A DNA stretch of 40,000 nucleotides from an uncultured Thermoleophilaceae bacterium (GTDB lineage Bacteria; Actinomycetota; Thermoleophilia; Solirubrobacterales; Thermoleophilaceae). The translations under genes were made by a program, and so were the position numbers. Location of the stretch: positions 674,596 to 714,595 of the forward strand of contig CAVYZJ010000005.1 in the NCBI GenBank assembly GCA_963772945.1, read 5' to 3'. This document shows positions 1-40,000 of this stretch, piece after piece. The notes under the pieces were generated by a model, which ran no database searches, was not told the origin of the DNA, and saw nothing but the letters and a program-made list of their open reading frames with translations. The first letter of the stretch is position 1; every line of letters begins with the position of its first letter.

Positions 1-344
1 GCTACCGCCCCCAGTCCGTCGATCGTGCGGCGGCGATGAAGGCACAGGTACGTTCGACGTTGCTTGAAGGCACGCCGATGCATCCGCGTGCCGTGGCGCT
101 CGCTGCGCTTGCTCACGCATCCGGCATGACGAATCAGCTGATGGACAAGCCGGAACGCAACATCGCCCGAGCAGCCGCGCAGAGACTCCCTGAGACCTTC
201 CAGGAGCTTGTGGAGGCCGGCGAACTGCCTTCGGACAATGTGGAGCTCTCCGACTCGCTGGACGAGTTCTGCAGCGGCCTCGGCGAATTCGTCGCCTCGA
301 CTTCGGACGCCGGCGACTCCGGGGGCGGAGACGGCAACGACTAA
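1..344 (+). CDS. C-terminal part of a GPP34/GOLPH3-like protein (5' end outside the window)
   Basis: The frame of ORF 36..344 stays open back to nt 3, so the gene probably starts upstream of the window. An Ala/Leu-rich helical segment (HPRAVALAALAHASGMT) followed by an acidic Gly/Asp tail resembles the C-terminus of actinobacterial GPP34-family proteins. Recognition is by eye only. Confidence 0.35.
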   Translation, partial: YRPQSVDRAAAMKAQVRSTLLEGTPMHPRAVALAALAHASGMTNQLMDKPERNIARAAAQRLPETFQELVEAGELPSDNVELSDSLDEFCSGLGEFVASTSDAGDSGGGDGND

Positions 345-381
345 AGGCGGCCACTGCCGGTAGGTGACTCGGTCGGACCGG

Positions 382-1281
382 CTACGCCGCCACGTGCGGC
401 TCGATGAGGCCGACGGCCACCAGCCGATGGTGACAAAGGTCTACGAGGTGCTCGCGCGTTGCGGGTGGGATGGCGTCGCCCCAGGCCTCGGTGGCATCCT
501 CGGAGCGCGCGAGCAGATCGTCGAGGAGCTCTCGGGAGGGCTGAGCCTCGACCAGGCAGCGCAGGCCGAAGCCGATGTGCCAGCGCTCGTCGAGCTCGAC
601 GCGTTCCACGCCCTCGCGCACCCCGGGCAGGGCATCGTCGGCCAGGTACTGGCGCAGCGCGTGATGCGCGGCGTCGAAGACGATCCCCTCGAGCACCATG
701 TGATAGAGGGCGACGCCGTCGCCCAACCCGGCGCGGCCATCCGCGAGCTCCGCGGACATGGCCGGCAGCCGCTCCTCGAAGAGCTCGAGCAGCGCGGGTG
801 GGACGTGGGGCCGGGCCGCTTCGCGCCGTTCGGCCGGGGTGGCTCCGGGCAGCCCGAGCACCTCGGCGGCGATGCGGTCGAACCACTGCGCGTGGCGATC
901 CTCGTCGCGGCGCTGCAGGAAGAAGACCCAGGCCATCAGGCTCTCCTGTGAGGCCAAAGTCGCGTTCCTGGCCACGTCGGCGAACGGCGTGATGTGCTCG
1001 GAGACCGCGTTCTCGGCCACACAGAAGCCGGCGAAAAGAGTCGTGAGGTGGCGGCGACGCTCATCCGGGAGCTCCGGCCAAGCACGCGCGTCAGGGGTGA
1101 GATCGATGGCCGCCGGATCCCACTGTAAGCGGGCCACGAGCTTGGAGAAGAACTTGGGCCAGAAGCCGCGCCTCGGGAGCACGAAGTGCCCGCCCCACGT
1201 GCGTTCCCAGAACACCTTGTCAGCCATAGGGTCGAAAAGAGTATCCACCCACGGCCCACTCGATATCGTTGCTCGCGCCAA
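382..1281 (-). CDS. Ferritin-like di-metal carboxylate protein, ribonucleotide reductase R2-like / R2-like ligand-binding oxidase family
   Basis: There are two EXXH motifs (DEDRH, DERWH) plus the two extra carboxylate segments (CVAENAV, VLEGIVF), spaced as in class I RNR beta subunits and R2lox proteins. The start is uncertain: TTG 1281 (track), GTG 1248 or ATG 1227. Confidence 0.7.
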   Translation of the reverse strand: MARATISSGPWVDTLFDPMADKVFWERTWGGHFVLPRRGFWPKFFSKLVARLQWDPAAIDLTPDARAWPELPDERRRHLTTLFAGFCVAENAVSEHITPFADVARNATLASQESLMAWVFFLQRRDEDRHAQWFDRIAAEVLGLPGATPAERREAARPHVPPALLELFEERLPAMSAELADGRAGLGDGVALYHMVLEGIVFDAAHHALRQYLADDALPGVREGVERVELDERWHIGFGLRCLVEAQPSRELLDDLLARSEDATEAWGDAIPPATREHLVDLCHHRLVAVGLIEPHVAA

Positions 1282-2291
1282 TGTTGGAGCGAAGCATGCT
1301 TCTCGGCGGGGATGTTCAGGCGCGCCGGCCCTCGACCCACGTGAGCCTCTCGCGCGTCGGCGTAACCGGCGTCGAGAAGGTCATCCGCGTTCGGTCGAAC
1401 GGAGCCGAGCAGCTGTTCTATGCGGAGCTCGAGTGTTTCGTCGATCTCGGACCGGAGCAGAAGGGCGCGCACATGTCACGCTTCGAGGAGATCGTCAACG
1501 AGGCGATCGACGAGGTGATCCTCGGGGAGGCCGCCTTCAGGGCTGAGACGCTCGCCTCGCACATCGCGGAGCGCGTCCGGGACCGCCAGGACGGCCGCCG
1601 TGCCGAGGTGACGATCGCGGCGCGCTACCCCGAGCACAAGCGGGCCCCGGTTTCCGGCCTGCCGACCCAGGAGATCTACACGCTGTTGGGGTCGGCTGTG
1701 GCGTCCGCGCGCGGCACCCGGCGGCTCGTCGGGGTCGAGGCGCAGGGCATGACGGCCTGCCCGTGCGCCCAGGAGCTCGTGATGGACCGCTCGCAGGAGC
1801 GGTTGCGGGAGGACGGCTTCACCGACGACGAGATAGCCCGCGTCTTCGAGGCCGTGCCCGTCGCCACGCACAACCAGCGCGGCATAGGCACGCTCCACAT
1901 CGGCTGCCCGGAGGCCTGCGAGGAGGCCCCCGATGCCGAGGCCCTGCTCGAGATCGTCGAGGGCGCCATGAGCTCCGAGATCTACGAGCTGATGAAGCGC
2001 TCGGACGAGGTCGAGGTGGTCGAGAAGGCGCACCTTCGTCCTCGCTTCGTCGAGGACTGCGTACGCGAGATGATCCGCATGGCCATAGATCGCTTCGCCC
2101 CGCTCGGCGAGGACGCGTTCGTGTCGGCGCGGCAGGAGAACCTCGAGACGATCCACAAGCACAACGTGGTGGCCGAGCGCCACGGCCTGCTCGGCGAGCT
2201 GCGGCGTGAGATCGACTCCGGCGAGCGGGTGGGTCACGACGTGACGAAGCGCGAGTGGCTCGAGGACGGGGCCGGCCCGCAGAAGCCCTAG
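1281..2291 (+). CDS. mptA: GTP cyclohydrolase of the FolE2/MptA family (GTP cyclohydrolase IV, first step of methanopterin pterin synthesis)
   Basis: Family hallmarks are GGDVQ near the N-terminus, KGAHMSRF, GMTACPCAQE and ATHNQRG. Context with mptG/mptN/DHPS-like genes favours MptA over FolE2. The start is ATG 1281 or ATG 1296; the track uses TTG 1269. Confidence 0.85.
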   Translation: MLERSMLLGGDVQARRPSTHVSLSRVGVTGVEKVIRVRSNGAEQLFYAELECFVDLGPEQKGAHMSRFEEIVNEAIDEVILGEAAFRAETLASHIAERVRDRQDGRRAEVTIAARYPEHKRAPVSGLPTQEIYTLLGSAVASARGTRRLVGVEAQGMTACPCAQELVMDRSQERLREDGFTDDEIARVFEAVPVATHNQRGIGTLHIGCPEACEEAPDAEALLEIVEGAMSSEIYELMKRSDEVEVVEKAHLRPRFVEDCVREMIRMAIDRFAPLGEDAFVSARQENLETIHKHNVVAERHGLLGELRREIDSGERVGHDVTKREWLEDGAGPQKP

Positions 2292-3628
2292 AGGTGATGC
2301 AGGTACTCGGCGATCTCCCAGTCTGAGACCCAGGCGCGGTGGCGCTCGGTCTCGGAGCGCTTGAGCGCGAGGAACGTCTCGATGAGCTGCGGACCGAAGC
2401 ACTCGCGCAGGACCTGGTCGCTCTCGAGGGCGTCGAGGGCTGCGTCGAGCGAGGCGGGTAGGGCCGGGCCGACCCGCAAGCGGTAGGCATCGCCGTGCAG
2501 GGGCGGCGGCGGAGTCAGTGCCTTGCGCACGCCGTCGGCGCCGGCGGCCAGCACGGCGGCGATCGCCAGATACGGGTTGGCGGCGCCGTCGGCCACCCGG
2601 ATCTCGATGCGCGTCGCGTCGCCACGCTCCGGAGGGATGCGGATGAACGTGGTCCGGTTATCCCAGCCCCAGTTGGCGTGCGTGGGCGCCAGCGAGTCGG
2701 GCTGGAGGCGCCGGTAGGCGTTGACGGTGGGATTGAGGAACGCCATGAGCCCCGCTGCGTGAGCGAGCACCCCGGCCGTGAACCCGTGCAGCTCGGCGCT
2801 CACGCCTTCCCTGTCTCCCGGCCCATCGAACGCGTTGCGCTCCTCCCGGTTCAGTGAGACGTGGAGGTGGGTGCCCGAGCCACCCTCGTCGTTGAAGGGC
2901 TTGCCCATGAAGGTGGCCACGAGGTCGTGCTGCGCCGCAATGTCCTTGACAGTGGACTTGAGACGGAACGCTCCATCGGCGGCCCGCAGGGCATCGGCGT
3001 GGCGCAGATTGATCTCGTACTGGCTGTTCATGAACTCGTGGTTGGAGGCGAGGACCCCCACCCCGAGTGAAGCCAGCGCCTCGGTCATCTCCTGCACGAT
3101 GCCGCCGGGATCCGCCCGGGGACCCACCGTGTAGACCATGCTCGGCTCATCGAGGCGCCGCCGGATGCCGTGTGTTGCCGCCGGATCGCGTCGAAGCAGG
3201 AAGAACTCGAGCTCGGGGCCGACGATCGGGTCGAGCCCGGTCGCCCTCAGGTTCTCCACGACCCGGCGCAGGCTCCCGCGCGGGTCCGGGATGGGCGCTC
3301 CCCCGGCGGCCGGCTCCAGGTTCGCCAGGCAGCTCGCCACGCCCGGCTCCCATGGCAGCGTGGCCATGGTCGACAGGTCCGGACGGGCGACGAGGTCGGG
3401 ATAGCCCTCGGCGCGGCCGGCGACCGGTGTGTGCCGCAGGTCTGTGCCCATCACCGCCGCGCAGAAGAACAGGCCGCTCTCGAGCACGTGGTCGAACTCC
3501 GCGATGGGCACCTCCTTGCCGCGCGGGACGCCGTGGAGGTCGGGAAAGAGCAGGCGGATCGCCGTGACCGGCGTGCCGGCTGGGCGTTCGGTCATGCCCT
3601 CCGCGCGCGGGGTCGTGAAATCGGTCAT
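2288..3628 (-). CDS. Glutamine synthetase family (type I-like, GlnA3/GlnA4/GmaS-like) gamma-glutamyl ligase
   Basis: GS catalytic-domain motifs are present: GPELEFFL, NHEFMNSQYEINLRH, KPFNDEGGSGTHLHVSL and IRIPPERGDATRIEIRVADGAANPYL. ATG 3628 directly abuts the TAG stop (3629-3631) of the upstream gene. The stop shares the palindrome CTAG (2288-2291) with the mptA stop. Confidence 0.85.
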   Translation of the reverse strand: MTDFTTPRAEGMTERPAGTPVTAIRLLFPDLHGVPRGKEVPIAEFDHVLESGLFFCAAVMGTDLRHTPVAGRAEGYPDLVARPDLSTMATLPWEPGVASCLANLEPAAGGAPIPDPRGSLRRVVENLRATGLDPIVGPELEFFLLRRDPAATHGIRRRLDEPSMVYTVGPRADPGGIVQEMTEALASLGVGVLASNHEFMNSQYEINLRHADALRAADGAFRLKSTVKDIAAQHDLVATFMGKPFNDEGGSGTHLHVSLNREERNAFDGPGDREGVSAELHGFTAGVLAHAAGLMAFLNPTVNAYRRLQPDSLAPTHANWGWDNRTTFIRIPPERGDATRIEIRVADGAANPYLAIAAVLAAGADGVRKALTPPPPLHGDAYRLRVGPALPASLDAALDALESDQVLRECFGPQLIETFLALKRSETERHRAWVSDWEIAEYLHHL

Positions 3629-4705
3629 CTAGGCCAGGTGAATGCTCTCGGCGCCGTGCATGCGCAGGTGGTCCAGAGCGGTGCCGCCGGCCTCGCGCAG
3701 GCGCAGCCGCTCGACCAGCGGGGCGTAGCGCCCGCCGGCCAGGCCGTCCGCCAGCACGGCCGCGCCCTGCGCCGCCGTCTTGACACCCGGCCCCAGGCCG
3801 CCGGGGGCACGCACGGCCGCCACCCCGGCGAGCCGCTCCCTCAGCCGATCGATCAGGCCGGGAGCGCGCGCCAGACGGCCGGCGACGAGAATCTCGCGCG
3901 GCGCGGGAACCGAGACCGTCAGGGCGAGCGTGGCCTTCACCGCGCCCTCCTCGAGCGCGAGCCATCCTGCGCGGTGGCCGGGATCGCCTCGCACCGACTC
4001 GAGCGCACCGGGAGCGGAAAGGTCGATCTGGCCGCGCGGATCCAGCGCCCCGCCGCTGAAGACGGTCTCCTTGGAGATCGCCGCTCCCATCAGGTTGGCC
4101 ACCTCCGCGTCGAGCGCCCCACACGAGCGACCGCCGATAGGGGCGCAGGAGCCGCCGACCCCGTCGACGATCTGCCCGCCGTCGACAGCAAGCGCGGCGC
4201 TGAAAGCGCCGCCAAGCTCGAGCATGATGAACGAGGTCTCGTCATAGGCCAGTCCGAGCCGGTCCGCCTGGTCGGTGATGCACAGCGCCGCGCCGGCGAC
4301 CTTGTCGGCCGTCCCGAGGTCGATTCGGTTCCACTTGCGGTGGTCCGGGACGGTAGGCAGGTGGATCACCCCCGGGCCGAAGACCAGTGGGAGCCCGGCG
4401 CCGATGAGCGCGCGGATCATCCCGCGCATGCCGCCGACGCCGGCGCGCGCGCCCGCCTGGTCGCTCCGCAGCAGCAGCATGAGCGAAAGCTCGCGCTCCC
4501 CGACCCGCTCGCCAGGCACGAGCGGCAGCCCGTAGCCGGCGGGGCCCAGCGCGAGGTCGAGGGGACCCTGAGCCACGAGCGCGTCCACCAGCGGCGCCGG
4601 GTCGAGCGCCAGATCAGCCGACCTGAAGCTCTGCTGCGACAGCACCTCGCCGCCGTCGAGCGCGCAGACGTCGATCGAGACGGTGCCGGGGTCCACCCCG
4701 GCCAC
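3629..4705 (-). CDS. Actin-like (ASKHA) ATPase-fold protein, DUF1464-like; conserved unknown
   Basis: The N-terminal phosphate-1 type motif is AGVDPGTVSID. Further segments are PTVPDHRKWNRIDLGTADK and IMLELGGAFSAALAVDGG, as in archaeal/methylotroph DUF1464 proteins (recalled). I prefer GTG 4705, which leaves 19 nt after the mtd stop. The track ATG 4759 would overlap mtd by 35 nt. Confidence 0.65.
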   Translation of the reverse strand: MAGVDPGTVSIDVCALDGGEVLSQQSFRSADLALDPAPLVDALVAQGPLDLALGPAGYGLPLVPGERVGERELSLMLLLRSDQAGARAGVGGMRGMIRALIGAGLPLVFGPGVIHLPTVPDHRKWNRIDLGTADKVAGAALCITDQADRLGLAYDETSFIMLELGGAFSAALAVDGGQIVDGVGGSCAPIGGRSCGALDAEVANLMGAAISKETVFSGGALDPRGQIDLSAPGALESVRGDPGHRAGWLALEEGAVKATLALTVSVPAPREILVAGRLARAPGLIDRLRERLAGVAAVRAPGGLGPGVKTAAQGAAVLADGLAGGRYAPLVERLRLREAGGTALDHLRMHGAESIHLA

Positions 4706-4724
4706 CCGCGGACCGTGCGGCAAC

Positions 4725-5588
4725 TCAGACGATCTCTTTGGCCACGGCGTAGACGCCATCGACGTTGAGCACGAGGTCGTTGCTCTCGAAGAGCCGGCGC
4801 ACGCAGGCCTTGTGCACCTTCATCTTCTGTCCGCCGATGGCCAGCGCGCCGAGGACGAGCTTGCCCTCCCGCTCGACGAGATCGTCCCCGGCCTCGGTGC
4901 CCTCGATCCCGAGCGGCTCCGCCGCGTTGTAGTCGGCCAGAACCTCAATCGTGGGATTCGCGCTCCACACGTCCTGGCGCAGCAGCTCGATGCCGGCCGG
5001 CCCGCTGGCCAAGACGATGTTCGCATCCTCCAGTGCCGCCTCCATCTCCGCTCGGTCGGCCGCCTCAACAGTGTCAAGCCCGATCCGCTCCGCCACCGCC
5101 ATCCCGCGCGGCTTGCGGTAGGAGTCAGTGCCGAGGACGTCGCCCGGGATGGTTGTGGCAAATACCTCGCAGCCCTCTTCCTTGAGCAGGACGGCGGACC
5201 GCAGGCCGACCGGCCCGACGCCCACGATCACCGCGCGCTTGCCGCTCAGGTCGCGGTCCTTTGCGATCAGCGCGACGGCCGTGGCCGCCGTGGTGTTGCA
5301 GCCGTCGGAATCGAGCATCGCGGACAGGCGGAAGGGGCCGAAGTACGCCCCCTCCACCTGCTCGAGAACCTCCTCGCCCGCGCCCACGTCCGACCCGCCG
5401 ACCCAGACCGCCATCGAGGAGTCGCCGGGAGCGCGCGTGAAGAACGCTCCCTGAACGAGCGCCTGTACCGCCTCCGGCGTCACGCTGCCGTGACTGAGCA
5501 GGACATCGACATCCGCGTCCTGGGCCACGATCGCGTCGAACGGGCTGGGATGTTGATCGGTGTCGAGCTGTAGAAGGACCTTCTTCAC
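4725..5588 (-). CDS. mtdB: NAD(P)-dependent methylene-tetrahydromethanopterin dehydrogenase (MtdA/MtdB family)
   Basis: The 287-aa protein is recognisable as MtdA/MtdB. Its N-terminal half reads LLQLDTDQHPSPFD...VWVGGSD and it has the Rossmann loop RAVIVGVGPVGLRSA. It lies between fae and H4MPT genes. The MtdB versus MtdA choice rests on context only. The start is GTG. Confidence 0.8.
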   Translation of the reverse strand: MKKVLLQLDTDQHPSPFDAIVAQDADVDVLLSHGSVTPEAVQALVQGAFFTRAPGDSSMAVWVGGSDVGAGEEVLEQVEGAYFGPFRLSAMLDSDGCNTTAATAVALIAKDRDLSGKRAVIVGVGPVGLRSAVLLKEEGCEVFATTIPGDVLGTDSYRKPRGMAVAERIGLDTVEAADRAEMEAALEDANIVLASGPAGIELLRQDVWSANPTIEVLADYNAAEPLGIEGTEAGDDLVEREGKLVLGALAIGGQKMKVHKACVRRLFESNDLVLNVDGVYAVAKEIV

Positions 5589-5615
5589 AGCGTGGGCCCG
5601 CGGCCCTGCGCGCGC

Positions 5616-6128
5616 CTAGCCCTCGACGCCGCCGGCGAACGGGTGCCGCGCCTCGGCCACCCCTTCGATCACGGTGCTCGCGGCGGGCTCGTTGGCCATC
5701 GCGCGCGCGATCGACTCCTTGGTGGCCTCGTAGTTGTAGTCGAAGATCTTCTTGTCGTCCTCGGCCAGCCAGTGGATGAAGACGCCCACGATGATGCAGA
5801 GGTCGTCGGCATCCGACTCGGAGATCACCCCGTCGCGCACCGAGTCGACGACGGCCCGTGCCACCGCCGCCTGGGCGGGCCCGAACATCTGCCCGACCTG
5901 CTTCTCACCCCTGATCGTCACCTTGTTCGCCATGAGCGTGTCGGGCTTCGCGGGCAGGTTGGGCGCGACCACGGCCAGCAGGTTCGTGTGGCCCTCCTTC
6001 TGGTTCAGGAGTGCAGCGGCGAACGCTTGGCCGACCGGCCCGTCCTTGGATCCGACCAATAGATCGATGTGAGCGACCTCGTTGCCGTCGCCGACAAGGG
6101 ACTCCCCGACCGACATGGACATGGCCAT
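5616..6128 (-). CDS. fae: Formaldehyde-activating enzyme (5,6,7,8-tetrahydromethanopterin hydro-lyase)
   Basis: The 170-aa protein has characteristic Fae segments [30 protein letters not shown] and [11 protein letters not shown] strong SD AAGGGAGGGG (minus strand, 6135-6144) lies 6 nt upstream of ATG 6128. Confidence 0.92.
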
Positions 6129-6239
6129 CTAATTCCCCTCCCTTGGTGGTTCTCTCAGATTCGCGCGAAGGCTATCGCTACGGAGGCGGCCGGCGCAGGA
6201 CGGCTCGCCGGTCCCGCGTGGATATGCTCCGGCGCGCGG
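6129..6239. promoter_or_regulatory. Divergent control region between the fae operon (leftward) and the fhcBADC operon (rightward)
   Basis: This 111-nt non-coding gap is the largest within nt 1300-24000. Both flanking operons must initiate here. It contains the fae SD. Only weak -10-like hexamers are present (e.g. TAGCCT on the minus strand, TATGCT on the plus strand), so no promoter position is asserted. Confidence 0.4.
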
Positions 6240-7475
6240 ATGGCTGAGCACCTGGCGACCTGTGCCGGCTGCGGATGTGGATGTGACGACATCGAGGTCG
6301 CGGTAGCGGCCGGGGTGCTCGAGCGCGTGAGCCACACCTGCCCGATCGGCGACGCATGGTTCGCCGAGCGGACGGCCGAAGCGCCCGCGGTCGCCCGCGT
6401 CGACGGCGAGGAGGTGGACTTCACCGATGCGGTCGAGGCCGCGGCCGCGATCCTGGGCGATGCCCGGCTGCCGCTCGTTTGCGGCCTAGGCCAGACCGAT
6501 GTTGAGAGCCAGCGCGCGGCCGTGGCGCTGGCCGAGGCGATCGGCGGGGTGATCGATCCGGCGGGGGCCGGAGACGCCGGTGCGGCCTCGCAGACGATCG
6601 GTCTCAGCACGGCGACCTTCGGCGATGTTCGCGACCGCGCCGAGCTCGTCCTCGTCTGGCGGGCCGACCCGGCCGCCTCCCATCCCCGCCTGCTTCCGCG
6701 CCTGCGACTCGACCGCGCCGGGCGCGCAGGGCGCACGCTGGTGGTCATCGACGCTCACCGCACCGCAACCGCCGACGAGGCCGACGAGTTCATAGAGCTG
6801 CCGCCCGAGCTCGAGTTCGAGGCGAAGTGGGCCATGCGCGCGCTGGTGCGCGATGTCCCGCTCGACCGCGAGCTCGCGGCGCAGCTGCCGCTGGACGCCC
6901 TGGAGCAGCTCGCGGGCCGCCTCCGCGCGTGTCGCTACGGGGCGCTGCTGCACGGGGACGCGGGGTATGCGAACGCCCTGGCACTGCTCACGCTCGTGCG
7001 CGACCTGGCGGGCATCACGCACGTCGTCGCGCTGCCGCTGCGCCAGGACGGCAACGCGCGGGGCGCCGAGGACGTGCTCGCCTGGCAGACGGGATACCCG
7101 GCGGCCGTGAGCTTCGCGCGCGGGCATCCCCGCGCGCAGCCGGGGGAGTTCAGCGCCACCGGCCTGCTGGAGCGCGGTGAGCCGGACGCGGCGCTGGTCG
7201 TCGGCTTCGACGCGCTCTCCCACCTCCCGCCACGGGCCGCCGACCACCTGCGCCGGATCCCCACGATCGTCGTCGACCCGCGCGCCACCGAGACCGCAGC
7301 GGTGGCCCGAGTCGCGTTCGCGACGGCCGCGGCCGGGGTGCACCACGAAGGGACCGCCCATCGTATGGACGGAGTGCCGGTGTCCCTTCACCAGCCGCTG
7401 ACGTCCGACCGCGTGGGGGACGAGCAGGTGCTCGCCGCGATCGAGGCAGGCATCACCGGCGCAGGGGAGACCTAG
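6240..7475 (+). CDS. fhcB: Formyltransferase/hydrolase complex subunit B (formylmethanofuran dehydrogenase subunit B homologue)
   Basis: The N-terminal Cys cluster MAEHLATCAGCGCGCDD is typical of FwdB/FhcB. It is followed by fhcA, fhcD and fhcC. The track ORF (6069) was trimmed to the first ATG, at 6240. Confidence 0.8.
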   Translation: MAEHLATCAGCGCGCDDIEVAVAAGVLERVSHTCPIGDAWFAERTAEAPAVARVDGEEVDFTDAVEAAAAILGDARLPLVCGLGQTDVESQRAAVALAEAIGGVIDPAGAGDAGAASQTIGLSTATFGDVRDRAELVLVWRADPAASHPRLLPRLRLDRAGRAGRTLVVIDAHRTATADEADEFIELPPELEFEAKWAMRALVRDVPLDRELAAQLPLDALEQLAGRLRACRYGALLHGDAGYANALALLTLVRDLAGITHVVALPLRQDGNARGAEDVLAWQTGYPAAVSFARGHPRAQPGEFSATGLLERGEPDAALVVGFDALSHLPPRAADHLRRIPTIVVDPRATETAAVARVAFATAAAGVHHEGTAHRMDGVPVSLHQPLTSDRVGDEQVLAAIEAGITGAGET

Positions 7476-7481
7476 CGCGGC

Positions 7482-9131
7482 ATGCTGCGCATCGCGCAGG
7501 GGCGTGTCTACGACCCCGCCAACGGAGTCGACGGCGACGTGCGCGACGTCTGCCTCGACGGCGGCAGGGTGGTCTCGGAGCTGCCGTCGCACGCCCCGCG
7601 CATCGATGCCCGCGGCATGGTCGTGATGCCGGGCGGGGTGGACATCCACTCCCACATCGCCGGGCCGAAGGTCAACGCGGCACGCAAGCTCACGCCCGAG
7701 GAGCACCGGGGGGACGTGCTCGACCGCACGGCGATCATGCGCTCGGGAACCGGCGGAACGGTGCCGTCGACCTTTGTGACGGGCTACCGCTACGCGCTCC
7801 TGGGCTACACCACCGTCGTTGACGCCGCCACCCCGCCGCTTGCTGCGCGCCACACGCTCGCCGAGCTGCGCGATACGCCGATCATCGACGCGGCGTTCCT
7901 CGTGCTGATGGGCAACAACCTGCCGATGTTCGAGCTCATCCGCGATGGCGGAAGCGGCTCGGTGACCGAGGCGGTGGCCTGGTGGCTGGAGGCGACCGCG
8001 GGCTACGGCGTCAAGCTCGTCAACCCGGGCGGGGTCGAGATGTGGAAGCACGGAAACCGCAACGTGACGTCGCTCGACGACGAGGTGGAGGGGCTGGGCG
8101 TCACGCCGCGCCGGGTGATAGAGGCGATCGCCACGTCCGTGGACGAGTTGGGTCTCCCACACCCCGTCCACGTCCACTGCAACAACCTCGGCGTGTCGGG
8201 CAACGTCCGCACCACCTTGGACACGCTCGACGCGCTGGAGGGCAGGCGGGCGCACCTCGCCCACCTCCAGTTCCACGCCTACGGCGGGACGCCGGGCAAG
8301 CGCCCCCGCTCGCGTGCGCCGGAGCTGGCCGAGCACCTCGACGCACACCCGGAGCACAGCGCCGACATCGGCCAGGTGATGTTCGGGCCCGCGACGACGA
8401 TGACCGCCGACGCCCCCGTCTCCGCACTGCTCCGCGAGGTCACCGGCGGCAAGTGGGTGAACGCCGACCTCGAGGCGGAGACCGGCTGCGGGATAGTGCC
8501 CCTCGCCTACCGCGAGAAGAACTACGTCCATGCGCTGCAGTGGGCCATCGGCCTGGAGCTTTTCCTGCTCAGCCGCGATCCCTGGCGGGTCGTGCTCTCC
8601 ACCGACCATCCCAACGGCGGCTCCTTTCTGAGCTATCCGCGGCTCATCCGCCTGCTGATGGATCGCGAGTTCCGAAACGAGCAGATCGGGCGCGTCAACC
8701 AGAAGGCGATCCGCCGCACGGTGCTCAAGGACGACCTCGAGCGCGAGTACACGCTCGGGGAGATCGCGATCATCACCCGCGCCGGACCCGCCAGGCTGCT
8801 CGGGCTGGCCGGCAAGGGCCACCTCGGCGTCGGCGCTGACGCGGACGTGACGGTCTATGCCGAACACGAGGACCGCGAGCAGATGTTCGCCACCCCGCGT
8901 TACGTCATCAAGGGCGGGCGGGTGATCGTCGAGGAGGGTGAGCTGCGCGAGGCTCCTGCCGGGGATCTCCTCCGCGTAGGGGCGGAACACGACCAGGAGA
9001 TCGAGCGCACCCTGCGACCCCTGTTCGAGGAGCACTACAGCGTGCAGCTCGCGAACTACCCGGTGCACGAGCAGTGGCTGCTGGAGCCCGCCCGCAGGAT
9101 CTCCGCCGGGCGCAACGGGAGCGGCCGATGA
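7482..9131 (+). CDS. fhcA: Formyltransferase/hydrolase complex subunit A (amidohydrolase-fold, FwdA homologue)
   Basis: The 549-aa protein has the metal-binding motif GGVDIHSHIAGPKVN and segments HVHCNNLG and LSTDHPNGG, typical of FwdA/FhcA. ATG 7482 lies 6 nt after the fhcB stop. Confidence 0.9.
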   Translation: MLRIAQGRVYDPANGVDGDVRDVCLDGGRVVSELPSHAPRIDARGMVVMPGGVDIHSHIAGPKVNAARKLTPEEHRGDVLDRTAIMRSGTGGTVPSTFVTGYRYALLGYTTVVDAATPPLAARHTLAELRDTPIIDAAFLVLMGNNLPMFELIRDGGSGSVTEAVAWWLEATAGYGVKLVNPGGVEMWKHGNRNVTSLDDEVEGLGVTPRRVIEAIATSVDELGLPHPVHVHCNNLGVSGNVRTTLDTLDALEGRRAHLAHLQFHAYGGTPGKRPRSRAPELAEHLDAHPEHSADIGQVMFGPATTMTADAPVSALLREVTGGKWVNADLEAETGCGIVPLAYREKNYVHALQWAIGLELFLLSRDPWRVVLSTDHPNGGSFLSYPRLIRLLMDREFRNEQIGRVNQKAIRRTVLKDDLEREYTLGEIAIITRAGPARLLGLAGKGHLGVGADADVTVYAEHEDREQMFATPRYVIKGGRVIVEEGELREAPAGDLLRVGAEHDQEIERTLRPLFEEHYSVQLANYPVHEQWLLEPARRISAGRNGSGR

Positions 9132-10030
9132 GGCTGGGTGACACCGAGGTCGTCGACACCTTCGCCGAGGCCTTCCCGATGTGGGGAGCGCGGATCATCA
9201 TCACCGCGGAGACGCCCGCCTGGGCGCACGAGGCCGCGCGCTCGCTCACCGGCTTCGCCACGTCGGTGATCGGCTGCAAGTGCGAGGCCGGCATCGAGCG
9301 CGAGCTCGATTCCGCCGAGACGCCCGACGGCCGGCCCGGCGCCAGCGCGCTGCTCTTCGCCAACGATCGCGAGGGGCTCGCCAAGCGGCTCGTGGAGCGC
9401 GTCGGCCAGAGCGTGCTGACCTGCCCGACAACGGCCTGCTTCAGCGGGCTGGACACCGACGAGACCGTCGACGTCGGCGGCCAGCTGCGCTTCTTCGGCG
9501 ACGGCTACCAGGCCAGCAAGCTGCTCGATGGGCGCCGCTACTGGCGCGTGCCGGTGATGGAGGGCGAGTTCCTGGTCGAGGAGCGCTTCGCCGTCGCCGA
9601 GGGAGTGGCCGGCGGCAACATCATCATTCTCGGCCACGACGCCGCCGGAACACTGCGGGCGGCGGAAGCGGCGGCCGCCGCGATGCGCAGCGTGCGCGAC
9701 GTGATCCTGCCCTTCCCGGGCGGTATCGCGCGCAGCGGCAGCAAGGTCGGCTCCCGCTACAGCGGCTTGATGGCCTCGACCAACGAGGCGCTGTGCCCCA
9801 CCCTGCGGGCTCAGGTCCCGCACACCGACGTGCCGCCGGACGTGGGCTCGGTGCTGGAGATCGTGATCGACGGCCTGACCCTCGAGGCCGTGAGCGACGC
9901 CATGGCGACAGGCCTCGAGGCCGCCGTCGAGGCGGGGGCCAGTGGTGTGACCGCCGGCAACTACGGAGGCGACCTTGGGCCGCACCACATCGAGCTGCGG
10001 GACCTCGTTCCCGGCCTGCGAGACCAATGA
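9128..10030 (+). CDS. fhcD: Formylmethanofuran:tetrahydromethanopterin N-formyltransferase (Ftr / Fhc subunit D)
   Basis: Ftr segments are DTFAEAFPMWGARIIITA, GFATSVIGCKCEAGIE and GGNIIILG. ATG 9128 overlaps the fhcA stop (ATGA). The track ORF start 9074 was trimmed. Confidence 0.9.
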   Translation: MRLGDTEVVDTFAEAFPMWGARIIITAETPAWAHEAARSLTGFATSVIGCKCEAGIERELDSAETPDGRPGASALLFANDREGLAKRLVERVGQSVLTCPTTACFSGLDTDETVDVGGQLRFFGDGYQASKLLDGRRYWRVPVMEGEFLVEERFAVAEGVAGGNIIILGHDAAGTLRAAEAAAAAMRSVRDVILPFPGGIARSGSKVGSRYSGLMASTNEALCPTLRAQVPHTDVPPDVGSVLEIVIDGLTLEAVSDAMATGLEAAVEAGASGVTAGNYGGDLGPHHIELRDLVPGLRDQ

Positions 10031-10842
10031 CGCTGACTCTGACGCTGCGCGAGCCGCCGGCCGTGCCGCTCGAGACGGAGGGCCTCACCCCGGACCGGCT
10101 GGCCGGCCTTCGCCGGGGGGAGATCGAGGCTATCGGTGTCTGGCACGGCAACCGCCGGGCGCAGCTGACCGACTTCTTCGCGGTGTCGGGCGACGGCGAC
10201 GAGGAGCTGCGGGTTGAGGGCGACCTGCGGCGCGTGAAGTTCCTCGGGGCGGGCATGACCGCCGGCCGGCTCACGGTGGCGGGCGATGCGGGGATGCACA
10301 CCGGCTCGGAGATGCGCGGAGGCGAGCTGGTGGTCGAGGGTGACGTCGGCGACTTCGCGGGCACGGCCATGCGTGATGGCCGGCTCGTGGTGCGAGGCTC
10401 CACCGGCCACCACCTCGGCGGGGCGCATCCGGGCGAGCGCACCGGGATGCGTGGCGGCGAGATCCTCGTGCACGGGGACGCCGGCGACCAGGTGGGAGCA
10501 GGCCTCCGGCGCGGGCTGATCGCCGTCGCGGGACGCGTCGGCGAGGGCGCCGGGCTGCGCATGCTGGCGGGCACGATCGTCGCTCTGGGGGAGCTGGGCG
10601 CCCGGCCGGGCGCGGCCATGCGGCGAGGCACGATCGTGGCGATGTCGCAGGCCACGCTGCTGCCCACCTTCGGCTTCGCGTGCACGTACCGGCCGCCCTT
10701 CCTCCGGCTGTACCTTCGCCACCTGCGCGAGCTGGGCCTGCCTCTGACCGACGAGCAGATTGGGGGCCGTTACGCGCGCTGGTGCGGAGACGGACTCGAG
10801 CTCCGGCGGGGTGAGATCCTGATTCTCGAGGCCGGCGAGTGA
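10027..10842 (+). CDS. fhcC: Formyltransferase/hydrolase complex subunit C (FwdC homologue, beta-helix repeats)
   Basis: Gly-rich beta-helix repeats are present (MRGGELVVEGDVGDFAG, MRDGRLVVRGSTG, MRGGEILVHGDAGDQVG, LRRGLIAVAG). ATG 10027 overlaps the fhcD stop (ATGA). The long track ORF 9181..10842 is this frame read through fhcD out of frame. Confidence 0.9.
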   Translation: MTLTLTLREPPAVPLETEGLTPDRLAGLRRGEIEAIGVWHGNRRAQLTDFFAVSGDGDEELRVEGDLRRVKFLGAGMTAGRLTVAGDAGMHTGSEMRGGELVVEGDVGDFAGTAMRDGRLVVRGSTGHHLGGAHPGERTGMRGGEILVHGDAGDQVGAGLRRGLIAVAGRVGEGAGLRMLAGTIVALGELGARPGAAMRRGTIVAMSQATLLPTFGFACTYRPPFLRLYLRHLRELGLPLTDEQIGGRYARWCGDGLELRRGEILILEAGE

Positions 10843-12923
10843 GCACCCTCGCGGCCCGTCTCGAGCGTGCCGCCTACGGTCTCGAGTAGCGGGCGGGCCT
10901 TCAGGAGCATCTCCTCCAGCTCGGCCTCGGGGTCCGACGCCGCGACGATCGCCCCGCCCGCGCCGATGGCGAGGCCGTCCGGGGAAGCCACGAGGGTGCG
11001 GATCACGACGCTGAAGTCGGCGGTGCCGTTGACGGCGAGGAACCCCAGGGCGCCGGAGTAGACGCCGCGGGGACGGCCCTCGATCCGGTCGATGATCTCC
11101 AGCGTGCGCAGCTTCGGCGCGCCCGTCATCGAGCCGGGGGGGAAGGCCGCGCGCACGGCGTCAATCGCGTCCGACCCCTCGCGCAGGCGGCCGCGGACGA
11201 CGGTGACCATCTGGTGGACCGTCGCGTACGGCTCCACGACCATCAGGGCGGGGACTTCCACCGTGCCGAGTGATGAGACCCGGCCGAGGTCGTTGCGCAC
11301 CAGGTCGGCAATCATCAGGTTCTCGGCGCGTGTCTTCTTGTCGCGGCGGAGCTCGGCCGCCCGGCAGGCGTCCTCGAACGGCTCAGCCACCCGGGCCGCG
11401 GTCCCCTTCATGGGCCGCGACTCCACGACATGGTGGCGGTCGACACACAGAAAGCGCTCCGGCGAGGAGCTGAGCACCGAGACCTCGCCGAGCCGCAGCA
11501 GCGCAGCGAAAGGTGCCGGGTTGCGCGTTCTCAATGCACGGTAGGCCGCCCAGGGGTCGAACCTTTCCTCGCTGCGCAGCTCGGTAGTCAGGCAGACCTC
11601 GTAGGTTTCGCCCTCGACTATCTCGCTCCGACAGGCGGCGATGTTGGCCAGGTACGCCTCCGGGGACTCACGGGGCTCGAAGCGCAGCGTGCCGGGCGGC
11701 GCCGGGGGCGGTGGCAGCGGCGGCGGCTCGCGCGCGATCGCGCGCAGTCGCTCCTCGGTCGCGGCCAGCCAAGTGTCGGCCGCCTCCGCGCCGGCGGAGT
11801 CCGCGAGCGCGAGCAGATAGACGTGACGCTCGCCGTGGTCAAAGGCGATCAGCCGGTCGCAGAACACGAGCGTCGCGTCCGGCATTGGCGAGACGTGCTC
11901 CGGCCGGCCGCCGCACTCGGCCTTGAGCTCGTATCCGAGGTAGCCGGCGAAGCCGCAGGTGAAGTCGAAGGGAAGCTCCGGAGCGTCGGCGCGCAGGCGC
12001 GCGAGCTCGTCTCGGCAATAGTCGAGCACGCTCGCCGTTCGCGCCTCCTGGCCCGACTCGCGGTCGATGACTAGGGTCCGCTCCTCGACGTCGTAGCGCA
12101 CCACCTGGCCGAGCGGGCCGTCGGGCCCGCCGATGAACGAGAAGCGGCCCACGCCCGGATCCGGGCGCGCGCTGTCGAGCCAGACCGCGTGCTCGCGGCT
12201 GGTGTAGAGCGCGCCGAACACCGCCTCGGGCTCGCACCAGCTCTCCAGCCGGCGATGGTGGATGCGCGCACCTACGGGCACGGCGGGCCGTGCCCGGTGC
12301 TGACGCTTGGCGGGCCGTCGCGCGGCAGGCGCGCTCCGGACGCGGGTGAGGTCGCGGAAGTTCTCCAGCAGGCGGCGGCCATGCCGGGTGCTCACCGACT
12401 CGGGATGGAACTGCACGCCGAACAGGGGGCGCGCGCGGTGTTCCAGGCCCATGATCACCCCGTCGGGCGTCCAGGCGCTGACCCTCAGCTCCGCGGGCAC
12501 AGCACCGACCACCAGCGAGTGGTAGCGCACGGCGAGAAAGCCCTGCGGGATCCCGACGAAGAGCGAGCCGCCGTCATGGTGGATCGGGCTCAGGCGGCCG
12601 TGCATGACCTCCTCGGCGTGTTCGACCGTGCCGCCGGTTACGTGGGCGAGAGCCTGATGGCCCAGACAGACGCCGAGCACCGGCACGTCGGCGCGGCAGA
12701 GCGCGTCCAGGGAGACTCCGACGTCGCGCGCGTGCTCCGGCCGGCCCGGGCCCGGTGAGATGACCACGTTGTCGGCGCCCAGGCCGGCGAGCTCTTCCCA
12801 CGGAAGCTCGTCGTTGCGCACGACCACGGGCTCGCTGTCGTTGACCTCCCCGAGCAGATGGAAGAGGTTGAATGTGTACGAGTCGTAGTTGTCGATCAGA
12901 AGCGTGCGCATCCCGGCCCACAT
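10770..12923 (-). CDS. pabB: Fused aminodeoxychorismate synthase PabA-PabB (glutamine amidotransferase + chorismate-binding component)
   Basis: The N-terminal GATase has LLIDNYDSYTFNL, the GVCLGHQAL catalytic Cys and FGVQFHPES. The C-terminal chorismate-utilising domain has SSSPERFL, PMKGTAAR, GSMTGAPK and RGVYSGALGF. The start is ATG 12923 (MWAGMRTLL) or ATG 12911. The upstream 338 codons of the track ORF are antisense read-through. Confidence 0.85.
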   Translation of the reverse strand: MWAGMRTLLIDNYDSYTFNLFHLLGEVNDSEPVVVRNDELPWEELAGLGADNVVISPGPGRPEHARDVGVSLDALCRADVPVLGVCLGHQALAHVTGGTVEHAEEVMHGRLSPIHHDGGSLFVGIPQGFLAVRYHSLVVGAVPAELRVSAWTPDGVIMGLEHRARPLFGVQFHPESVSTRHGRRLLENFRDLTRVRSAPAARRPAKRQHRARPAVPVGARIHHRRLESWCEPEAVFGALYTSREHAVWLDSARPDPGVGRFSFIGGPDGPLGQVVRYDVEERTLVIDRESGQEARTASVLDYCRDELARLRADAPELPFDFTCGFAGYLGYELKAECGGRPEHVSPMPDATLVFCDRLIAFDHGERHVYLLALADSAGAEAADTWLAATEERLRAIAREPPPLPPPPAPPGTLRFEPRESPEAYLANIAACRSEIVEGETYEVCLTTELRSEERFDPWAAYRALRTRNPAPFAALLRLGEVSVLSSSPERFLCVDRHHVVESRPMKGTAARVAEPFEDACRAAELRRDKKTRAENLMIADLVRNDLGRVSSLGTVEVPALMVVEPYATVHQMVTVVRGRLREGSDAIDAVRAAFPPGSMTGAPKLRTLEIIDRIEGRPRGVYSGALGFLAVNGTADFSVVIRTLVASPDGLAIGAGGAIVAASDPEAELEEMLLKARPLLETVGGTLETGREGAHSPASRIRISPRRSSSPSPHQRA

Positions 12924-12944
12924 TGTCGCGCCCCCAGGACGTCG

Positions 12945-13832
12945 GTGAGCAGCCGGCGGCTGCGGGTCGCGGTTTTGGGCTCCACCGGCGGCTGGCATGC
13001 CGCTCGCCTCGAACGGGCGCTGACCGCGCGCGGCCACGAGTGCGCGTTCGCGCCCGTCACCCGAATGGTGGGCCGCATCGGAAGCGGACTCGGCGTGCGC
13101 TCGCGCGAGCTGGCCCTCGACGGCTGCGACATCGTGCTCGTACGCGGCATCCCGCGCGGGTCGCTCGAGCAGGTCGTCTTCCGGGTGGATGTGCTCCATG
13201 CGCTCGCGGCCGCCGGCGTGCGGGCGGTCAACAACGCGGACGCGATCGAGCGGACCGTCGACAAGTTTCTCGCCTCGAGCCTGCTGGCAAACGCCGGCCT
13301 GCCCACCCCGCGCACGATCGTCTGCGAGCGGGCCGCCGAAGCGCTGGAGGCGTACTCCGAGCTCGGCGGCGACGTGATCGTCAAGCCGCTGTTCGGCTCG
13401 ATGGGATCCGGCATCGTTCGCATCGAGCATCCCGACGTGGCGGAGCGGGTCTTTCGAGCGCTGGAGCTCGAGCGGGCCGTCTACTACCTCCAGGAGACCC
13501 TGCCGCACGCGGGCCGCGACGTTCGAGCGCTGGTTGTCGGCGATCGCGTGGTGGCCGCCGTCGAGCGGAGCGGCGAAGGCTGGCGCACGAACCTCGCGCG
13601 CGGCGGGCGGGCGAGCCCGGTGCGGCTTGACGCCCGACAGGAGCGCCTGTGTGTGCCGGCGGCGGCTGCCCTCGGTGCCGATTACGCCGGCGTCGACCTC
13701 CTTCGGACACCTGACGGGCGCGACTACGTGCTCGAGGTGAACGGCATCCCCGGCTGGCAGGGCGTGGAGCGTGCGACGGGGGTTGACGTGGCAGCCGCGC
13801 TTGCACAGCACCTGGAGACGGTCACCGGCTGA
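12945..13832 (+). CDS. mptN: RimK-type ATP-grasp ligase, tetrahydromethanopterin:alpha-L-glutamate ligase-like
   Basis: The RimK-family layout includes DIVLVRGIP, DKFLASSLLANAGLPTP, VIVKPLFGSMGSG, GEGWRTNLARGG, YAGVDLL and LEVNGIPGWQG. I prefer in-frame GTG 12945. The track start 12858 would overlap pabAB head-on. Confidence 0.8.
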   Translation: MSSRRLRVAVLGSTGGWHAARLERALTARGHECAFAPVTRMVGRIGSGLGVRSRELALDGCDIVLVRGIPRGSLEQVVFRVDVLHALAAAGVRAVNNADAIERTVDKFLASSLLANAGLPTPRTIVCERAAEALEAYSELGGDVIVKPLFGSMGSGIVRIEHPDVAERVFRALELERAVYYLQETLPHAGRDVRALVVGDRVVAAVERSGEGWRTNLARGGRASPVRLDARQERLCVPAAAALGADYAGVDLLRTPDGRDYVLEVNGIPGWQGVERATGVDVAAALAQHLETVTG

Positions 13833-14541
13833 GGTCCGTCGCCGCGATCGCCCCGCTGTGCAGGGCGGTGGCGACGAGCGCGCCGGCCGCGCCCACCTCG
13901 GCCAAGGCGTGCAGGTCCGAGGGGTCGCGAACGCCACCGCCGGCCAGCAGATCCAGCTCGGGAAAGCGGGCGCAGAGCTCGCCCATCAGCGCGAGGTCGG
14001 GGCCCGAGCCGGTCCCCACGCGCGCCAGGTCGAGAACGATCACCTCCCTCAGGCCCGAGTGGGCCAGTTGCGCTAGCGCCTCGGCCGCTCCGAGCCGAGC
14101 CAGTTCGGGGTCGGGCGAGAGGACGCGGCCCGCCCGGAGGTCGAGGCTGAGCACGAGCGGGGCATCGGGAAGCACGGCCCGCAGCCGAGCGAGAGCAGCT
14201 TGGCCCGGAAGCGTCTCGGTGCCGATCACGACCCGCGCCGCGCCCTGCTCGAGCAGCCGCCGAACCGCCGCGACCTCCGTGACGCCGGCATCGACCATCA
14301 CCCGCGCCTCGCGCGCCAGGTCGGCGACGAGCGCACGCTGCCCCGATCCGCCCGCGATCGCGTCCAGATCGGCGACGTAGAGCTCATCGAGTCCGAGGCT
14401 TTCGCGGACGGCGAGCGTGACCTGGACGGGGTGGGAGCCGGCACACAGCCTGCTGCGCAGAGGGCGATAGCGTTCGCGCTCCCCGCGCACGGCATGCACG
14501 GCGGCTCCGCTCTTGAGATCGATGACCGGGATCACTCGCAC
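13822..14541 (-). CDS. HisA/HisF-family (beta/alpha)8 barrel protein of the H4MPT-linked gene set; function unknown
   Basis: The HisA-like pattern is VIPVIDLKSGAAVHAVRG, ELYVADLDAIAGG, VVIGTETL, IVLDLARVGTGSGPD and LLAGGGVRD. GTG 14541 is preceded by GAGG 8 nt upstream (alternative GTG 14535). The upstream part of the 585-aa track ORF is antisense to the next gene. Confidence 0.75.
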   Translation of the reverse strand: MRVIPVIDLKSGAAVHAVRGERERYRPLRSRLCAGSHPVQVTLAVRESLGLDELYVADLDAIAGGSGQRALVADLAREARVMVDAGVTEVAAVRRLLEQGAARVVIGTETLPGQAALARLRAVLPDAPLVLSLDLRAGRVLSPDPELARLGAAEALAQLAHSGLREVIVLDLARVGTGSGPDLALMGELCARFPELDLLAGGGVRDPSDLHALAEVGAAGALVATALHSGAIAATDLSR

Positions 14542-14574
14542 TGTGGTCGCCTCGCTGCCCGGAGAGGCTCGCGC

Positions 14575-15591
14575 ATGGGCGGCGTGATCGGCCTCGACGT
14601 TGGGGGTGCCAACACGAAGGCGGTGTGGCGGAACGGGCGCGAGCGGCGCGCCGTCTCGCGACCGTTCGAGGTCTGGCGCGACCGTGAGGCACTTTCCGCC
14701 GTGCTCCGCGAGGTCGTGGCGGCAGTGGCGCCGGAGTCCGTGGACGCTGTGGCACTGACCACCACCGCTGAGCTCTCGGATGCCTTCCGCACCAAGCGGG
14801 AGGGGGTGGAGTTCGTGCTCGACGCCGCGGCTGCGGCGTTGGGCGACCGGCCGCTGCTGGCCTTCACGACCGCCGGCGAGCTGGTCTCCCTCGCGGAGGC
14901 GCGGCAGCGCGCGCCCGAGGTGGCGGCCGCCAACTGGTTGGCGGCCGCTCGCGCGATCGCCGGGGTGTACCCGGATGCCCTGATGGTCGACGTCGGCAGC
15001 ACCACCACCGACGTCGTTCCGATCGCGGGCGGCCAGGTCGCCGCCTACGGCCGCACCGACCTCGATCGCCTGCTGGCCGGCGAGCTCGTCTACACAGGCG
15101 CGCTTCGCACCAACCTCGCGGCGATCGCGCCCCGGGTGCCCGTGCGCGGCCGCGCGTGCGCGGTCGCCTCGGAGCTGTTCGCGATCAGTGCGGACGTGCA
15201 CCTGATACTCGGCCACCTCACGCCCGGCGCGTACACGTGCGCCACCCCGGACGGGCGGCCGGCGACGGTGGAGTTCGCGCGCGAGCGGGTGGCTCGGCTG
15301 GTGTGCGCCGATGCCGACCAGATTGCCGCGGAGGAGATCGATGCGATCGCCACGTTCGTGCACGGCGAGCAGGTGCACCAGATCGAGGAGGCGGCCGGCC
15401 GAGTGAGGGAGCGATTCGACGGCGACCCGTCTGTCGTCCCGCTGGGCGCTGGAGCGTTTCTCGCGCGCGAGGCTGCCGAGCGGCTGGGGCTTACGACCGT
15501 GGAGCTGCCGTGGAGCGCGGCCGAGCGGGACGCGGCGCCCGCCGCCGCGCTCGCCGAACTTCTGGCCGGGCGGCTCCACCCGCAGTGCTGA
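14575..15591 (+). CDS. Hydantoinase_A-like 'H4MPT-linked C1 transfer pathway protein', MfnF-like (methanofuran/methylofuran assembly)
   Basis: ASKHA/hydantoinase-like motifs are VIGLDVGGANTK and MVDVGSTTTDVVPI. SD GGAGAGG lies 7 nt upstream of ATG 14575. Equating this family with MfnF is from memory and should be verified. Confidence 0.7.
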   Translation: MGGVIGLDVGGANTKAVWRNGRERRAVSRPFEVWRDREALSAVLREVVAAVAPESVDAVALTTTAELSDAFRTKREGVEFVLDAAAAALGDRPLLAFTTAGELVSLAEARQRAPEVAAANWLAAARAIAGVYPDALMVDVGSTTTDVVPIAGGQVAAYGRTDLDRLLAGELVYTGALRTNLAAIAPRVPVRGRACAVASELFAISADVHLILGHLTPGAYTCATPDGRPATVEFARERVARLVCADADQIAAEEIDAIATFVHGEQVHQIEEAAGRVRERFDGDPSVVPLGAGAFLAREAAERLGLTTVELPWSAAERDAAPAAALAELLAGRLHPQC

Positions 15592-16256
15592 CCGTCGTCA
15601 AGCTCGGTGGTGGGGTCGCCCGCGAGGCGGGCGACGGCGCGCTGCGAACGCTGTGCCAAGCGATCGGCGACGCCGGCGCCCGCCACCCACTGCTCGTCGT
15701 GCCGGGCGGCGCGGCCTTCGCGGACGGGGTGCGCGAGCAGGATGGCCGCTTCGACCTCCGCGCGGCGACTTCCCACCGGATGGCGATCCTCGCGATGGAC
15801 CAGTTCGGCTGGCTGCTCTGCGACCTGATCCCCGGCTCGGTGCCGTGCACGGACCTCGCCGCCGCCCACGCGTGCCGCGGGACGCCGGTCCTGCTGCCCT
15901 CGGGCGTGCTGGCCGGGGATCCGCTGCCCGCCTCATGGGCCGTCACCTCCGACTCGATCGCTGCCTGGATCGCCGGTGAGGTTCGCCCCTCCCGCCTGGT
16001 GTTCGTCAAGCCGGTGGCCGGGCTCTACCGAGAATGGCCGGCGAACGGCAAGCCGCTCGCCCGCCTGAGCGTGGCCGAGCTCGCCGACCTGCGTGCAGCG
16101 GGCCGGGCCGCGGGCGTCGACGAGCACCTGCCGGAGGCGCTGCGCGCCGCAGGCGTGGAGGCGTGGGTGATCGACGGCCGGGAGCCGGGCCGGCTCGTGG
16201 CATTGCTCGAGCACGGCAGCACGCAGGGAACGCTGGTGCAACCGGAGCCGTGCTGA
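15585..16256 (+). CDS. Amino-acid-kinase-fold protein, MfnE-like (furan methyl-phosphate kinase candidate)
   Basis: The N-terminal motif VVKLGGGV and the segment LLVVPGGAAFAD match the Asp/Glu/uridylate kinase fold. GTG 15585 overlaps the stop of the upstream gene (GTGCTGA), implying coupling. The MfnE assignment is recalled, not tested. Confidence 0.65.
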   Translation: MLTVVKLGGGVAREAGDGALRTLCQAIGDAGARHPLLVVPGGAAFADGVREQDGRFDLRAATSHRMAILAMDQFGWLLCDLIPGSVPCTDLAAAHACRGTPVLLPSGVLAGDPLPASWAVTSDSIAAWIAGEVRPSRLVFVKPVAGLYREWPANGKPLARLSVAELADLRAAGRAAGVDEHLPEALRAAGVEAWVIDGREPGRLVALLEHGSTQGTLVQPEPC

Positions 16257-16281
16257 GTTGAGCACCGTATAGGTGTCAAAG

Positions 16282-16992
16282 TCAGGACGGTGCCGCGCAT
16301 AGCTCGCGCAGCCGCCCGATCCGCTCGCCGTCGAGAGGCGCGGTGCGCCGCCCGTCGCGACAGGCCGCCGAGCGCACGCCTGCTATGTCGGCGCCCGTGG
16401 CCCGCACCGCGCTCAGGTCCTCCGCGCGCAGTGCTCCGGCGAGCGCCATCTCCAGGCCCGCGGCGTGCGCATCGGCCACCAGCGTCGTGAGTGCGTCGGG
16501 GTCGAGCCACTCGAACAGCCCGCGGCCGTCCTTGAGCGCGGTGTCGAGCAGGCAGCCGCCTACGCCCGCACGGCGCGCCGCCGCGACGAGGGCCCCCGGC
16601 GGCAAAGGCCGGCCGGGCACGCGCTCGGCGTCGGCGTAGGCAGCGGCGATCACGTCCGCCCCGCCGTCGAGGGTGTTCCGAACCGCGGAGAGCACCGCCA
16701 CGGCCCTGTCCTCGGTCGACGTTCCCCACAGCCCGACCTTCACGTAGGCGGCGCCGGACCGCACGGCCCCCAGCGCGGCCAGCGCGGCGGTGCCGGGCAG
16801 GTCGGGCAGGTCGCCAATGGCGGCGCTCACCGGACGCTGGGGCGGCACCACCTCCCGGACACGCTCGATCACGTCCGGCGCCGGGGCACCCAGCGAACCC
16901 TCGGCCGGGTTCTTCACGTCGACGATGTCGACACCTCCCTCGACGGCCACGGACGCCTCGTGGGCGTCGGTGACGCTCACTAGCAACCTCAT
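16282..16992 (-). CDS. mfnB: (5-formylfuran-3-yl)methyl phosphate synthase (MfnB, DUF556 family)
   Basis: MRLLVSV...GGVDIVDVKNPAEGSLGA contains the Schiff-base Lys motif. Later segments are YVKVGL and LLDTALKDG, as in MfnB. ATG 16992 overlaps the mptG stop (ATGA). The track ORF was trimmed from 17133. Confidence 0.8.
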   Translation of the reverse strand: MRLLVSVTDAHEASVAVEGGVDIVDVKNPAEGSLGAPAPDVIERVREVVPPQRPVSAAIGDLPDLPGTAALAALGAVRSGAAYVKVGLWGTSTEDRAVAVLSAVRNTLDGGADVIAAAYADAERVPGRPLPPGALVAAARRAGVGGCLLDTALKDGRGLFEWLDPDALTTLVADAHAAGLEMALAGALRAEDLSAVRATGADIAGVRSAACRDGRRTAPLDGERIGRLRELCAAPS

Positions 16993-17930
16993 CCGGTCTT
17001 CACGCGCGCGCCGCGGTTGTCGAAGCGCACGAGCTCCACCGACGCGCCACCTGCCAGCTCGGCGTCCATTCGGCGGACGAGCTCGCGCCCCGCCTGCTCG
17101 TCTCCAACGATCCCGTAGACAGCGGGCCCCCACGAGCTCTGTCCCGCACCGGCCGCCCCGAGGCGGAGCAGCGCATCGACCAGAGCTCCGGCGCGTGGAT
17201 GGAACATGCCGCGCTGAACCGAGGAGAACGACTCGCCGACCAGCCGCTGGACACGCGTGAGCGCCGTGCCGAACTCGGTCAGGTCACGCTCGGCGAGCCC
17301 GGGCAGCAACGAGGTCAGGACGAGCTGCGAGATGAGCGCAGCGCGGTCGGCGTCCGGACGCAGCCCCGCGAAAGCCTCCTCCTCCGCACGTCCCGAGAGT
17401 CCCGGCTCGGCGGTCGGGATCGCGAGCACGCAGCGCCAGTCGTCGGGCATCGCGTGGCGGGCCAGGAGCGGGGCCGCCTGCTCGACGCCGGGCCGCACGC
17501 CGCCCTCCACCACCATTCCGCCGTGCACGAAGGTCCACAGGCCCACCGCCGAGCGCGCCCCGCGCCCGGCGGCGCGGGCGAGCGCCCGCGGGTCGGGCGT
17601 CTGCCCGGCCAATCCGGCCAGGGCGGCGGTGACGGCAAGGGCGAGCTTGGTACCCGAGCCGAGGCCGACATGCCCCGGGATCGCTTCGAGCACGCGGATC
17701 CGCGCGCCGCCCGCGAGAGCGAGCGACTCCCGGCAGCGCTTGGCGACGGCGAGCGCGCGCTCGGCGTCGGCGCCCTCCGCGGTGACGTCCTCGGCAGCGC
17801 TTGCCTCCACTACGGCAGCAGGACGGCTGATGGCCACGCCCAGCCCGCCGAAGCGGCGCCCGCCACTCCCGGCGACGTCGAGCATGCCCATGTGCAGGCG
17901 CGCGGGCGCCTCGACGCGGACCGTCGTCAT
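16989..17930 (-). CDS. mptG: Beta-ribofuranosylaminobenzene 5'-phosphate (beta-RFAP) synthase, GHMP-kinase fold
   Basis: The N-terminus RVEAPARLHMGMLD and the GHMP motif PGHVGLGSGTKLALAV match MptG, which commits pABA + PRPP to methanopterin. ATG 17930 overlaps the upstream stop (ATGA). Confidence 0.85.
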   Translation of the reverse strand: MTTVRVEAPARLHMGMLDVAGSGGRRFGGLGVAISRPAAVVEASAAEDVTAEGADAERALAVAKRCRESLALAGGARIRVLEAIPGHVGLGSGTKLALAVTAALAGLAGQTPDPRALARAAGRGARSAVGLWTFVHGGMVVEGGVRPGVEQAAPLLARHAMPDDWRCVLAIPTAEPGLSGRAEEEAFAGLRPDADRAALISQLVLTSLLPGLAERDLTEFGTALTRVQRLVGESFSSVQRGMFHPRAGALVDALLRLGAAGAGQSSWGPAVYGIVGDEQAGRELVRRMDAELAGGASVELVRFDNRGARVKTG

Positions 17931-18508
17931 TCGCTTCCCAATGCGACGCGCACGTGCCTCCGCACGAGCTCCATCGCCTCGAGCTCGCGCGGCCCGGCCG
18001 TCTTGTCGACCAGCACCTGGAGGCGCTCCAGGTCCGCGTGGATCTCGGCAGGCGGGAGGCGGCGCACGCGCGACGCGATGATCGATGCCTCGAGCACCGC
18101 GTGACGCGCCCGGTTGAACCCGAGGAACTCACGCCCGGTCCCCTGCCCGACGACGCGCGTGGTCACCCGCGCGCGCGGCCCACTCGCTTCGATCTCCTCG
18201 ACCTCGACCTCGCGCCAGGAACAGGCGTCCGCCAACACCGCGCCGTCGATCGCCGCTGCGGACCGCGTGGGCGGGCGCGGATCGCCGAGCGCCGCCTGCG
18301 TGAAGAGCAGGATGTCGTCGGTGAGGTGGACCACCGCCGCCCCTGTCGCCTGCAGGTTGCGCAGCGTCCGCGTCGGGCGGTAGGGCTTGATGACGATGAT
18401 CTCGTCGCCCCACTCCACCCCCATCGCGGCGCAGTTGACCGTGCCGTCCGGGTTGATGGTCGTGGTTACCGTCTCGACGATCGCGGCCCCGGGCGGGCGC
18501 GCGCTCAT
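17927..18508 (-). CDS. DUF447-family protein (split-barrel, flavin-reductase-like fold); conserved unknown of H4MPT clusters
   Basis: IVETVTTTINPDGTVNCAAMGV and VIKPYRPTRTLRNL match the DUF447 pattern as I recall it from archaea and methylotrophs. ATG 18508 overlaps the mch stop (ATGA). Confidence 0.65.
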   Translation of the reverse strand: MSARPPGAAIVETVTTTINPDGTVNCAAMGVEWGDEIIVIKPYRPTRTLRNLQATGAAVVHLTDDILLFTQAALGDPRPPTRSAAAIDGAVLADACSWREVEVEEIEASGPRARVTTRVVGQGTGREFLGFNRARHAVLEASIIASRVRRLPPAEIHADLERLQVLVDKTAGPRELEAMELVRRHVRVALGSE

Positions 18509-19455
18509 CCCCTGAAGGACCGCTCGAGGACGCCGACGTCAACGGCCCCGGCGTGAAAGCTGCGCCCGCTCGACACGCTCGTCAGGCGCACCTCGGCCGG
18601 GCTGAAGAGCAGCGGGTCGATCTCGTAGAAGTCGCCGCCGGCTTGCTCGAGTACGCGCGCGAAGGGTTCGCCATGGTCCCGCGAGGCGGACGCGGGCAGG
18701 CGCGGCACGATCGACTCGAGCTCCTCGTCGGGGGCATCGACGCTGAGCTCCACCTGGCCGCCGTAGAGGACGGCGTCGTTGGTGCGACCGATCGCCTCGC
18801 CGTCGTCTCGGGCGACCGGCGGGAGCGGACAGCTCCCGAAACCGCTCACCACTCGCCCGACGTCGAAGTCGAGCTCGTGGAGCTTGTGCAGCGCGGTCTC
18901 GACCACGCGCGCGGCGATCTGAACCCCGCCGGCCAGGCTGGCGGTCGGCGCGAACAGCAGCGTCAGGTCCCCTGCCGTGACACCGGCGCGCTCCGCCACA
19001 TACTCGGCGAGCGGTTCCGGTGGCGGCTCGCGCGCCTCGAGGCACAGCGTCGCGCTCTGCGCCCGCTCGTCGACGTCGAGATCGTCGTAGAGGTCCTCGG
19101 CCCGGATCAAGGCGCGGCCCGGCCCGCTGGCCATCGCGAAGTAGTCGTCCCGGTCCAACTTCCAGCCCGCGTACTGAGAGGCCAGACAGGCAAGCGCCGG
19201 CCGATCGGTCACAACCGTGACCCCGGGAAGCCAGCGGCCCTCGAGCACCAACGGGACGAACGACACCCAGCCCATGCCACCCATGCAGATCTGGGCGAAG
19301 CGGCGGCCGGCCTCGAAGCCACCGGCGACCGCGCTGCCGCAGTCGATCAGGCGCGTGCCGTTCGGGAGCGTCGTGACCTCCACACGCAGGGCGTCGGCCT
19401 CGGCGGCCAGGCGGTCGGCGAGCTCATGTGCGCGATCGTTTAGCGAGGGGGTCAC
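18505..19455 (-). CDS. mch: Methenyltetrahydromethanopterin cyclohydrolase
   Basis: The 316-aa protein has Mch-typical segments ACLASQYAGW, ASGPGRAL and GRTNDAVLYGG. GTG 19455 overlaps the upstream stop (GTGA). Confidence 0.9.
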   Translation of the reverse strand: MTPSLNDRAHELADRLAAEADALRVEVTTLPNGTRLIDCGSAVAGGFEAGRRFAQICMGGMGWVSFVPLVLEGRWLPGVTVVTDRPALACLASQYAGWKLDRDDYFAMASGPGRALIRAEDLYDDLDVDERAQSATLCLEAREPPPEPLAEYVAERAGVTAGDLTLLFAPTASLAGGVQIAARVVETALHKLHELDFDVGRVVSGFGSCPLPPVARDDGEAIGRTNDAVLYGGQVELSVDAPDEELESIVPRLPASASRDHGEPFARVLEQAGGDFYEIDPLLFSPAEVRLTSVSSGRSFHAGAVDVGVLERSFRG

Positions 19456-20573
19456 GATGCGGCCTGAGCATAAGCCTCTCGCTCACCAAGCTCGGTGCGC
19501 AGCGCGGAGGCGCGCTCCTCGAGGTCGGCGAGCACGGCGTGCGGGGAGCCCTGGGTCGAGACGAGCGTGCAGATCGGATGCCCGGCCGCGATCCGCTCGT
19601 GCGGGTGAGGCACGTCGCGAATGCCGCGCGCCGGCCAGCCGCGGGTATCCCCGACGCGCAGGTTACGGGTGGCGAACAGGATCGCCTTGCCGGCCGCCCG
19701 GCGCGGTGCCGGAGCGGGAGCGACCGGGGGCAGACGCCCGGCGCAACCCTCGAGGTGGGCTTCGAAGACGCCCACCCGGTGCGCCGCCTCGACGGGTTCA
19801 AGTGAACCCGTGGGCCGGGGGTTGACCTCGACGACCCAGGCTCGCTCGCCGTCCCACACGAAGTCCACGCCGAACAGCCCCCGGAATCCGAACTGGACAG
19901 CCAGGTGCGCGCAGATCGTCAGCGCGGCGGCGGCCAGCTCGCCTCGCTGCTTCTCCTCGAGCCGCGGCGGCACGAGGTTGCCGCACCACGCGTAGCCGCG
20001 CGCGCCGAGCCCGCGGTGCCCGATCAGCTGCTCGCTCACGCCGAGCACGACGGCCGAGCGGCCGTCGGCGACCGCAGCGGCCGAGCAGGCCAGCCCGGAG
20101 ATCCGCTCCTGCACCACGACATCCCCGTCGAGCGCCCCGCCGCGCCACTGCCGGATGCCCCGCCCGCCGCCGCCGCGCACCGGCTTGCGCAGCCAGCGGC
20201 GCGAGGGCTCCGCGAGCCGGGGAGCGTCGCTGGCGGCGAATGTCTGCGGATACGCGAGGCCGGCTGCCCGCAGGGAGGCGCCCAGGACAGCCGGGTCACG
20301 CACGCGCTCGAGCGTCTCGGGCTGACACCCGAGCAGGGTCCGGCCGGACGCGAGCCGGGCCACGAGCCCCGGCTGGTTCTCCAGGCCCGCGCCGTAGATC
20401 ACGCTCGGCGCGGAGATCTCCTCCGCGGCGTCCACCAACGTCGCCATCCCGCCCCGCCCGCCCAGATCGCGCAGCACGGACACGCTCGGGCAGAGCCGCT
20501 GCAGGTCGAAATCCCCGAAGCGGTCGAGCGCCACCACCTCGTGCCCGGCACTCATCGCCAGCTGGGCGAGCAT
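19452..20573 (-). CDS. ATP-grasp ligase of the H4MPT/methanofuran gene set (COG2232-type, MfnD-like candidate)
   Basis: The ATP-grasp core has VVQERISG, GNLVPP and FGVDFVWDGERAWVVEVNPRP. The coordinates use the first ATG (20573). The conserved N-terminus (LEPILLVAVSAR) continues in frame upstream with no ATG/GTG/TTG, so see the finding on a possible CTG start at 20615. Confidence 0.75.
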   Translation of the reverse strand: MLAQLAMSAGHEVVALDRFGDFDLQRLCPSVSVLRDLGGRGGMATLVDAAEEISAPSVIYGAGLENQPGLVARLASGRTLLGCQPETLERVRDPAVLGASLRAAGLAYPQTFAASDAPRLAEPSRRWLRKPVRGGGGRGIRQWRGGALDGDVVVQERISGLACSAAAVADGRSAVVLGVSEQLIGHRGLGARGYAWCGNLVPPRLEEKQRGELAAAALTICAHLAVQFGFRGLFGVDFVWDGERAWVVEVNPRPTGSLEPVEAAHRVGVFEAHLEGCAGRLPPVAPAPAPRRAAGKAILFATRNLRVGDTRGWPARGIRDVPHPHERIAAGHPICTLVSTQGSPHAVLADLEERASALRTELGEREAYAQAAS

Positions 20574-20611
20574 GCGCGCGCTGACCGCGACCAGCAGGAT
20601 CGGCTCCAGGC

Positions 20612-21493
20612 TCAGAGCAGGCCCTCCAGCAGCGCCACGAAGAGCACGGCGGTCACCACATCGGCCGTGGTACCCGGGTTGAGCGCGTTGCCGTCGCTGC
20701 GCAGGAAGGCGTCGAATCCGGCCAGAGCGGTCCGGCCCGAGGCGTTGCGCACGCCGCCGGCGCCGAGCACCTCCCTCGCCCCCGCCGCCACTCGACCGGC
20801 CGCGGCGGCGCCGCGCTTGCGAGCGATCAGCGTGTCCGGCACGGCGGCGAGGAGGCGCAGCGCCAGCTCGACCGTGGCGTCGCGAGGGCGCAACCCATCG
20901 CCCAGCGCATCGCCGAGGGCGGGCAGCCCGAGCTCGAACGTCACCGCGTAATCGGTGAGGTACTCGCCGGCGATCGTGTCGCGCTGCGCGGCGGCCGCCA
21001 TGGCCTCGCGCAGCGTCACCCGTGGTTCCTCACGCACGTCATGCTCGACGGGCTCGTCGAGCCCGCCCGGCCCGGCGAGGCGGATCGCCGCGTAGGCGCC
21101 TCGCGCGTCGTCGACGGTGAGCGCCCGCAGCACGTCGCCGAGGCGCTTACGGAGGGTGCCCCCGATCAAAGCCGCGCGCGCGAGCGGCGCCAGGAGCAGC
21201 GCGATCCCGAGGTTGGTGTTGGCGCCGGCGGCGTCACGCGAGGCACGTACGGCGGCCAGCACCGTCTCGCCGATCGCTCGCTCGCCCGCCCGGCCCAGCT
21301 CGGGACCGAGCGCGATCCCGCTGCGCAGCATGTCCTCGTAGGAGGTGTCGCCGAAGTCGTGGCTGGGCGTGATGTTGCCCGGCTTTTCGGCGCTGGCCTC
21401 CAGCACACAGGCCAGCTGCGCAGCCTGCACGACGACGTCGGGGGCAAGACGAGCGGCGCCGTCCGCCGTCTGCTTGACCGGCATTTGCGGCAT
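20612..21493 (-). CDS. Triphosphoribosyl-dephospho-CoA synthase (CitG/MdcB)-like protein of the H4MPT-linked gene set
   Basis: ASAEKPGNITP, GANTNLGIALLL and NPGTTADVV are CitG-family segments. The start is ATG 21493 (MPQMPVK) or ATG 21484. The upstream 50 codons of the track ORF run antisense into the SDR gene. Confidence 0.75.
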   Translation of the reverse strand: MPQMPVKQTADGAARLAPDVVVQAAQLACVLEASAEKPGNITPSHDFGDTSYEDMLRSGIALGPELGRAGERAIGETVLAAVRASRDAAGANTNLGIALLLAPLARAALIGGTLRKRLGDVLRALTVDDARGAYAAIRLAGPGGLDEPVEHDVREEPRVTLREAMAAAAQRDTIAGEYLTDYAVTFELGLPALGDALGDGLRPRDATVELALRLLAAVPDTLIARKRGAAAAGRVAAGAREVLGAGGVRNASGRTALAGFDAFLRSDGNALNPGTTADVVTAVLFVALLEGLL

Positions 21494-21505
21494 CGTATAG
21501 CTGAG

Positions 21506-22291
21506 ATGTCGGACCAGGTGGCGCAGCCGGGCGGTCGCCGGCTCGACGGGGTGCGGGCCGTGGTAACGGGCTCCAGCAGCGGCATCGGCGCCGCCATCGC
21601 CGAGGCTTTCGGCGCCGCGGGCGCGACGGTGCTCGTGACACACCGCGACAGCTCGGAGGGCGCCTCTGCGGTCGCCGAGCGGATCACCGGCGCCGGTGGC
21701 CGCGCCCTGGTCGCCCAGGCGGACCTGGGCACTCGCGACGGATGTGAGGCGCTGGTCGGGGAGGCGCAGGAACGGCTCGGCGGGCTAGACGTCTGGGTCA
21801 ACAACGCGGGCGCAGACGTGCTGACCGGCGAGGCAGCCGGCTGGGACTGGGAGCGCAAGCTCGACCTCCTGGTCGCCGTCGACCTCAAGGGAACCGTCGC
21901 GTGCTCGCGTGCCGCCGGCGCCGTCATGCGCGAGCAGGCCGGCGGCGGAGTCATCGTGAACATGAGCTGGGACCACGTGACCACCGGTATGGCCGGCGAG
22001 AACCCGGAGCTGTTCAACGCCGTGAAGGGCGGCGTGCTCGCCTACAGCAAGAGCCTCGCACGCAGCCTGGCTCCCCGGGTCCGTGTGAACGTGCTGTGCC
22101 CGGGCTGGATCGAGACCGGCTTCGCGCAGGAAGCCGACAGCGAGTTCCGTCGCTCGGTCACGGAGTCGACGCCCCTTGCCCGCTGGGGCCGTCCGGAGGA
22201 CGTCGCCGCGACCGCGCTCTGGCTGGCGTCGCCCGAGGCGGCGTTCGTCACCGGTCAGGCCGTCAACATCAACGGCGGCGTTGTGATGTAG
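21506..22291 (+). CDS. Short-chain dehydrogenase/reductase (classical SDR fold) with a non-canonical active-site motif
   Basis: Cofactor loop AVVTGSSSGIG, NNAG, IVNMS and PGWIETGF are present. At the expected YxxxK position the sequence reads FNAVK. ATG 21506 (alternative GTG 21518) was trimmed from the track start 21041. Confidence 0.8.
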   Translation: MSDQVAQPGGRRLDGVRAVVTGSSSGIGAAIAEAFGAAGATVLVTHRDSSEGASAVAERITGAGGRALVAQADLGTRDGCEALVGEAQERLGGLDVWVNNAGADVLTGEAAGWDWERKLDLLVAVDLKGTVACSRAAGAVMREQAGGGVIVNMSWDHVTTGMAGENPELFNAVKGGVLAYSKSLARSLAPRVRVNVLCPGWIETGFAQEADSEFRRSVTESTPLARWGRPEDVAATALWLASPEAAFVTGQAVNINGGVVM

Positions 22292-22315
22292 TGAGCCAGA
22301 AGGAGGGATCACGCA

Positions 22316-22681
22316 ATGGAGACGACCGCAAAGACCAAGCCGTACACCGACGAGGAGGTCGAGGCCAAGATCAGCGAGCACGGCCTCGACGGCTGGTACC
22401 TCGACGGCGGGTGGCTCCGGCGCAAGTACAACACCGACGGCTGGCCGACGACGCTGATGCTCGTCAACGCCATCGGCTACCTGTCCGAGGCGGCCTACCA
22501 TCACCCGGACCTGGCGGTGACCTGGGGCAAGGTGTGGGTAAAGCTGCAGACGCACTCGAGCGGCGGCATCACCGACAAGGATTTCGCCCTCGCGCGCGAG
22601 ATCGAGGATCACGTGCTGTGGCGGCCTGAGTCCGACAGCGCGCTCGAGGGATCGCCGAACAAGTTCGTCGTGAGCAAGTAG
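22316..22681 (+). CDS. Pterin-4a-carbinolamine dehydratase (PCD/DCoH family)
   Basis: The 121-aa protein carries the PCD signature EAAYHHPDLAVTWGKVWVKLQTHS. A strong SD AAGGAGGG (22300-22307) lies 8 nt upstream of the ATG. Confidence 0.85.
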   Translation: METTAKTKPYTDEEVEAKISEHGLDGWYLDGGWLRRKYNTDGWPTTLMLVNAIGYLSEAAYHHPDLAVTWGKVWVKLQTHSSGGITDKDFALAREIEDHVLWRPESDSALEGSPNKFVVSK

Positions 22682-22701
22682 CGCCCCGCGCGCACACGCC
22701 C

Positions 22702-24075
22702 GTGGCCGAGCGGCTCCTGTTCGTAACCGGCAAGCTCGCCGCGGCGGCGCTCCGCGACACGCTGGACCGCACGGAGCTTCCGTTCGACTACGACGTCGCG
22801 GTCATGAAGATCACGGTCGCCGCGCTGATGACCACAACCTGGATCGCGCGCTTCCTCGAGCCTCCCGACGCGGTCACCAAGATCATGATCCCCGGCCTCT
22901 GCGAGGGAGAGACCGACGTGCTGGCGGAGCGCTTCGGAGTCCCGGTCGAGAAGGGCCCGGCGGACCTCAAGCGGCTGCCGGCCTGGTTCGGGCAGGCCGA
23001 CGCGCGCGCCAGCTACGGGCCGCGCGACATCCGCGTGTTCGCGGAGATCAACCACGTTCCGAGGCTGAGCCGCGACCGCATCCTCGAGCTCGCGGGCTAC
23101 TACCGCGACTCCGGCGCCGATGTGATCGACCTGGGCCTGTCGCTCGAGGGCAGCTGGCTCGAGGAGGGCCCGGCGGTGATCGCCGAGCTGCGCGAGCGCG
23201 GCTTCACCCTCAGCATCGACACGATGGACACCGAGGAGATTCTGATGGCCGACGAGGCGGGCGTCGACTACGTCCTCAGCCTCAACGGCTCCAACCGCGA
23301 ACTCGCCGAGCGACTGCGCGCGATCCCGGTGCTCATCCCCGACACGCCCGACGACCTGGACAGCCTCGACGCCACGGTCGCCCACCTCGAGGGCCTCGGC
23401 AAGCCCTACCTCGTCGACCCGATCATCGAGCCGATAGGCACGGGCTTCGCGGCCAGCCTCGGGCGCTACCTGGGGGTGCGCCGGCGCCATCCCGACGCGG
23501 AGATGTTCATGGGGATCGGCAACCTCACCGAGCTGACCGAGGCGGACAGCACGGGGGTGACGGCGACGCTCATCGGCTTCTGCCAGGAGCTAGGCATCCG
23601 CAATGTGCTCACCACCGAGGTCATCGAGTGGGCGCACGGTGCCGTGCGGGAGGCGGTGCTGGCGGCGCAGCTCATGTACTTCGCGCAGGAGCAAGGAACC
23701 CCGCCCAAGCACGTCGACGGGCGGTTGCTGACCGTGAAGGACGAGGACCTCCGCCCTTACGCGGAGTCCGAGCTGCGCGAGCTGCACGCGCAGGTGACCG
23801 ACCCGAACTTCCGGATCTTCGCCGACAGCGAGTGGATCTACGTCTTCAACGCCGAGCTGTTCGTCAAGGGCACCGACTTCAACGAGATCTTCGACCAGCT
23901 CGGGGTGGATGAGCCGACGCACGCCTTCTATCTCGGCAAGGAGCTGATGAAGGCCACTATCGCGCGCGCCCTGCGCAAGAACTATCGCCAGGAATCGCCC
24001 CTCGACTGGGGCTACATGACGTTCGAGGAGCCGCGCCGAGAGCGCGTCCGGCTGACCACGCGGCTCAAGGAGTAG
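22702..24075 (+). CDS. Dihydropteroate synthase-like protein with N-terminal extra domain (H4MPT biosynthesis, MptH-like)
   Basis: The pterin-binding barrel has DVIDLGL, SIDT and GIGNLTELTEADSTGV. It follows an N-terminal about 100-aa domain (LLFVTGKLA...) typical of methylotroph/archaeal DHPS-related proteins. The start is GTG. Confidence 0.8.
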   Translation: MAERLLFVTGKLAAAALRDTLDRTELPFDYDVAVMKITVAALMTTTWIARFLEPPDAVTKIMIPGLCEGETDVLAERFGVPVEKGPADLKRLPAWFGQADARASYGPRDIRVFAEINHVPRLSRDRILELAGYYRDSGADVIDLGLSLEGSWLEEGPAVIAELRERGFTLSIDTMDTEEILMADEAGVDYVLSLNGSNRELAERLRAIPVLIPDTPDDLDSLDATVAHLEGLGKPYLVDPIIEPIGTGFAASLGRYLGVRRRHPDAEMFMGIGNLTELTEADSTGVTATLIGFCQELGIRNVLTTEVIEWAHGAVREAVLAAQLMYFAQEQGTPPKHVDGRLLTVKDEDLRPYAESELRELHAQVTDPNFRIFADSEWIYVFNAELFVKGTDFNEIFDQLGVDEPTHAFYLGKELMKATIARALRKNYRQESPLDWGYMTFEEPRRERVRLTTRLKE

Positions 24076-24152
24076 CCGATTTCCGGGCTTTCATCGACCG
24101 CGGCTACCTGTTAGTGTCGCGCCCCGTCATAGGACCAAGAGGGAGGAGTCGC

Positions 24153-24587
24153 GTGGCCGATATTGCGGAGGCCTTGGACAGGCAGAACGGGGCGACGCTG
24201 GGTCGAATGCTCGGGCGCGGAACCATCGGAGAGGCCGAGGAGTCGGGCGGCACGATGCGTGCCACGGTGCGGATCCCGGAGGACGAGCTGGTCTATGAGC
24301 CCGGAGTACTCGTCCTGCCCCACGGGGGCGTGCTCGAGCTCACGCTCATCAACGACGACAAGAACACGCACTGCGCTGTCCTGCCGAGCAATGGGGACAC
24401 CCAGTTCATCTGGCTGGTCAACCACTCAAAGGGCACGGCAACTCTCGAGCTCGACGGGCCAGGGTACTACTGGTACGGCTCCACGACCGGCAACGACGAG
24501 GGCCGGGGCCTCACCGGCGCGATCGTTGTGAGCGGTGACGTACCGGACGAGGCTCGCCTCGACCGCCCGCCCCAACCCCAGCCGTAG
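24153..24587 (+). CDS. Small soluble cupredoxin-like protein lacking the canonical copper ligands; PQQ-dehydrogenase-associated (MSMEG_3727-like by recollection)
   Basis: SD GGGAGGAG (24141-24148) lies 4 nt upstream of GTG 24153. The beta-sandwich pattern is VLVLPHGGVLELTLINDDKNTHC ... GPGYYWYGSTTGNDEGRGLTGAIVV. It sits immediately upstream of the PQQ dehydrogenase on the same strand. Confidence 0.6.
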   Translation: MADIAEALDRQNGATLGRMLGRGTIGEAEESGGTMRATVRIPEDELVYEPGVLVLPHGGVLELTLINDDKNTHCAVLPSNGDTQFIWLVNHSKGTATLELDGPGYYWYGSTTGNDEGRGLTGAIVVSGDVPDEARLDRPPQPQP

Positions 24588-24623
24588 ACCGCCCGCCACG
24601 CTCACCGTCGAAAGGAGTACTCG

Positions 24624-26318
24624 ATGGCAACCGAGTACGTAGACGCAGGAAGCGCCATCCCCTACGCAACCCTGAGCACGTCGGTCGGCAAGGCGCCGCC
24701 GGTCGCCCAGGGTGTCACCTACGAGCGGATCTTGGGCGCCCGTGACGAACCGAACAACTGGCTGACCTATTACGGCGCCTACAACGGGCAGCGCTACAGC
24801 GCGCTCGACCAGATCAACGCGGAGAACGTCGGGCAACTCACTCCGCAGTGGGTGTTCCAGGCCGGCAATACCGCACTGCGCTCGGGCGCGACGACGTACG
24901 CGTGGGAGGCCTCGCCGCTCGTCGTGGACGGAGTCATGTTCGTCTCCGGCTGGGACGGCCAGTGCTGGGCCCTCGACGCGACGAACGGGCAGGAGCTGTG
25001 GCGCTACAGGCACGCGTCCCCGTTCGACGTGTCGCTGTGCTGCGGCAACGTCAACCGCGGGGTCGCCGTCGCCGAGGGGAAGGTCTTCATGACCACCCTC
25101 AACGCTCATGTGATCGCGCTCGACGCCGAGACCGGCAAGAAGATCTGGGACAAGCCGTTCGGCGATGTGCGGGCCGGCGAGAGCGCCACCGTCGCTCCCC
25201 TGGTCGTGAAGGACATGGTCATCGTCGGGAGCTCCGGCGGCGAGTTCGGGGTGCGCGGCCACACCGACGCGTTCAATCGCGAGACCGGCGAGCACGTGTG
25301 GCGGTGCTACATGATTCCGAAGCCCGGAGAGCCGGGCTCCGACACCTGGCCCGCGGACGGCGAGGCGTGGCAGCGGGGCGGCGCGAACTGTTGGGTCACG
25401 CCTACCTATGACCCGGACCTGAACCTCCTGTACTACGGGACCGGCAATCCGTGTCCCGACTTCGACGGAGGGGTCCGTGAGGGCGACAACCTCTTCACCG
25501 ATTCCGGTGTCGCCGTGGACGCCGACACCGGCGAGATCAAGTCGCACTTCCAGTACACCCCGCACGACCTGTGGGACTACGACTCCGTGATGGAGCACCT
25601 CCTGTTCGACCTCGATGGGCAGAAGCTGGCGGCCCACTTCGACAAGAACGGGTTCCTCTACATCCTGGATCGCACGGATATGTCGCCGGTCCGGGTGGCG
25701 CCGTTCGTCGACCGCATCGATTGGGGCGAGGTCGACGAGAAGGGCAACGTGACGCCGAAGGTCTACCCCGACAAGGAGGGCGACCCGGTGCACTTCTGGC
25801 CGGGCCCGGCCGGCGCCAAGGAGTGGACGCACGCGTGCTACAGCCCGGATACCGAGCTGCTGTACGTCCCGGTGCAGGACGTGGGCGCGACAGCCACGCG
25901 GCGGCGCAGGGAGTTCAAGGAGAGCATCCCGTACTGGGGCGCGGGCGTCGCCGTGGACGGCGACGACCAGACCGGGTACGTGAGCGCCTACGACCCGCGT
26001 ACGGGCCAGGAGCGCTGGCGCTGGACCAGCCCAAAGGACCTGTGCATGTGCTCGTCGCTGCTGGCCACGGGTGGCAACCTCGTGTGGGGAGGCGAGCCCA
26101 GCGGGGAGTTCAACGCGTGGAACGCCGAGAGCGGTGACCTGCTGTGGCAGTTCCAGTGCGGCAGCGGCCACCACTCGAGCCCGTCGACCTACAGCGTCGA
26201 CGGACGGCAGTACGTCGTCGCGCCGGCCGGCTGGGGCGGTTGGGCCGAGGGATTCCTGCCCAAGATGCTCGGATCGTCCCACGGCAGCGCGCTGTTCGCC
26301 TTCGCACTGCCGGAGTAA
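24624..26318 (+). CDS. PQQ-dependent dehydrogenase, methanol/ethanol family, XoxF-like (predicted lanthanide type)
   Basis: The 564-aa protein has the vicinal Cys pair in SLCCGNVNRG, metal Glu in GESATVAPL, metal Asn in GGANCW, and catalytic plus extra Asp in HDLWDYD. It also has repeated propeller W motifs. SD AAAGGAG lies 6 nt upstream of the ATG. Confidence 0.92.
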   Translation: MATEYVDAGSAIPYATLSTSVGKAPPVAQGVTYERILGARDEPNNWLTYYGAYNGQRYSALDQINAENVGQLTPQWVFQAGNTALRSGATTYAWEASPLVVDGVMFVSGWDGQCWALDATNGQELWRYRHASPFDVSLCCGNVNRGVAVAEGKVFMTTLNAHVIALDAETGKKIWDKPFGDVRAGESATVAPLVVKDMVIVGSSGGEFGVRGHTDAFNRETGEHVWRCYMIPKPGEPGSDTWPADGEAWQRGGANCWVTPTYDPDLNLLYYGTGNPCPDFDGGVREGDNLFTDSGVAVDADTGEIKSHFQYTPHDLWDYDSVMEHLLFDLDGQKLAAHFDKNGFLYILDRTDMSPVRVAPFVDRIDWGEVDEKGNVTPKVYPDKEGDPVHFWPGPAGAKEWTHACYSPDTELLYVPVQDVGATATRRRREFKESIPYWGAGVAVDGDDQTGYVSAYDPRTGQERWRWTSPKDLCMCSSLLATGGNLVWGGEPSGEFNAWNAESGDLLWQFQCGSGHHSSPSTYSVDGRQYVVAPAGWGGWAEGFLPKMLGSSHGSALFAFALPE

Positions 26319-26339
26319 CGGCAACACCTGAAGATGCGG

Positions 26340-26365
26340 GGGCCGGCCGCCCTGGCGGCCGGCCC
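26340..26365. terminator. GC-rich hairpin between convergent genes (candidate bidirectional terminator)
   Basis: GGGCCGGCCGC(26340-26350) pairs perfectly with GCGGCCGGCCC(26355-26365), giving a 10-11 bp stem with a 4-6 nt loop. It lies 22 nt after the dehydrogenase stop and 29 nt after the reconstructed CaCA stop. There is no U-tract. Confidence 0.5.
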
Positions 26366-26393
26366 TCACCGTGTTCCAGACGGCGGCCCCGCC

Positions 26394-27511
26394 TCAGTCG
26401 GCCTCGACCGGAGCGCCTCCGTACACGATGTAGCTGATCACCCAGTACGCGATGTACAGACCCAGCAGGGCGTAGCCGTGCCATCGCTTCAGCTGGCCGG
26501 TGTAGAGGAAGCAGCGCGGCGACGGCGGTGATGACGACGAGCGCCGGCAGGTGCCACTTGAGCACGTTCGAGGCGACCGTGACGCTGCCGCCCGGCGACG
26601 ACGATGATGCCGAGCTTCCCCGTGACCGTGAAGATGAGGCTCCCGATGACGTTGCCGACCCCGATCTCCGGCACACCCCTGCGGATGGGCTCCACGGTCA
26701 GAAAGAGGTCTTCGATCGTCAGCAGGGCGGTGATGATGGTCGCACCGAACACGGTGCCCTCGAGCCCGTACTCCTCGAGGATGCCCTCGGTTCCGGTGCT
26801 CACGGTCGCGGCGCCGATGACGATCCCGGCGAGCGCGATGACCGCCAGCCCGAGACTAGGCCAGCCAGGGTGCCTGAGCCCGGTGCCGAACGGCATCATC
26901 GCGGCGACGGCCTCCTCCCGGTCCGGGACCGGCGAGTGCTCCTCGGCCTGCAGTTCCGCCGCCTCGTCATAGACCTCCAGGTTGCGGAACGTCGGGGTCT
27001 CCCGCTTGACCTCCCGGACGGTGACGTACGCGACGAACAGCGCGAACAGCCCGATCAGCACCACCCCCTCAGCGACGCTGATCGGTTCGGCCAGCGCGAA
27101 CACGAGCATTATGAGCGGCGCGGCGGCGAAGATGACGATGTAGTCGCGCGGAACGTTCACCTTGGTCGGCGTGAGGATGGCGCCGAGCGCGAGCACGACT
27201 CCGCTGAACGCGACCGCCGTCCCCAACACCAAGCCAAGCGCGACACCCTCGAGCTCTTCGAGCTGCAGCGCGACTCCCAGAACGATGTCGTCGAACTCGA
27301 TCCCCGTGAACACGATCGCGAGCAGGAAGAGAGAGATCTTGAGCCCGCTCGCCGCCCCGACCAGGGCGTCGATCAGTCGCTCGGCGCTGTACACCAACAG
27401 CACCGCTCCGGAGATGAAGACGAATACGGACTCCAACCAGATCCCCCTCTTGTGCGCGCGGCACCGCGGCGTCCACCGGGCCCCCAAGCGCGGCCGACCT
27501 GCTTCCGTCAC
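26394..27511 (-). pseudogene. Na+/Ca2+ exchanger (CaCA) superfamily membrane protein with two apparent frameshifts in the 3' end
   Basis: The body is polytopic with alpha-repeat-like segments (FTGIEFDDIVLGV; VPEIGVGNVIGSLIF). After GKLGIIVV the sensible sequence continues in a second frame (GGSVTVASNVLKWHLPALVVITAVAALL). It then continues in a third frame (FLYTGQLKRWHGYALLGLYIAYWVISYIVYGGAPVEAD, stop 26394-26396). The likely start is TTG 27436 (MESVFVFISG...) rather than GTG 27511. Confidence 0.55.
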
Positions 27512-27583
27512 TCCTCCCGCGAGGCCCTCGACTCGGGTCGGGAGTCTAAGTCAACGCCAGCATGAGGCGTCAGCCGATCGTCG

Positions 27584-28174
27584 TCAGCCGTCGGCCCCGT
27601 CGACCGCGCGCAGGGAGGGCCTGGCGTCCGACGTGGACTCGTCGAGCTCCGCGGACAGGGCTTCGCTCTCGAAACGGGCGAGCGCCTCCTCGCATGACGC
27701 GACGGCCGCGGCGGCCTCCTCACCCCCGGGCGCGTCGAAGTAGTCGCGCGCGCGGATCGCGGCGAGCCACTTCTGGTGGCGGGCAAGGTCGACATCGGAC
27801 TCCTCGAGCTCGGTGTACGTCGCCCGGCCGCGGCGGCGCTCCTGCTCGAGCTCCTCGCGGAACTGCCGCGTGCGCTCGACCAGCTCGCGGTACTCATCGG
27901 CCCGCTCGCGCTGCATCGCGTCGATGACCGCGGCCTCCTGCCTTGCGTCTGTCAGCTGGATGCGAAGCATCTCGCCGCGGCCGCCCTCCGCGCGCAGGCG
28001 CGTCACGAGCCGCGTCGTGGCCCGCGTGGTCTTCGGCGTCGCCGGGAGCACGCACACCGATTGCTGCAGGTAGTGGGCGCCAAGCCGGCGCAGGTTGCGC
28101 CAGGCGTAGACGCGGAGCGTCGACGAGCCGCCGCCCGGCGTGGAGACCGTGATCAGCAACCAGTCACGTGCCAC
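27584..28174 (-). CDS. ChrB-like (chromate-resistance ChrB N-terminal domain) protein, possible regulator
   Basis: WLLITVSTPGGGSSTLRVYAWRNLRRLGAHYLQQSVCVLP matches the ChrB N-domain pattern. It is followed by a charged helical tail. I chose in-frame GTG 28174. The remaining 736 upstream codons of the 932-aa track ORF are antisense to the ATPase. Confidence 0.6.
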   Translation of the reverse strand: MARDWLLITVSTPGGGSSTLRVYAWRNLRRLGAHYLQQSVCVLPATPKTTRATTRLVTRLRAEGGRGEMLRIQLTDARQEAAVIDAMQRERADEYRELVERTRQFREELEQERRRGRATYTELEESDVDLARHQKWLAAIRARDYFDAPGGEEAAAAVASCEEALARFESEALSAELDESTSDARPSLRAVDGADG

Positions 28175-28193
28175 GTAGGACCATGATTCCAGA

Positions 28194-28214
28194 CGCGCAG
28201 TTCCGGGTTGCGCG
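28194..28214. promoter_or_regulatory. Inverted repeat CGCGCA-N9-TGCGCG in the ChrB-like/ATPase divergent intergenic region (candidate operator)
   Basis: The arms are a perfect 6-bp match (28194-28199 and 28209-28214). They lie in the 60-nt gap between the two divergent start codons. Function is inferred only from position. Confidence 0.25.
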
Positions 28215-28234
28215 GTCGACGTATCATTCGTTTC

Positions 28235-30757
28235 ATGGCGAGCGCAACGCCGGCGTCGCGTCCCGCCGATGGGGCGCCGGCCGTCCCGGTCCACGCAGAG
28301 CCGCTCGCGGCCCTGTGGGAGCGGGCCGGCAGTCGCCCGGGCGGGCTGACGTCCGAGGAGGTCGAGCAGCGGCGCGGCACAGCGGCGGTGCGGACCGAGG
28401 GCAGCCAGACGATGGCGGTTCTCGGGGAGGTGGTCGAGGCGGTCATGGAGCCCCTCCAGCTGCTGCTGGTCGCGGTCGGCGTGCTCTCGGCGATCTTCGG
28501 GGAGCTGCGCGACGCGATCGCGATCTTCGCGATCATCGCGCTGGTCAGCGCGGTCGAGGCGATCTCCGAGGTGCGGGCCAAGCGCGCGCTTCGGGCGCTG
28601 CGCGACCTCAGCGCCCCCAACGCGCTCGTTCGGCGCGCTGGCTCCGTGGCCGCAATCCCGGTCGATACGCTCGTCATCGGCGACGTGCTGCTCGTCGAGG
28701 CCGGCAGCGTCGTGGCCGCCGACGCCCGCGTCGTCGAGGCCGACGGCCTGGCCACGGATGAGTCGCGGCTGACGGGCGAGCCTGTGGCGGCCGCCAAGGG
28801 ACCCGACCCGGTGGCTGCCGACGCGCCGCTCGCCGAGCGGTCCTCGGTGCTGCACGCCGGCAGTGCCGTCGTGTCCGGAGCCGGCGAGGGCCTCGTCGTC
28901 GCTGTGGGCCCGAACACCGAGATCGGGCGTCTTGGGCGGCTCGTCGCGGAGGCCAGGGAGCCGCCCACGCCGCTTCAACGTGCGATGGCCGAGCTGGCGC
29001 GTGCGGCGCTCATCGTGGCGGTTACGGCGTGCGTGGTCGTGCCCCTCGTCGGCGTGCTCCGCGGCCAGCCCGCCCGCGAGATGCTGCTCAACGGGCTGAC
29101 GCTCGCGTTCGCCACGATCCCCGAGGAGCTGCCGATCCTCGTCACCGTGCTGGTGGCGATCGGCGGCCTGCGCCTGGCGCAGCACGGCGTTCTCCTGCGC
29201 CGGCTGCGCGCCGCCGAGGCCGTGGGCGCGATGACCGTGCTGCTCGCCGACAAGACCGGGACGCTGACCGAGAACCGGCTGCTGATCGAGCGCATCGACG
29301 GCGACCGCGAGCACGTGCTGACCGTCGCCGCCGCGGCGCACGGAACGGCGGCCGCACAGGACCCGGTCGATCGCGCGCTGGTGGAGGCCGCCGACGAACG
29401 CGTGTCGAGCGAGCGGCCGGCGCGGAATCCGTTCGACCCGGTGCGCCGGCGCGAGAGCGCGGTGTGGTGCGAGGCCGACGGCGCGTGGGTGGCTGTGAAG
29501 GGCGCACCGGAAGCCGTGCTCGAGGCGTGCGCGATGTCCGAGGCGGACCGGGCATCCGTGCTCGAGCGCGTCGGGCGGCTCGCGGACGACGGGCTGCGGG
29601 TGATCGCCGTGGCGGAGCGTCGCGTCGCCGCGGTTCCCGGCGGTGCCGCCGACGCCGAGACGGACCTCGCATTCGTCGGGCTGGCCGCCTTCCGCGATCC
29701 GTTGCGCCCCGGGGTGGGCGATGCCGTGGCCGAGCTCGCCCATGCGGGCGTGCGGACGATCGTCGTCAGCGGCGACCACCCCGAAACGGTGGCCGCGACC
29801 GCGCGCGAGGCCGGGGTCAACGTTCCCGAGGTCATGCACGGCGGCGCACCGCTCGACGCGCTCGACGACGACGAGCTCGCCGAGCGGCTGCGCGGCGAGG
29901 CCGTGATCGCCCGTGCCACGCCCGAGGACAAGCTGCGGCTCGTGCGGGTCCTCCAGGACAGCGGAGAGGCCGTCGCCGTCACCGGCGACGGCGTGAACGA
30001 CGCGCCCGCCCTCGCCGCGGCGAACGTCGGGATCGCGATGGGCGCGCGCGGGACCGATCTCGCCCGCGAGGCGTCCGATCTCGTCCTCGTCGACGACGCC
30101 TACCCGACGATCGTCGGCGCCGTCGAGGGCGGTCGCGGCCTGGCCTCCCAGCTCCGGCGGGCGGTCGCGTTCTACCTCGGCGCCAAGATCGCGCTCGTCG
30201 TGGTCATCGCCGTGCCGCTGGGGCTGGGGCTCCCCGCCCCGTTCCACCCGGTCCACATCGTCATCCTGGAGCTGTTCATGGACGTAGGCGCGTCGGTGGC
30301 CTTCGTCTCCGAGCCACCGGCGCCGGGCGCGATGGACCACCCCCCGCGCGATCCAGCGCGGCGGTTCCTCGACGACACGCAACTGTCCGCCATCGCACTA
30401 ACGGCCGTGGCGCTTACGGCCGCGGTTCTTCCGACGTTCCTCTTCGTCCACGCCCGGTGGGGCACCGACATGGCGATCGCGGCCGCCGTGGCCGGTTGGC
30501 TCGTCGCGAACGTGGCGATCGCGTGGACGCTGCGCGCCCGGCCGGGTCTGGCCTGGAGGAGCAACGTCGCGTTCCCGGCGTGGGCGCTGATCGCCGTCGC
30601 CAGCGCGGCGATGCTGTCCCTCACCGCGGCGGGGGCCACGCTCGGCGTGGACCCGCTCACCGCCGAAGCGGCGGGTATCACCGTCGGCGTCGCGGCGGCC
30701 GGGGTCGCCCTCGCCGCCGCAGCGCGCGTCGCGCTGTCGCTCTCCCGGCGTCTCTGA
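28235..30757 (+). CDS. Cation-transporting P-type ATPase, P2 (Ca2+/Mg2+-like) type
   Basis: Motifs present are the N-terminal cation-ATPase domain (LTSEEVEQRR), the A-domain TGE motif (ESRLTGEP), TM4 IPEELP, the phosphorylation site LADKTGTLT, and the hinge VTGDGVNDAPALAAANVGIAMG. I prefer ATG 28235 to the track TTG 28208. Confidence 0.9.
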   Translation: MASATPASRPADGAPAVPVHAEPLAALWERAGSRPGGLTSEEVEQRRGTAAVRTEGSQTMAVLGEVVEAVMEPLQLLLVAVGVLSAIFGELRDAIAIFAIIALVSAVEAISEVRAKRALRALRDLSAPNALVRRAGSVAAIPVDTLVIGDVLLVEAGSVVAADARVVEADGLATDESRLTGEPVAAAKGPDPVAADAPLAERSSVLHAGSAVVSGAGEGLVVAVGPNTEIGRLGRLVAEAREPPTPLQRAMAELARAALIVAVTACVVVPLVGVLRGQPAREMLLNGLTLAFATIPEELPILVTVLVAIGGLRLAQHGVLLRRLRAAEAVGAMTVLLADKTGTLTENRLLIERIDGDREHVLTVAAAAHGTAAAQDPVDRALVEAADERVSSERPARNPFDPVRRRESAVWCEADGAWVAVKGAPEAVLEACAMSEADRASVLERVGRLADDGLRVIAVAERRVAAVPGGAADAETDLAFVGLAAFRDPLRPGVGDAVAELAHAGVRTIVVSGDHPETVAATAREAGVNVPEVMHGGAPLDALDDDELAERLRGEAVIARATPEDKLRLVRVLQDSGEAVAVTGDGVNDAPALAAANVGIAMGARGTDLAREASDLVLVDDAYPTIVGAVEGGRGLASQLRRAVAFYLGAKIALVVVIAVPLGLGLPAPFHPVHIVILELFMDVGASVAFVSEPPAPGAMDHPPRDPARRFLDDTQLSAIALTAVALTAAVLPTFLFVHARWGTDMAIAAAVAGWLVANVAIAWTLRARPGLAWRSNVAFPAWALIAVASAAMLSLTAAGATLGVDPLTAEAAGITVGVAAAGVALAAAARVALSLSRRL

Positions 30758-30849
30758 CGCCGGTCCCCGACTGGGTTGGCGGCGACAACTCCGGTGCCGC
30801 AATCGTTCGATACAGTACGGCGCTCTTGTACCCGAGAGGGAGGCGGCGT

Positions 30850-30924
30850 ATGAAGTGGATCAAGCCTGAGTTCGAGATCATGGATCTCTGCACCGAGGTC
30901 ACCCTCTACCTGTACAACCGGTAG
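30850..30924 (+). CDS. pqqA: PQQ precursor peptide PqqA (24 aa)
   Basis: The peptide MKWIKPEFEIMDLCTEVTLYLYNR contains the conserved E-x3-Y cross-link pair (EVTLY) and the ...NR C-terminus. SD GAGGGAGG (30836-30843) lies 6 nt upstream of the ATG. It sits directly upstream of pqqB. It is not an ORF-track entry of its own, but it shares frame and stop (30924) with the 631-aa track ORF 29029..30924, which is spurious upstream. Confidence 0.88.
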   Translation: MKWIKPEFEIMDLCTEVTLYLYNR

Positions 30925-30929
30925 TCAAG

Positions 30930-30958
30930 AGCCCACAGCGGGCGCGGCCCCGAGGGCT
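30930..30958 (+). other. Imperfect stem-loop directly after pqqA (possible attenuator/transcript-stabilising hairpin)
   Basis: AGCCC(30930-30934) pairs with GGGCT(30954-30958). An inner stem pairs CGGG(30939-30942) with CCCG(30949-30952), with a small internal loop. Comparable pqqA-proximal hairpins are described in other PQQ producers. Confidence 0.25.
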
Positions 30959-30966
30959 GCGTCCCG

Positions 30967-31875
30967 GTGGTGCTACACGTGCGAGTTCGAATTCTGGGCT
31001 CGGCCGCGGGCGGGGGGTTTCCGCAATGGAACTGCCATTGCGAAACGTGTGAGGCCGCGCGTGCCGGTGAAGGCGCGCGCCCTCGAACGCAGTCGTCGCT
31101 GGCAATTCGTGGCGGCGAGGGGCCGTGGTTTCTCGTAAACGCCTCGCCTGACGCGCGCCAGCAGCTCGAGGCGCTCGAACCGCAGCGGGCCGACGGTGTC
31201 CGCGCGCCGCCGATCGCAGGCGTGCTTCTGACCGACGCGGAGATCGACCACACAGCGGGGCTCCTGCTCCTGCGCGAGTCGGCGACGCCGGTGCGCGTGT
31301 TCGGCGCCGAGGCCGTCAAGCTGGCGCTGACGCGCGGGTACCCGGTGCTGACAATGCTCGAGCGCTATTGCGGGGCCGTGTGGGAAACGCTGGAACCGGA
31401 GCAGGCGAGACCGCTCGCGGGGTCGAGCCTTACGGTCGAGCCGTTCGAGACCGGCGGCGATGCGCCGCGTTACCTGGAAGGGTCGGACGTCGAGCTTGAG
31501 GCGAGCGGGTTTGTGTTTCGCGACACAGCGAGCGGCGGCGTCGTGACCTACGTCCCCGGTCTGGCCCGGTTGGACAATGACGTGCTGGCCCGGTTCGCCG
31601 AAAGCGACCTCGTGCTCGTCGACGGGACCTTCTGGCGCGACGACGAGCTCGCCCGGCTGGGCATCTCGGAGCGCAGCGCCCATGACATGGGACATGTGCC
31701 GCTCTCGGGCCCCGGCGGGACGCTCGAGGCCCTCGAGGGGCTGGACGGACCGCGCAAGGTGCTGGTCCACATCAACAACACGAACCCGATTCTCCTCGAG
31801 GACTCCCCTGAGCGGGAGGCCGTGCTCCGGGCGGACGTCGAGGTTGCCTACGATGGCCTCGGGTTCGAGCTATGA
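30967..31875 (+). CDS. pqqB: PQQ biosynthesis protein B (metallo-beta-lactamase fold)
   Basis: ILGSAAGGGFPQWNCHCETCEAAR is the PqqB N-terminal signature, and IDHTAGLLLLRE follows later. The start is GTG, among 30967/30970/30979. Confidence 0.9.
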   Translation: MVLHVRVRILGSAAGGGFPQWNCHCETCEAARAGEGARPRTQSSLAIRGGEGPWFLVNASPDARQQLEALEPQRADGVRAPPIAGVLLTDAEIDHTAGLLLLRESATPVRVFGAEAVKLALTRGYPVLTMLERYCGAVWETLEPEQARPLAGSSLTVEPFETGGDAPRYLEGSDVELEASGFVFRDTASGGVVTYVPGLARLDNDVLARFAESDLVLVDGTFWRDDELARLGISERSAHDMGHVPLSGPGGTLEALEGLDGPRKVLVHINNTNPILLEDSPEREAVLRADVEVAYDGLGFEL

Positions 31876-32609
31876 CCGAGACCGCCACCAGACCGATGGG
31901 AGCGCGCGCCCCGTGGCCGCCCGAGGAGTTCATCGCTCACCTGCGCGCACAGGGGACGCGCTACCACAACCTGCACCCCTTCCACCGGCGAATGGACGCG
32001 GGGGAGCTCACACGCGAGGAGCTCCAGCGCTGGGTCGCGAACCGCTTCTACTACCAGAAGTGCATTCCCTTGAAGGACGCGGCGATCCTGGCGAATTGCC
32101 CGGTGATCGAGGTCCGGCGCGAGTGGGTAAGTCGCATCATCGACCACGACGGCACGACCGACGGCACGGGCGGCATCGAGTCGTGGCTGCGGCTCGGCGA
32201 GGCGCTCGGCCTCTCGCGAGAAGAGCTGATGTCGGAGCGGCGCGTACTTCCCGCCGTGCGCTACGCGGTTGACGCCTACGTGAACTTCGCCCGTCAGAAG
32301 CCCTGGATCGAGGCGGTTGCCTCGTCGCTCACCGAGCTCTTCGGGCCGGCCGCGATCCGTGTGCGGCTCGAGGCGCTGGAGCGTCACTACGAGTGGATCG
32401 ACCCCGCGGGGCTCGAGTACTTCCGCACGCGGCTGGTGCAGGCGCCACAGGACGCGCAGTACGCCCTCGACCTCACCGTCGAGCGCTGCCGGACGCGCGA
32501 GCAGCAGGACACTGCCGTCGCGGCGCTTCGCTTCAAGACCGAGATGCTGTGGGCGCAGCTCGAGGCCATCGAGCGCGGAGAAACACAGCCACCGGGGCCG
32601 GAGGGATGA
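31872..32609 (+). CDS. pqqC: Pyrroloquinoline-quinone synthase
   Basis: YHNLHPFHRRM, RFYYQKCIPLKDAAILANCP and YVNFAR are PqqC hallmarks. The ATG overlaps the pqqB stop (ATGA). Confidence 0.95.
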   Translation: MTETATRPMGARAPWPPEEFIAHLRAQGTRYHNLHPFHRRMDAGELTREELQRWVANRFYYQKCIPLKDAAILANCPVIEVRREWVSRIIDHDGTTDGTGGIESWLRLGEALGLSREELMSERRVLPAVRYAVDAYVNFARQKPWIEAVASSLTELFGPAAIRVRLEALERHYEWIDPAGLEYFRTRLVQAPQDAQYALDLTVERCRTREQQDTAVAALRFKTEMLWAQLEAIERGETQPPGPEG

Positions 32610-32869
32610 CTCATCCCCGTCTCGTAACCGGCGCGCGACTTCGGTATGACGAGGTCCGCGAGGAGCACCTGCTGCTGGTTCCCGAAGGTGCGGTGCGGCT
32701 CAACCCCACCGCCGCGGAGGTGCTCGGGCTCTGCGACGGGGCGCGCTCGCTCGACGACATCGTCCGTGCCCTCTCCGAGCGCTACGAGGGCTTCGATCTG
32801 CGCAGCGACGTTGAAGAGCTGATCGACGGCATGACCCAGAGGGGACTCGTGGTCGATGCAGCAGCGTAG
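32606..32869 (+). CDS. pqqD: PqqA-binding chaperone PqqD
   Basis: The 87-aa protein has HLLLVPEGAVRLNPTAAEVLGLCDGARSLDDIV. ATG 32606 overlaps the pqqC stop (ATGA). The track ORF was trimmed from 32393. Confidence 0.9.
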   Translation: MTHPRLVTGARLRYDEVREEHLLLVPEGAVRLNPTAAEVLGLCDGARSLDDIVRALSERYEGFDLRSDVEELIDGMTQRGLVVDAAA

Positions 32870-33953
32870 TCCGGCCGTCCTGACCGCCGAGCTCTCGTAC
32901 CAGTGCCCGCTTCACTGCCCGTACTGCTCGAACCCGGTCGACATCGGCGGCGAGAAGTACCGCAACGAGCTCGAGACCGAGCACTGGATACGGACGTTCA
33001 GGGAGGCGCGTGGCCTAGGCGTCATTCAGCTGGGGCTGTCAGGTGGCGAGCCGATGCTGCGCCGCGATCTGACCGAGCTCTGCGCGGGCGCACGCGAAGC
33101 CGGTCTCTATTCGTCGCTCATCACCGCCGGAACGCTCTTCACACGCGCGCGCGCGGAGGCGCTGAAGACGGCCGGGCTCGACCACGTGCAGATCTCGATC
33201 CAGAGCCCGAACGCCGAGGACAACGACCGGATCGCCGGAAACCGATCGTTCGACAAGAAGATCGCGGCCGCTCGCCTGGCGACGGAGCTCGACTTCCCGC
33301 TGACGATCAACTGCGTCCTGCACCGGCAGAACCTGGATCGGATCGAGGAGGTGCTCGACCTCACGCTCGATCTCGGAGCGCAGCGGCTCGAGCTGGCGAA
33401 CACCCAGTACTACGGCTGGGCGGTCCCCAACCAGGAGGCGCTCATGCCCACCTGGGACCAGCTCCGTCGCGCGGAGGAAGCGGTCCAGCGCTTTCGTGAG
33501 CGCGTCGGCCCCAAGCTCGATGTCCTGTGGGTCCTCCCGGATTACTACGAGGACCTGCCGAAGCCCTGCATGGGCGGCTGGGGCTCGACCGCGATCGTGG
33601 TCGCTCCGAACGGCGACGTGCTGCCCTGCCAGGCGGCGTCGACGATCCCGGGGCTCGAGTTCGCCAACGTCCGCGAGCATTCACTGGAGTGGATCTGGAA
33701 CGAGTCCGACGCTTTCGAGCGCTTCAGGGGGACGGACTGGATGCAGGAGCCGTGCCGAACGTGCCCGCTCGGGCGACAGGAGGTTGACTTCGGCGGCTGC
33801 CGCTGCCAGGCGCTGCGGCTCACGGGCGACGCGGCGGCCACGGATCCGGTCTGCCGGTTCTCGCCGCATCACGACCGAGTCGTCTCGGCACGCGAGTCGG
33901 CGCAGACCGACGAGTTCGTATATCGGACGATGAAGCGCCCGGTGGGCGTCTGA
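32856..33953 (+). CDS. pqqE: Radical SAM/SPASM enzyme PqqE
   Basis: The CxxxCxxC cluster is in YQCPLHCPYCSNP. GLSGGEPMLR follows. The Cys-rich SPASM tail contains PCMGGWG, LPCQAAS, PCRTCP and GGCRCQA. It overlaps pqqD by 14 nt. Confidence 0.95.
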   Translation: MQQRSPAVLTAELSYQCPLHCPYCSNPVDIGGEKYRNELETEHWIRTFREARGLGVIQLGLSGGEPMLRRDLTELCAGAREAGLYSSLITAGTLFTRARAEALKTAGLDHVQISIQSPNAEDNDRIAGNRSFDKKIAAARLATELDFPLTINCVLHRQNLDRIEEVLDLTLDLGAQRLELANTQYYGWAVPNQEALMPTWDQLRRAEEAVQRFRERVGPKLDVLWVLPDYYEDLPKPCMGGWGSTAIVVAPNGDVLPCQAASTIPGLEFANVREHSLEWIWNESDAFERFRGTDWMQEPCRTCPLGRQEVDFGGCRCQALRLTGDAAATDPVCRFSPHHDRVVSARESAQTDEFVYRTMKRPVGV

Positions 33954-33963
33954 ACTTAGGGGA

Positions 33964-33977
33964 GCCGGGGTCCCGGC
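33964..33977. terminator. Short GC palindrome between convergent pqqE and the GH6 gene
   Basis: GCCGGG-GT-CCCGGC lies in the 34-nt gap between the two stop codons. The stem is short with a tight loop, so support is weak. Confidence 0.25.
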
Positions 33978-33987
33978 ACTCGCGGCC

Positions 33988-35013
33988 TCAGCCGCTCCGC
34001 GCCAGCTCGAGCGCATACTCCGGCCACCACTGGCCCGCCGGTGGCGCGCCGGGGCGGCAGGCGCCGTCGCTTCCGCCCGGCTCCTTGACCCACAGGTAGG
34101 CGTCCACCCGGGCCCGACCCGTTTTCGTCGTCGGGTCGTCGCCCAGGGCCCGGCCGGGCGGGTTGCACCAGTTCGGTGGTCCGCCGGCCGCGCGGCTGGG
34201 ACCGTTGCCGTTGCGGCTGGTGTCGATCACGAAGTGCGCCCGGCCCACGCGGCGCGACAGCGCCCTCCCGTAGCGAGCGCTGGTGGCGGTTCGGTAGAAG
34301 TTGCTCACGTTGAGTGCGAAGCCGTCGGCCTGGGCGACCCCCGCCCGGCGCAGGGGGCCGGCCAGGCGGGCCGGAGGCCGCACCCAGCCGGCGTTGCCGG
34401 CGTCGAGGTACACGGTCGTCCCGGGCTTGGCCGACAGAGCTCGCACCGCGTGGCGAAGCAGGGCGAGACGCTCCTCCCGCGCACCGCCCCTCAGGCAGCC
34501 GGTGACCGTCTGGGGAATTGCGTCGGGTTCGACGATCACGGTCGCCCTCCGGTTGCCCAGGCCGCGCGCGAACCGGCCGATCCAGTCCCGGTAGGCCGCG
34601 GCCGACCCGGCGCCTCCGGCGGAGTAGCTCCCGCAGTCGCGCCCGGGGATCCAGTAGGCCACGAGCAGCGCGGACCTGCCCCCCCGGGCGGCCCTGGTGG
34701 TCACCGAGCGGACGTCGGCCTCGACATCACCGTCCTCGGCCAGCCAGTGCGCCGTCGGCTTCGAGGCCAGCTGGGCCATGGCTCGCGCCTCCTCGGTGCG
34801 TCCCTCGGCGCGCCACTGCGCCGCCTGGAGCGCCGCGGGGCTCTTCGGATCGATCCAGAACGACTGACCGGCCAGGGGGTTGTCGGAGCGCGCGACGTTC
34901 ACACCGGCGCCGCTACGGCCTTCGTCCGAAGAGCAGGCGGAGATGCCCAGGCCGAGGCACAGCGCCGTAAGCACCATCATCGACCGCCGGCGGGAATCCG
35001 CTCGTACCCCCAT
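33988..35013 (-). CDS. Glycoside hydrolase family 6 (endo-beta-1,4-glucanase-like) lipoprotein, CslZ-like
   Basis: GH6 segments are VIVEPDAIPQ, YLDAGNAGW, GFALNVSNF, FVIDTSRNGNG and LWVKEPGGSDG. The signal peptide carries a lipobox (RRRSMMVLTALCLGLGISAC). I prefer ATG 35013 to the track TTG 35046. Confidence 0.82.
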   Translation of the reverse strand: MGVRADSRRRSMMVLTALCLGLGISACSSDEGRSGAGVNVARSDNPLAGQSFWIDPKSPAALQAAQWRAEGRTEEARAMAQLASKPTAHWLAEDGDVEADVRSVTTRAARGGRSALLVAYWIPGRDCGSYSAGGAGSAAAYRDWIGRFARGLGNRRATVIVEPDAIPQTVTGCLRGGAREERLALLRHAVRALSAKPGTTVYLDAGNAGWVRPPARLAGPLRRAGVAQADGFALNVSNFYRTATSARYGRALSRRVGRAHFVIDTSRNGNGPSRAAGGPPNWCNPPGRALGDDPTTKTGRARVDAYLWVKEPGGSDGACRPGAPPAGQWWPEYALELARSG

Positions 35014-35129
35014 CCAGAACAGCGTAGAGAGCGTCCGAGGCCGCAATCCTCACCCGAATCTCGAAGAGATGACGCCACTTTGTCGCGATCGCTTGACGGC
35101 TGGCCAAAGTTGGGTTACCAAGGTATGTA

Positions 35130-35192
35130 GGCCGGATCCTGCTTCCGTCAGATCGCAACCTCGGGATCGCAGGAGCGCAGGGGGATCCGGCC
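35130..35192. repeat. 10-bp perfect inverted repeat GGCCGGATCC / GGATCCGGCC enclosing 43 nt with an internal GATCGCA direct repeat
   Basis: The arms are at 35130-35139 and 35183-35192. TCCTGC (35137-35142) can alternatively pair with GCAGGA (35169-35174). GATCGCA occurs at 35151-35157 and 35165-35171. The element lies in the 253-nt, comparatively AT-richer gap upstream of cslA. Confidence 0.4.
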
Positions 35193-35266
35193 AGGCGGCA
35201 GTCGTAAGCCCGTGCCCGCTCCAGGCCCCTGGCGGGACGTGCTCGGCTCGACCGAACAACTTTCCC

Positions 35267-37018
35267 ATGCCCAAGCCCGATTCCCACTACGACTACGAGC
35301 GCCGCAGCCGCATCGCCGGCCCGCTGACCGACCCTCCGGCCGGTCGCTACCGGGTGCAGTTCCGGCGTCTCGACAAGGCGCGGCCCGTGCTGGCCTCGCT
35401 GCTGGTGCTGGCCGCCCTGCTGTTCGTGGGCGGCTTCCTGGTGTGGCTGATGCTGCCGAGCCACTGGCCCACCGACTCGAAGGGGATGGTGGTCTACGTC
35501 GCGTCGCTCTGCATGACTGCCACCACGGCGATCATCGGCGGCTTCGCCTTCCTCAACGTGGCCACGCTGTGCCGGGCGACGCTGCTGGCCCGCGATCCGG
35601 TGCCGGTCCACGCGCAGCCCGGCCAGCGGGTGGCCTTCCTGACCACGATCGTGCCCAGCAAGGAACCCCTCGAGCTGGTGCGTCCCACCCTCGAGGCGGC
35701 GCTCCAGATCGACTACGCCGGGGTGCTCGACGTCTGGCTCCTGGACGAGGGCGACGACGATGCGGTCAAGCGCATGTGCGCCGAGCTCGGCGTGCGTCAC
35801 TTCACGCGCGCCGGACTGCCGCGCTGGAATCAGTCCTCCGGCCCGTTCAAGGCCAACAGCAAGCACGGCAACTACAACGCGTGGCTCGACGCGTATGACG
35901 ACCAGTACGACTTCTTTTTGGGCGTCGATCCCGACCACGTGCCGATGCCCAACTTCGCGGAGCGCTTCCTCGGATACTTCCGCGACCCCGATGTGGCCTT
36001 CGTGGTCGGCCCGCAGGTCTACGGCAACTACGACAACTTCGTCGTGCGTGCCGCCGAGTCCCAGCAGTTCCTGTTCCACTCGCTGCTGCAGCGGGCGGGC
36101 AACCGCAGCCGCACGCCGATGCTGGTGGGAACCAACAACGCCGTCCGGATCGAGGCGCTGAGGCAGATCGGCGGTTTTCAGGACTCGATCACCGAGGACA
36201 TGGCGACGAGCCTCGCGCTCCACGGCAGCCGCAACGACGCCACCGGGCGGCGCTGGACCTCGGTCTACACGCCCGACGTCGTGGCGGTGGGGGAGGGCCC
36301 CTCGACCTTCACCGACTACTTCAGCCAGCAGGATCGCTGGTCGCGGGGGACCGACGAGATCGTGATGCGCCGCTTCTGGCGGACCGGCCACCGGCTGTCG
36401 CCACGGGCTCTCATGCACTACGTGCTCCTCATGGCCTACTACCCGACCACCGCGGTGGCGTGGATCCTCGGCGCGCTCAACGGGATCCTGTACTTCACGC
36501 TCGGCGCCGGCGGAGTCGTGGTGCCGGCGTCCCTGTGGCTGATGCTCTACGTGGACGCCGCCGCCCTGCAGGTGGGCCTGTACTTCTTCAACCGCCGTCA
36601 CAACGTGAGCCCGCACGAGGACGAGGGCTCAGCCGGCCTCTCGGGCATGTTGATCTCAGCCCTGTCGGCCCCGGTGTACACGGCTTCGCTGGTGGCGGTG
36701 GCGCTCGGTCGCGCGCGGGGCTTCGTGATCACCCCCAAGGGCGATGCCCAGACCCGGGACAGCCTGGTGACCTTCCGCAAACATCTGGTCTGGGGGCTGA
36801 TCTTCGGCGTTCCGCTGGCCTTGTCGCTCGTTCTGGGCCACGACCACACCTCGATGATGGCCTGGTCGGCCGCCTCTCTGGTCGTCTGTGTGCTCCCGCT
36901 GGCTATCTGGCGCGTGCAGTGCTTCCGCCGCCGGCGGCGGGCCGAGCCGGCCCTTCGCGCGGTGGAGCCGGCGCACGCCCATGCCCGCCCGCCTGAACTG
37001 GTCCGAGACGCGGCATGA
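35267..37018 (+). CDS. cslA: Processive family-2 glycosyltransferase, cellulose-synthase-like (CslA-type)
   Basis: GT2 processive motifs are LLDEGDD (DxD), ITEDMATS (TED) and QQDRWSRG (QxxRW). Multiple TM segments are present and there is no PilZ domain. The first sensible ATG is 35267. The track ORF start 34880 lies inside the GH6 gene. Confidence 0.85.
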   Translation: MPKPDSHYDYERRSRIAGPLTDPPAGRYRVQFRRLDKARPVLASLLVLAALLFVGGFLVWLMLPSHWPTDSKGMVVYVASLCMTATTAIIGGFAFLNVATLCRATLLARDPVPVHAQPGQRVAFLTTIVPSKEPLELVRPTLEAALQIDYAGVLDVWLLDEGDDDAVKRMCAELGVRHFTRAGLPRWNQSSGPFKANSKHGNYNAWLDAYDDQYDFFLGVDPDHVPMPNFAERFLGYFRDPDVAFVVGPQVYGNYDNFVVRAAESQQFLFHSLLQRAGNRSRTPMLVGTNNAVRIEALRQIGGFQDSITEDMATSLALHGSRNDATGRRWTSVYTPDVVAVGEGPSTFTDYFSQQDRWSRGTDEIVMRRFWRTGHRLSPRALMHYVLLMAYYPTTAVAWILGALNGILYFTLGAGGVVVPASLWLMLYVDAAALQVGLYFFNRRHNVSPHEDEGSAGLSGMLISALSAPVYTASLVAVALGRARGFVITPKGDAQTRDSLVTFRKHLVWGLIFGVPLALSLVLGHDHTSMMAWSAASLVVCVLPLAIWRVQCFRRRRRAEPALRAVEPAHAHARPPELVRDAA

Positions 37019-38937
37019 ACGGCAGGCGTCTCTTTCGAGGCCTGGTGGCCCTCGCCGCCGCCTGCGGCCTGGTGGCGCTGAACGGGCCGACCCTGGTGTC
37101 CGCGGGCCGCGACGCGATGCACGACTACAAGGTCAACAGCCCGGGCTACAAGGCCGAGCACGGGCACTGGTCGATGCTGTCGGTGCCCGAGGACATGCGC
37201 GTGAACGCCATCCACGCCGCGCTGCTGCGAACCGGCAAGGTGCTGATCATCGCGGGCTCCGGCAACGACAGGAAGAGCTTCGACGCGGGCACGTTCAAGA
37301 CCATTCTCTGGGACCCGAAGACAGAGACCTTCGAGCGCGTCCACACGCCCTCGGACATGTTCTGCGCCGGTCACGCCTTCCTGCCCGACGGCAAGCTTCT
37401 GATCGCCGGAGGCACCCGGCGCTACGAGAAGCTCGAGGAGGACGTCAAACGCGCCGCCGGGGCGATGACGATCAAGAACGAGGATCCCGACGGGAAACCC
37501 CTCAGCCTCGCGAAGGGCGCCGAGCTGATCTCGCCGGGCGGCCACCGATATCGCACCACGCGGAAGGTGACCGTGCGGCCGGCGGGCAAGCAGGTGGGCG
37601 CCAAGGGATCCGCCACCGTCACGGCCAGCGAGACCGAAGTGTGGGTCGAGGCGGTTGACCGGGGCGACGCGGCGGTGGTGAAGAAGCCCAGCAAGTTCCG
37701 GATCGCGGGCGTAAGCCGCCGGCGCAGCAACGACGTCTACGGGTTCTCCGAGTACCTGACCACCGACAAGCAGGAGTACTGGGGCGACGACCGCTCCTAC
37801 CTCTTCGATCCAGTCAGCGAGCGTTACGAGCGCGTCGAGAACATGGACCTGGCCCGCTGGTACCCGACGCTGGTGGGGCTCGAGGACGGCAAGGTGCTCT
37901 CGGTCTCCGGGCTGGACGAGTTCGGGCGCATCATCGACGGCGAGAACGAGATCTACGACCCGTCCACCCGCCAGTGGACCACTCATCCGGAGATCGAGCG
38001 GACGTTCCCCACCTACCCGTCCCTGTTCCTGATGCCGAGCGGCGATCTGTTCTACAGCGGAAGCAACGCCGGCTACGGCTCTGACACGGTGGGCCGGGAT
38101 CCGGGCATCTGGGATCTCGACGACAACTCGTTCCGCAAGCTGCCCGGGCTGCGCAAGCCGCGCCAGACCGAGACCAGCGGGAGCGTCCTGCTGCCGCCCG
38201 CCCAGAAGCAGCGCTACATGGTCGCCGGCGGAGGCGGCATCGGCGAGTCAAACCGCTCCACCGCACGCACCGACACGATCGATCTGCGCAGCCGCCGCCC
38301 GCGCTTTGTACCCGGCCCGAATCTCGCCGAGCCGGTGCGCTACCCGAACATGGTGCTCACGCCGGACGACAAGGTCGTGATCAGCGGCGGGTCACGCGGC
38401 TACCGCGGCCAGGGCGGGAGCGACGTGCTCCTGTGCCAGCTCTACGACCCGAAGACGGATCGCATGAAGCGCATGGCCGATCCGACGGTGGGGCGCAACT
38501 ATCACTCCGAGGCTCTGCTGCTGCCCGACGGCCGGATGATCACGATGGGCAGCGACCCCCTGTACTCGGACGCGGACAACAGCCAACCCGGGAAATTCGA
38601 GAAGCGCATCGAGATCTACTCCCCTCCCTATCTCTTCAACGGCGACCGGCCCAGGGTCACAGGGGGGCCGACCCAGCTCCGCGCCGGCCAGAGCGCGACC
38701 TTCACCTCTCCGGACGCGGCGAAGGTCAAGGCCGCGCGGCTGATGCGGCCGAGCGCCGTTACCCACGTGACCGACATCGAGCAGCGCTCGATCGAGCTCG
38801 ACCTCGCCGTCCAGGGCGACGACCTGCGCGTGACGGTGCCCGAGAGCGCCGGGCTCGTGCCACCGGGCTGGTACATGCTGTTCGCGACCAGCTCCGAGGG
38901 TGTGCCCTCGGAGGCGCGCTGGGTGCACGTGAGCTGA
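37015..38937 (+). CDS. glxA: Membrane-anchored galactose-oxidase-like radical copper oxidase (GlxA-type; kelch propeller + C-terminal E-set domain)
   Basis: An N-terminal TM anchor is present. The Cys for the Tyr-Cys cofactor is in [16 protein letters not shown], the axial Tyr/His in [14 protein letters not shown], and His in SAVTHVTD are also present. The ATG overlaps the cslA stop (ATGA). Confidence 0.85.
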
Positions 38938-38984
38938 CCCGGATCTTGCGCTCGTCGTGGCGCCGAGACGGTAGCCTCAGCGCG

Positions 38985-39935
38985 ATGCCCACATCTCTGG
39001 TGACCGGTGGAGCCGGATTTCTCGGCTCCCATCTTTGTGACTACCTGCTGGACCGCGGCCACCGCGTGATCTGCGTCGACAACCTCGACACCGGGTCGCT
39101 CGAGAACATCAGGCACCTCAAGAACGGCGTGGAGTTCCGCTTCGAGATGCTCGACATCACCGAGCACTACGAGGTCGACGAGCCGATCGACTTCGTCTAC
39201 CACATGGCCTCACCCGCCTCGCCCATCGACTACGCCCGGCTCCCGCTGCACACGCTGAAGGTGGGCGCTTACGGAACGCACAACACGCTGGGGCTGGCGA
39301 AGGCCTGCCGCGCCCGCTTCCTGCTGGCGTCCACGTCGGAGGTCTACGGCGACCCGCTCGTGCATCCCCAGCCCGAGTCCTACTGGGGGAACGTCAACCC
39401 GATCGGTCCCCGCGGCGTGTACGACGAGGCCAAGCGCTACGCGGAGGCGCTCGCGATGGCCTACCTGAGGCAGCAGGGCGTGAACACCTGCATCGCCCGC
39501 ATCTTCAACACCTTCGGGGGCAGGATGAGGCCGCAGGACGGACGGGCGGTTCCCACCTTCCTGCGCCAGGCCCTCACCGAGAAGCCCGTAACCGTGTTCG
39601 GTGACGGGTCGCAGACCCGAAGCTTCTGCTACGTCGACGACCTCATCCGCGGGCTGGTGCTGCTCGCCGAGTCGGAGGTCCACGAGCCGGTCAATTTGGG
39701 CAATCCGCAGGAGATGACCCTGCTGGAGATGGCCCAGATGATCGTCGATCAGACCGAGTCGCGCTCGGAGATCGTGTTCGAGGCCCTGCCGATCGACGAT
39801 CCCCAGGTGCGTCAGCCGGACATCACGCGCGCCAAGTCGCTGCTGGGCTGGGAGCCCGAGGTGGAGGTGCGCGAGGGGCTACGGCGCACGATCGAGCACT
39901 ACACGAAGGTGCTGGGGGCGCCCGCCTCGCGATGA
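38985..39935 (+). CDS. UDP-glucuronate decarboxylase (UDP-xylose synthase), extended SDR
   Basis: [51 protein letters not shown] (YxxxK) and [10 protein letters not shown] closely resemble UXS enzymes. The track ORF was trimmed to ATG 38985. Confidence 0.9.
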
Positions 39936-40000
39936 GCTCGACCGAGGCCAAGAACCTCGAGGCCATCAGCAAGGCGATCGACCAGCACAACGCCACCTGC
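39932..40000 (+). CDS. 5' fragment of an unidentified gene, translationally coupled to the UXS gene
   Basis: ATG 39932 overlaps the UXS stop (ATGA). The frame is open to the window end ([23 protein letters not shown]...). It is too short to classify. Confidence 0.3.

Follow-up and report, generated by a model that had tools for sequence, protein, structure and literature searches.

An H4MPT-linked C1-oxidation island adjoining a PQQ alcohol dehydrogenase cassette, predicted in an uncultured Thermoleophilia bacterium from soil

Genes of the island

Genes were called by a GC3-based procedure in a stretch of 40,000 nucleotides (the window), and families were assigned by Pfam and NCBIfam scans. 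Scores below are given against the curated cut-off where there is one. The catalytic genes are:

4725-5588, minus: Mtd, NAD(P)-dependent methylene-H4MPT dehydrogenase, MtdA/MtdC-like (Pfam Mpt_N, 2e-23)
5616-6128, minus: Fae, formaldehyde-activating enzyme (TIGR03126, 243 bits vs 118)
6240-7475, plus: FhcB (TIGR03129, 321.5 bits vs 327.8, slightly under cut-off)
7482-9131, plus: FhcA, formyl-methylofuran hydrolase subunit, an amidohydrolase (TIGR03121, 690 bits vs 393)
9074-10030, plus: FhcD, formylmethanofuran:H4MPT formyltransferase (TIGR03119, 407 bits vs 293); start likely at 9125
10027-10842, plus: FhcC (TIGR03122, 261 bits vs 131)
18505-19455, minus: Mch, methenyl-H4MPT cyclohydrolase (TIGR03120, 388 bits vs 229)

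These results bear out the first-pass annotation, which had placed Fae, Mtd, Mch and FhcB-A-D-C here and claimed a complete H4MPT route from formaldehyde to formate: all ORFs are intact, Fae, Mch, FhcA, FhcD and FhcC exceed the equivalog cut-offs, and FhcB is 6 bits short. Fae matches that of M. extorquens (1y5y) with 200 bits and ∼60% identity by eye, and keeps an 11-residue motif. Mtd scores 227 bits against the MtdA structures 1lu9 and 6tge and is 31% identical to Azospirillum MtdB. For FhcD the score is higher with the M. extorquens protein (6s6y_D, 322 bits) than with archaeal Ftr (268-277 bits). FhcB scores 226 and 216 bits against archaeal FwdB versus 52 bits against M. extorquens FhcB, and keeps the 4Fe-4S cysteine motif CxxCxxxCDD...C. 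In the alignment, the SVCHG motif, whose metal-ligand Cys is the catalytic residue (PMC6926001), is missing from FhcB of the window and of the Thermoleophilia orthologues and is kept in two out-group sequences (L046 and L059). The equivalents of the pterin-ligating Cys118 and His119 are deleted from FhcB, and the Fhc complex is therefore taken to be a hydrolase rather than a CO2-forming dehydrogenase.

The catalytic genes are surrounded by genes assigned to cofactor biosynthesis:

1269-2291, plus: MptA, GTP cyclohydrolase (TIGR00294, 287 bits vs 220; Pfam GCHY-1, 4.8e-68)
10770-12908, minus: PabA-PabB fusion, aminodeoxychorismate synthase (GATase, Anth_synt_I_N, Chorismate_bind; TIGR00553 pabB, 352 bits vs 328)
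12858-13832, plus: RimK-type glutamate ligase, MptN/MyfB (Orf5)-like (Pfam RimK, 8e-33; MptN_Meth, 245 bits, under 350)
13822-14541, minus: HisA/HisF-like, Orf17 homologue (His_biosynth, 8.7e-40; TIGR00734, 132 bits, under 180)
14575-15591, plus: MfnF-like (Orf9) H4MPT-linked C1 pathway protein (TIGR03123, 320 bits vs 244); start placed at ATG 14575
15588-16256, plus: MfnE-like (Orf21-like) amino-acid-kinase-fold kinase (AA_kinase, 2.6e-17; MfnE model, 95 bits, far under 300)
16282-16992, minus: MfnB, (5-formylfuran-3-yl)methyl phosphate synthase (Pfam 4HFCP_synth, 4.4e-70; NCBIfam models, 225 bits, under 304)
16989-17930, minus: MptG, beta-ribofuranosylaminobenzene 5'-phosphate synthase (TIGR00144, 150 bits vs 113.5)
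17927-18508, minus: DUF447 split-barrel protein (DUF447_N and DUF447_C)
19452-20573, minus: ATP-grasp ligase, MyfA (OrfY)/MfnD-like (ATP-grasp_3, 7.5e-24; weak MfnD match)
20612-21643, minus: CitG-like triphosphoribosyl-transferase homologue, assigned to H4MPT biosynthesis (Pfam CitG, 1.2e-66)
22316-22681, plus: pterin-4a-carbinolamine dehydratase (PCD) homologue (Pterin_4a, 5.8e-24; NF002017, 84 bits vs 80)
22702-24075, plus: DHPS-like pterin-binding protein, MptH/Orf19-like (DUF6513, Pterin_bind, DUF4346; TIGR00284, 161 bits, under 257)

At least a dozen cofactor genes had been recognised before, and about 18 for H4MPT and methylofuran were found, including every one named beforehand (mptA, pabAB, RimK/MptN-like, HisA/F-like, mfnF, mfnE, mfnB, mptG, DUF447, ATP-grasp, CitG-like, DHPS-like and DUF1464). 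The under-scoring MfnB, MfnE, Orf17-like, MptN-like and DHPS-like proteins are putative assignments from family-level similarity and synteny. Among 37 long related loci, the RimK-type gene adjoins mch or mfnF in 35, and the synteny of mfnE is likewise kept in 35; the Orf17-like gene, whose homologue is needed for methylofuran synthesis in M. extorquens (PMC8141765), occurs in more than 40 loci. DUF447 proteins are frequent in H4MPT gene islands, that of Azospirillum included; the Azospirillum ATP-grasp protein is 33% identical to ours, both genes adjoining mch, and a PCD homologue also lies upstream of fhcB there. A 1055-residue ORF at 10770-13937 (minus) was rejected as a high-GC artefact and replaced by pabAB, the RimK-type ligase and the HisA/F-like gene.

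The module had also been called self-contained. This holds for the catalytic route and fails for several cofactor steps and for formate: the window contains no DmrA-, DmrB- or DmrX-type dihydromethanopterin reductase, no equivalents of MfnA, MfnC, PabC or MptB/D/E, no formate dehydrogenase and no assimilation pathway. Further genes lie within the island:

382-1281, minus: R2lox-like di-metal carboxylate protein, cluster member (R2-like ligand-binding oxidase models)
2288-3628, minus: glutamine-synthetase (GS)-family ligase (Pfam Gln-synt_C, 6.8e-104)
3629-4759, minus: DUF1464 protein (PF07318, 2.3e-74)
21557-22291, plus: classical SDR reductase (adh_short_C2, 7e-51)

The R2lox-like protein matches 4hr0 at all six metal-ligand positions and at the Val and Tyr of the cross-link; in 19 of the 37 long loci an orthologue is encoded no more than 10 kb from mch, and in the Solirubrobacteraceae layout it sits between mfnE and mfnB. 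The GS-like ligase, which closes the fae-mtd-DUF1464-GS run, falls under every curated GS subtype cut-off and is about equidistant in the PDB from GS (264 bits) and glutamate-methylamine ligase (228 bits); a 40%-identical gene lies within the Solirubrobacteraceae cluster. The DUF1464 protein found no relative in a PDB search and has a homologue within the H4MPT cluster of locus L046. The SDR gene adjoins the DHPS-like gene in 35/37 long loci, as well as in a Planctomycetota locus (L076), and its product may be a non-homologous dihydromethanopterin reductase in place of the missing one.

The earlier description ended at 24075; the island runs on rightwards into a PQQ alcohol dehydrogenase and pqqABCDE:

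24114-24587, plus: MSMEG_3727-family PQQ-associated protein (TIGR04339, 249 bits vs 75; PF23509, 246 bits)
24624-26318, plus: PQQ-dependent alcohol dehydrogenase, methanol/ethanol family (TIGR03075, 582 bits vs 480)
26489-27511, minus: Na+/Ca2+ exchanger (domain scan)
27584-28186, minus: ChrB_N protein (domain scan)
28208-30757, plus: P-type cation ATPase (domain scan)
30850-30924, plus: pqqA, peptide MKWIKPEFEIMDLCTEVTLYLYNR
30967-31875, plus: pqqB (356 bits vs 245)
31872-32609, plus: pqqC (TENA_THI-4)
32606-32869, plus: pqqD (PF05402)
32856-33953, plus: pqqE (503 bits vs 381)

The pqqABCDE set is complete. In the PDB the dehydrogenase scores 350 bits against PedH, 280 against XoxF and 245 against MxaF, and it keeps the Cys-Cys pair, the Glu, the Asn and a WDYD motif with the extra Asp of lanthanide enzymes. 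Its full-length relatives comprise one cluster at 59% identity, all others being at 47% or below. The enzyme has no signal peptide, and in its orthologues the reading frame is closed by a stop 3-12 codons ahead of the start codon; signal peptides are present in all 16 more distant full-length relatives inspected. The MSMEG_3727-type protein (real start at ∼24140-24150), which is kept in 26 loci, has none either. Because neither protein carries an export signal, the oxidation may be cytoplasmic, and such a PQQ front end is possibly novel. Neither XoxJ nor a cytochrome c partner lies near the dehydrogenase, no CxxCH motif occurs among the predicted proteins of the window, and no electron acceptor is recognisable. 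The three genes between 26489 and 30757 form a lineage-specific 4.4-kb insert, of which at least one gene was detected in L006, L008, L013-15 and L042 and all three in L008; in other relatives the dehydrogenase directly adjoins pqqB. Whether the insert belongs to the island is uncertain.

Predicted pathway and its function

The locus is best explained as a Thermoleophilia chromosomal C1-oxidation island (∼382-33953) that probably combines the H4MPT route with a PQQ-dependent alcohol-oxidising front end. Judged by sequence, Fae would condense formaldehyde with (dephospho-)H4MPT, the MtdA/C-like dehydrogenase would oxidise methylene- to methenyl-H4MPT, and Mch would convert the latter to formyl-H4MPT. 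Within FhcBADC, the FhcD subunit would move the formyl group onto a methylofuran-type cofactor, from which FhcA would release formate by hydrolysis. H4MPT would be made via MptA (the first step towards its pterin moiety), PabAB (supply of pABA), MptG, the DHPS-like and CitG-like proteins, DUF447 and PCD, and a polyglutamylated furan cofactor via MfnB, MfnE, MfnF and the Orf17-, MyfA- and MyfB-like proteins. Formaldehyde would arise chiefly by oxidation of methanol (or of some other primary alcohol) by the adjacent lanthanide-type dehydrogenase and its MSMEG_3727-type partner, with PQQ supplied by pqqABCDE. The adjoining PQQ dehydrogenase and pqqABCDE are the most informative context of the module.

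The module may alternatively serve formaldehyde detoxification, as in Burkholderia and planctomycetes, rather than methylotrophic growth; formaldehyde would then be a product of demethylation or of other metabolism, with the PQQ enzyme oxidising ethanol or other alcohols. The lack of assimilation genes and of formate dehydrogenase in the window agrees with this, as does the dehydrogenase being closest, among characterised enzymes, to the ethanol enzyme PedH and not to XoxF. Non-methylotrophs do detoxify by the same pathway (PMC8879981; PMC10994693). M. smegmatis, which carries the PQQ cassette too, shows no growth on methanol (PMC6529628), and the cassette of Streptomyces sp. NBC_01483 has no H4MPT genes within 15 kb; both points also speak against the main reading. 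Against detoxification, 24 of the 37 long loci, across families and in both layouts, have the PQQ dehydrogenase or its partner no more than 10 kb from mch, and this adjacency favours a functional link to a formaldehyde-producing enzyme. Ethanol oxidation, moreover, yields acetaldehyde, which Fae does not handle. Detoxification is regarded as the less likely reading, although it retains appreciable weight. MAGs of Solirubrobacteraceae and Thermoleophilia have been obtained from 13C-methanol heavy DNA (PMC10994693), and the C1-oxidation reading suggests that a common soil bacterial group may use methanol, so far unrecognised.

Operation in reverse, as a reductive, anabolic route that leads from CO2 or formate to methylene-H4MPT in the manner of methanogens, would suit the archaeal affinity of FhcB and its 4Fe-4S motif but is highly improbable given the deleted Cys118 and His119 equivalents, the absence of an FwdD-like domain among the scanned ORFs, the presence of two enzymes typical of the oxidative bacterial route (Fae and an Mtd linked to NAD(P)), and an FhcD nearer that of M. 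extorquens than archaeal Ftr.

Host and spread of the module

The DNA is chromosomal and comes from an uncultured soil member of the Thermoleophilia, a class of Actinomycetota. At Mch identities of at least 69%, the same module was found in 51 species-representative genomes, nearly all MAGs labelled Thermoleophilaceae, Solirubrobacteraceae or Paraconexibacteraceae, in two conserved layouts; the module is thus common among Thermoleophilia MAGs. The block is kept gene for gene across these loci, which places its conservation far beyond chance. Actinobacterial labels, mostly of Thermoleophilia families, apply to 49 of the 51, several on contigs of 0.3-1.5 Mb and some above 1 Mb. In a neighbour-joining tree of FhcA and FhcD with two proteobacterial sequences (Azospirillum and Azoarcus), the Thermoleophilia form one clade apart from both, with a substructure that matches the family labels. 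The actinobacterial background proposed earlier is thereby upheld, as are the flanking genes: domain scans confirmed the GPP34-like gene, the MSMEG_3727-like partner and the cslA-glxA-GH6 cluster (GlxA equivalog, 942 bits vs 800).

Recent acquisition of the island from a methylotroph among the Proteobacteria or planctomycetes, or misassignment of a non-actinobacterial contig, would accord with the Polyangiaceae (L019) and Chloroflexia (L051) bin labels of the remaining two loci and with the transposases that flank the PQQ cassette in Streptomyces. The single clade makes recent transfer or misbinning unlikely, however, and the actinobacterial cslA-glxA-GH6 cluster within the same window, the 49 concordant labels, the low identities to Planctomycetota Mch (at most 50%) and proteobacterial Fhc proteins (28-55%), the uniform GC content (0.67-0.75), and the absence of tRNA genes from the window and of integrase or transposase domains from the scanned ORFs render either event barely credible.

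Formaldehyde handling in actinobacteria is treated in the literature as mycothiol- or RuMP-based, with H4MPT activity not detected in Amycolatopsis methanolica (PMC8879981); the first-pass annotation had named the same classical routes and called the H4MPT pathway little documented in the phylum. The actinobacterial occurrence as such is not new: Chistoserdova 2016 already named Actinomycetes among the phyla with these genes (PMC5020050). A full-text literature search found no experimental work on this locus. The predicted Thermoleophilia pathway is a known route in a new lineage.

Comparison with known systems

The cluster of Methylorubrum (Methylobacterium) extorquens shares with the window the four catalytic steps and homologues of MfnB, MfnE, MfnF, Orf17, OrfY/MyfA, Orf5/MyfB, MptG, PabB, the CitG-like and DHPS-like proteins and DUF447. 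It also shares the transcription order fhcBADC (PMC6926001), found in Azospirillum and Azoarcus as well, so that the gene order is not the departure from Methylobacterium that had been supposed. In contrast to M. extorquens, the window derives from a Gram-positive-type actinobacterium; its FhcB is archaeal FwdB-like with an N-terminal 4Fe-4S motif, its Mtd is MtdA/C-like and not MtdB-like, DmrA is lacking, MptA replaces FolE, the R2lox-like, GS-like, DUF1464 and SDR genes are added, and the cluster is joined to a PQQ cassette without signal peptide.

A contig from an uncultured soil Gemmatimonadetes bacterium (Butterfield et al. 2016, PMC5103831) is likewise non-proteobacterial, and its fae, mtd, mch, fhc and H4MPT biosynthesis genes directly adjoin those that encode a PQQ methanol dehydrogenase and make PQQ. 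Its diderm host has a periplasmic XoxF plus a maturation protein, whereas the dehydrogenase of the window is PedH-like, carries no export signal and has an MSMEG_3727-type partner. This partner (TIGR04339) and adjacent pqq genes recur in M. smegmatis MSMEG_3721-3727 and on a plasmid of Streptomyces sp. NBC_01483, whose dehydrogenase is 71% identical to ours and shares its M-x-x-EYVDAG N-terminus without signal peptide; unlike in the window, H4MPT genes are missing within 15 kb of the Streptomyces cassette and are not mentioned for M. smegmatis in papers on the cassette. The enzyme of the window resembles the lanthanide-dependent PQQ alcohol dehydrogenases PedH, ExaF (both for ethanol) and XoxF (for methanol) in belonging to the eight-bladed propeller family TIGR03075 and in having the vicinal Cys-Cys pair, a catalytic Asp, the Glu and Asn that bind the metal, and the extra Asp (DxD) by which lanthanide enzymes are recognised; it differs in lacking a signal peptide and in having neither XoxJ nor a cytochrome c partner nearby.

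Finally, the archaeal Fwd/Fmd-Ftr-Mch module of methanogenesis contains homologues of FhcA, FhcB, FhcC, FhcD and Mch, and MptA, MptG, MfnB, MfnE and MfnF are of archaeal type. Unlike in that module, the B subunit has lost the catalytic Cys, FwdD is absent, and the enzymes that depend on F420 or H2 have given way to Fae and an NAD(P)-dependent Mtd, with a proposed flow in the oxidative direction.

Gene content and catalytic core

The gene map of the window (∼70% G+C) was drawn from third-position GC together with Pfam and NCBIfam scans. All genes are open, with no frameshift or internal stop. The first-pass annotation had closed the H4MPT/methanofuran module at position 24075; the island runs on rightwards into an MSMEG_3727-family protein (denoted the partner), a PQQ alcohol dehydrogenase (denoted the dehydrogenase) and pqqABCDE, and the features listed from 24114 onward all lie beyond that limit.

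Genes of the window (coordinates, strand, identity)
left end of the window, GPP34-like fragment
382-1281, minus, R2-like ligand-binding oxidase (R2lox)-like protein
1269-2291, plus, mptA
2288-3628, minus, glutamine synthetase (GS)-like ligase, last of the run fae-mtd-DUF1464-GS
3629-4759, minus, DUF1464
4725-5588, minus, mtd
5616-6128, minus, fae
6240-10842, plus, fhcB-A-D-C, contiguous and co-directional, with fhcB at 6240-7475
10770-12908, minus, pabAB
12858-13832, plus, RimK-type ligase
13822-14541, minus, HisA/F-like orf17
14575-15591, plus, mfnF
15588-16256, plus, mfnE
21643-16282, minus, run of CitG-like, ATP-grasp, mch, DUF447, mptG, mfnB
21557-24075, plus, SDR, pterin-4a-carbinolamine dehydratase (PCD), DHPS-like protein
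24114-24587, partner, MSMEG_3727 family
24624-26318, PQQ alcohol dehydrogenase
26489-30757, three-gene cation-transport/ChrB_N insert
30850-33953, pqqABCDE
33988-38937, GH6-cslA-glxA
last on the map, an epimerase

Antisense shadow ORFs abound in mechanical ORF lists for this stretch, and long ones are a trap when high-GC DNA is gene-called by ORF length. A 1055-residue ORF (10770-13937) resembling an X-PabA-PabB fusion was rejected as an artefact: no family matches its N-terminal third, and the opposite strand codes for the RimK ligase and the HisA/F-like protein. A second long shadow ORF (585 residues, 13822-15579) overlies genes of the opposite strand. The HisA/F-like gene, masked by a spurious N-terminal extension of mfnF on the other strand, had been claimed at first reading and is real (His_biosynth, 8.7e-40).

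Fae, Mtd, Mch and FhcB-A-D-C, to which the first-pass annotation had assigned the steps from formaldehyde to formate, are all present and intact at the coordinates listed. Fae, FhcA, FhcD, FhcC, Mch, MptA, MptG, PabB and MfnF score above the NCBI curated cut-offs, and FhcB (321.5 bits versus 327.8) falls 6 bits short. Fae (TIGR03126, 243 bits versus a cut-off of 118) can be aligned along its entire length to the M. extorquens enzyme of known crystal structure (1y5y, 200 bits) and keeps the active-site motif. Mch reaches 388 bits in TIGR03120 (cut-off 229), and FhcD scores higher against M. extorquens FhcD than against archaeal Ftr. Mtd carries the Pfam Mpt_N domain and aligns over its full length to MtdA (227 bits), matches that do not distinguish between subtypes A, B and C or their cofactor specificity. 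The gene order had been thought to differ from that of Methylobacterium; fhcBADC is also the order of M. extorquens (PMC6926001), Azospirillum and Azoarcus, and by this comparison the order in the window is the common one. Judged from the sequence, the reading of the locus as an H4MPT pathway of formaldehyde oxidation is correct in its main thrust.

Distribution and history in Thermoleophilia

An Mch scan with one genome per species yielded 76 loci. Fifty-one of these share 69–88% Mch identity with the window; nearly all bear the label Thermoleophilaceae, Solirubrobacteraceae, Solirubrobacterales, Paraconexibacteraceae or 'Actinomycetes', and many lie on long-read contigs of 0.3–1.5 Mb. The next relatives are at most 53% identical and come from Gemmatimonadaceae, Anaerolineales, Planctomycetota, Halanaerobium and Thorarchaeota. 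Cultured strains are absent from the 51 close loci, and in the full set of 76 Halanaerobium alone is an isolate. The nearest species representative shares 88% nucleotide identity over 20 kb, and the window therefore represents a different species of the same lineage. Two loci labelled Polyangiaceae (L019) and Chloroflexia (L051) have Mch sequences 76–79% identical to that of the window; misbinning of Thermoleophilia contigs is the probable cause, rather than transfer. The actinobacterial background surmised from the sequence is supported by the labels of the close loci and by the actinobacterial cslA-glxA-GH6 cluster (GlxA equivalog, 942 bits), known as the Streptomyces system of a cellulose-like glycan and a radical copper oxidase.

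Alignment of all window proteins against the related loci by tblastn revealed two stable layouts. The Thermoleophilaceae layout is that of the window; in the Solirubrobacteraceae layout, fae adjoins the trio of SDR, PCD and DHPS-like genes, mch follows fhcBADC, and the block encloses the R2lox gene and a GS-like gene. In a third, deeper group (L022, L045 and L049), most genes are 46–68% identical. In a neighbour-joining tree of FhcA+FhcD, calculated without bootstraps and with Azospirillum and Azoarcus as the only proteobacterial sequences, Thermoleophilia form one clade with three subclades, corresponding to the two layouts and the deeper group. This clade stands apart from Azospirillum and Azoarcus; it is also separate from L046, an actinomycete MAG, and Halanaerobium, which pair with each other. 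The GC content is uniform across the window, which contains no tRNA genes, and no integrase or transposase domains were detected in the ORFs scanned. Together with the single clade, these features argue for long residence of the island in the class Thermoleophilia rather than recent import. In a plasmid collection, the fhc region found only distant proteobacterial matches (65–70% nucleotide identity). An archaeal-type C1 pathway in a deep actinobacterial class bears on the debate over vertical inheritance versus transfer.

FhcB, cofactor biosynthesis and conserved accessory genes

FhcB of the window scores 226 and 216 bits against archaeal FwdB and 52 bits against M. extorquens FhcB. The SVCHG segment, which holds the pterin-ligating residues Cys118 (ligand of tungsten or molybdenum) and His119, is deleted in the window protein and its Thermoleophilia orthologues, whereas the N-terminal 4Fe-4S motif CxxCxxxCDD of archaeal FwdB and its fourth Cys are kept. 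In M. extorquens FhcB, the Fe-S domain and the catalytic Cys are both gone (PMC6926001); the Thermoleophilia proteins share with it the second loss and differ in retaining the Fe-S motif. With this combination, Thermoleophilia FhcB looks like an intermediate state on the path from Fwd to Fhc that was proposed on the basis of the M. extorquens structure. No FwdD-like or molybdopterin-binding domain was detected in the ORFs scanned in the window. The Fhc complex would be expected to release formate, acting as a hydrolase and not as a dehydrogenase. Two B subunits among the related loci keep SSVCHGP, one in Actinomycetes bacterium LH_M24 (L046, 1775-3010) and one in Halanaerobium polyolivorans (L059, 5351-6580); both may be parts of genuine formylmethanofuran dehydrogenases, the first in an actinomycete MAG and the second in a cultured Firmicute.

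Methylofuran genes were assigned after Hemmann et al. 2021 (PMC8141765), where MfnB is Orf22, MfnE is Orf21, MfnF is Orf9, Orf17 is HisA/F-like, MyfA is OrfY (ATP-grasp) and MyfB is Orf5 (RimK type). MfnF lies above its cut-off, and MfnB matches its Pfam family strongly. MfnE (95 bits versus 300), the Orf17-like protein (132 versus 180) and the MptN/MyfB-like protein (245 versus 350) fall below theirs, yet they are syntenic in 33–35 of the 37 long loci. The MyfA/OrfY-like ATP-grasp gene adjoins mch both in the window and in Azospirillum. Since homologues of MyfA and MyfB are present, we infer a polyglutamylated methylofuran rather than archaeal methanofuran. For H4MPT, MptA (287 bits versus 220), MptG (150 versus 113.5) and PabB (352 versus 328) exceed their cut-offs; the DHPS-like protein does not (161 versus 257), and its pterin-binding domains are present. 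A PCD homologue is also found upstream of fhcB in Azospirillum.

The description of the module as self-contained holds only in part. The block includes the H4MPT genes mptA, mptG, pabB and the DHPS-like gene as well as methylofuran genes, and the window contains no PLP-dependent decarboxylase or aminotransferase domain as expected of MfnA (tyrosine decarboxylase) and MfnC (aminotransferase), which may be encoded elsewhere in the genome. Also missing from the window are PabC, equivalents of MptB/D/E, formate dehydrogenase and, as judged by the absence of DHFR-like and flavoprotein domains, a dihydromethanopterin reductase of the DmrA, DmrB/AfpA or DmrX type.

The trio SDR-PCD-DHPS-like is conserved; the SDR gene adjoins the DHPS-like gene in 35 of the 37 long loci and in a Planctomycetota MAG (L076, 13446-15609). 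Among the reductases of the window, this conserved SDR is the only one that has no assigned role. Planctomycetes have no recognisable Afp reductase (Chistoserdova 2016, PMC5020050). Because the known reductases are missing from the window, the SDR gene lies beside the DHPS-like gene and planctomycetes present the same gap, the SDR is a reasonable candidate for dihydromethanopterin reductase.

The genes fae, mtd, DUF1464 and the GS-family ligase share one transcriptional direction. DUF1464 has no PDB relative by sequence; its gene also occurs inside the related cluster of L046 (7065-8156). A GS-like gene, 40% identical, lies inside the cluster in the Solirubrobacteraceae layout (L024, 17291-18600). 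No substrate could be assigned to the ligase from its relatives, GS and glutamate-methylamine ligase being about equally distant. It could carry out γ-glutamylation in methylofuran synthesis. The R2lox-like protein has all metal ligands and the Val/Tyr cross-link residues intact. Its gene is found no more than 10 kb from mch in 19 of the 37 long loci (L021-L038 and others); in the Solirubrobacteraceae layout, mfnE and mfnB flank it. We know of no established physiological role for R2lox proteins, and the C1-island setting is a possible lead to one.

The PQQ dehydrogenase and comparison with known systems

The dehydrogenase belongs to TIGR03075 (582 bits versus a cut-off of 480). Against PDB entries it scores 350 bits with PedH, 302 with quinohaemoprotein alcohol dehydrogenase, 280 with XoxF and 245 with MxaF; by these scores it is nearer to ethanol-type PedH and does not group with XoxF. 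It retains the vicinal Cys-Cys pair, the metal-binding Glu and Asn, and a WDYD motif with the extra lanthanide-type Asp, to which the DFD of the lanthanide ethanol dehydrogenase PedH aligns. Just upstream is the partner, a conserved protein of 145–150 residues (TIGR04339, 249 bits versus 75), and pqqABCDE is complete, with a 24-residue PqqA carrying the canonical E-x-x-x-Y. In 24 of the 37 long loci, and in both layouts, mch has the gene of the dehydrogenase or of the partner no more than 10 kb away, and it is mainly for this reason that we propose that the dehydrogenase feeds formaldehyde to the H4MPT pathway.

In the window, a 4.4-kb insert (Na+/Ca2+ exchanger, ChrB_N protein and P-type cation ATPase) parts the dehydrogenase from pqqA. 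At least one insert gene was detected in six close relatives and all three only in the related locus L008; elsewhere the dehydrogenase adjoins the pqq genes. A link of the insert to Ca2+ or lanthanide supply is conceivable.

Neither the dehydrogenase nor the partner carries an export signal. The dehydrogenase begins with MATEYVDAG, and all 13 orthologues aligned to residue 1 start M-A-T/N-E-(E/D)-Y-V-D-A-G. An in-frame stop lies 3–12 codons 5′ of the start in most of 16 orthologues, and 3–14 codons in most of those aligned to residue 1; in two it lies at 31 and 36 codons. The most hydrophobic 12-residue stretch within the first 50 residues has a hydropathy of 0.82 in the dehydrogenase and 0.35 in the partner, compared with 2.4–2.6 in the secreted GH6 lipoprotein and GlxA of the window. 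The clade is isolated: among 1.84 billion representative proteins searched, one full-length cluster comes as near as 59% identity, and all others stay at or below 47%. A hydrophobic signal peptide is present in all 16 full-length relatives inspected (≤59% identity), that of the 59% relative with a lipobox. The simplest reading of these N-termini is a cytoplasmic quinoprotein, which would contradict the usual picture of periplasmic quinoproteins; export by an unrecognised route is possible.

No CxxCH (haem c) motif as expected of the cytochrome c XoxG was found in the predicted window proteins, nor, as a counterpart of XoxJ, any solute-binding protein nearby. The partner was rejected as a classical cupredoxin, as the C-terminal Cys/His/Met copper-ligand positions read Gly/Asn/Leu by eye and no Pfam cupredoxin match was obtained. 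It possibly has a non-cupredoxin metal site formed by the invariant M48, H86, C87 and H104. Its AlphaFold2 model, built on a shallow alignment (75–91% identity to the query), has a mean pLDDT of 49.8.

The cassette also occurs in the cultured Streptomyces sp. NBC_01483, on a linear plasmid (L079, NZ_CP109439.1, 58172-88564). The order partner, dehydrogenase, pqqB-E is that of the window, and the dehydrogenase is 71% identical and equally signal-less; unlike in the window, H4MPT genes were not found nearby. The flanks carry a peroxidase-family (catalase-peroxidase-like) gene, MntP and transposases, and these neighbours give no clue to the substrate. Because transposases flank this copy, there is a hint that the cassette is mobile. 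The cultured host makes the signal-less dehydrogenase experimentally accessible. The related genes MSMEG_3721-3727 of M. smegmatis have been described bioinformatically, not functionally (PMC6529628).

That actinobacteria classically handle formaldehyde by mycothiol or RuMP routes, as initially noted, agrees with a recent review, according to which A. methanolica showed no detectable H4MPT activity (PMC8879981). The pathway had further been called little documented in the phylum. This applies to the present lineage, where it has not been studied; for the phylum, Actinomycetes were already counted in 2016 among carriers of these genes, from unpublished genomes (Chistoserdova 2016, PMC5020050). 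According to one recent study, Gram-positive bacteria would not be expected to have enzymes of the XoxF type (PMC10875860). The literature searched, with most subscription journals outside its coverage, yielded no description of an H4MPT pathway in Thermoleophilia, and those reports found that touch on the class do not ascribe methanol or formaldehyde consumption to it.

Abundance in soil is often reported for Thermoleophilia, Solirubrobacterales among them. It is possible, if on balance doubtful, that soil Thermoleophilia, and more widely actinobacteria with the MSMEG_3726/3727 cassette, oxidise methanol wholly in the cytoplasm, with a lanthanide-type PQQ dehydrogenase from which the signal peptide was lost, a small MSMEG_3727-type protein replacing cytochrome c, and formaldehyde going straight to the cytoplasmic H4MPT/methylofuran pathway. 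If true, this would constitute a previously unrecognised Gram-positive methylotrophy in an abundant soil lineage. In that case the island would further supply candidates for cofactor steps that lack an assigned enzyme, with the SDR as a fourth Dmr type and the GS-like ligase in the first glutamylation, as well as a physiological setting for a protein of the R2lox family. With some 50 species-level genomes having a conserved island that pairs a PQQ alcohol dehydrogenase with the complete H4MPT route, a large group would join the soil sink for methanol.

Taken together, the pathway is of a well-known kind, and what is new is a lineage in which it has not been studied. The added value lies in the breadth of its conservation in uncultured soil Thermoleophilia, the intermediate-looking FhcB, the conserved R2lox-like, GS-like, DUF1464 and SDR genes and, above all, the physical coupling of the H4MPT island to a signal-less lanthanide-type PQQ dehydrogenase. 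This enzyme differs from XoxF-type methanol dehydrogenase, in which an N-terminal signal peptide directs periplasmic export, and shares with it the additional lanthanide-coordinating Asp.

Follow-up and report, generated by a model that had tools for sequence, protein, structure and literature searches.

The window analysed here (the whole stretch of 40,000 nucleotides) carries a minus-strand operon in which fae, mtd, a DUF1464 gene and a gene of the glutamine synthetase (GS) family follow each other in this order, overlapping or separated by at most 27 nt (Table 1). The open reading frame of the GS-like gene is intact, with a GC3 of 0.89, and its product matches the Pfam profile Gln-synt_C with 348 bits (E 7e-104). 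At the TAGATG junction its start codon abuts the stop of DUF1464; relatives of the operon have an 8-nt overlap or a gap of 9-11 nt at this place. The stops of the GS-like gene and of the convergent mptA share the palindrome CTAG (2288-2291). A sequence scan of the minus strand, in DNA of 70% GC, revealed no terminator-like site within the operon. The ORF map, Pfam and the sequence itself show that the operon anatomy described in the original prediction, TAGATG included, is correct, and its assignment of the gene to the GS-family ligases is borne out, for an enzyme that is not a glutamine synthetase. The fhcBADC genes are divergent from the fae operon and adjoin it. The DUF1464 protein gave no match in a sequence search of the PDB, and a literature search on DUF1464 returned nothing relevant; its AlphaFold2 model, built only from a 13-row alignment of 80-87%-identical sequences, had a pLDDT of 37.6, too low for use.

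Table 1. Coordinates, strand and supporting evidence of the features discussed in the text
Feature	Position	Strand	Evidence and remarks
mptA (archaeal-type GTP cyclohydrolase)	1269..2291	+	TIGR00294 287 bits, above cut-off; convergent with the GS-like gene
GS-family gamma-glutamyl-amine ligase (predicted)	2288..3628	-	446 aa; final cistron; Pfam Gln-synt_C
TAGATG junction	3626..3631	-	TAG (3631-3629) of DUF1464 abuts ATG (3628-3626) of the GS-like gene; direct sequence reading
DUF1464 (ASKHA-type) gene	3629..4759	-	Pfam PF07318 251 bits; gene calls put the start at 4759, 4723 or 4705
mtd (methylene-H4MPT dehydrogenase)	4725..5588	-	Pfam Mpt_N
fae (formaldehyde-activating enzyme)	5616..6128	-	First cistron; TIGR03126 243 bits, above cut-off
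RimK/MptN-like glutamate ligase (MyfB/Orf5 type)	12945..13832	+	MptN model 246 bits; rimK_fam above cut-off; 86% identical to the gene of locus L008
MfnF-like gene (Orf9 type)	14575..15591	+	TIGR03123 320 bits, above cut-off; MfnF model 231 bits
MfnE-like kinase	15585..16256	+	NF040622 95 bits
MfnB-like (5-formylfuran-3-yl)methyl phosphate synthase	16282..16992	-	NF002575 225 bits
ATP-grasp_3 protein (probably MyfA/OrfY type)	19452..20573	-	Best match of the genome to the MfnD model, only 20.6 bits

In E. coli numbering, the GS-like protein keeps E129, E131, E212, E220, H269, H271, R321, R339, R344, R355, E357 and R359, and the metal, ATP and glutamate ligands of the GlnA type are all conserved, so gamma-glutamyl phosphate should form. 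The changed positions are D50C, S53V, Y179V, E207L, N264G and E327L. The ammonium site, whose inspection had been suggested, is lost and holds small or hydrophobic residues instead (C/V/V/G/L at 50/53/179/264/327); two GlnA-type paralogues of the same genome keep D50, S53, Y179 and E327. The loop of Asp50' also has an insertion, like the one of PuuA. None of the NCBIfam equivalog cut-offs is reached: the protein scores 298 bits against 429 for GlnA (TIGR00653), 313 against 469.6 for GmaS (TIGR03105), and 302 against 650 for PuuA (NF045547, GGputSyn). The first of these scores, together with the loss of D50', S53', Y179 and E327, rules out a glutamine synthetase of type I. The gene is thus predicted, from its residues, to encode a catalytically intact ligase of the GS fold.

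Part of the phylogenetic placement proposed at the outset was carried out, and it sets the gene outside the GmaS and PuuA groups. All fae-linked copies group together in the trees, with a support of 100 and a stem of 0.13, and this group arises from among ligases encoded beside a cytochrome P450; the fae-linked ligase falls inside an actinobacterial clade of such P450-operon ligases with SH-aLRT support of 95-100. The closest of these catabolic ligases are 75-77% identical to it, and homologues of 59-72% identity occur in genomes without DUF1464. Tight clustering with housekeeping or polyamine-type GlnA paralogues of neighbourhood-independent distribution had been named as evidence against the original prediction, and half of this was found: the gene does cluster tightly, at up to 77% identity, with the ligases of a P450-linked catabolic operon, and these are present in genomes devoid of any H4MPT genes.

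The typical operon of this source clade has a GntR gene beside genes, in this order, for FAH, ferredoxin reductase, the ligase, P450, an extradiol dioxygenase, an ADC-like protein and an aldehyde dehydrogenase, with HpaB or LigB present in some variants; by Pfam, the neighbours of the ligases include HpaB, LigB, VOC, ADC and Aldedh. Among 70 actinobacterial loci with relatives of the ligase, a P450 lies in the flank of 60 and an FAH-family gene in that of 59, and H4MPT genes are near none. In loci of the same order the P450 adjoins the ligase in 19 out of 19 cases, 12 of which have the full FAH-FdR-GS-P450-VOC-ADC-ALDH order. Such operons are found in Streptomyces, Rubrobacter, Solirubrobacterales, Nocardioides, Mycobacterium and freshwater Nanopelagicales, and are widespread in actinobacteria and apparently uncharacterised. 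The pocket residues C50, V53, V179, G264 and L327 are identical across all P450-linked relatives, and we found no specificity-determining positions in the pocket that separate the fae-linked from the catabolic copies. The absence of pocket-specific substitutions and the short stem branch argue against neofunctionalisation after capture, and the fae-linked ligase, which no pocket residue sets apart from its catabolic relatives, probably keeps their acceptor.

Several known ligases resemble the fae-linked one. PuuA, the gamma-glutamylputrescine synthetase of E. coli, shares with it the GS fold, an intact catalytic core, the insertion after residue 53 and the loss of the ammonium site (P/V/V/A/Y in PuuA vs C/V/V/G/L). 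In the tree PuuA branches off just outside, in a neighbouring clade; identity is only about 33-35%, the fae-linked pocket is more hydrophobic, and there are no puuBCD-type neighbours. A GS-like ligase also precedes a P450 in IpuC/IpuD of Pseudomonas sp. KIE171 and in the systems for piperidine (pip) and morpholine (mor), and the P450 there oxidises the gamma-glutamyl amide. The source clade is similar, as far as a comparison with descriptions of the known systems goes: a P450, with ferredoxin and reductase, comes immediately after the ligase. The known systems, however, act on small alkyl or cyclic amines, and the fae-linked copy has no P450. The extradiol-dioxygenase, FAH, ADC and HpaB genes of the source operon argue for an aromatic substrate instead, so that this clade probably uses an aromatic amine as acceptor and its operon looks like one for aromatic-amine catabolism via gamma-glutamylation.

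The gamma-glutamyl-arylamide synthetases NpaA1, AtdA1 and TdnQ are also GS-like and glutamylate aromatic amines; their partner is a Rieske dioxygenase, unlike the P450 of the source clade. They have an enlarged hydrophobic pocket formed in part by an N-terminal loop of the neighbouring subunit, and against the structure of NpaA1 (PDB 8WWU) the fae-linked ligase scores only 174 bits, below a true GSI-alpha (264) and a GmaS structure (228). Among actinobacterial GS-like amine ligases, the gamma-glutamyl-polyamine and -ethanolamide synthetases GlnA2, GlnA3 and GlnA4 of Streptomyces and GlnA3 of M. tuberculosis are similar by description, but the Streptomyces relatives of the fae-linked ligase lie in accessory clusters of aromatic catabolism. 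The glnA3 gene of M. tuberculosis (Rv1878) is presumably close to cyp140 (Rv1880c), an arrangement that resembles the Mycobacterium locus L087.

To place the gene among H4MPT clusters, we compared those of Thermoleophilia, including 10 in the sister family f2 and 6 in f5/f56. All 16 carry DUF1464 and none has a GS-like gene beside it (0/10 and 0/6), in line with the original statement that such genes are unusual in H4MPT clusters. DUF1464 occurs in 27 of the 401 genomes of the order, and all 7 loci read from 8 other DUF1464-positive Thermoleophilia genomes lie within H4MPT/fhc clusters. The GS-like gene directly follows DUF1464 in 15 out of 17 DUF1464-positive genomes of genus g1 together with g226, and the fae-mtd-DUF1464-GS order is kept in five out of five metagenomic relatives (77-93% identity), with a different gene downstream in every one. 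Exceptions within the genus are G668, which lacks the gene, and G503, where an IS481-type transposase occupies its site; in G416, a spacer of 1.2 kb separates the ligase from DUF1464, and G491 has only a truncated match. These surveys rule out that the gene is a conserved member of H4MPT clusters (0/10, 0/6, 15/17). Together with the trees they indicate a single recent capture: within one genus-level lineage of Thermoleophilia, the ligase gene was transferred by itself to a place behind DUF1464, where it is tightly packed at the 3' end of the operon. It is under purifying selection: its dN/dS of 0.24-0.38 is similar to that of fae, mtd and DUF1464, and none of the 17 copies has lost a catalytic residue.

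Leaving aside the use of the product, we consider it likely that the enzyme class, the origin in P450 operons and the status of an add-on to the C1 module are as described here. The gene is most likely a lineage-specific add-on whose predicted product gamma-glutamylates an aryl(alkyl)amine. As the neighbouring genes of its relatives suggest, its acceptor would be a primary amine that is hydrophobic and either aromatic or aryl-alkyl, of the tyramine or arylethylamine type, and linkage to the gamma-carboxyl of glutamate would give a gamma-glutamyl amide. On this reading, an operon for aromatic-amine breakdown supplied the ligase gene that now closes a formaldehyde-oxidation operon in one genus of soil actinobacteria, as an accessory of the C1 module outside its core. 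How the product is used can be judged only tentatively. We found no orthologues of the P450, dioxygenase, ADC and HpaB partners in the source genome (75% complete), and no P450, ferredoxin reductase, dioxygenase or FAH genes in the window; a purely catabolic use is therefore left with no visible continuation. That the gene keeps one fixed place throughout the lineage does, however, suggest some link with the operon. A stand-alone capture of free arylamine during C1 growth, for nitrogen salvage or protection, has in our view a little less than an even chance of being the actual use.

A different use would tie the ligase to methylofuran. [quoted passage not shown] It would then place the first glutamate on tyramine, or on a tyramine-furan core, and the MfnF-like enzyme would consume the gamma-glutamyl-tyramine. 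The two ligases could share this reaction, in a gene island for a furan cofactor, but MfnD is an ATP-grasp enzyme of unrelated fold and the fae-linked ligase is not a member of NF040722, so it could at most be an analogue. The MfnD-like ATP-grasp was not found in the source genome, nor in any of the 401 genomes of the order, while in f5/f56 such a gene (NF040722, 106 bits) adjoins mfnF/mfnE-like genes. According to Hemmann et al. (2021; PMC8141765), it is not known which enzyme attaches the first glutamate to tyrosine or tyramine in strains that lack an MfnD homologue. The HpaB, extradiol dioxygenase and FAH genes around the source clade point to acceptors of the arylethylamine type, and the missing catabolic partners and the fixed place of the ligase gene beside the divergent fhcBADC also fit this use. 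Against it, 10 H4MPT-positive genomes of f2 have neither the GS-like nor an MfnD-like gene, and the same holds for G668 and G503 of the same genus, so another solution must exist in the order. The expected clean anticorrelation between the two genes is seen only in part, the MfnD-like gene being missing order-wide, also from H4MPT-positive genomes without the GS-like gene. Furthermore, a clear MfnA was not found (the best TIGR03812 match looks like a glutamate decarboxylase by its motifs), and tyramine is a presumed acceptor. We regard the replacement of MfnD as rather unlikely.

Even less probable is that the gene landed at the 3' end of the operon by chance and is a passenger there, with no functional tie to C1 metabolism, either kept for an unrelated role with amines or slowly decaying. 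Its terminal position, the loss in G668, the transposase in G503, the spacer in G416 and the truncation in G491 are what one would expect of such a gene. A dN/dS equal to that of the core genes, intact catalytic residues in 17 out of 17 copies and a position retained although the downstream genes vary are not. Some other use of the product altogether is improbable.

The identity with GmaS suggested in the original prediction, by which the ligase would make gamma-glutamylmethylamide and feed methylamine carbon to formaldehyde and H4MPT, is not supported, and we judge it very improbable. GmaS (TIGR03105; PDB 7CQL, 9QUR) is likewise a GS-like ligase tied to C1 metabolism, the ligase is encoded in the fae operon, and methylamine is apparently used by the organism. 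However, the ligase stays below the TIGR03105 cut-off, which the paralogues at C5:143027 and C5:667956 pass with 595 and 547 bits. Its pocket also differs from theirs (A-T/A/C-A/T/W), the GmaS group lies outside the PuuA group plus the ligase clade, and its closest relatives are in aromatic catabolic operons. The search for mgsABC/mgdABCD that had been proposed did reveal a locus of the N-methylglutamate pathway in the genome, only not at the ligase gene: the Glu_synthase and SoxD genes map to C5:146-164 kb, next to one of the two GmaS-type paralogues. A role in this pathway was therefore rejected for the fae-linked ligase, the pathway having its own GmaS-type genes at another locus. Scarcely more credible is a ligase for the glutamyl or hydroxyglutaryl tail of a methanopterin-type cofactor: the gene adjoins mptA within the H4MPT island, but a RimK/MptN-like ligase is already encoded, the other H4MPT clusters examined lack the gene, and enzymes of the GS fold join the gamma-carboxyl of glutamate to an amine, a chemistry that differs from the sarcinapterin-type tail linkage made by MptN.

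The GS-like gene is a concrete candidate for the first glutamate ligation in an actinobacterial methylotroph lineage. Should the methylofuran role be true, the ligase would fill the first-glutamate step of this cofactor in the lineage, a gap acknowledged in bacteria without MfnD (PMC8141765). If neither this role nor that of a new catabolic operon holds, the locus would be a case of ordinary capture of an accessory gene at the 3' end of an operon. If the catabolic reading of the source clade is true, the actinobacterial operon of ligase, P450, extradiol dioxygenase, ADC, ALDH and FAH would represent a gamma-glutamylation route for aromatic amines.

On the minus strand, fae, mtd, a DUF1464 gene and the GS-like ligase gene follow one another in this order with intergenic gaps of at most 27 nt. 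The original prediction of a glutamine-synthetase-family ORF at the end of this operon corresponds to a real gene, and both the gene order and the TAG-ATG junction were confirmed in the sequence, where the ATG of the ligase gene (3628-3626) abuts the TAG of DUF1464 (3631-3629). At the other end, the CTAG at 2288-2291 is common to the stops of the ligase gene and of the convergent mptA. The window comprises a full H4MPT/methylofuran/PQQ island in a Thermoleophilia genome of 70% GC, with fhcBADC, pabAB, RimK/MptN-like, HisA/F-like, MfnF-like, MfnE-like, MfnB-like, mptG, DUF447, mch, ATP-grasp_3, CitG-like, DHPS-like, XoxF-type PQQ dehydrogenase and pqqBCDE genes. The 1055-aa minus-strand ORF at 10770-13937 is a high-GC artefact: PabAB (GATase and chorismate-binding domains) spans only about 10770-12905, and the rest is antisense to the RimK/MptN-like (MyfB-type) gene at 12945-13832(+).

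Genes of the ligase operon and R2-like oxidase genes in the window and at two related loci
Feature	Location	Strand	Remarks
GS-like ligase gene	window 2288-3628	-	446 aa, GC3 0.89; Gln-synt_C 348 bits
DUF1464 gene	window 3629-4759	-	start ~4723 in operon reading; ASKHA-type, 'predicted butyrate kinase'
mtd	window 4725-5588	-	
fae	window 5616-6128	-	
R2-like di-iron oxidase gene	window 382-1281	-	weak match to R2lox models
R2-like di-iron oxidase gene	L113 6999-7997	-	weak match to R2lox models
R2-like di-iron oxidase gene	L118 3907-4830	-	weak match to R2lox models

The R2-like oxidase accompanies the island in the window's order. Its gene lies directly 3' of DUF1464, in the ligase's place, in genome G668, and between the HisA/F-like and MfnF-like genes in genome G145, the position of the MfnD-like ATP-grasp gene in other Thermoleophilia families. 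Thermoleophilia H4MPT clusters consistently include DUF1464, mostly between the DHPS-like gene and fhcD, and it is a candidate cofactor-biosynthesis enzyme. Among control genomes, the family is present in Sulfolobus acidocaldarius and was not found in M. jannaschii and M. acetivorans.

The ligase scores under every NCBIfam equivalog cut-off (TIGR03105, 313/470; GGputSyn, 302/650; GlnA, 298/429). Its top PDB sequence matches are true GSI-alpha enzymes (264 bits); scores are lower for a GmaS structure (228 bits) and for the arylamine ligase NpaA1 (8WWU; 174 bits). The ammonium-site residues, whose inspection had been proposed, were compared by aligning the protein with E. coli GlnA, PuuA and the genome's six other GS paralogues. 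Metal, ATP and glutamate ligands are all conserved, the ammonium site is substituted (D50C, S53V, Y179V, E207L, N264G, E327L; E. coli GlnA numbering), and an insertion after residue 53 resembles that of PuuA. Since the ligands are kept and the ammonium site is replaced, the enzyme should form gamma-glutamyl phosphate and then transfer it to an amine bulkier and more hydrophobic than ammonia, which would make it, by mechanism, a gamma-glutamyl-(aryl)amine synthetase.

The suggestion that the ligase is GmaS can be discarded: it is two other paralogues that exceed the TIGR03105 cut-off (595 and 547 bits), and their pocket residues (A/T, A, C/A, T, W) are not those of the window ligase. The 595-bit paralogue, at 143 kb on the same contig, adjoins Glu_synthase-type and SoxD genes, so that the search for the N-methylglutamate pathway did reveal a locus, beside another paralogue. 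The 547-bit paralogue, located upstream of the window at a distance of ~8 kb (L025, G000:C5:655000-674600), shares its operon with a cytosine/purine-family permease, an arginase-family hydrolase and a creatininase, and a PocR-GAF-PucR regulator of 1252 aa adjoins it. This operon may encode a creatinine or guanidino-compound route supplying methylamine.

In the phylum survey, relatives with 61-69% identity were found in one other family, Rubrobacteraceae, at GntR-FAH-ligase-P450 loci devoid of H4MPT genes, and the next ones had at most 47%. In species-representative genomes, 70 actinobacterial ligase loci were detected, in Solirubrobacterales, Rubrobacteraceae, Streptomyces, Amycolatopsis, Nocardioides, Mycobacterium and Nanopelagicales. 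A P450 lies within the flank of 60 of them and an FAH-family gene at 59, and none has H4MPT genes. In the window's order, P450 adjoins the ligase at all 19 loci (59-72% identity), 12 of which show the order FAH-FdR-ligase-P450-VOC dioxygenase-ADC-ALDH. Variants include FAH-LigB-ALDH-ADC-FdR-Fdx-ligase-P450 in Streptomyces and aminotransferase-GntR-FAH-CMD-VOC-HpaB-ligase-permease-P450-ALDH in Solirubrobacterales. The widespread arrangement (loci L120-L131, L136, L137, L054, L040, L010) is a GntR gene beside FAH-FdR-(Fdx)-GS-like ligase-P450-extradiol dioxygenase-ADC-like-ALDH, and some versions also include HpaB or LigB. Apparently uncharacterised, this operon looks like one for breaking down aromatic amines by way of gamma-glutamylation. 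We found no characterised member of its ligase clade; given the ring-cleavage enzymes and HpaB-type hydroxylases in the operons, the substrate would be an aromatic amine, plausibly an arylethylamine.

The fae-linked copy has a narrow distribution. In 8 other Thermoleophilia genomes, 7 loci were read, and each has DUF1464 within an H4MPT/fhc cluster and no ligase near it. DUF1464 is present in 27 of the 401 genomes of the window's order. The ligase directly follows it in 15 of the 17 genomes of genus-level groups g1 and g226, the window's own lineage (counting one cut by a contig end, one with a 1.2-kb spacer and one truncated match), and in 0 of 10 of the sister family f2. An IS481-type transposase takes its place in G503. 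The spacer, in G416 (L116 4489-5685), breaks translational coupling and carries, on the other strand, an ORF with proline-rich repeats. One MAG (G659) has two diverged DUF1464-ligase pairs, on contigs C12 and C13, reflecting either duplication or mixed strains.

Could the ligase replace MfnD, the archaeal tyramine--L-glutamate ligase? This role is attractive because a catabolic continuation is missing from the window's genome (75% complete), where orthologues of the P450, VOC/LigB, ADC and HpaB partners were not found, because the island encodes MfnB/E/F-like enzymes, and because, according to Hemmann et al. 2021, no enzyme is known for the first Glu-Tyr/tyramine ligation in strains without MfnD. 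In other Thermoleophilia families, mfnF/mfnE are adjoined by an MfnD-like gene of the ATP-grasp type (106 bits against NF040722), which was not found in the window's genome (best match 20.6 bits) nor in any of the 401 genomes of the order. However, both enzymes are missing from the f2 genomes and from two genomes of the window's genus, and the search for MfnA gave no clear candidate, which weakens this reading and leaves it rather unlikely. Three loci of families f5 and f56 (L019, L020, L023) carry distinct MyfA-like, RimK/MyfB-like and MfnD-like ATP-grasp genes, of which the window's order retains only the first two.

The phylogenetic placement proposed at the outset puts the 17 fae-linked copies in a single clade, with support 100 and a stem of 0.13, inside the group of P450-operon ligases, with PuuA, then GmaS, then GlnA groups successively more distant. 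No pocket position separates fae-linked from operon-linked ligases, which share up to 77% identity, and genomes with the fae-linked copy have no second one at E<=1e-120. The dN/dS of the gene (0.24-0.38) is on par with that of its neighbours. These sequence comparisons indicate that the ligase gene is a lineage-specific add-on to the fae-mtd operon, acquired from a catabolic operon in a single capture and functionally maintained since.

Follow-up and report, generated by a model that had tools for sequence, protein, structure and literature searches.

A Tyr-less SDR clade as candidate dihydromethanopterin reductase in bacteria with H4MPT genes

The gene at positions 21506 to 22291 of the 40,000-nucleotide stretch of Thermoleophilaceae DNA analysed here (the window) encodes an SDR that is not a one-off, but a member of a well-separated SDR clade. 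We refer to it as the WD clade, a name defined in this analysis; no curated family exists for it. Judged by sequence comparison, the SDRs of this clade are probably NAD(P)H-dependent dihydromethanopterin reductases, a further non-homologous form of this enzyme that would use Asp and not Tyr. Support for this candidate role comes from comparative genomics, namely co-occurrence with mch, exclusivity with DmrA and DmrB, and gene position. A sequence-only reading of the same DNA had put the SDR forward as candidate for the missing dihydromethanopterin reductase. This proposal appears supported: a catalytic Tyr restored by alignment, a Dmr gene elsewhere in the genome, and a lack of association of the SDR subtype with H4MPT genes were each looked for as refutations, and none was found.

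Formaldehyde oxidation linked to H4MPT lies at the heart of methylotrophy and occurs widely among bacteria of soil and water. For the last step of H4MPT synthesis, an enzyme is known only from Methylobacterium-type Alphaproteobacteria (DmrA), Beta- and Gammaproteobacteria (DmrB), and archaea (DmrX). DmrA is described as a non-homologous substitute in Methylobacterium (PMC5020050; PMC6193120), and according to Chistoserdova (2016, PMC5020050) no Afp/DmrB gene can be recognised in Planctomycetes. Searches of the accessible literature returned no paper linking any SDR to methanopterin synthesis. The SDR gene and its surroundings in the window are as follows:

21506 to 22291, plus strand: Tyr-less SDR of the WD clade, candidate NAD(P)H-dependent dihydromethanopterin reductase (261 aa; Pfam, alignments, AF2)
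22316 to 22681, plus strand: pterin-4a-carbinolamine dehydratase, PCD (PF01329, E 5.8e-24; intact E-x3-HHP-x5-W-x9-H-x8-D)
22702 to 24075, plus strand: DHPS-like methanopterin-biosynthesis protein (TIGR00284, E 3.6e-47; DUF6513; PterinBD-DUF4346)
20612 to 21493, minus strand: CitG-like (triphosphoribosyl-transferase-like) gene of the H4MPT island, divergent from the SDR gene (profile matches)
19452 to 20573, minus strand: ATP-grasp (profile match)
18505 to 19455, minus strand: Mch (profile match)
17927 to 18508, minus strand: DUF447/orfY (profile match)
16989 to 17930, minus strand: MptG, beta-RFAP synthase (profile match)
16282 to 17133, minus strand: MfnB (profile match)
1269 to 15591, no single strand assigned: remaining H4MPT/methanofuran C1 island with FolE2/MptA-type GTP cyclohydrolase, GlnS-like, DUF1464, MtdB, Fae, FhcA, FhcD, fused PabAB, and hydantoinase-like orf1

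The two profile matches downstream bear out the earlier assignment of a PCD followed by a DHPS-like gene on the same strand. Gaps are short, with 24 nt between the SDR stop and the PCD gene and 20 nt between the latter and the DHPS-like gene. Leftward, the operon runs in the order CitG-like, ATP-grasp, mch, DUF447, mptG, mfnB. The longest ORF of the CitG-like gene reaches position 21643, and its Pfam match starts at residue 73.

Downstream of the clade SDR, the DHPS-like gene is the partner that is conserved. Among 36 clade loci drawn from Actinomycetota, Planctomycetota, Gemmatimonadota, Rokubacteria, and Acidobacteriota, it lies directly 3' of the SDR gene in 19 (the Acidobacteriota locus has the PCD gene only). 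The same adjacency is seen in 6 of 13 further clade loci, and in 7 of 10 cases without it mch is found elsewhere in the genome. Clade members also occur as HPPK-SDR fusions (P0155 and P0163) and as an SDR-DUF6513 fusion (P0210), and HPPK adjoins the clade SDR in one locus (L030). Two further apparent fusions, HPPK-SDR (P0157) and Fae-SDR (P0135), look frame-shifted or merged, with Arg-rich junk linker and truncated domains, and are left uncounted.

The protein is a classical SDR, as had been read from the letters, and has the Rossmann fold of about 250 aa, the N-terminal TGxxxGxG, and the NNAG of this type. It matches adh_short_C2 (PF13561, E 1.9e-51) and adh_short (PF00106, E 7e-36), and its translation displays TGSSSGIG at residues 21-28, NNAG at 98-101, NMS at 152-154, and PGWIETGF at 199-206. 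AF2 predicts a compact SDR fold with high confidence (pLDDT 94.6), which Foldseek aligns to leading FabG-type SDRs with TM 0.80-0.86. NADP(H) may be the preferred cofactor, judging from Arg47 behind strand beta-2 (THRDS); 40 of 77 clade members have Arg here. FabG, the automatic label, is the best match in sequence and structure (35-39% identity, TM about 0.85). However, the protein stays below every NCBIfam FabG cut-off (173.4 bits vs 296; 168.4 bits vs 297.75), has neither the catalytic Tyr nor the Asn, and resides among H4MPT genes. A genuine FabG with S…YAASK motif is encoded in a separate fab operon of this genome (contig C5:116803-117546). Low scores, broken tetrad, and this second gene exclude plain FabG identity.

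The residues at issue, with codon positions checked for the last four entries, are:

21566 to 21589, plus strand: dinucleotide-binding motif T21-G-S-S-S-G-I-G28 (translation)
21815 to 21817, plus strand: Asp104 in the clade motif A-G-A-D-V-L-T-G (Asp in 76 of 77 clade members)
21881 to 21883, plus strand: Asp126 at the site of the SDR tetrad Asn (aligned to FabG Asn; Asp in 76 of 77)
21965 to 21976, plus strand: Ser154 at the tetrad Ser position (21965-21967) with the inserted clade signature W155-D156-H157 (21968-21976; clade alignment)
22013 to 22027, plus strand: F170-N-A-V-K174, Phe for the catalytic Tyr (22013-22015) with Lys retained (22025-22027; FabG and clade alignments)

Aligned by HMMER with four crystal structures of FabG, L-F170-N-A-V-K174 falls on n-Y-x-A-x-K, and Asp126 ('VDLKG') on the tetrad Asn ('NLTG/NLKS'). 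The suspected change of YxxxK to FxxxK thus holds, and no Tyr is restored. Instead of the catalytic tetrad Asn-Ser-Tyr-Lys the protein has D126-S154-F170-K174, and the clade consensus is D-G-F-K; across the clade, the classical N-S-Y-K has become D-[G/S]-F-K. The stretch from Ser to the Tyr position is 2-3 residues longer than in the four FabG structures. Multiple alignments put three extra residues, W155-D156-H157, right behind Ser154, with a Ser154-to-Phe170 spacing of 16 residues vs 13 in FabG; the longer spacing and the nearby WDH had both been noticed before. The sole other Tyr in the vicinity is Y180 ('AYSK'), and, in agreement with the earlier reading, no other YxxxK motif is found there. 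Of the 120 nearest homologues in the database (83-95% identical), every one has Phe at the Tyr position, so F170 is no sequencing error. Together with the FabG-structure alignments, these homologues exclude an alignment or sequencing artefact.

Within 77 clade members, position 170 is Phe in 69, Tyr in 6, His in 1, and Leu in 1. Given this variation, catalysis does not depend on a fixed residue here. Position 154 is likewise variable (Gly 60, Ser 12, Ala 4, Thr 1), as is position 157 (Gln 55, His 11). On the other hand, W155, G161, and K174 are invariant (77/77), and D104, D126, and D156 (74/77 for the latter) are at least 96% conserved. Candidates for the compensating acid or base that the first reading had called for may be named from the alignment: D156 in the WD motif, which hardly varies, along with D126 and D104.

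A single branch (SH-aLRT 99) parts the WD clade from classical SDRs in our tree. Its signature comprises a [G/S]-W-D-[Q/H] insertion after strand beta-5, A-G-[AV]-D-x-L-T-G, Asp at the tetrad Asn position, [F]-x3-K, and P-G-W-I-x-T, and all of these features are present in the SDR of the window (P0001), which falls within the clade in the tree.

The association of this SDR subtype with H4MPT genes extends to other genomes and phyla. Scored against the clade profile, 151 Planctomycetota genomes fall into two groups, one reaching at least 316 bits and the other no more than 231 bits. The 13 high-scoring genomes are exactly the 13 that carry mch, and the clade is found in 0 of the 138 others. In those of the 13 on single long contigs, SDR and mch lie 0.2-2 Mb or more apart. 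For Planctomycetota, with distances often of hundreds of kb, mere hitch-hiking within an island is excluded as an explanation of the co-occurrence. Among relatives of the present genome, which are non-independent samples, the clade SDR is found in 12 of 13 genomes with mch and 0 of 28 without. In the one mch-positive relative without SDR match, mch sits at a contig end. In three genomes with the clade SDR, one from Anaerolineales and two from gut Thermoguttaceae, no mch, DHPS-like gene, or FolA was found; the clade is therefore not strictly bound to H4MPT.

The expectation that no DmrA-, DmrB- or DmrX-type gene would accompany the SDR held genome-wide. Searches with PF00186 and a DmrA-like protein returned neither a DHFR/DmrA nor a FolA in the 75% complete genome (3.7 Mb, 10 contigs), and TIGR02699 and TIGR02700 gave only partial matches of 20-22 bits for AfpA/DmrB and DmrX. 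At this completeness, a Dmr gene could be unassembled. In 13 Pseudomonadota with mch, the three types partition without overlap or remainder: 2 carry the clade SDR, 6 a full-length DmrB/AfpA (one matching PDB 3WIS/4MWG with E 3e-50), and 5 a DmrA-like protein of 131-138 aa. No DmrA-like gene was found in 23 clade-bearing genomes searched (positive control 4.6e-85), and no DmrB in 18 of these 23.

Gene position points in the same direction. The order dmrB, DHPS-like, DUF447 on one strand is seen in 6 of 6 DmrB-type Proteobacteria. The clade SDR holds this position of DmrB, directly upstream of the DHPS-like gene, across five phyla. The five DmrA-like loci have none of the queried H4MPT genes within 5 kb on either side, and therefore offer no positional argument for DmrA.

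Based on this dataset, we hypothesize that the clade SDR supplies the dihydropterin-reducing step of H4MPT synthesis in bacteria without DmrA and DmrB/AfpA. The Rossmann site, which is intact, would take up NAD(P)H, probably NADPH. A pterin ring would stack over the nicotinamide, possibly packed against Trp155 and Trp201, both of them invariant; it would belong to 7,8-dihydromethanopterin or to a late dihydropterin precursor from the DHPS-like enzyme. Hydride would be delivered to C6 of the pterin, and N5 would be protonated via a carboxylate (Asp156 of the W-D motif, Asp126, or Asp104), directly or through water, as in DHFR with Asp27. The classical Tyr-OH would be unused, and Lys174 would keep its usual role with the nicotinamide ribose. 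Which substrate and cofactor the enzyme would prefer, and what each residue would do, are proposals drawn from comparison; candidate substrates are 7,8-H2MPT, a biosynthetic dihydropterin precursor, and a quinonoid form.

The quinonoid form deserves consideration, as the intact PCD gene 24 nt downstream could indicate such a substrate. DHPR is itself a member of the SDR superfamily. An analogue of it could, together with PCD, recycle oxidised H4MPT (4a-hydroxy to quinonoid H2MPT to H4MPT) rather than carry out the biosynthetic 7,8-dihydro reduction. The PCD gene lies between SDR and DHPS-like gene in the Actinomycetota, Gemmatimonadota, and Rokubacteria loci, as well as at one, but only one, planctomycete locus, and it directly follows the SDR gene in Acidobacteriota. 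Moreover, no aromatic amino-acid hydroxylase that might account for PCD was found in this genome. Yet most planctomycete loci have SDR and DHPS-like gene with no PCD in between, DHPR uses YxxxK, and neither so clean an exclusion of DmrA and DmrB nor the position of DmrB would be expected of a recycling enzyme. A role in recycling instead of biosynthesis appears rather unlikely, and the two roles are not mutually exclusive. The HPPK fusions, in turn, could indicate an earlier step of the pathway. With the DHPS-like adjacency they place the SDR in the pterin/RFAP part, and we know of no enzyme for several steps of H4MPT biosynthesis in the White/Rasche pathway schemes. The SDR might, for example, reduce the ribofuranosyl ring in the product of the DHPS-like enzyme to the ribityl chain, or act near HPPK. 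Every H4MPT producer needs such a step, however, and searches revealed no clade member in any of the 11 mch-positive Pseudomonadota with DmrB or a DmrA-like protein. For a universal reduction, the universally conserved DUF447 (FMN-binding-like fold) beside mptG and the DHPS-like gene would be the better candidate. We hence regard another reductive step as unlikely.

FolA is absent from this genome, from 9 of the 13 clade-bearing planctomycetes, and from the three clade-bearing genomes without mch, and in the Anaerolineales genome the clade SDR sits directly after canonical FolP. This would fit a general dihydrofolate or dihydropteroate reductase that replaces FolA, with the link to H4MPT being incidental. 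But 77 of the 151 planctomycetes have neither FolA nor the clade, FolA is present in 4 of 13 clade-bearing vs 61 of 138 other planctomycetes, and two clade-bearing Gammaproteobacteria as well as those four planctomycetes carry a normal FolA. By this control the pattern follows mch and not loss of DHFR, which excludes tracking of FolA loss and leaves FolA replacement very unlikely; an SDR acting on both dihydrofolate and dihydromethanopterin is possible. Finally, three of four tetrad positions are changed, and the protein could be non-catalytic, for instance a structural or regulatory subunit such as a nucleotide-sensing partner of the DHPS-like enzyme. Against this stand the strong conservation across phyla of the Gly-rich dinucleotide motif, Lys174, and W155 and D156 at the active-site end of strand beta-5, the compact and confident model, and a pattern of replacement that resembles a remodelled active site and not decay. 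A dead SDR thus seems highly improbable.

The proposed dihydromethanopterin reductase has no homology to DmrA (DHFR fold) or DmrB/DmrX (FMN flavoprotein fold). With DmrA of Methylorubrum extorquens AM1, an NADPH-dependent enzyme of truncated DHFR fold, it would share reaction and nicotinamide cofactor. Both are lineage-restricted stand-ins for one pathway step and mutually exclusive in genomes with mch, whereas their folds (DHFR vs Rossmann SDR) are unrelated, and the clade SDR usually lies at the DHPS-like gene, with the DmrA-like genes of five genomes away from the queried H4MPT genes. With DmrB/AfpA of Burkholderia xenovorans (PDB 3WIS/4MWG) it shares gene position, upstream of DHPS-like gene and DUF447 in 6 of 6 cases, and the phyletic distributions are complementary. 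DmrB/AfpA is a non-homologous FMN flavoprotein, whereas the clade SDR is proposed to use NAD(P)H directly.

SDR folds that reduce dihydropterins with NAD(P)H are represented by trypanosomatid PTR1, bacterial FolM (dihydromonapterin/dihydrofolate reductase), and DHPR/QDPR; PTR1 has Asp in place of the catalytic Ser. These enzymes keep Y-x3-K, whereas the WD clade has F-x3-K, Asp at the Asn position, and the W-D insertion, and the protein described here has no Tyr at the motif that would place it with PTR1/FolM. No PTR1, FolM, or DHPR entry is found among 39 PDB sequence matches at E<=1e-30, the best 50 Foldseek matches, or the best 25 NCBIfam families. Neighbours in sequence and structure are of FabG type, and the clade seems to be derived independently of the PTR1, FolM, and DHPR subfamilies.

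A wider proposal may be formulated, for which we see the chances as evenly balanced. WD-clade SDRs would be an independently evolved dihydromethanopterin reductase, perhaps a dihydrofolate reductase in a few anaerobes, in which the inserted Trp-Asp pair and the Asp at the Asn site replace the Ser/Tyr proton relay. The gap in Planctomycetes would thereby be closed, and the enzyme would also reach into Actinomycetota, Gemmatimonadota, Rokubacteria, Acidobacteriota, and some Gammaproteobacteria. A specific, easily expressed candidate of 26-28 kDa with a clean phyletic signature makes the gap in Planctomycetes directly testable. If true, the WD-clade SDR would represent a new catalytic solution, Asp-based and Tyr-less, in a very well studied superfamily, and a marker of H4MPT capacity in MAGs. 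Annotation would improve as well, as thousands of metagenomic copies now carry the FabG label. In the genome studied here the clade SDR is present as a single copy, with 351 bits vs 172 bits for the next match.

The Thermoleophilaceae (Actinomycetota) source genome (71% G+C) is represented by an assembly of 10 contigs and 3.7 Mb that is 75% complete. A complete-set tetrahydromethanopterin (H4MPT)/methanofuran C1 island spans positions 1269–24075 of the window, with the following genes:

1269–24075 (within the island): FolE2/MptA-type GTP cyclohydrolase, MtdB, Fae, FhcA, FhcD, fused PabAB, hydantoinase-like orf1, MfnB, MptG, DUF447/orfY, Mch, an ATP-grasp protein and a CitG-like protein
21506–22291, + strand: the SDR
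22316–22681, + strand: pterin-4a-carbinolamine dehydratase (PCD), after the SDR
22702–24075, + strand: DHPS-like protein, after PCD
Beyond the DHPS-like end of the island: a cupredoxin-like gene, an XoxF-type PQQ dehydrogenase and pqq genes

The succession of SDR, PCD and DHPS-like gene on one strand is as the sequence-only reading had described it, and the 261-amino-acid SDR displays the motifs named there (TGSSSGIG, NNAG, NMS and PGWIETGF). HMMER alignments to four FabG crystal structures place F170 at the position of the catalytic Tyr, K174 at the Lys, S154 at the Ser and D126 at the tetrad Asn. The proposed exchange of Tyr for Phe with retention of Lys (FxxxK) is thus borne out, all of the 120 nearest database homologues (83–95% identity) having Phe at this site; the lack of the Tyr is a real feature of the protein. 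The three-residue longer spacing and the nearby WDH correspond to one insertion, W155-D156-H157, directly after the Ser; the codon positions of these sites were confirmed. As the tetrad Asn is also replaced, the loss of catalytic residues goes beyond what had been stated. The 120 homologues derive mainly from soil metagenomes and are usually labelled automatically as "3-oxoacyl-ACP reductase", and none of the best 25 listed NCBIfam models reached its curated cut-off for the SDR. Assignment of this single-copy gene as the FabG of the source genome was rejected: the real FabG (S…YAASK) lies elsewhere on the contig, within a fabD-fabH-fabG-fabF operon.

Across 1.8 billion representative proteins (exhaustive HMMER search) and 185,579 scanned species genomes, all relatives above about 40% identity carry the same signature, whereas matches below this value have the S…Y-x3-K pattern of ordinary SDRs and lack the insertion. 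Among 77 sequences of this W-D clade, the Tyr position is occupied by F (69), Y (6), H (1) or L (1), the Ser position by G (60), S (12), A (4) or T (1), and the Asn position by D in 76. K174, W155 and G161 are invariant; D156 is found in 74, D104 in 76 and W201 in 75 of the 77. A single branch (SH-aLRT 99) parts the clade from 49 classical SDRs in a quick maximum-likelihood tree. The AlphaFold2 model (pLDDT 94.6) displays a normal SDR fold, in which the W-D-H insertion lies at the end of strand beta-5 and runs into a short helix. Its Foldseek neighbours are FabG-type enzymes, and neither PTR1 nor DHPR is among the best 50. By homology the SDR is none of DmrA, DmrB/DmrX, PTR1/FolM/DHPR or FabG; it is a FabG-like SDR that has been remodelled independently.

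Several related MAGs have an SDR gene that is broken over different frames or shortened (relatives G017:C8:443077-443860 and G024:C21:80407-80823; loci L016, L050 and L076, from "MFD" MAGs), in some cases along with mch or the DHPS-like gene. Assembly indel errors seem more likely here than real pseudogenes.

An association of this SDR subtype with H4MPT genes in other genomes, named by the sequence-only reading as a check, was found with mch as marker. Among 41 relatives (SDR threshold E ≤ 1e-40), the SDR is present in 12 and Mch in 13, and none of the 28 Mch-negative genomes has the SDR; in the sole Mch-positive relative lacking it, mch is located at a contig end and the expected place of the SDR is off the contig. 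The profile score of the clade is bimodal in 151 Planctomycetota genomes (at least 90% complete): 13 score 316–360 bits, the next best 231 bits, and these 13, all with the W-D motif, are exactly the 13 Mch-positive genomes. The distance between SDR and mch amounts to 0.2–3 Mb in several complete planctomycete chromosomes, so the co-occurrence is not due to linkage alone. The species-genome scan yielded 36 clade loci from Actinomycetota, Planctomycetota (Pirellulales, Planctomycetaceae, Isosphaeraceae, Gemmataceae, Lacipirellulaceae), Gemmatimonadota, Rokubacteria, Acidobacteriota, Chloroflexota and two Gammaproteobacteria. The DHPS-like gene directly follows the SDR in 19 of them, with or without PCD between, often with pabAB, DUF447 and mptG next; one of the 19, the Acidobacteriota locus, has PCD only. 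In 7 of 10 non-adjacent cases tested, mch is found elsewhere in the genome.

The distribution of the known dihydromethanopterin reductases is complementary. Among 301 Pseudomonadota, 13 are Mch-positive: two carry the clade SDR, six others a full-length AfpA/DmrB homologue (83–94 bits; for one, the match to structures 3WIS/4MWG, the "putative dihydromethanopterin reductase (AfpA)" of B. xenovorans, has E 3e-50), and the remaining five one truncated DHFR homologue each (131–138 amino acids, mutually orthologous), with no overlap and no genome unassigned. The truncated proteins match the published description of DmrA (15.8 kDa, without the two C-terminal strands; PMC6193120). Full-length AfpA was not found in the 13 clade-positive planctomycetes and five other genomes, nor a DmrA-like gene in 23 clade-positive genomes including the source genome (positive control 4.6e-85). 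The whole-genome search for Dmr genes suggested earlier thus yielded neither a DmrA-like gene nor DmrX in the source genome (75% complete), the sole DmrX matches being of 20–22 bits to a CoaBC-sized ORF.

In each of the six DmrB-type genomes, dmrB, the DHPS-like gene and DUF447 follow one another on a single strand, tens of bases apart; clade-type genomes have the arrangement SDR, (PCD), DHPS-like, (pabAB), DUF447, mptG. Hence the SDR holds the place taken elsewhere by DmrB, the activity of which has been demonstrated biochemically and genetically (PMC6193120). The DmrA-like genes differ from both in lying apart from the queried H4MPT-island genes, none of which was found within 5 kb on either side in the five Pseudomonadota loci (L140–L144); their products are highly conserved (MIDVRCICAIGQRGQLGLNGHLPWEG…).

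Reduction of the C6=N5 bond of a 7,8-dihydropterin requires hydride transfer to C6 and a proton to N5, for which DHFR uses a carboxylate and water, and PTR1 an Asp plus Tyr. In the SDR, both an acid and an aromatic pterin platform could come from the invariant W-D pair at the site of the catalytic Ser, the Asp in place of the tetrad Asn, and D104. Genuine binding of NAD(P)H is favoured by the Rossmann motif together with the acidic D73 and K174, and the presence of Arg47 rather than an Asp after strand beta-2 suggests NADPH as cofactor. A dead enzyme is one rival reading. Quinonoid-pterin recycling together with PCD is another: the PCD motif is intact (E-x3-HHP-x5-W-x9-H-x8-D), and an aromatic hydroxylase was not found in the source genome (75% complete). 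The SDR might also catalyze another reductive step of side-chain assembly, or act as a general substitute for FolA. A FolA-type DHFR was not found in the source genome (75% complete), which has a folP-folB-folK operon (contig C5:110445-112462), and FolA is missing from 86 of the 151 Planctomycetota; 4 of 13 clade-positive and 61 of 138 clade-negative genomes have it, so that the clade tracks mch and not DHFR loss. The clear-cut mutual exclusion of the clade with DmrA and DmrB and the common gene position favour the last reduction to H4MPT over all four readings.

Together with the co-occurrence with mch, these data support the SDR as a candidate dihydromethanopterin reductase, as had been proposed. 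No paper tying an SDR to methanopterin synthesis was found in the literature searched; that the reductase of Planctomycetes is unrecognised has been noted explicitly (Chistoserdova, 2016; PMC5020050).

Further links to pterin metabolism exist. HPPK (6-hydroxymethyl-dihydropterin pyrophosphokinase) is fused to the SDR in two independent representative proteins (P0155 and P0163; metagenomic, planctomycete-type) and abuts it in a Gemmataceae locus (L030:9503-10708), and in a third protein (P0210) the SDR is fused with DUF6513, a domain of the DHPS-like protein. In three clade-positive genomes, one of Anaerolineales and two of goat-gut Thermoguttaceae with divergent GWDG/GWDA motifs, mch, the DHPS-like gene and FolA were not found. 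In the Anaerolineales MAG (DAOUBX010000047.1, L031:5830-7634), the SDR is located 18 nt 3′ of a canonical FolP (PF00809, E 2.8e-77), with a DNA photolyase gene downstream. The SDR could be an SDR-type dihydrofolate reductase, which fits a dihydropterin-ring reductase serving folate there; this arrangement weakens a strict restriction to H4MPT and supports the proposed chemistry.

Within the island, only 12 nt (21494–21505, cgtatagctgag) separate the starts of the divergent CitG-like gene (21493, − strand) and the SDR (21506, + strand), which implies leaderless transcripts for both genes or promoters inside the adjoining coding regions. The fused PabA-PabB (10770–13937, − strand; 1055 amino acids), with an N-terminal extension of about 340 amino acids without domain match, may serve specifically to provide MptG with pABA. 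An ORF of 468 amino acids upstream of fhcA (6069–7475, + strand), without Pfam match, may encode an unrecognised Fhc subunit; its counterparts adjoin fhcA in other islands (tblastn: L014, L025, L076; 38–61% identity).

Follow-up and report, generated by a model that had tools for sequence, protein, structure and literature searches.

What does a small protein contribute to a PQQ-dependent alcohol dehydrogenase when its gene directly precedes that of the enzyme and its copper site appears to have been lost? We addressed this question in a window of 40,000 nucleotides, meaning the whole stretch of DNA analysed; positions are those of the window, and features lie on the forward strand unless stated otherwise. 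The small gene covers 24153..24587 and runs from a GTG start over 144 codons to a TAG stop at 24585-24587. Reading of the sequence bore out an earlier observation that the gene has its own strong Shine-Dalgarno sequence, AGGGAGGAG (24140..24148, 4 nt upstream of GTG 24153), and that 36 nt separate its stop from the ATG of the dehydrogenase (24624) on the same strand. The two genes also share one reading frame. The GC content by codon position is 0.70/0.47/0.86, and the median dN/dS over 150 pairs of related loci is 0.19, compared with 0.32 for the dehydrogenase. The open reading frame is a genuine gene under purifying selection and not a chance ORF. Promoters and terminators were searched for between 23900 and 26700, where none was found.

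The product is an ordinary member of a named, functionally uncharacterised family, the MSMEG_3727 PQQ-associated protein. It scores 248.9 bits against the NCBIfam model TIGR04339 (E=1.3e-74, cut-off 75) and 245.4 bits against Pfam PF23509 (E=1.9e-73, cut-off 27), so that a mycobacterial 'PQQ-associated' protein which the sequence-only reading had mentioned is a real family to which this protein belongs. PF23509 was the sole family accepted in the Pfam scan of the protein; a match to Glyco_hydro_42C (E=0.027) fell below the cut-off and was taken as a chance match. The two models pool copper-less cytoplasmic forms with copper-site lipoproteins (P0252, 163 bits) and with a variant of the ligand pattern HSQM (P0493, 113 bits). 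The family is widespread in soil; when its metagenome members are grouped at 90% identity, about 2,000 clusters result. Our literature search found no functional study of it; the neighbouring dehydrogenase is named as MSMEG_3726 by Haft 2011 (PMC3023750), and the cluster MSMEG_3721-3727 is named by Krishnamoorthy 2019 (PMC6529628). That namesake cluster shows the same arrangement, with a PQQ dehydrogenase and pqq genes next to the small gene, and we found no difference that would set the window protein apart as a member.

The predicted fold is that of a cupredoxin, as had been suspected from the rhythm of the sequence. An AF2 model of the small protein has a pLDDT of 81, and a Foldseek search with it returned auracyanin, CupA, Cupredoxin_1 and CuA domains at probability 1.00. 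The core, residues 34-127 (24252..24533), is an eight-stranded Greek-key beta-sandwich in the model, with strands assigned by DSSP and a pLDDT of 85-95. A homologue with a copper site was also modelled and is predicted to have the cupredoxin fold too. A relationship to domain 1 of multicopper oxidases was considered on account of a weak CopA match (E=0.074) and a likeness of GYYWYGST to GTxWYHSH. It was ruled out, as the family alignment has a type-1 C-x4-H-x4-M site in a single domain, and the HxH ligand pattern that forms the trinuclear cluster of the oxidases was not found.

The fate of the copper site was traced by sorting 300 homologues into ligand classes and comparing the two largest sets, HSDL (134 sequences) and HCHM (127 sequences), position by position. 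As judged from these alignments the family exists in two states, one a lipoprotein with a copper site and the other copper-less and signal-less, and this division is new here. The HCHM class holds the full type-1 copper site His...Cys-x4-His-x4-Met and consists of lipoproteins of diderm (outer-membrane-bearing) soil bacteria; a search with its profile found type-1 copper domains of solved structure, with the ligands in register (E down to 8e-9). The HSDL class is the actinobacterial branch, including the window protein, in which His73 is kept but Cys, His and Met have become Ser110, Asp115 and Leu120. The sequence-only reading had proposed a degenerate type-1 site from the loop GPGYYWYGSTTGNDEGRGLTGAIVV (residues 102-126); the C-x4-H-x4-M of the copper-site homologues aligns exactly with this loop, which fixes the replacements as Cys to Ser110, His to Asp115 and Met to Leu120. 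Only His73 (codon 24369..24371) remains of the type-1 pattern His...Cys-x(n)-His-x(n)-Met in the window protein. This residue is invariant in every aligned member, and the HCHM profile, aligned with blue copper proteins of solved structure, places it at their upstream His ligand.

The former ligand loop G109-L120 (GSTTGNDEGRGL, 24477..24512) is strongly conserved in its changed form, with S110, G113, N114, D115, G117 and L120 at 100% and E116 and R118 at 98% in the HSDL class. The former copper face of this class is acidic and nearly invariant, the north-loop net charge being -4.1 in HSDL versus -0.9 in HCHM. The sole Cys of the window protein, C74, adjoins H73 in KNTHC, and the further His residues are H57 in LPHGG and H91 in VNHSKG, as previously described. 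The earlier suggestion of a novel site at KNTHC was weakened by divergent copper-less members (P0132, P0126), in which Cys74 is Ser or Ala and His91 is Gly. A redox site formed by Cys74 and His73 was likewise judged unlikely, both from the Ala or Ser at position 74 of these members and because neighbouring residues of a beta-strand point to opposite faces. There is also an exported variant with few copper ligands, HSQM (L088), which lacks the acidic residues of HSDL, so the loss of ligands does not always go with the loss of export.

Export signals follow the two states closely. A lipobox was found in 109 of 127 HCHM sequences and a hydrophobic N-terminus in 118 of 124, compared with 0 of 134 in the HSDL class. 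The window protein was searched for a hydrophobic N-terminus, a lipobox and a twin-arginine motif; it has none of these, and the lack of a signal peptide noted before holds on both the hydrophobic-segment and the twin-arginine count. Nor is there room for one upstream, where at most 13 extra codons could be gained from an alternative GTG at 24114. The export by signal peptide that goes with type-1 copper proteins was thus not found in the window protein. The dehydrogenase has no hydrophobic N-terminus either, and an in-frame stop at 24585-24587 bars its ORF from upstream extension. The pair is probably cytoplasmic.

The dehydrogenase (24624..26318, 564 aa, Shine-Dalgarno AAAGGAG at 24611..24617) is a PQQ-dependent alcohol/methanol dehydrogenase without a signal peptide. 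It scores 582 bits against TIGR03075, and its closest solved relative is PedH (6zcw/6zcv, E ~1e-104). The vicinal Cys139-Cys140 (25038..25043) align to PedH and lie in an LCCG motif found in 80 of 80 related loci, and the catalytic and the extra Asp of W317-D318-Y319-D320 (D318-D320 at 25575..25583) are in register with the WDFD of PedH; the surrounding PHDxWDYD is present in 78 of the 80. We take the second Asp of WDYD to be a lanthanide ligand, from what is established for XoxF and PedH, and by this motif the enzyme is assigned to the lanthanide type. The actinobacterial dehydrogenases, the window enzyme among them, lack a Cys pair (Cys392/Cys421) that is present in 97% of exported homologues, and they have gained many acidic residues. 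They also carry a tetra-arginine run, Arg426-Arg429 (25899..25910), which is invariant only in this signal-less class: all four positions are 100% R in 71 class-A dehydrogenases and variable in 39 exported ones. Possibly this run is matched by the acidic face of its small partner.

The association of the two genes is near-absolute: in 80/80 genome loci of the HSDL class and 60/61 metagenome loci of the HCHM class, the PQQ dehydrogenase lies directly 3' of the small gene on the same strand. Long 'fusion' proteins in the sequence library were traced to frameshifted reads; none is a real fusion. The sequence-only reading called the small protein the only dedicated neighbour of the dehydrogenase. 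It is indeed the only universal one, although a gene for an MntP-like membrane protein directly follows the dehydrogenase in about 48 of 84 related loci (~57%). Further downstream lie a membrane protein of the Ca2+/Na+ antiporter family on the reverse strand (26489..27511; PF01699, TIGR00367-like but below the curated cut-off) and a P-type ATPase closest to Ca2+-transporting types (28208..30757; Pfam E1-E2 ATPase, best NCBIfam match TIGR01522, Ca2+ PMR1-type, below the curated cut-off). About 4.5 kb beyond the end of the dehydrogenase is a pqqABCDE operon (30850..33953), recognised by a PqqA peptide, MKWIKPEFEIMDLCTEVTLYLYNR, and by Pfam matches to PqqB-like, PqqC, PqqD and radical SAM plus SPASM domains (pqqA 30850-30924, pqqB ~30925-31875, pqqC 31872-32609, pqqD 32606-32869, pqqE 32856-33953). 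MxaI did not appear in the Pfam scan of the small protein, and no solute-binding (MxaJ/XoxJ-type) family was found among the window genes scanned. The small gene and the dehydrogenase sit inside a complete H4MPT methylotrophy island in a Thermoleophilaceae-like genome.

Besides the core, two terminal segments are shared by both states of the family. The N-terminal segment, residues 2-33 with a predicted helix at 2-22 (24156..24251), keeps D9, N12, R18, G23, A28 and G33 in both classes. The C-terminal tail, residues 131-144 (PDEARLDRPPQPQP, 24543..24584), ranks with the best-conserved parts of both; it has the shared motif EA[RK]LDRPxQPxP, with A134, L136, D137, R138, P139, Q141 and P144 at ~84-99% in both classes and E133 at 93% in HSDL and 74% in HCHM. 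When the small protein is folded alone the pLDDT is 58 over residues 1-20 and 60-66 in the tail. Conservation in both classes, combined with low confidence in models of the protein by itself, is typical of partner-binding segments. We infer that the small protein and the dehydrogenase form a physical complex, in which the N-terminal segment would be a dehydrogenase-docking element and the C-terminal tail a docking peptide.

The explanation we put forward, with confidence that is evenly balanced, is that the small protein is a copper-free, tightly bound accessory subunit of the cytoplasmic dehydrogenase, descended from the blue-copper electron acceptor of that enzyme. The ancestor would have been a lipoprotein of the type-1 blue copper kind that diderm soil bacteria pair with a PQQ alcohol dehydrogenase of the lanthanide type, as its dedicated partner and probably as its electron acceptor. 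On the actinobacterial branch both proteins would have lost their export signals together with the change of Cys, His and Met to Ser110, Asp115 and Leu120, and in the same transition the former copper face would have turned acidic and almost invariant. Docking may take place via the N-terminal segment and the LDRPxQPxP tail, with the former copper face against the enzyme. The present role would then be support of assembly, of cofactor or metal loading, or of active-site gating, without carrying electrons on copper. Several points count against the subunit reading. If the small protein is not redox-active, the enzyme must pass its electrons to some other acceptor of high potential within the cytoplasm, and no gene in the neighbourhood encodes one; the former ligand loop could just as well be nearly invariant on account of a new metal or redox site; and the acid shift could be a general cytoplasmic adaptation, because the dehydrogenase gained many acidic residues as well. 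The contrasts between the clades go back to roughly a single evolutionary transition, which gives the correlations little statistical weight.

A site rebuilt with oxygen donors in a copper-free cupredoxin, which would either deliver lanthanide or calcium or accept electrons through a new type of site, seems to us rather unlikely. The small protein might still be the electron acceptor, with type-1 copper replaced by a new metal site of His73, Asp115/Glu116 and perhaps His91 holding hard-ligand copper, iron or manganese, or by an aromatic relay. The enzyme needs an acceptor, a CxxCH motif is absent from every gene in the window, and the ancestral role of the family was very likely electron transfer; His73 is invariant, H91, D115 and E116 are 95-100% conserved in HSDL, and near the site this class acquired Tyr105, Tyr108 and Trp87. 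Engineered azurins with Cys changed to Asp and Met to Leu ('type zero' copper) also stay redox-active. Three of the four copper ligands are lost, however, the divergent members P0132 and P0126 replace His91 by Gly and Cys74 by Ser or Ala, and we know of no electron-transfer site made of one His and carboxylates, so that we hold an acceptor of this kind to be improbable. A dedicated handler of Ca2+ or lanthanide (or of metal-PQQ), delivering the hard cation to the cytoplasmic dehydrogenase through the oxygen donors Ser110, Asn114, Asp115 and Glu116 and the PEDEL and NDD loops, is in our estimate a minority possibility as well. About three extra negative charges in the north loops compared with copper-site homologues, a GNDEG signature that is the most conserved of HSDL, divergent members included, and the lanthanide-type WDYD of the partner would suit such a role. 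So would the cation transporters linked to the locus (the Ca/Na antiporter, the Ca-type P-type ATPase and, in ~48/84 loci, the MntP-like protein), the presence of a cupredoxin-fold metallochaperone, CupA (4f2e), among the top structural matches, and the example of MxaJ, which shows that PQQ dehydrogenases can require a loading chaperone (PMC12276312). Against a metal handler, neither an EF-hand nor a lanmodulin-like motif can be recognised in the small protein, the acidic residues are missing from the exported HSQM variant, and the acidity may just complement the Arg-rich loop of the enzyme or reflect cytoplasmic adaptation. The termini conserved in both classes also favour a permanent subunit over a transient chaperone.

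With three copper ligands gone, the protein could also be a functionless relic, a decaying former electron carrier kept by operon inertia. Such decay is hard to reconcile with a dN/dS below that of the enzyme, dozens of invariant positions that include the former ligand loop, a gene that is intact and beside the dehydrogenase in all 80 of the clade genomes, and its own strong Shine-Dalgarno sequence. The conservation data effectively refute the relic reading, which we regard as very improbable.

In the usual description, PQQ/lanthanide alcohol dehydrogenases work in the periplasm and deliver their electrons to cytochrome c. The family suggests two exceptions: soil bacteria of the Gemmatimonadota/Acidobacteriota type seem to use a blue-copper lipoprotein as the enzyme's dedicated partner, and in Actinomycetota a signal-less enzyme goes together with a copper-less form of this partner. 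This contrast offers testable handles on an uncharacterised family with a wide distribution in soil, bears on the destination of the electrons from a cytoplasmic PQQ dehydrogenase, and can be approached in M. smegmatis, an available genetic system that holds the namesake cluster. A rebuilt site, if true, would explain intracellular lanthanide/PQQ chemistry without cytochrome c in Gram-positive methylotrophs.

Among known systems, the Greek-key fold predicted for the window protein is that of type-1 blue copper proteins, represented by pseudoazurin, plastocyanin, auracyanin and the N-terminal cupredoxin domain of the Hyphomicrobium-type Cu nitrite reductase (6tfd/2dv6). These proteins share the H...C-x4-H-x4-M pattern and sequence matches with the family homologues, whereas in the window protein Cys, His and Met have given way to Ser, Asp and Leu and there is no export signal; compared with classical cupredoxins it has the extra conserved N- and C-terminal segments. 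Cupredoxins act as acceptors of quinoproteins in amicyanin with methylamine dehydrogenase and in azurin with quinohemoprotein alcohol dehydrogenase, both being copper-binding, periplasmic, diffusible and specific to a quinoprotein dehydrogenase. The role of the HCHM members likely resembles that of these acceptors, from which the window protein differs by having no copper site, by being apparently cytoplasmic and by looking like a fixed subunit. In CyoA, subunit II of quinol oxidase, a cupredoxin domain lost its CuA site and was kept structurally as the electron route changed. The likeness is limited to the fold, as CyoA is membrane-anchored and its partner is a terminal oxidase. Methanol dehydrogenase is a PQQ dehydrogenase with small accessory proteins of its own, the small subunit MxaI and the PQQ-insertion chaperone MxaJ, the latter binding the catalytic subunit to load PQQ (PMC12276312), but Pfam scans indicate no sequence relationship of either to the small protein, and both are periplasmic. 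CupA, the Cu(I) chaperone of Streptococcus pneumoniae (4f2e), came out near the top of the structure searches with both models and indicates that the fold can deliver metal; its Cu(I) is held by Cys and Met, residues that the window protein does not have at the site.

The PQQ-associated family of MSMEG_3727 type, to which the small gene at 24153-24587 (+) belongs, exists in two states, one with a copper site and one without; this is our key result. Members were classed by the residues at positions 73, 110, 115 and 120 of the small protein. Among 300 homologues this quartet reads HSDL in 134, the window protein included, HCHM in 127, and otherwise in a few. In sequence searches the HCHM profile hits type-1 copper domains of solved structure, i.e. 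the N-terminal cupredoxin domain of Cu nitrite reductase (6tfd/2dv6, E=8e-9), pseudoazurin (3tu6, E=9e-8) and plastocyanin (1bxu, E=2e-5); its His, Cys, His and Met align with the real ligands and the C-x4-H-x4-M spacing is the same. Because of this alignment, the ligand mapping proposed in the sequence-only reading proves correct and can now be given exactly: Cys is replaced by Ser110, His by Asp115 and Met by Leu120, and His73 is kept. The NCBI family model takes in all ligand states (163 bits for P0252, a copper-site lipoprotein; 113 bits for P0493, an HSQM variant). Among the 1.8 billion representative proteins searched, only 131 belong to the family, which is thus compact. The divergent members, whose loop is GYYWFGCPVADHAGRGMLG, have signal or lipoprotein sequences.

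An AlphaFold2 model of the small protein, for which 16 diverse family members were used, reaches a mean pLDDT of 81 (85-95 in the core); a helix at the N-terminus precedes eight strands. Foldseek against the PDB matched it with probability 1.00 to auracyanin, CupA, a B. anthracis Cupredoxin_1 protein, AcoP and the CuA domain of N2O reductase, which supports the cupredoxin fold proposed from sequence. Modelling of an HCHM member gave this fold again, and its best structural matches were those of the small protein. The window protein shares fold and ancestry with type-1 copper proteins; examined as such a protein, it lacks both the ligand set and an export signal.

The small gene itself is certainly genuine. 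It has a GTG start, encodes 144 aa and is preceded, as read from the sequence, by a Shine-Dalgarno sequence, AGGGAGGAG, 4 nt upstream of the GTG. The product belongs to the Pfam family PF23509 (E=1.9e-73) and to the NCBIfam family TIGR04339 (E=1.3e-74). Its homologues form about 1,950 clusters in public data, and the GC content of the gene by codon position is 0.70/0.47/0.86. The median dN/dS across related loci is 0.19 versus 0.32 for the dehydrogenase, only rough values since they are Nei-Gojobori estimates for a 71% GC genome. The loop as quoted earlier, the single Cys (C74 beside H73) and the histidines H57 and H91 are all as described. A signal peptide, reported as absent, is excluded by the possible upstream extension, which is at most 13 codons (GTG at 24114) and non-hydrophobic. 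The PQQ dehydrogenase (24624-26318, +; 564 aa) has its ATG 36 nt after the end of the small gene on the same strand. The stop codon that ends the small gene closes the dehydrogenase frame upstream, and here again a signal peptide is excluded. Both genes lie in one reading frame, parted by a single stop and 12 codons; as this holds in only about 17 related loci, it looks like chance and not programmed read-through.

Within TIGR04339/PF23509, a family already catalogued and named for a gene of the M. smegmatis cluster MSMEG_3721-3727, the small protein is a typical member. The neighbouring dehydrogenase, MSMEG_3726, was identified by Haft (2011, PMC3023750), and the cluster is mentioned by Krishnamoorthy (2019, PMC6529628). 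In our literature search no paper was found that treats the function of the family, its relation to cupredoxins or its division into copper-site and copper-less members.

Several features travel with the loss of the ligands, and as the contrasts between HSDL and HCHM represent essentially one evolutionary transition they are leads, not statistics: a lipobox is present in 109/127 HCHM versus 0/134 HSDL proteins, a hydrophobic N-terminus in 118/124 versus 0/134, and the net charge of loops 42-46, 68-72, 89-92 and 111-119, the former copper end, is -0.9 versus -4.1. That these loops share one end of the fold is predicted from strand order and the standard cupredoxin topology. They are almost invariant in HSDL members (PEDEL, NDDKNTHC, VNHS and GS..GNDEGRGL), partly due to narrower sampling. 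The divergent HSDL members P0126 and P0132 have Ala or Ser at Cys74, P0132 also has Gly at His91, and both keep the GNDEG signature. HCHM proteins come from Gemmatimonadaceae, Thermoanaerobaculia and similar bacteria, and all HSDL members with a taxonomic label are Actinomycetota. At locus L003 the small protein (LAGC) and the dehydrogenase (LIGC) are both lipoproteins, and the actinobacterial pair matches their mature parts. The metagenome contig of locus L088 carries two paralogous small-protein/dehydrogenase pairs, 238-2599 (-) and 6001-8298 (+), one HCHM and one HSQM (Ser/Gln/Met). All four proteins are lipoproteins, so ligand loss occurs in exported forms too.

In 80/80 HSDL genome loci the small gene is followed immediately, on the same strand, by a PQQ dehydrogenase gene; so it is in 60 of the 61 HCHM metagenome loci with enough downstream sequence, and also in L003/L004, L090 and both pairs of L088. 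In a Gemmatimonadaceae genome (L001) two tandem copper-site copies (7448-8582) precede the dehydrogenase; a beta-carbonic anhydrase gene is immediately upstream of them. The HDHM member of L089 (1151-1918) adjoins no PQQ dehydrogenase. This 255-aa protein has Asp for the Cys ligand and a long C-terminal extension, and its gene is flanked by VKOR-family and isochorismatase-family genes. No further universal neighbour was found within 6 kb among the related loci. In about 48/84 related loci the dehydrogenase gene is succeeded, on the same strand, by one for an MntP-like multi-pass membrane protein of 175-198 aa (directly downstream in L006/L007/L009), and pqqB is found about 4 kb downstream in 46.

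Common to both classes are an N-terminal segment (D9, N12, R18, G23, A28, G33) and a C-terminal tail, EA[RK]LDRPxQPxP, with most fixed positions 84-99% conserved in each. Both segments are of low confidence when the window protein or the HCHM member is folded alone. Strong conservation without self-folding is typical of partner-binding segments, and since the dehydrogenase is the only shared partner we infer that the termini clamp the small protein onto it.

The dehydrogenase is a TIGR03075 member; among solved structures PedH, a lanthanide-dependent enzyme, is closest to it (E about 1e-104). The window enzyme carries a vicinal Cys pair and a WDYD motif, the second Asp of which we take, as established for XoxF and PedH, as the mark of lanthanide-dependent enzymes. 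The positions of its residues 392 and 421 are Cys in exported enzymes (97% each), presumably the second, structural disulfide of methanol dehydrogenases, and Trp392 and Gly421 in actinobacterial ones; this loss fits a reducing compartment. The adjacent run Arg426-Arg429 is invariant in actinobacterial enzymes and variable in exported ones.

Positions 1230-33953 form a compact island of methylotrophy genes in an actinobacterium that resembles Thermoleophilaceae; among genome loci the closest belong to Thermoleophilaceae and Solirubrobacteraceae MAGs (identity up to 91%). Besides the small gene and its signal-less, lanthanide-type PQQ dehydrogenase, the island holds an MtdB-like gene (4725-5615, -), Fae (5616-6128, -), FhcB-like (6063-7475), FhcA (7476-9131), FhcD (8942-10030), PABA synthase (10770-13985, -), Mch (18505-19482, -), several genes of H4MPT-biosynthesis type and pqqABCDE. 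The pqqA gene (MKWIKPEFEIMDLCTEVTLYLYNR, 30850-30924) has its own Shine-Dalgarno sequence, GAGGGAGG, and among the ORFs shows up only at the end of a spurious one of 631 aa (29029-30924). Cation transporters recur beside the dehydrogenase: here a Ca/Na antiporter-family protein (26489-27511, -) and a Ca-type P-type ATPase (28208-30757, +), in related loci the MntP-like protein. They may supply or control Ca2+, lanthanide or Mn. The CxxCH motif was found in none of 29 candidate genes scanned in the window, and Pfam scans gave neither MxaI nor solute-binding (MxaJ/XoxJ-type) families there. PQQ/lanthanide methanol oxidation, apparently cytoplasmic, is in itself unusual in a Gram-positive organism. 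A family-2 glycosyltransferase (34868-37018) and a GlxA/galactose-oxidase-like copper radical oxidase (36997-38937), unrelated to the small gene, presumably resemble the cslA-glxA pair of Streptomyces. ORFs 364-951 (+) and 16303-16983 (+), with coding-like GC3 and no Pfam match, may be high-GC shadow ORFs or uncharacterised genes.

The simplest reading of the copper-site members is that they are blue-copper proteins, tethered to the membrane and dedicated to accepting electrons from a lanthanide-type PQQ dehydrogenase. In Actinomycetota both proteins of the pair have shed their export signals and the copper site is dismantled, with the gene still strongly constrained; a functionless relic is ruled out by the conservation data. 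This combination favours a copper-free accessory subunit, permanently bound to the dehydrogenase and serving assembly, PQQ or lanthanide loading, or gating, a reading to which we give an even chance. It would touch the enzyme with the face that once bound copper and is now acidic, perhaps at the Arg-rich loop. The protein could instead bind a hard cation, lanthanide or calcium, as a dedicated role, which we consider unlikely. The oxygen-donor replacements at the former ligand positions suggest this role, and so do the cation transporters encoded nearby and one of the best structural matches, CupA, a chaperone of cupredoxin fold. A new redox site formed by His73, His91, Asp115 and Glu116 seems equally doubtful. 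The main weakness of the copper-free subunit model is the electron path: as a couple, PQQH2 is too oxidising to pass electrons comfortably to menaquinone or NAD+, and in Actinobacteria the carriers of high potential face outward, so a cytoplasmic enzyme with a redox-dead partner leaves that path unexplained.

The pairs amicyanin/methylamine dehydrogenase and azurin/quinohemoprotein alcohol dehydrogenase are analogous to copper-site members and their PQQ dehydrogenase, and both are precedents for a cupredoxin as electron acceptor. For the copper-free accessory subunit, quinol oxidase subunit II, whose cupredoxin domain is without CuA, provides a precedent, and an accessory role has its parallel in MxaJ, the chaperone that loads PQQ into MxaF (PMC12276312).

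Follow-up and report, generated by a model that had tools for sequence, protein, structure and literature searches.

A signal-less PQQ alcohol dehydrogenase with lanthanide-type ligands and a copper-less cupredoxin partner in Thermoleophilia, a candidate for a cytoplasmic redox module

In a stretch of 40,000 nucleotides from an uncultured Thermoleophilaceae bacterium (hereafter the window) we found a PQQ-dependent alcohol dehydrogenase (ADH) that is directly preceded by the gene for a small protein with a cupredoxin fold. Neither protein has an export signal, and the small protein has no intact copper site; therefore the enzyme may work inside the cell. The likeliest reading, in our view roughly an even call, is a cytoplasmic ADH with a copper-less cupredoxin subunit, which in this genome feeds formaldehyde to Fae and the H4MPT pathway. 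PQQ alcohol dehydrogenases, including XoxF, ExaF and PedH, are regarded as strictly periplasmic, and because XoxF is treated in that way, a survey did not expect it in Gram-positive bacteria (PMC10875860). A cytoplasmic ADH would change where cells are thought to use lanthanides, how PQQH2 could be re-oxidised and how alcohol and methanol turnover by soil Actinomycetota is accounted for. The signal-less clade is abundant: the species-representative genome set has 558 stretches with the partner gene, and soil metagenomes have thousands of such proteins. The question is directly testable because the module is carried by a cultured Streptomyces and by Mycolicibacterium smegmatis. The pair is laid out as follows:

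24114-24587, + strand: MSMEG_3727-family PQQ-associated protein, 157 aa, cupredoxin fold, no signal peptide, dismantled type-1 copper site (PF23509, TIGR04339, AF2/Foldseek)
24610-24617, + strand: Shine-Dalgarno sequence GAAAGGAG, 6 nt 5′ of the ADH ATG, read from the sequence
24624-26318, + strand: PQQ-dependent ADH, 564 aa, ATG start, lanthanide-type ligand set, no signal peptide

A preliminary description of this DNA had stated that the ADH is encoded without a partner. That does not hold, as the gene directly upstream encodes a dedicated one, recognised by curated profiles (PF23509, 1.7e-73 and 246 bits vs a cut-off of 27; TIGR04339, 249 bits vs a cut-off of 75), and it adjoins the ADH gene in 77 of 80 related loci. 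The same description was right that the window has no gene for cytochrome cL, XoxJ or MxaI. More broadly, no dedicated c-type cytochrome gene lies near the ADH in the window or in the 80 related loci: the CxxCH motif is absent from all six frames of the window and, in the 80 related genomes, from the real genes that lie up to 10 kb from the pair. Other PQQ-ADH clades, which bear signals, have cytochrome c genes adjacent.

The cupredoxin fold of the partner is recognisable by structure only, and a profile search against PDB sequences gave no significant match. An AF2 model built from an alignment of close homologues alone had a pLDDT of 53, which rose to 78 once sister-clade sequences were added (core above 90, falling to 67 over residues 121-130), and Foldseek searches with that model returned as top matches auracyanin (6KOL, 3.7e-7), CuA domains, Cupredoxin_1 and CupA. 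We sought the type-1 copper ligand set, His...Cys-x(n)-His-x(m)-Met, and found it incomplete in all 120 query-clade sequences, each of which keeps H86 but has S123, D128 and L133 in place of the Cys, His and Met. With these three ligands replaced and with no signal, the partner cannot be a classical blue-copper carrier. A lone PQQ-ADH with a small "PQQ-associated" protein was described within the pqq cassette of M. smegmatis (Haft 2011, PMC3023750); the present pair is likened to that curated pair, MSMEG_3726/MSMEG_3727, by family association, its partner passing both TIGR04339 and PF23509. In the literature searched on MSMEG_3726/3727, TIGR04339, PF23509, XoxF of Thermoleophilia and lanthanide MDH of Gram-positive bacteria, the family is catalogued without a function and is nowhere characterised.

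What was this protein before its copper site was dismantled? The sister clade, the Gemmatimonadota, has an ADH that is 59% identical to that of the query, and both this ADH and its small neighbour are lipoproteins by sequence, the lipobox of the latter being present in about 105 of 120 sequences. The type-1 copper site of the small protein (His, Cys-x4-His-x4-Met) is complete in 120 of 120, and because it has been kept, this blue-copper protein is likely to replace cytochrome cL in the Gemmatimonadota and to be the natural acceptor of one PQQ-ADH lineage. Cupredoxins are known acceptors of quinoprotein dehydrogenases, amicyanin serving methylamine dehydrogenase and azurin serving quinohaemoprotein ADH IIB, and the Gemmatimonadota module, in which an exported PQQ-ADH has a likewise exported type-1 copper protein encoded beside it, is built on the principle of mauC beside mauAB. 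Unlike amicyanin and azurin, the query-clade partner has Ser, Asp and Leu for Cys, His and Met and has no signal.

We propose that the module descends from such an arrangement, in which both proteins would have been exported lipoproteins and the blue-copper protein most likely the acceptor, in the role that cytochrome cL has for MxaF and XoxF. In the query clade, which comprises the Thermoleophilia and a cultured Streptomyces and in which ADH and partner both have no signal peptide, each protein would then have lost its signal by a clean deletion, and the cupredoxin would have had three of its four copper ligands replaced. To our knowledge copper proteins are essentially absent from the cytoplasm, and the loss of the copper site therefore fits a move to that compartment. 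With signal peptides and copper ligands lost together, the clade would represent a clean natural experiment in which a redox module was moved between compartments. There are precedents for a cupredoxin fold outlasting a redox copper site that is lost or repurposed upon a change of electron-transfer partner: subunit II of quinol oxidase, CyoA, is a cupredoxin domain minus its CuA site, and CupA (PDB 4F2E), which is among the Foldseek matches of the partner, is a cupredoxin-fold Cu(I) chaperone. Both share the fold with the partner but have no sequence relationship to it beyond that.

In the window the pair lies next to a pqqABCDE cassette and within a complete H4MPT/methanofuran formaldehyde-oxidation island, and two genes for cation transporters are also there:

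5616-6128, − strand: formaldehyde-activating enzyme Fae, predicted cytoplasmic sink for the ADH product (TIGR03126, 243 bits vs cut-off 118)
6069-10030, + strand: fhcB-like, fhcA and fhcD, formyltransferase/hydrolase complex of the H4MPT pathway (TIGR03129, TIGR03121, TIGR03119)
18505-19455, − strand: methenyl-H4MPT cyclohydrolase Mch (TIGR03120, 388 bits vs cut-off 229)
26489-27511, − strand: Na/Ca-exchanger-family membrane protein, in the slot of the MntP-like gene of most related loci (PF01699; 4 of 80 loci)
28208-30757, + strand: P-type cation ATPase, best matches Ca2+-type (profile matches; 8 of 80 loci)
30850-30924, + strand: pqqA, encoding MKWIKPEFEIMDLCTEVTLYLYNR (TIGR02107, 25.4 bits vs cut-off 20)
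30967-31875, + strand: pqqB (TIGR02108, 356 bits vs cut-off 245)
31872-32609, + strand: pqqC (TIGR02111, 319 bits vs cut-off 240)
32606-32869, + strand: pqqD (TIGR03859, 73.5 bits vs cut-off 46)
32856-33953, + strand: pqqE (TIGR02109, 503 bits vs cut-off 381)

The equivalog cut-offs are passed by pqqA-E, Fae, Mch and FhcA/D (690 bits for TIGR03121, 407 bits for TIGR03119), and the fhcB-like gene scores just below its own (321.5 vs 327.8 bits). Of the 80 related loci, about 50 have pqq genes within 10 kb, and 30 to 43 have H4MPT genes. The formaldehyde-oxidation genes nearby suggest a methanol dehydrogenase role in this genome; such a role is not general, because H4MPT genes are absent from the locus of Streptomyces sp. 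NBC_01483.

The pair is a conserved two-gene module, the cupredoxin-fold gene followed by that for the ADH, which travels with pqqABCDE. On the cytoplasmic reading, the ADH would fold, acquire PQQ and metal, and act in the compartment in which PQQ is also made. There it would oxidise methanol or another primary alcohol, and the formaldehyde would in this genome pass straight to Fae and H4MPT. The copper-less cupredoxin would remain an obligate subunit, serving for docking or as an adaptor, or else carrying a remodelled site. We infer both the location and the substrate, and several observations sit uneasily with the former. The strained vicinal Cys-Cys disulfide is invariant, yet in the reducing milieu of the cytoplasm such a bond should open. 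The midpoint potential of PQQ, about +90 mV, is too positive for reduction of NAD+ or of the menaquinone pool in Actinomycetota, and an acceptor in the cytoplasm is not apparent. Also, the cation-efflux genes by the ADH fit cytoplasmic metal homeostasis no better than they fit a supply of metal to an enzyme outside the membrane.

Could the copper-less cupredoxin itself still be the electron acceptor? It might be so via a relocated metal or thiol site, made at the "northern" end of the beta-sandwich of residues whose invariance arose in this clade only (H86, C87, H104, D128 and E129). The site would resemble the red-copper site of nitrosocyanin or bind another metal, and we hold this to be possible, if on the doubtful side. 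In its favour, C87 and H104 are near-invariant in the signal-less clade only, the sister clade having Ile/Met and variable residues there, and in the classical ligand loop D128 and E129 stand in place of the ligand His and the residue next to it. Going by the strand topology of the AF2 model, H86, C87, H104 and loop 124-132 would all lie at one end of the sandwich, and the very strong conservation of the partner (about 80% identity across the order) speaks for a precise function. However, adjacent residues such as H86 and C87 seldom bind one ion, the hard oxygen donors Asp, Glu and Ser are poor ligands for redox-active copper, and the low-confidence segment of the model falls on this loop (pLDDT 67 over residues 121-130).

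A bolder form of the cytoplasmic reading, which we advance only tentatively, combines the two proposals. The Actinomycetota would have a cytoplasmic lanthanide/PQQ ADH whose former blue-copper acceptor has been rebuilt as a copper-free subunit. This subunit would carry either a newly formed His/Cys/Asp/Glu site or a relay of thiols, and would act together with Cys256, Cys476 and Cys512, which are specific to the clade and lie around the PQQ pocket. If true, the rebuilt acceptor would represent a previously unknown intracellular route for electrons from PQQ, and the abundant monoderms of soil would practise intracellular lanthanide enzymology.

The preliminary description had also held that the ADH has no cleavable signal, and this was borne out across the clade as judged by hydropathy and motif heuristics. 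The peak 11-residue Kyte-Doolittle hydropathy of its N-terminus is 0.93, where nearly every one of some 110 other representatives of the family has 1.8-3.6, and two positive controls from the same window scored 2.65 (a GlxA-like protein) and 2.81 (the Na/Ca exchanger). An RR motif and a lipobox were sought in the ADH N-terminus and neither is present, and across more than 190 sequences of the signal-less clade neither the ADH nor the partner has a Sec, Tat or lipoprotein signal. Alignment of the N-termini showed that the lipoprotein signal of the sister clade is precisely deleted in the query-clade ADH.

It is nevertheless conceivable that both proteins act outside the membrane, after folding and PQQ loading in the cytoplasm, by way of an unconventional route such as a novel secretion system or Tat hitchhiking on a signal-bearing protein whose gene lies elsewhere, in which case the ADH would receive its Ca2+ or Ln3+ from the cation exporters encoded nearby. 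Every characterised member of the family is extracytoplasmic, as is the sister clade by its signals, and thermodynamics favour high-potential acceptors on the outer face of the membrane. Beyond the invariant vicinal pair, the ADH of the signal-less clade has gained further conserved cysteines that could form disulfides, and efflux-type transporters (MntP-like, Na/Ca exchanger, P-type ATPase) recur beside the gene. Still, we consider export unlikely, given the clade-wide absence of signals just described, the loss of copper ligands, which would not be expected of an extracytoplasmic electron carrier, and an ADH N-terminus that corresponds to the mature segment of the sister enzyme and has no new targeting motif. 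We did consider whether the conserved MATEYVDAG start is itself a new targeting signal and rejected the idea, since in the alignment it falls on the N-terminal part of the mature sister enzymes, which are exported. Hitchhiking on a neighbour was likewise rejected, as Sec, Tat and lipoprotein signals and RR motifs are absent from all conserved neighbours, and so was targeting to a microcompartment or encapsulin, as there are no shell or encapsulin genes among the Pfam matches of the window and the N-terminus forms no amphipathic helix. The Na/Ca exchanger and the P-type ATPase were rejected as conserved partners on account of their occurrence in 4 and 8 of 80 loci; the recurrent neighbour of the ADH is an MntP-like protein, found in about 44 of 77 loci.

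By profile the ADH belongs to its family (PF01011, 2e-82 and 278 bits vs a cut-off of 26.7; TIGR03075, 582 bits vs a cut-off of 480), and the motifs previously quoted for it, SLCCGNVNRG, GESATVAPL, GGANCW and HDLWDYD, are all there. Two of them, GESAT and GGANCW, are indeed conserved in the family but are not metal ligands, the ligands being E207 and N275 together with the two aspartates:

25038-25043, + strand: codons for the vicinal Cys139-Cys140, invariant in 117 of 117 clade members
25242-25244, + strand: codon for Glu207 (in GGEFGVRG), metal ligand, equivalent of SolV E172 by alignment
25446-25448, + strand: codon for Asn275 (in GTGNP), metal ligand, equivalent of SolV N256 by alignment
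25575-25583, + strand: codons for Asp318-Tyr319-Asp320, the catalytic Asp and the lanthanide-type Asp, aligned with SolV D299/D301 and PedH D-F-D, invariant in 117 of 117

The register proposed for D-Y-D was confirmed by alignment, D318-Y319-D320 matching D299-Y300-D301 of the XoxF of Methylacidiphilum fumariolicum SolV (4MAE) and the D-F-D of PedH (6ZCW), and all four lanthanide-type ligands (E207, N275, D318, D320) are in register with both enzymes. These four, C139, C140 and W257, the Trp that stacks on PQQ, are invariant in 117 of 117 clade members. By its residues the ADH is catalytically intact, and its ligand set is of the lanthanide type.

The label "XoxF-like" that had been given to the enzyme is loose. 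XoxF (SolV and XoxF1-5) is in the same family, TIGR03075, and its D299/D301, E172 and N256 align identically; yet among solved relatives PedH scores highest (350 bits, E 1e-104), ahead of XoxF SolV (280 bits) and MxaF (245 bits), and unlike XoxF the query ADH has no XoxG or XoxJ and is not periplasmic by sequence. By these scores it is nearer to PedH than to XoxF. The best solved relatives, the lanthanide-dependent PQQ ethanol dehydrogenases of the PedH (P. putida KT2440)/ExaF type (PDB 6ZCW/6ZCV), share with it the eight-bladed PQQ propeller, the vicinal Cys pair, the Glu/Asn/Asp/Asp ligands and a single-subunit catalytic chain. However, PedH is periplasmic, has a Sec signal and passes its electrons to a cytochrome c, whereas the query enzyme has no signal, no cytochrome and a dedicated cupredoxin-fold partner; at two PQQ contacts, Arg and Trp in PedH, it has Lys341 and Cys476, respectively.

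We infer lanthanide use from these residues. D-x-D alone is unremarkable and of limited discriminating power, because most of the 150 closest 50%-cluster representatives have it, including many uncharacterised clades. It could accordingly be argued that D-x-D was inherited, is not diagnostic in this lineage and that the ADH uses Ca2+ or another cation in vivo, the neighbouring transporters in the window being annotated as Ca2+-type. We think this quite improbable, because all four lanthanide-coordinating residues of XoxF SolV and PedH are present and invariant in the clade, the closest solved relative, PedH, is lanthanide-dependent, and XoxF1 and ExaF were shown to need the extra Asp both to coordinate lanthanides and to function (bioRxiv 10.1101/2020.02.25.964783).

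There remains the start of the gene. An in-frame TAG at 24585-24587, which is the stop codon of the partner gene, lies 36 nt upstream of the ATG and excludes a longer form of the ADH; as had been claimed, those 36 nt contain no in-frame ATG, GTG or TTG. The start MATE(E)YVDAG is common to about 70 orthologues in named genomes, and that of the cultured Streptomyces sp. NBC_01483, whose genome is complete, is identical. A wrong start codon, frameshift or pseudogene as the source of the missing signal, which truncated or frameshifted orthologues might bring to mind, is effectively refuted by that stop codon and the strong Shine-Dalgarno sequence, by the same start in so many independent genomes, and by a GC3 of 0.91 in an ORF whose catalytic residues are all invariant. 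The truncated or frameshifted ADH orthologues are some of those derived from MAGs.

The gene for the PQQ alcohol dehydrogenase (ADH) is as first described from the sequence, and is preceded by a second gene that we call its partner:

24114-24587, partner gene, 157 aa, directly upstream of ADH (PF23509, TIGR04339)
24610-24617, Shine-Dalgarno sequence GAAAGGAG ahead of ADH, read from the sequence
24624-26318, + strand, ADH ORF, 564 aa, GC3 0.91

ADH hits PF01011 at 2e-82 and, with 582 bits, clears the cut-off of 480 set for the curated TIGR03075 model. Among solved structures its nearest relative is PedH (6ZCW, E 1e-104), a lanthanide-dependent enzyme, followed by quinohaemoprotein ADHs, XoxF SolV (4MAE, 4e-82), ExaA and MxaF; the initial label "XoxF-like" is loose, since ADH is nearer to PedH/ExaF than to XoxF. 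The SolV ligands, numbered by counting along the printed 4MAE alignment, are E172 (in GGEFGVRG), N256 (in GTSNP) and D299/D301 (in WDYD), and their columns are occupied by ADH E207, N275, D318 and D320, with the D-F-D of PedH falling in the same columns as D318/D320. The proposed D-x-D register is thereby confirmed; the motifs GESAT and GGANCW, highlighted alongside it, are indeed conserved but the metal ligands are other residues, such as E207. None of the ligand or catalytic residues varies among clade members (117/117 identical), and ADH belongs to the PQQ methanol/ethanol dehydrogenases and bears a lanthanide-type signature. The D-x-D alone is unsurprising because it is frequent among environmental homologues.

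ADH departs from family norms in two ways: it has no export signal and no cytochrome c partner. By a heuristic for signal peptides, the maximum 11-residue hydropathy of the N-terminus, ADH scores 0.93, and almost all of ~110 full-length family representatives (50% clusters) score 1.8-3.6. Within the window the heuristic flags a GlxA-like protein (2.65) and a Na/Ca exchanger (2.81), while ADH and the partner (0.25) score alongside Fae, Mch and PqqB. There is no alternative start between the in-frame TAG at 24585-24587, which is the stop codon of the partner gene, and the ATG. The start MATE(E)YVDAG is common to ~70 orthologues in named Thermoleophilia genomes and to that of the cultured Streptomyces sp. 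NBC_01483 (complete genome); the signal-less start is a property of the clade and not a mis-call. The preliminary description thus stands in that no longer form exists, and also in that no cytochrome c is encoded near ADH: CxxCH is absent from every frame of the window and from the real genes of 80 loci. We found no Sec, Tat or lipoprotein signal on the conserved neighbours of the pair.

What the preliminary description missed is the partner: the gene directly upstream is followed by ADH in 77 of 80 related genome loci. Its product (PF23509, 1.7e-73; TIGR04339, 249 bits, cut-off 75) belongs to a curated family of "PQQ-associated" proteins named after MSMEG_3727. Haft (2011; PMC3023750) drew attention to MSMEG_3726, a lone PQQ-ADH encoded within the pqq cassette of M. 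smegmatis, and the literature we searched assigns no function to the small protein. An AF2 model from a mixed alignment (pLDDT 78; >90 at residues 40-120) gave Foldseek matches to auracyanin, the CuA domains of N2O reductase and oxidases, Cupredoxin_1 and CupA, and the partner is accordingly a cupredoxin, one with the fold but not a type-1 copper protein.

A telling contrast is offered by the nearest ADH outgroup, the Gemmatimonadota homologue P0242 (59% identity; next-best full-length representative <=45%). P0242 carries a lipoprotein signal (…GLVAGC) and is preceded by a 184-aa protein of the partner family. That protein, too, has a lipobox, shows a textbook type-1 copper site (the His lies in VLHIAF, Cys-x4-His-x4-Met in GCPVANHAGRGM) and also reaches the Cu-oxidase_2 cut-off. 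Two further Gemmatimonadota loci have the same order, lipoprotein cupredoxin(s), lipoprotein ADH and a DUF2231 membrane protein, with TonB receptors nearby and no pqq genes. Among 120 sequences of each type, the Gemmatimonadota partners have His/Cys/His/Met in 120/120 and a lipobox in ~105/120, whereas the Thermoleophilia partners have His/Ser/Asp/Leu at the copper positions in 120/120 and a signal in none, so that the contrast in copper ligands is complete. C87 and H104 (and H70) turn near-invariant in the Thermoleophilia type. In the AF2 model, strand topology places H86, C87, H104, D128 and E129 at the end of the sandwich where cupredoxins classically bind copper, and it is possible, although rather doubtful, that they form a remodeled site, a matter independent of location.

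The actinobacterial ADHs start 4-5 residues past the lipobox Cys of the sister clade, and in the N-terminal alignment their EYVDAGSAIPYATLS pairs with the mature sister segment DFPVTQESVPFTALN; the signal was cleanly deleted. We rejected the conserved N-terminus as a new targeting motif because it aligns with that mature segment. In other signal-bearing PQQ-ADH clades cytochrome c genes adjoin ADH, which gives a three-step series from a cytochrome c partner through an exported blue-copper partner to a signal-less, copper-less one. Relative to the literature searched, it is new that the MSMEG_3727-family protein is a cupredoxin, and a blue-copper lipoprotein in Gemmatimonadota, and that in an abundant actinobacterial clade the copper site was lost along with the two signal peptides. 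A recent survey (PMC10875860) explicitly took Gram-positives to lack such enzymes, given their periplasmic location.

At the Gemmatimonadota loci L085 (8001-10868), L086 (7393-10942) and L081 (2469-4816), one or two tandem lipoprotein type-1-copper cupredoxins precede a lipoprotein PQQ-ADH and a His-containing DUF2231 membrane protein, L086 additionally encoding a DUF2231-Rieske fusion; TonB-dependent receptors are near and pqq genes absent. These loci may represent a complete periplasmic electron chain dependent on imported PQQ.

The window, from a Thermoleophilia genome of ~70% GC, holds a C1 island with Fae, MtdB-like, Mch, FhcA, FhcD and FhcB-like enzymes, H4MPT/methanofuran biosynthesis genes (MfnB, DUF447, GHMP kinase, ATP-grasp, CitG-like, DHPS-like, PabAB-like, folE2), the cupredoxin-ADH pair and pqqABCDE, all five pqq genes scoring above equivalog cut-offs. 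The formaldehyde-oxidation part (1269-24075) is complete and adds a pterin-4a dehydratase and a 1055-aa PabA-PabB-like fusion. At ~50/80 loci pqq genes lie no more than 10 kb from the pair, and H4MPT genes do so at 30-43/80; the Streptomyces sp. NBC_01483 locus has the pair and pqq genes and no H4MPT genes. The longest SDR ORF (21041-22291, +) overlaps the CitG-like gene (20612-21643) on the opposite strand, but its SDR domain begins only near residue 166, and the true start is therefore probably ~500 nt further downstream.

The alignments and searches establish what ADH is, the register of its ligands, the lack of signals, the fold of the partner with its lost ligands, and the linkage of the genes; where ADH works, with which metal and substrate, and how electrons leave it, we infer. 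The best-supported reading, which we consider about evenly balanced, is that the lanthanide-type enzyme would act in the cytoplasm, with PQQ loaded at its site of synthesis, formaldehyde passing directly to Fae/H4MPT in this genome, and the copper-less cupredoxin kept as an obligate subunit. Its main weaknesses are the invariance of the strained Cys-Cys pair, the lack of a plausible cytoplasmic acceptor in menaquinone-only organisms for a cofactor whose midpoint is near +90 mV, and the efflux-type transporters that recur next to ADH. A MntP-like (PF02659) membrane protein lies directly downstream of ADH, ~2.2 kb from the partner gene start, at ~44/77 related loci (L002-L080), in two homologous subfamilies (hhalign probability 95.7%), and in the window the slot (26489-30757) is taken instead by genes for a Na/Ca-exchanger-family protein and a P-type ATPase of Ca type. 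That three unrelated cation-efflux families share one position suggests metal trafficking linked to ADH; delivery of metal to an enzyme beyond the membrane would account for it too, and unconventional export of ADH is an explanation to which we give perhaps half the weight of cytoplasmic action.

The signal-less ADHs have gained the near-invariant C256, C277, C476 and C512, which the exported sister enzyme does not have: C256 adjoins the PQQ-stacking Trp, C277 lies two residues past the Asn ligand (Ala in Streptomyces) and C476 stands where XoxF and PedH have a PQQ-contact Trp. On the Streptomyces sp. NBC_01483 linear plasmid (NZ_CP109439.1; locus L084), a KatG-like catalase-peroxidase gene (6261-8501), identified from sequence motifs only, adjoins the cupredoxin-ADH-pqqBCDE cluster upstream, a single case that would be of interest if ADH leaks electrons to O2. 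Some Thermoleophilia MAGs have the cupredoxin-ADH module twice, on different contigs (L008/L009 and L024/L028). Lastly, a GT2 glycosyltransferase gene (712 aa) followed by that of the GlxA-like galactose-oxidase-family protein, with a Tat-like N-terminus (MNGRRLFRG...), at 34880-38937 of the window resembles the Streptomyces cslA-glxA pair.
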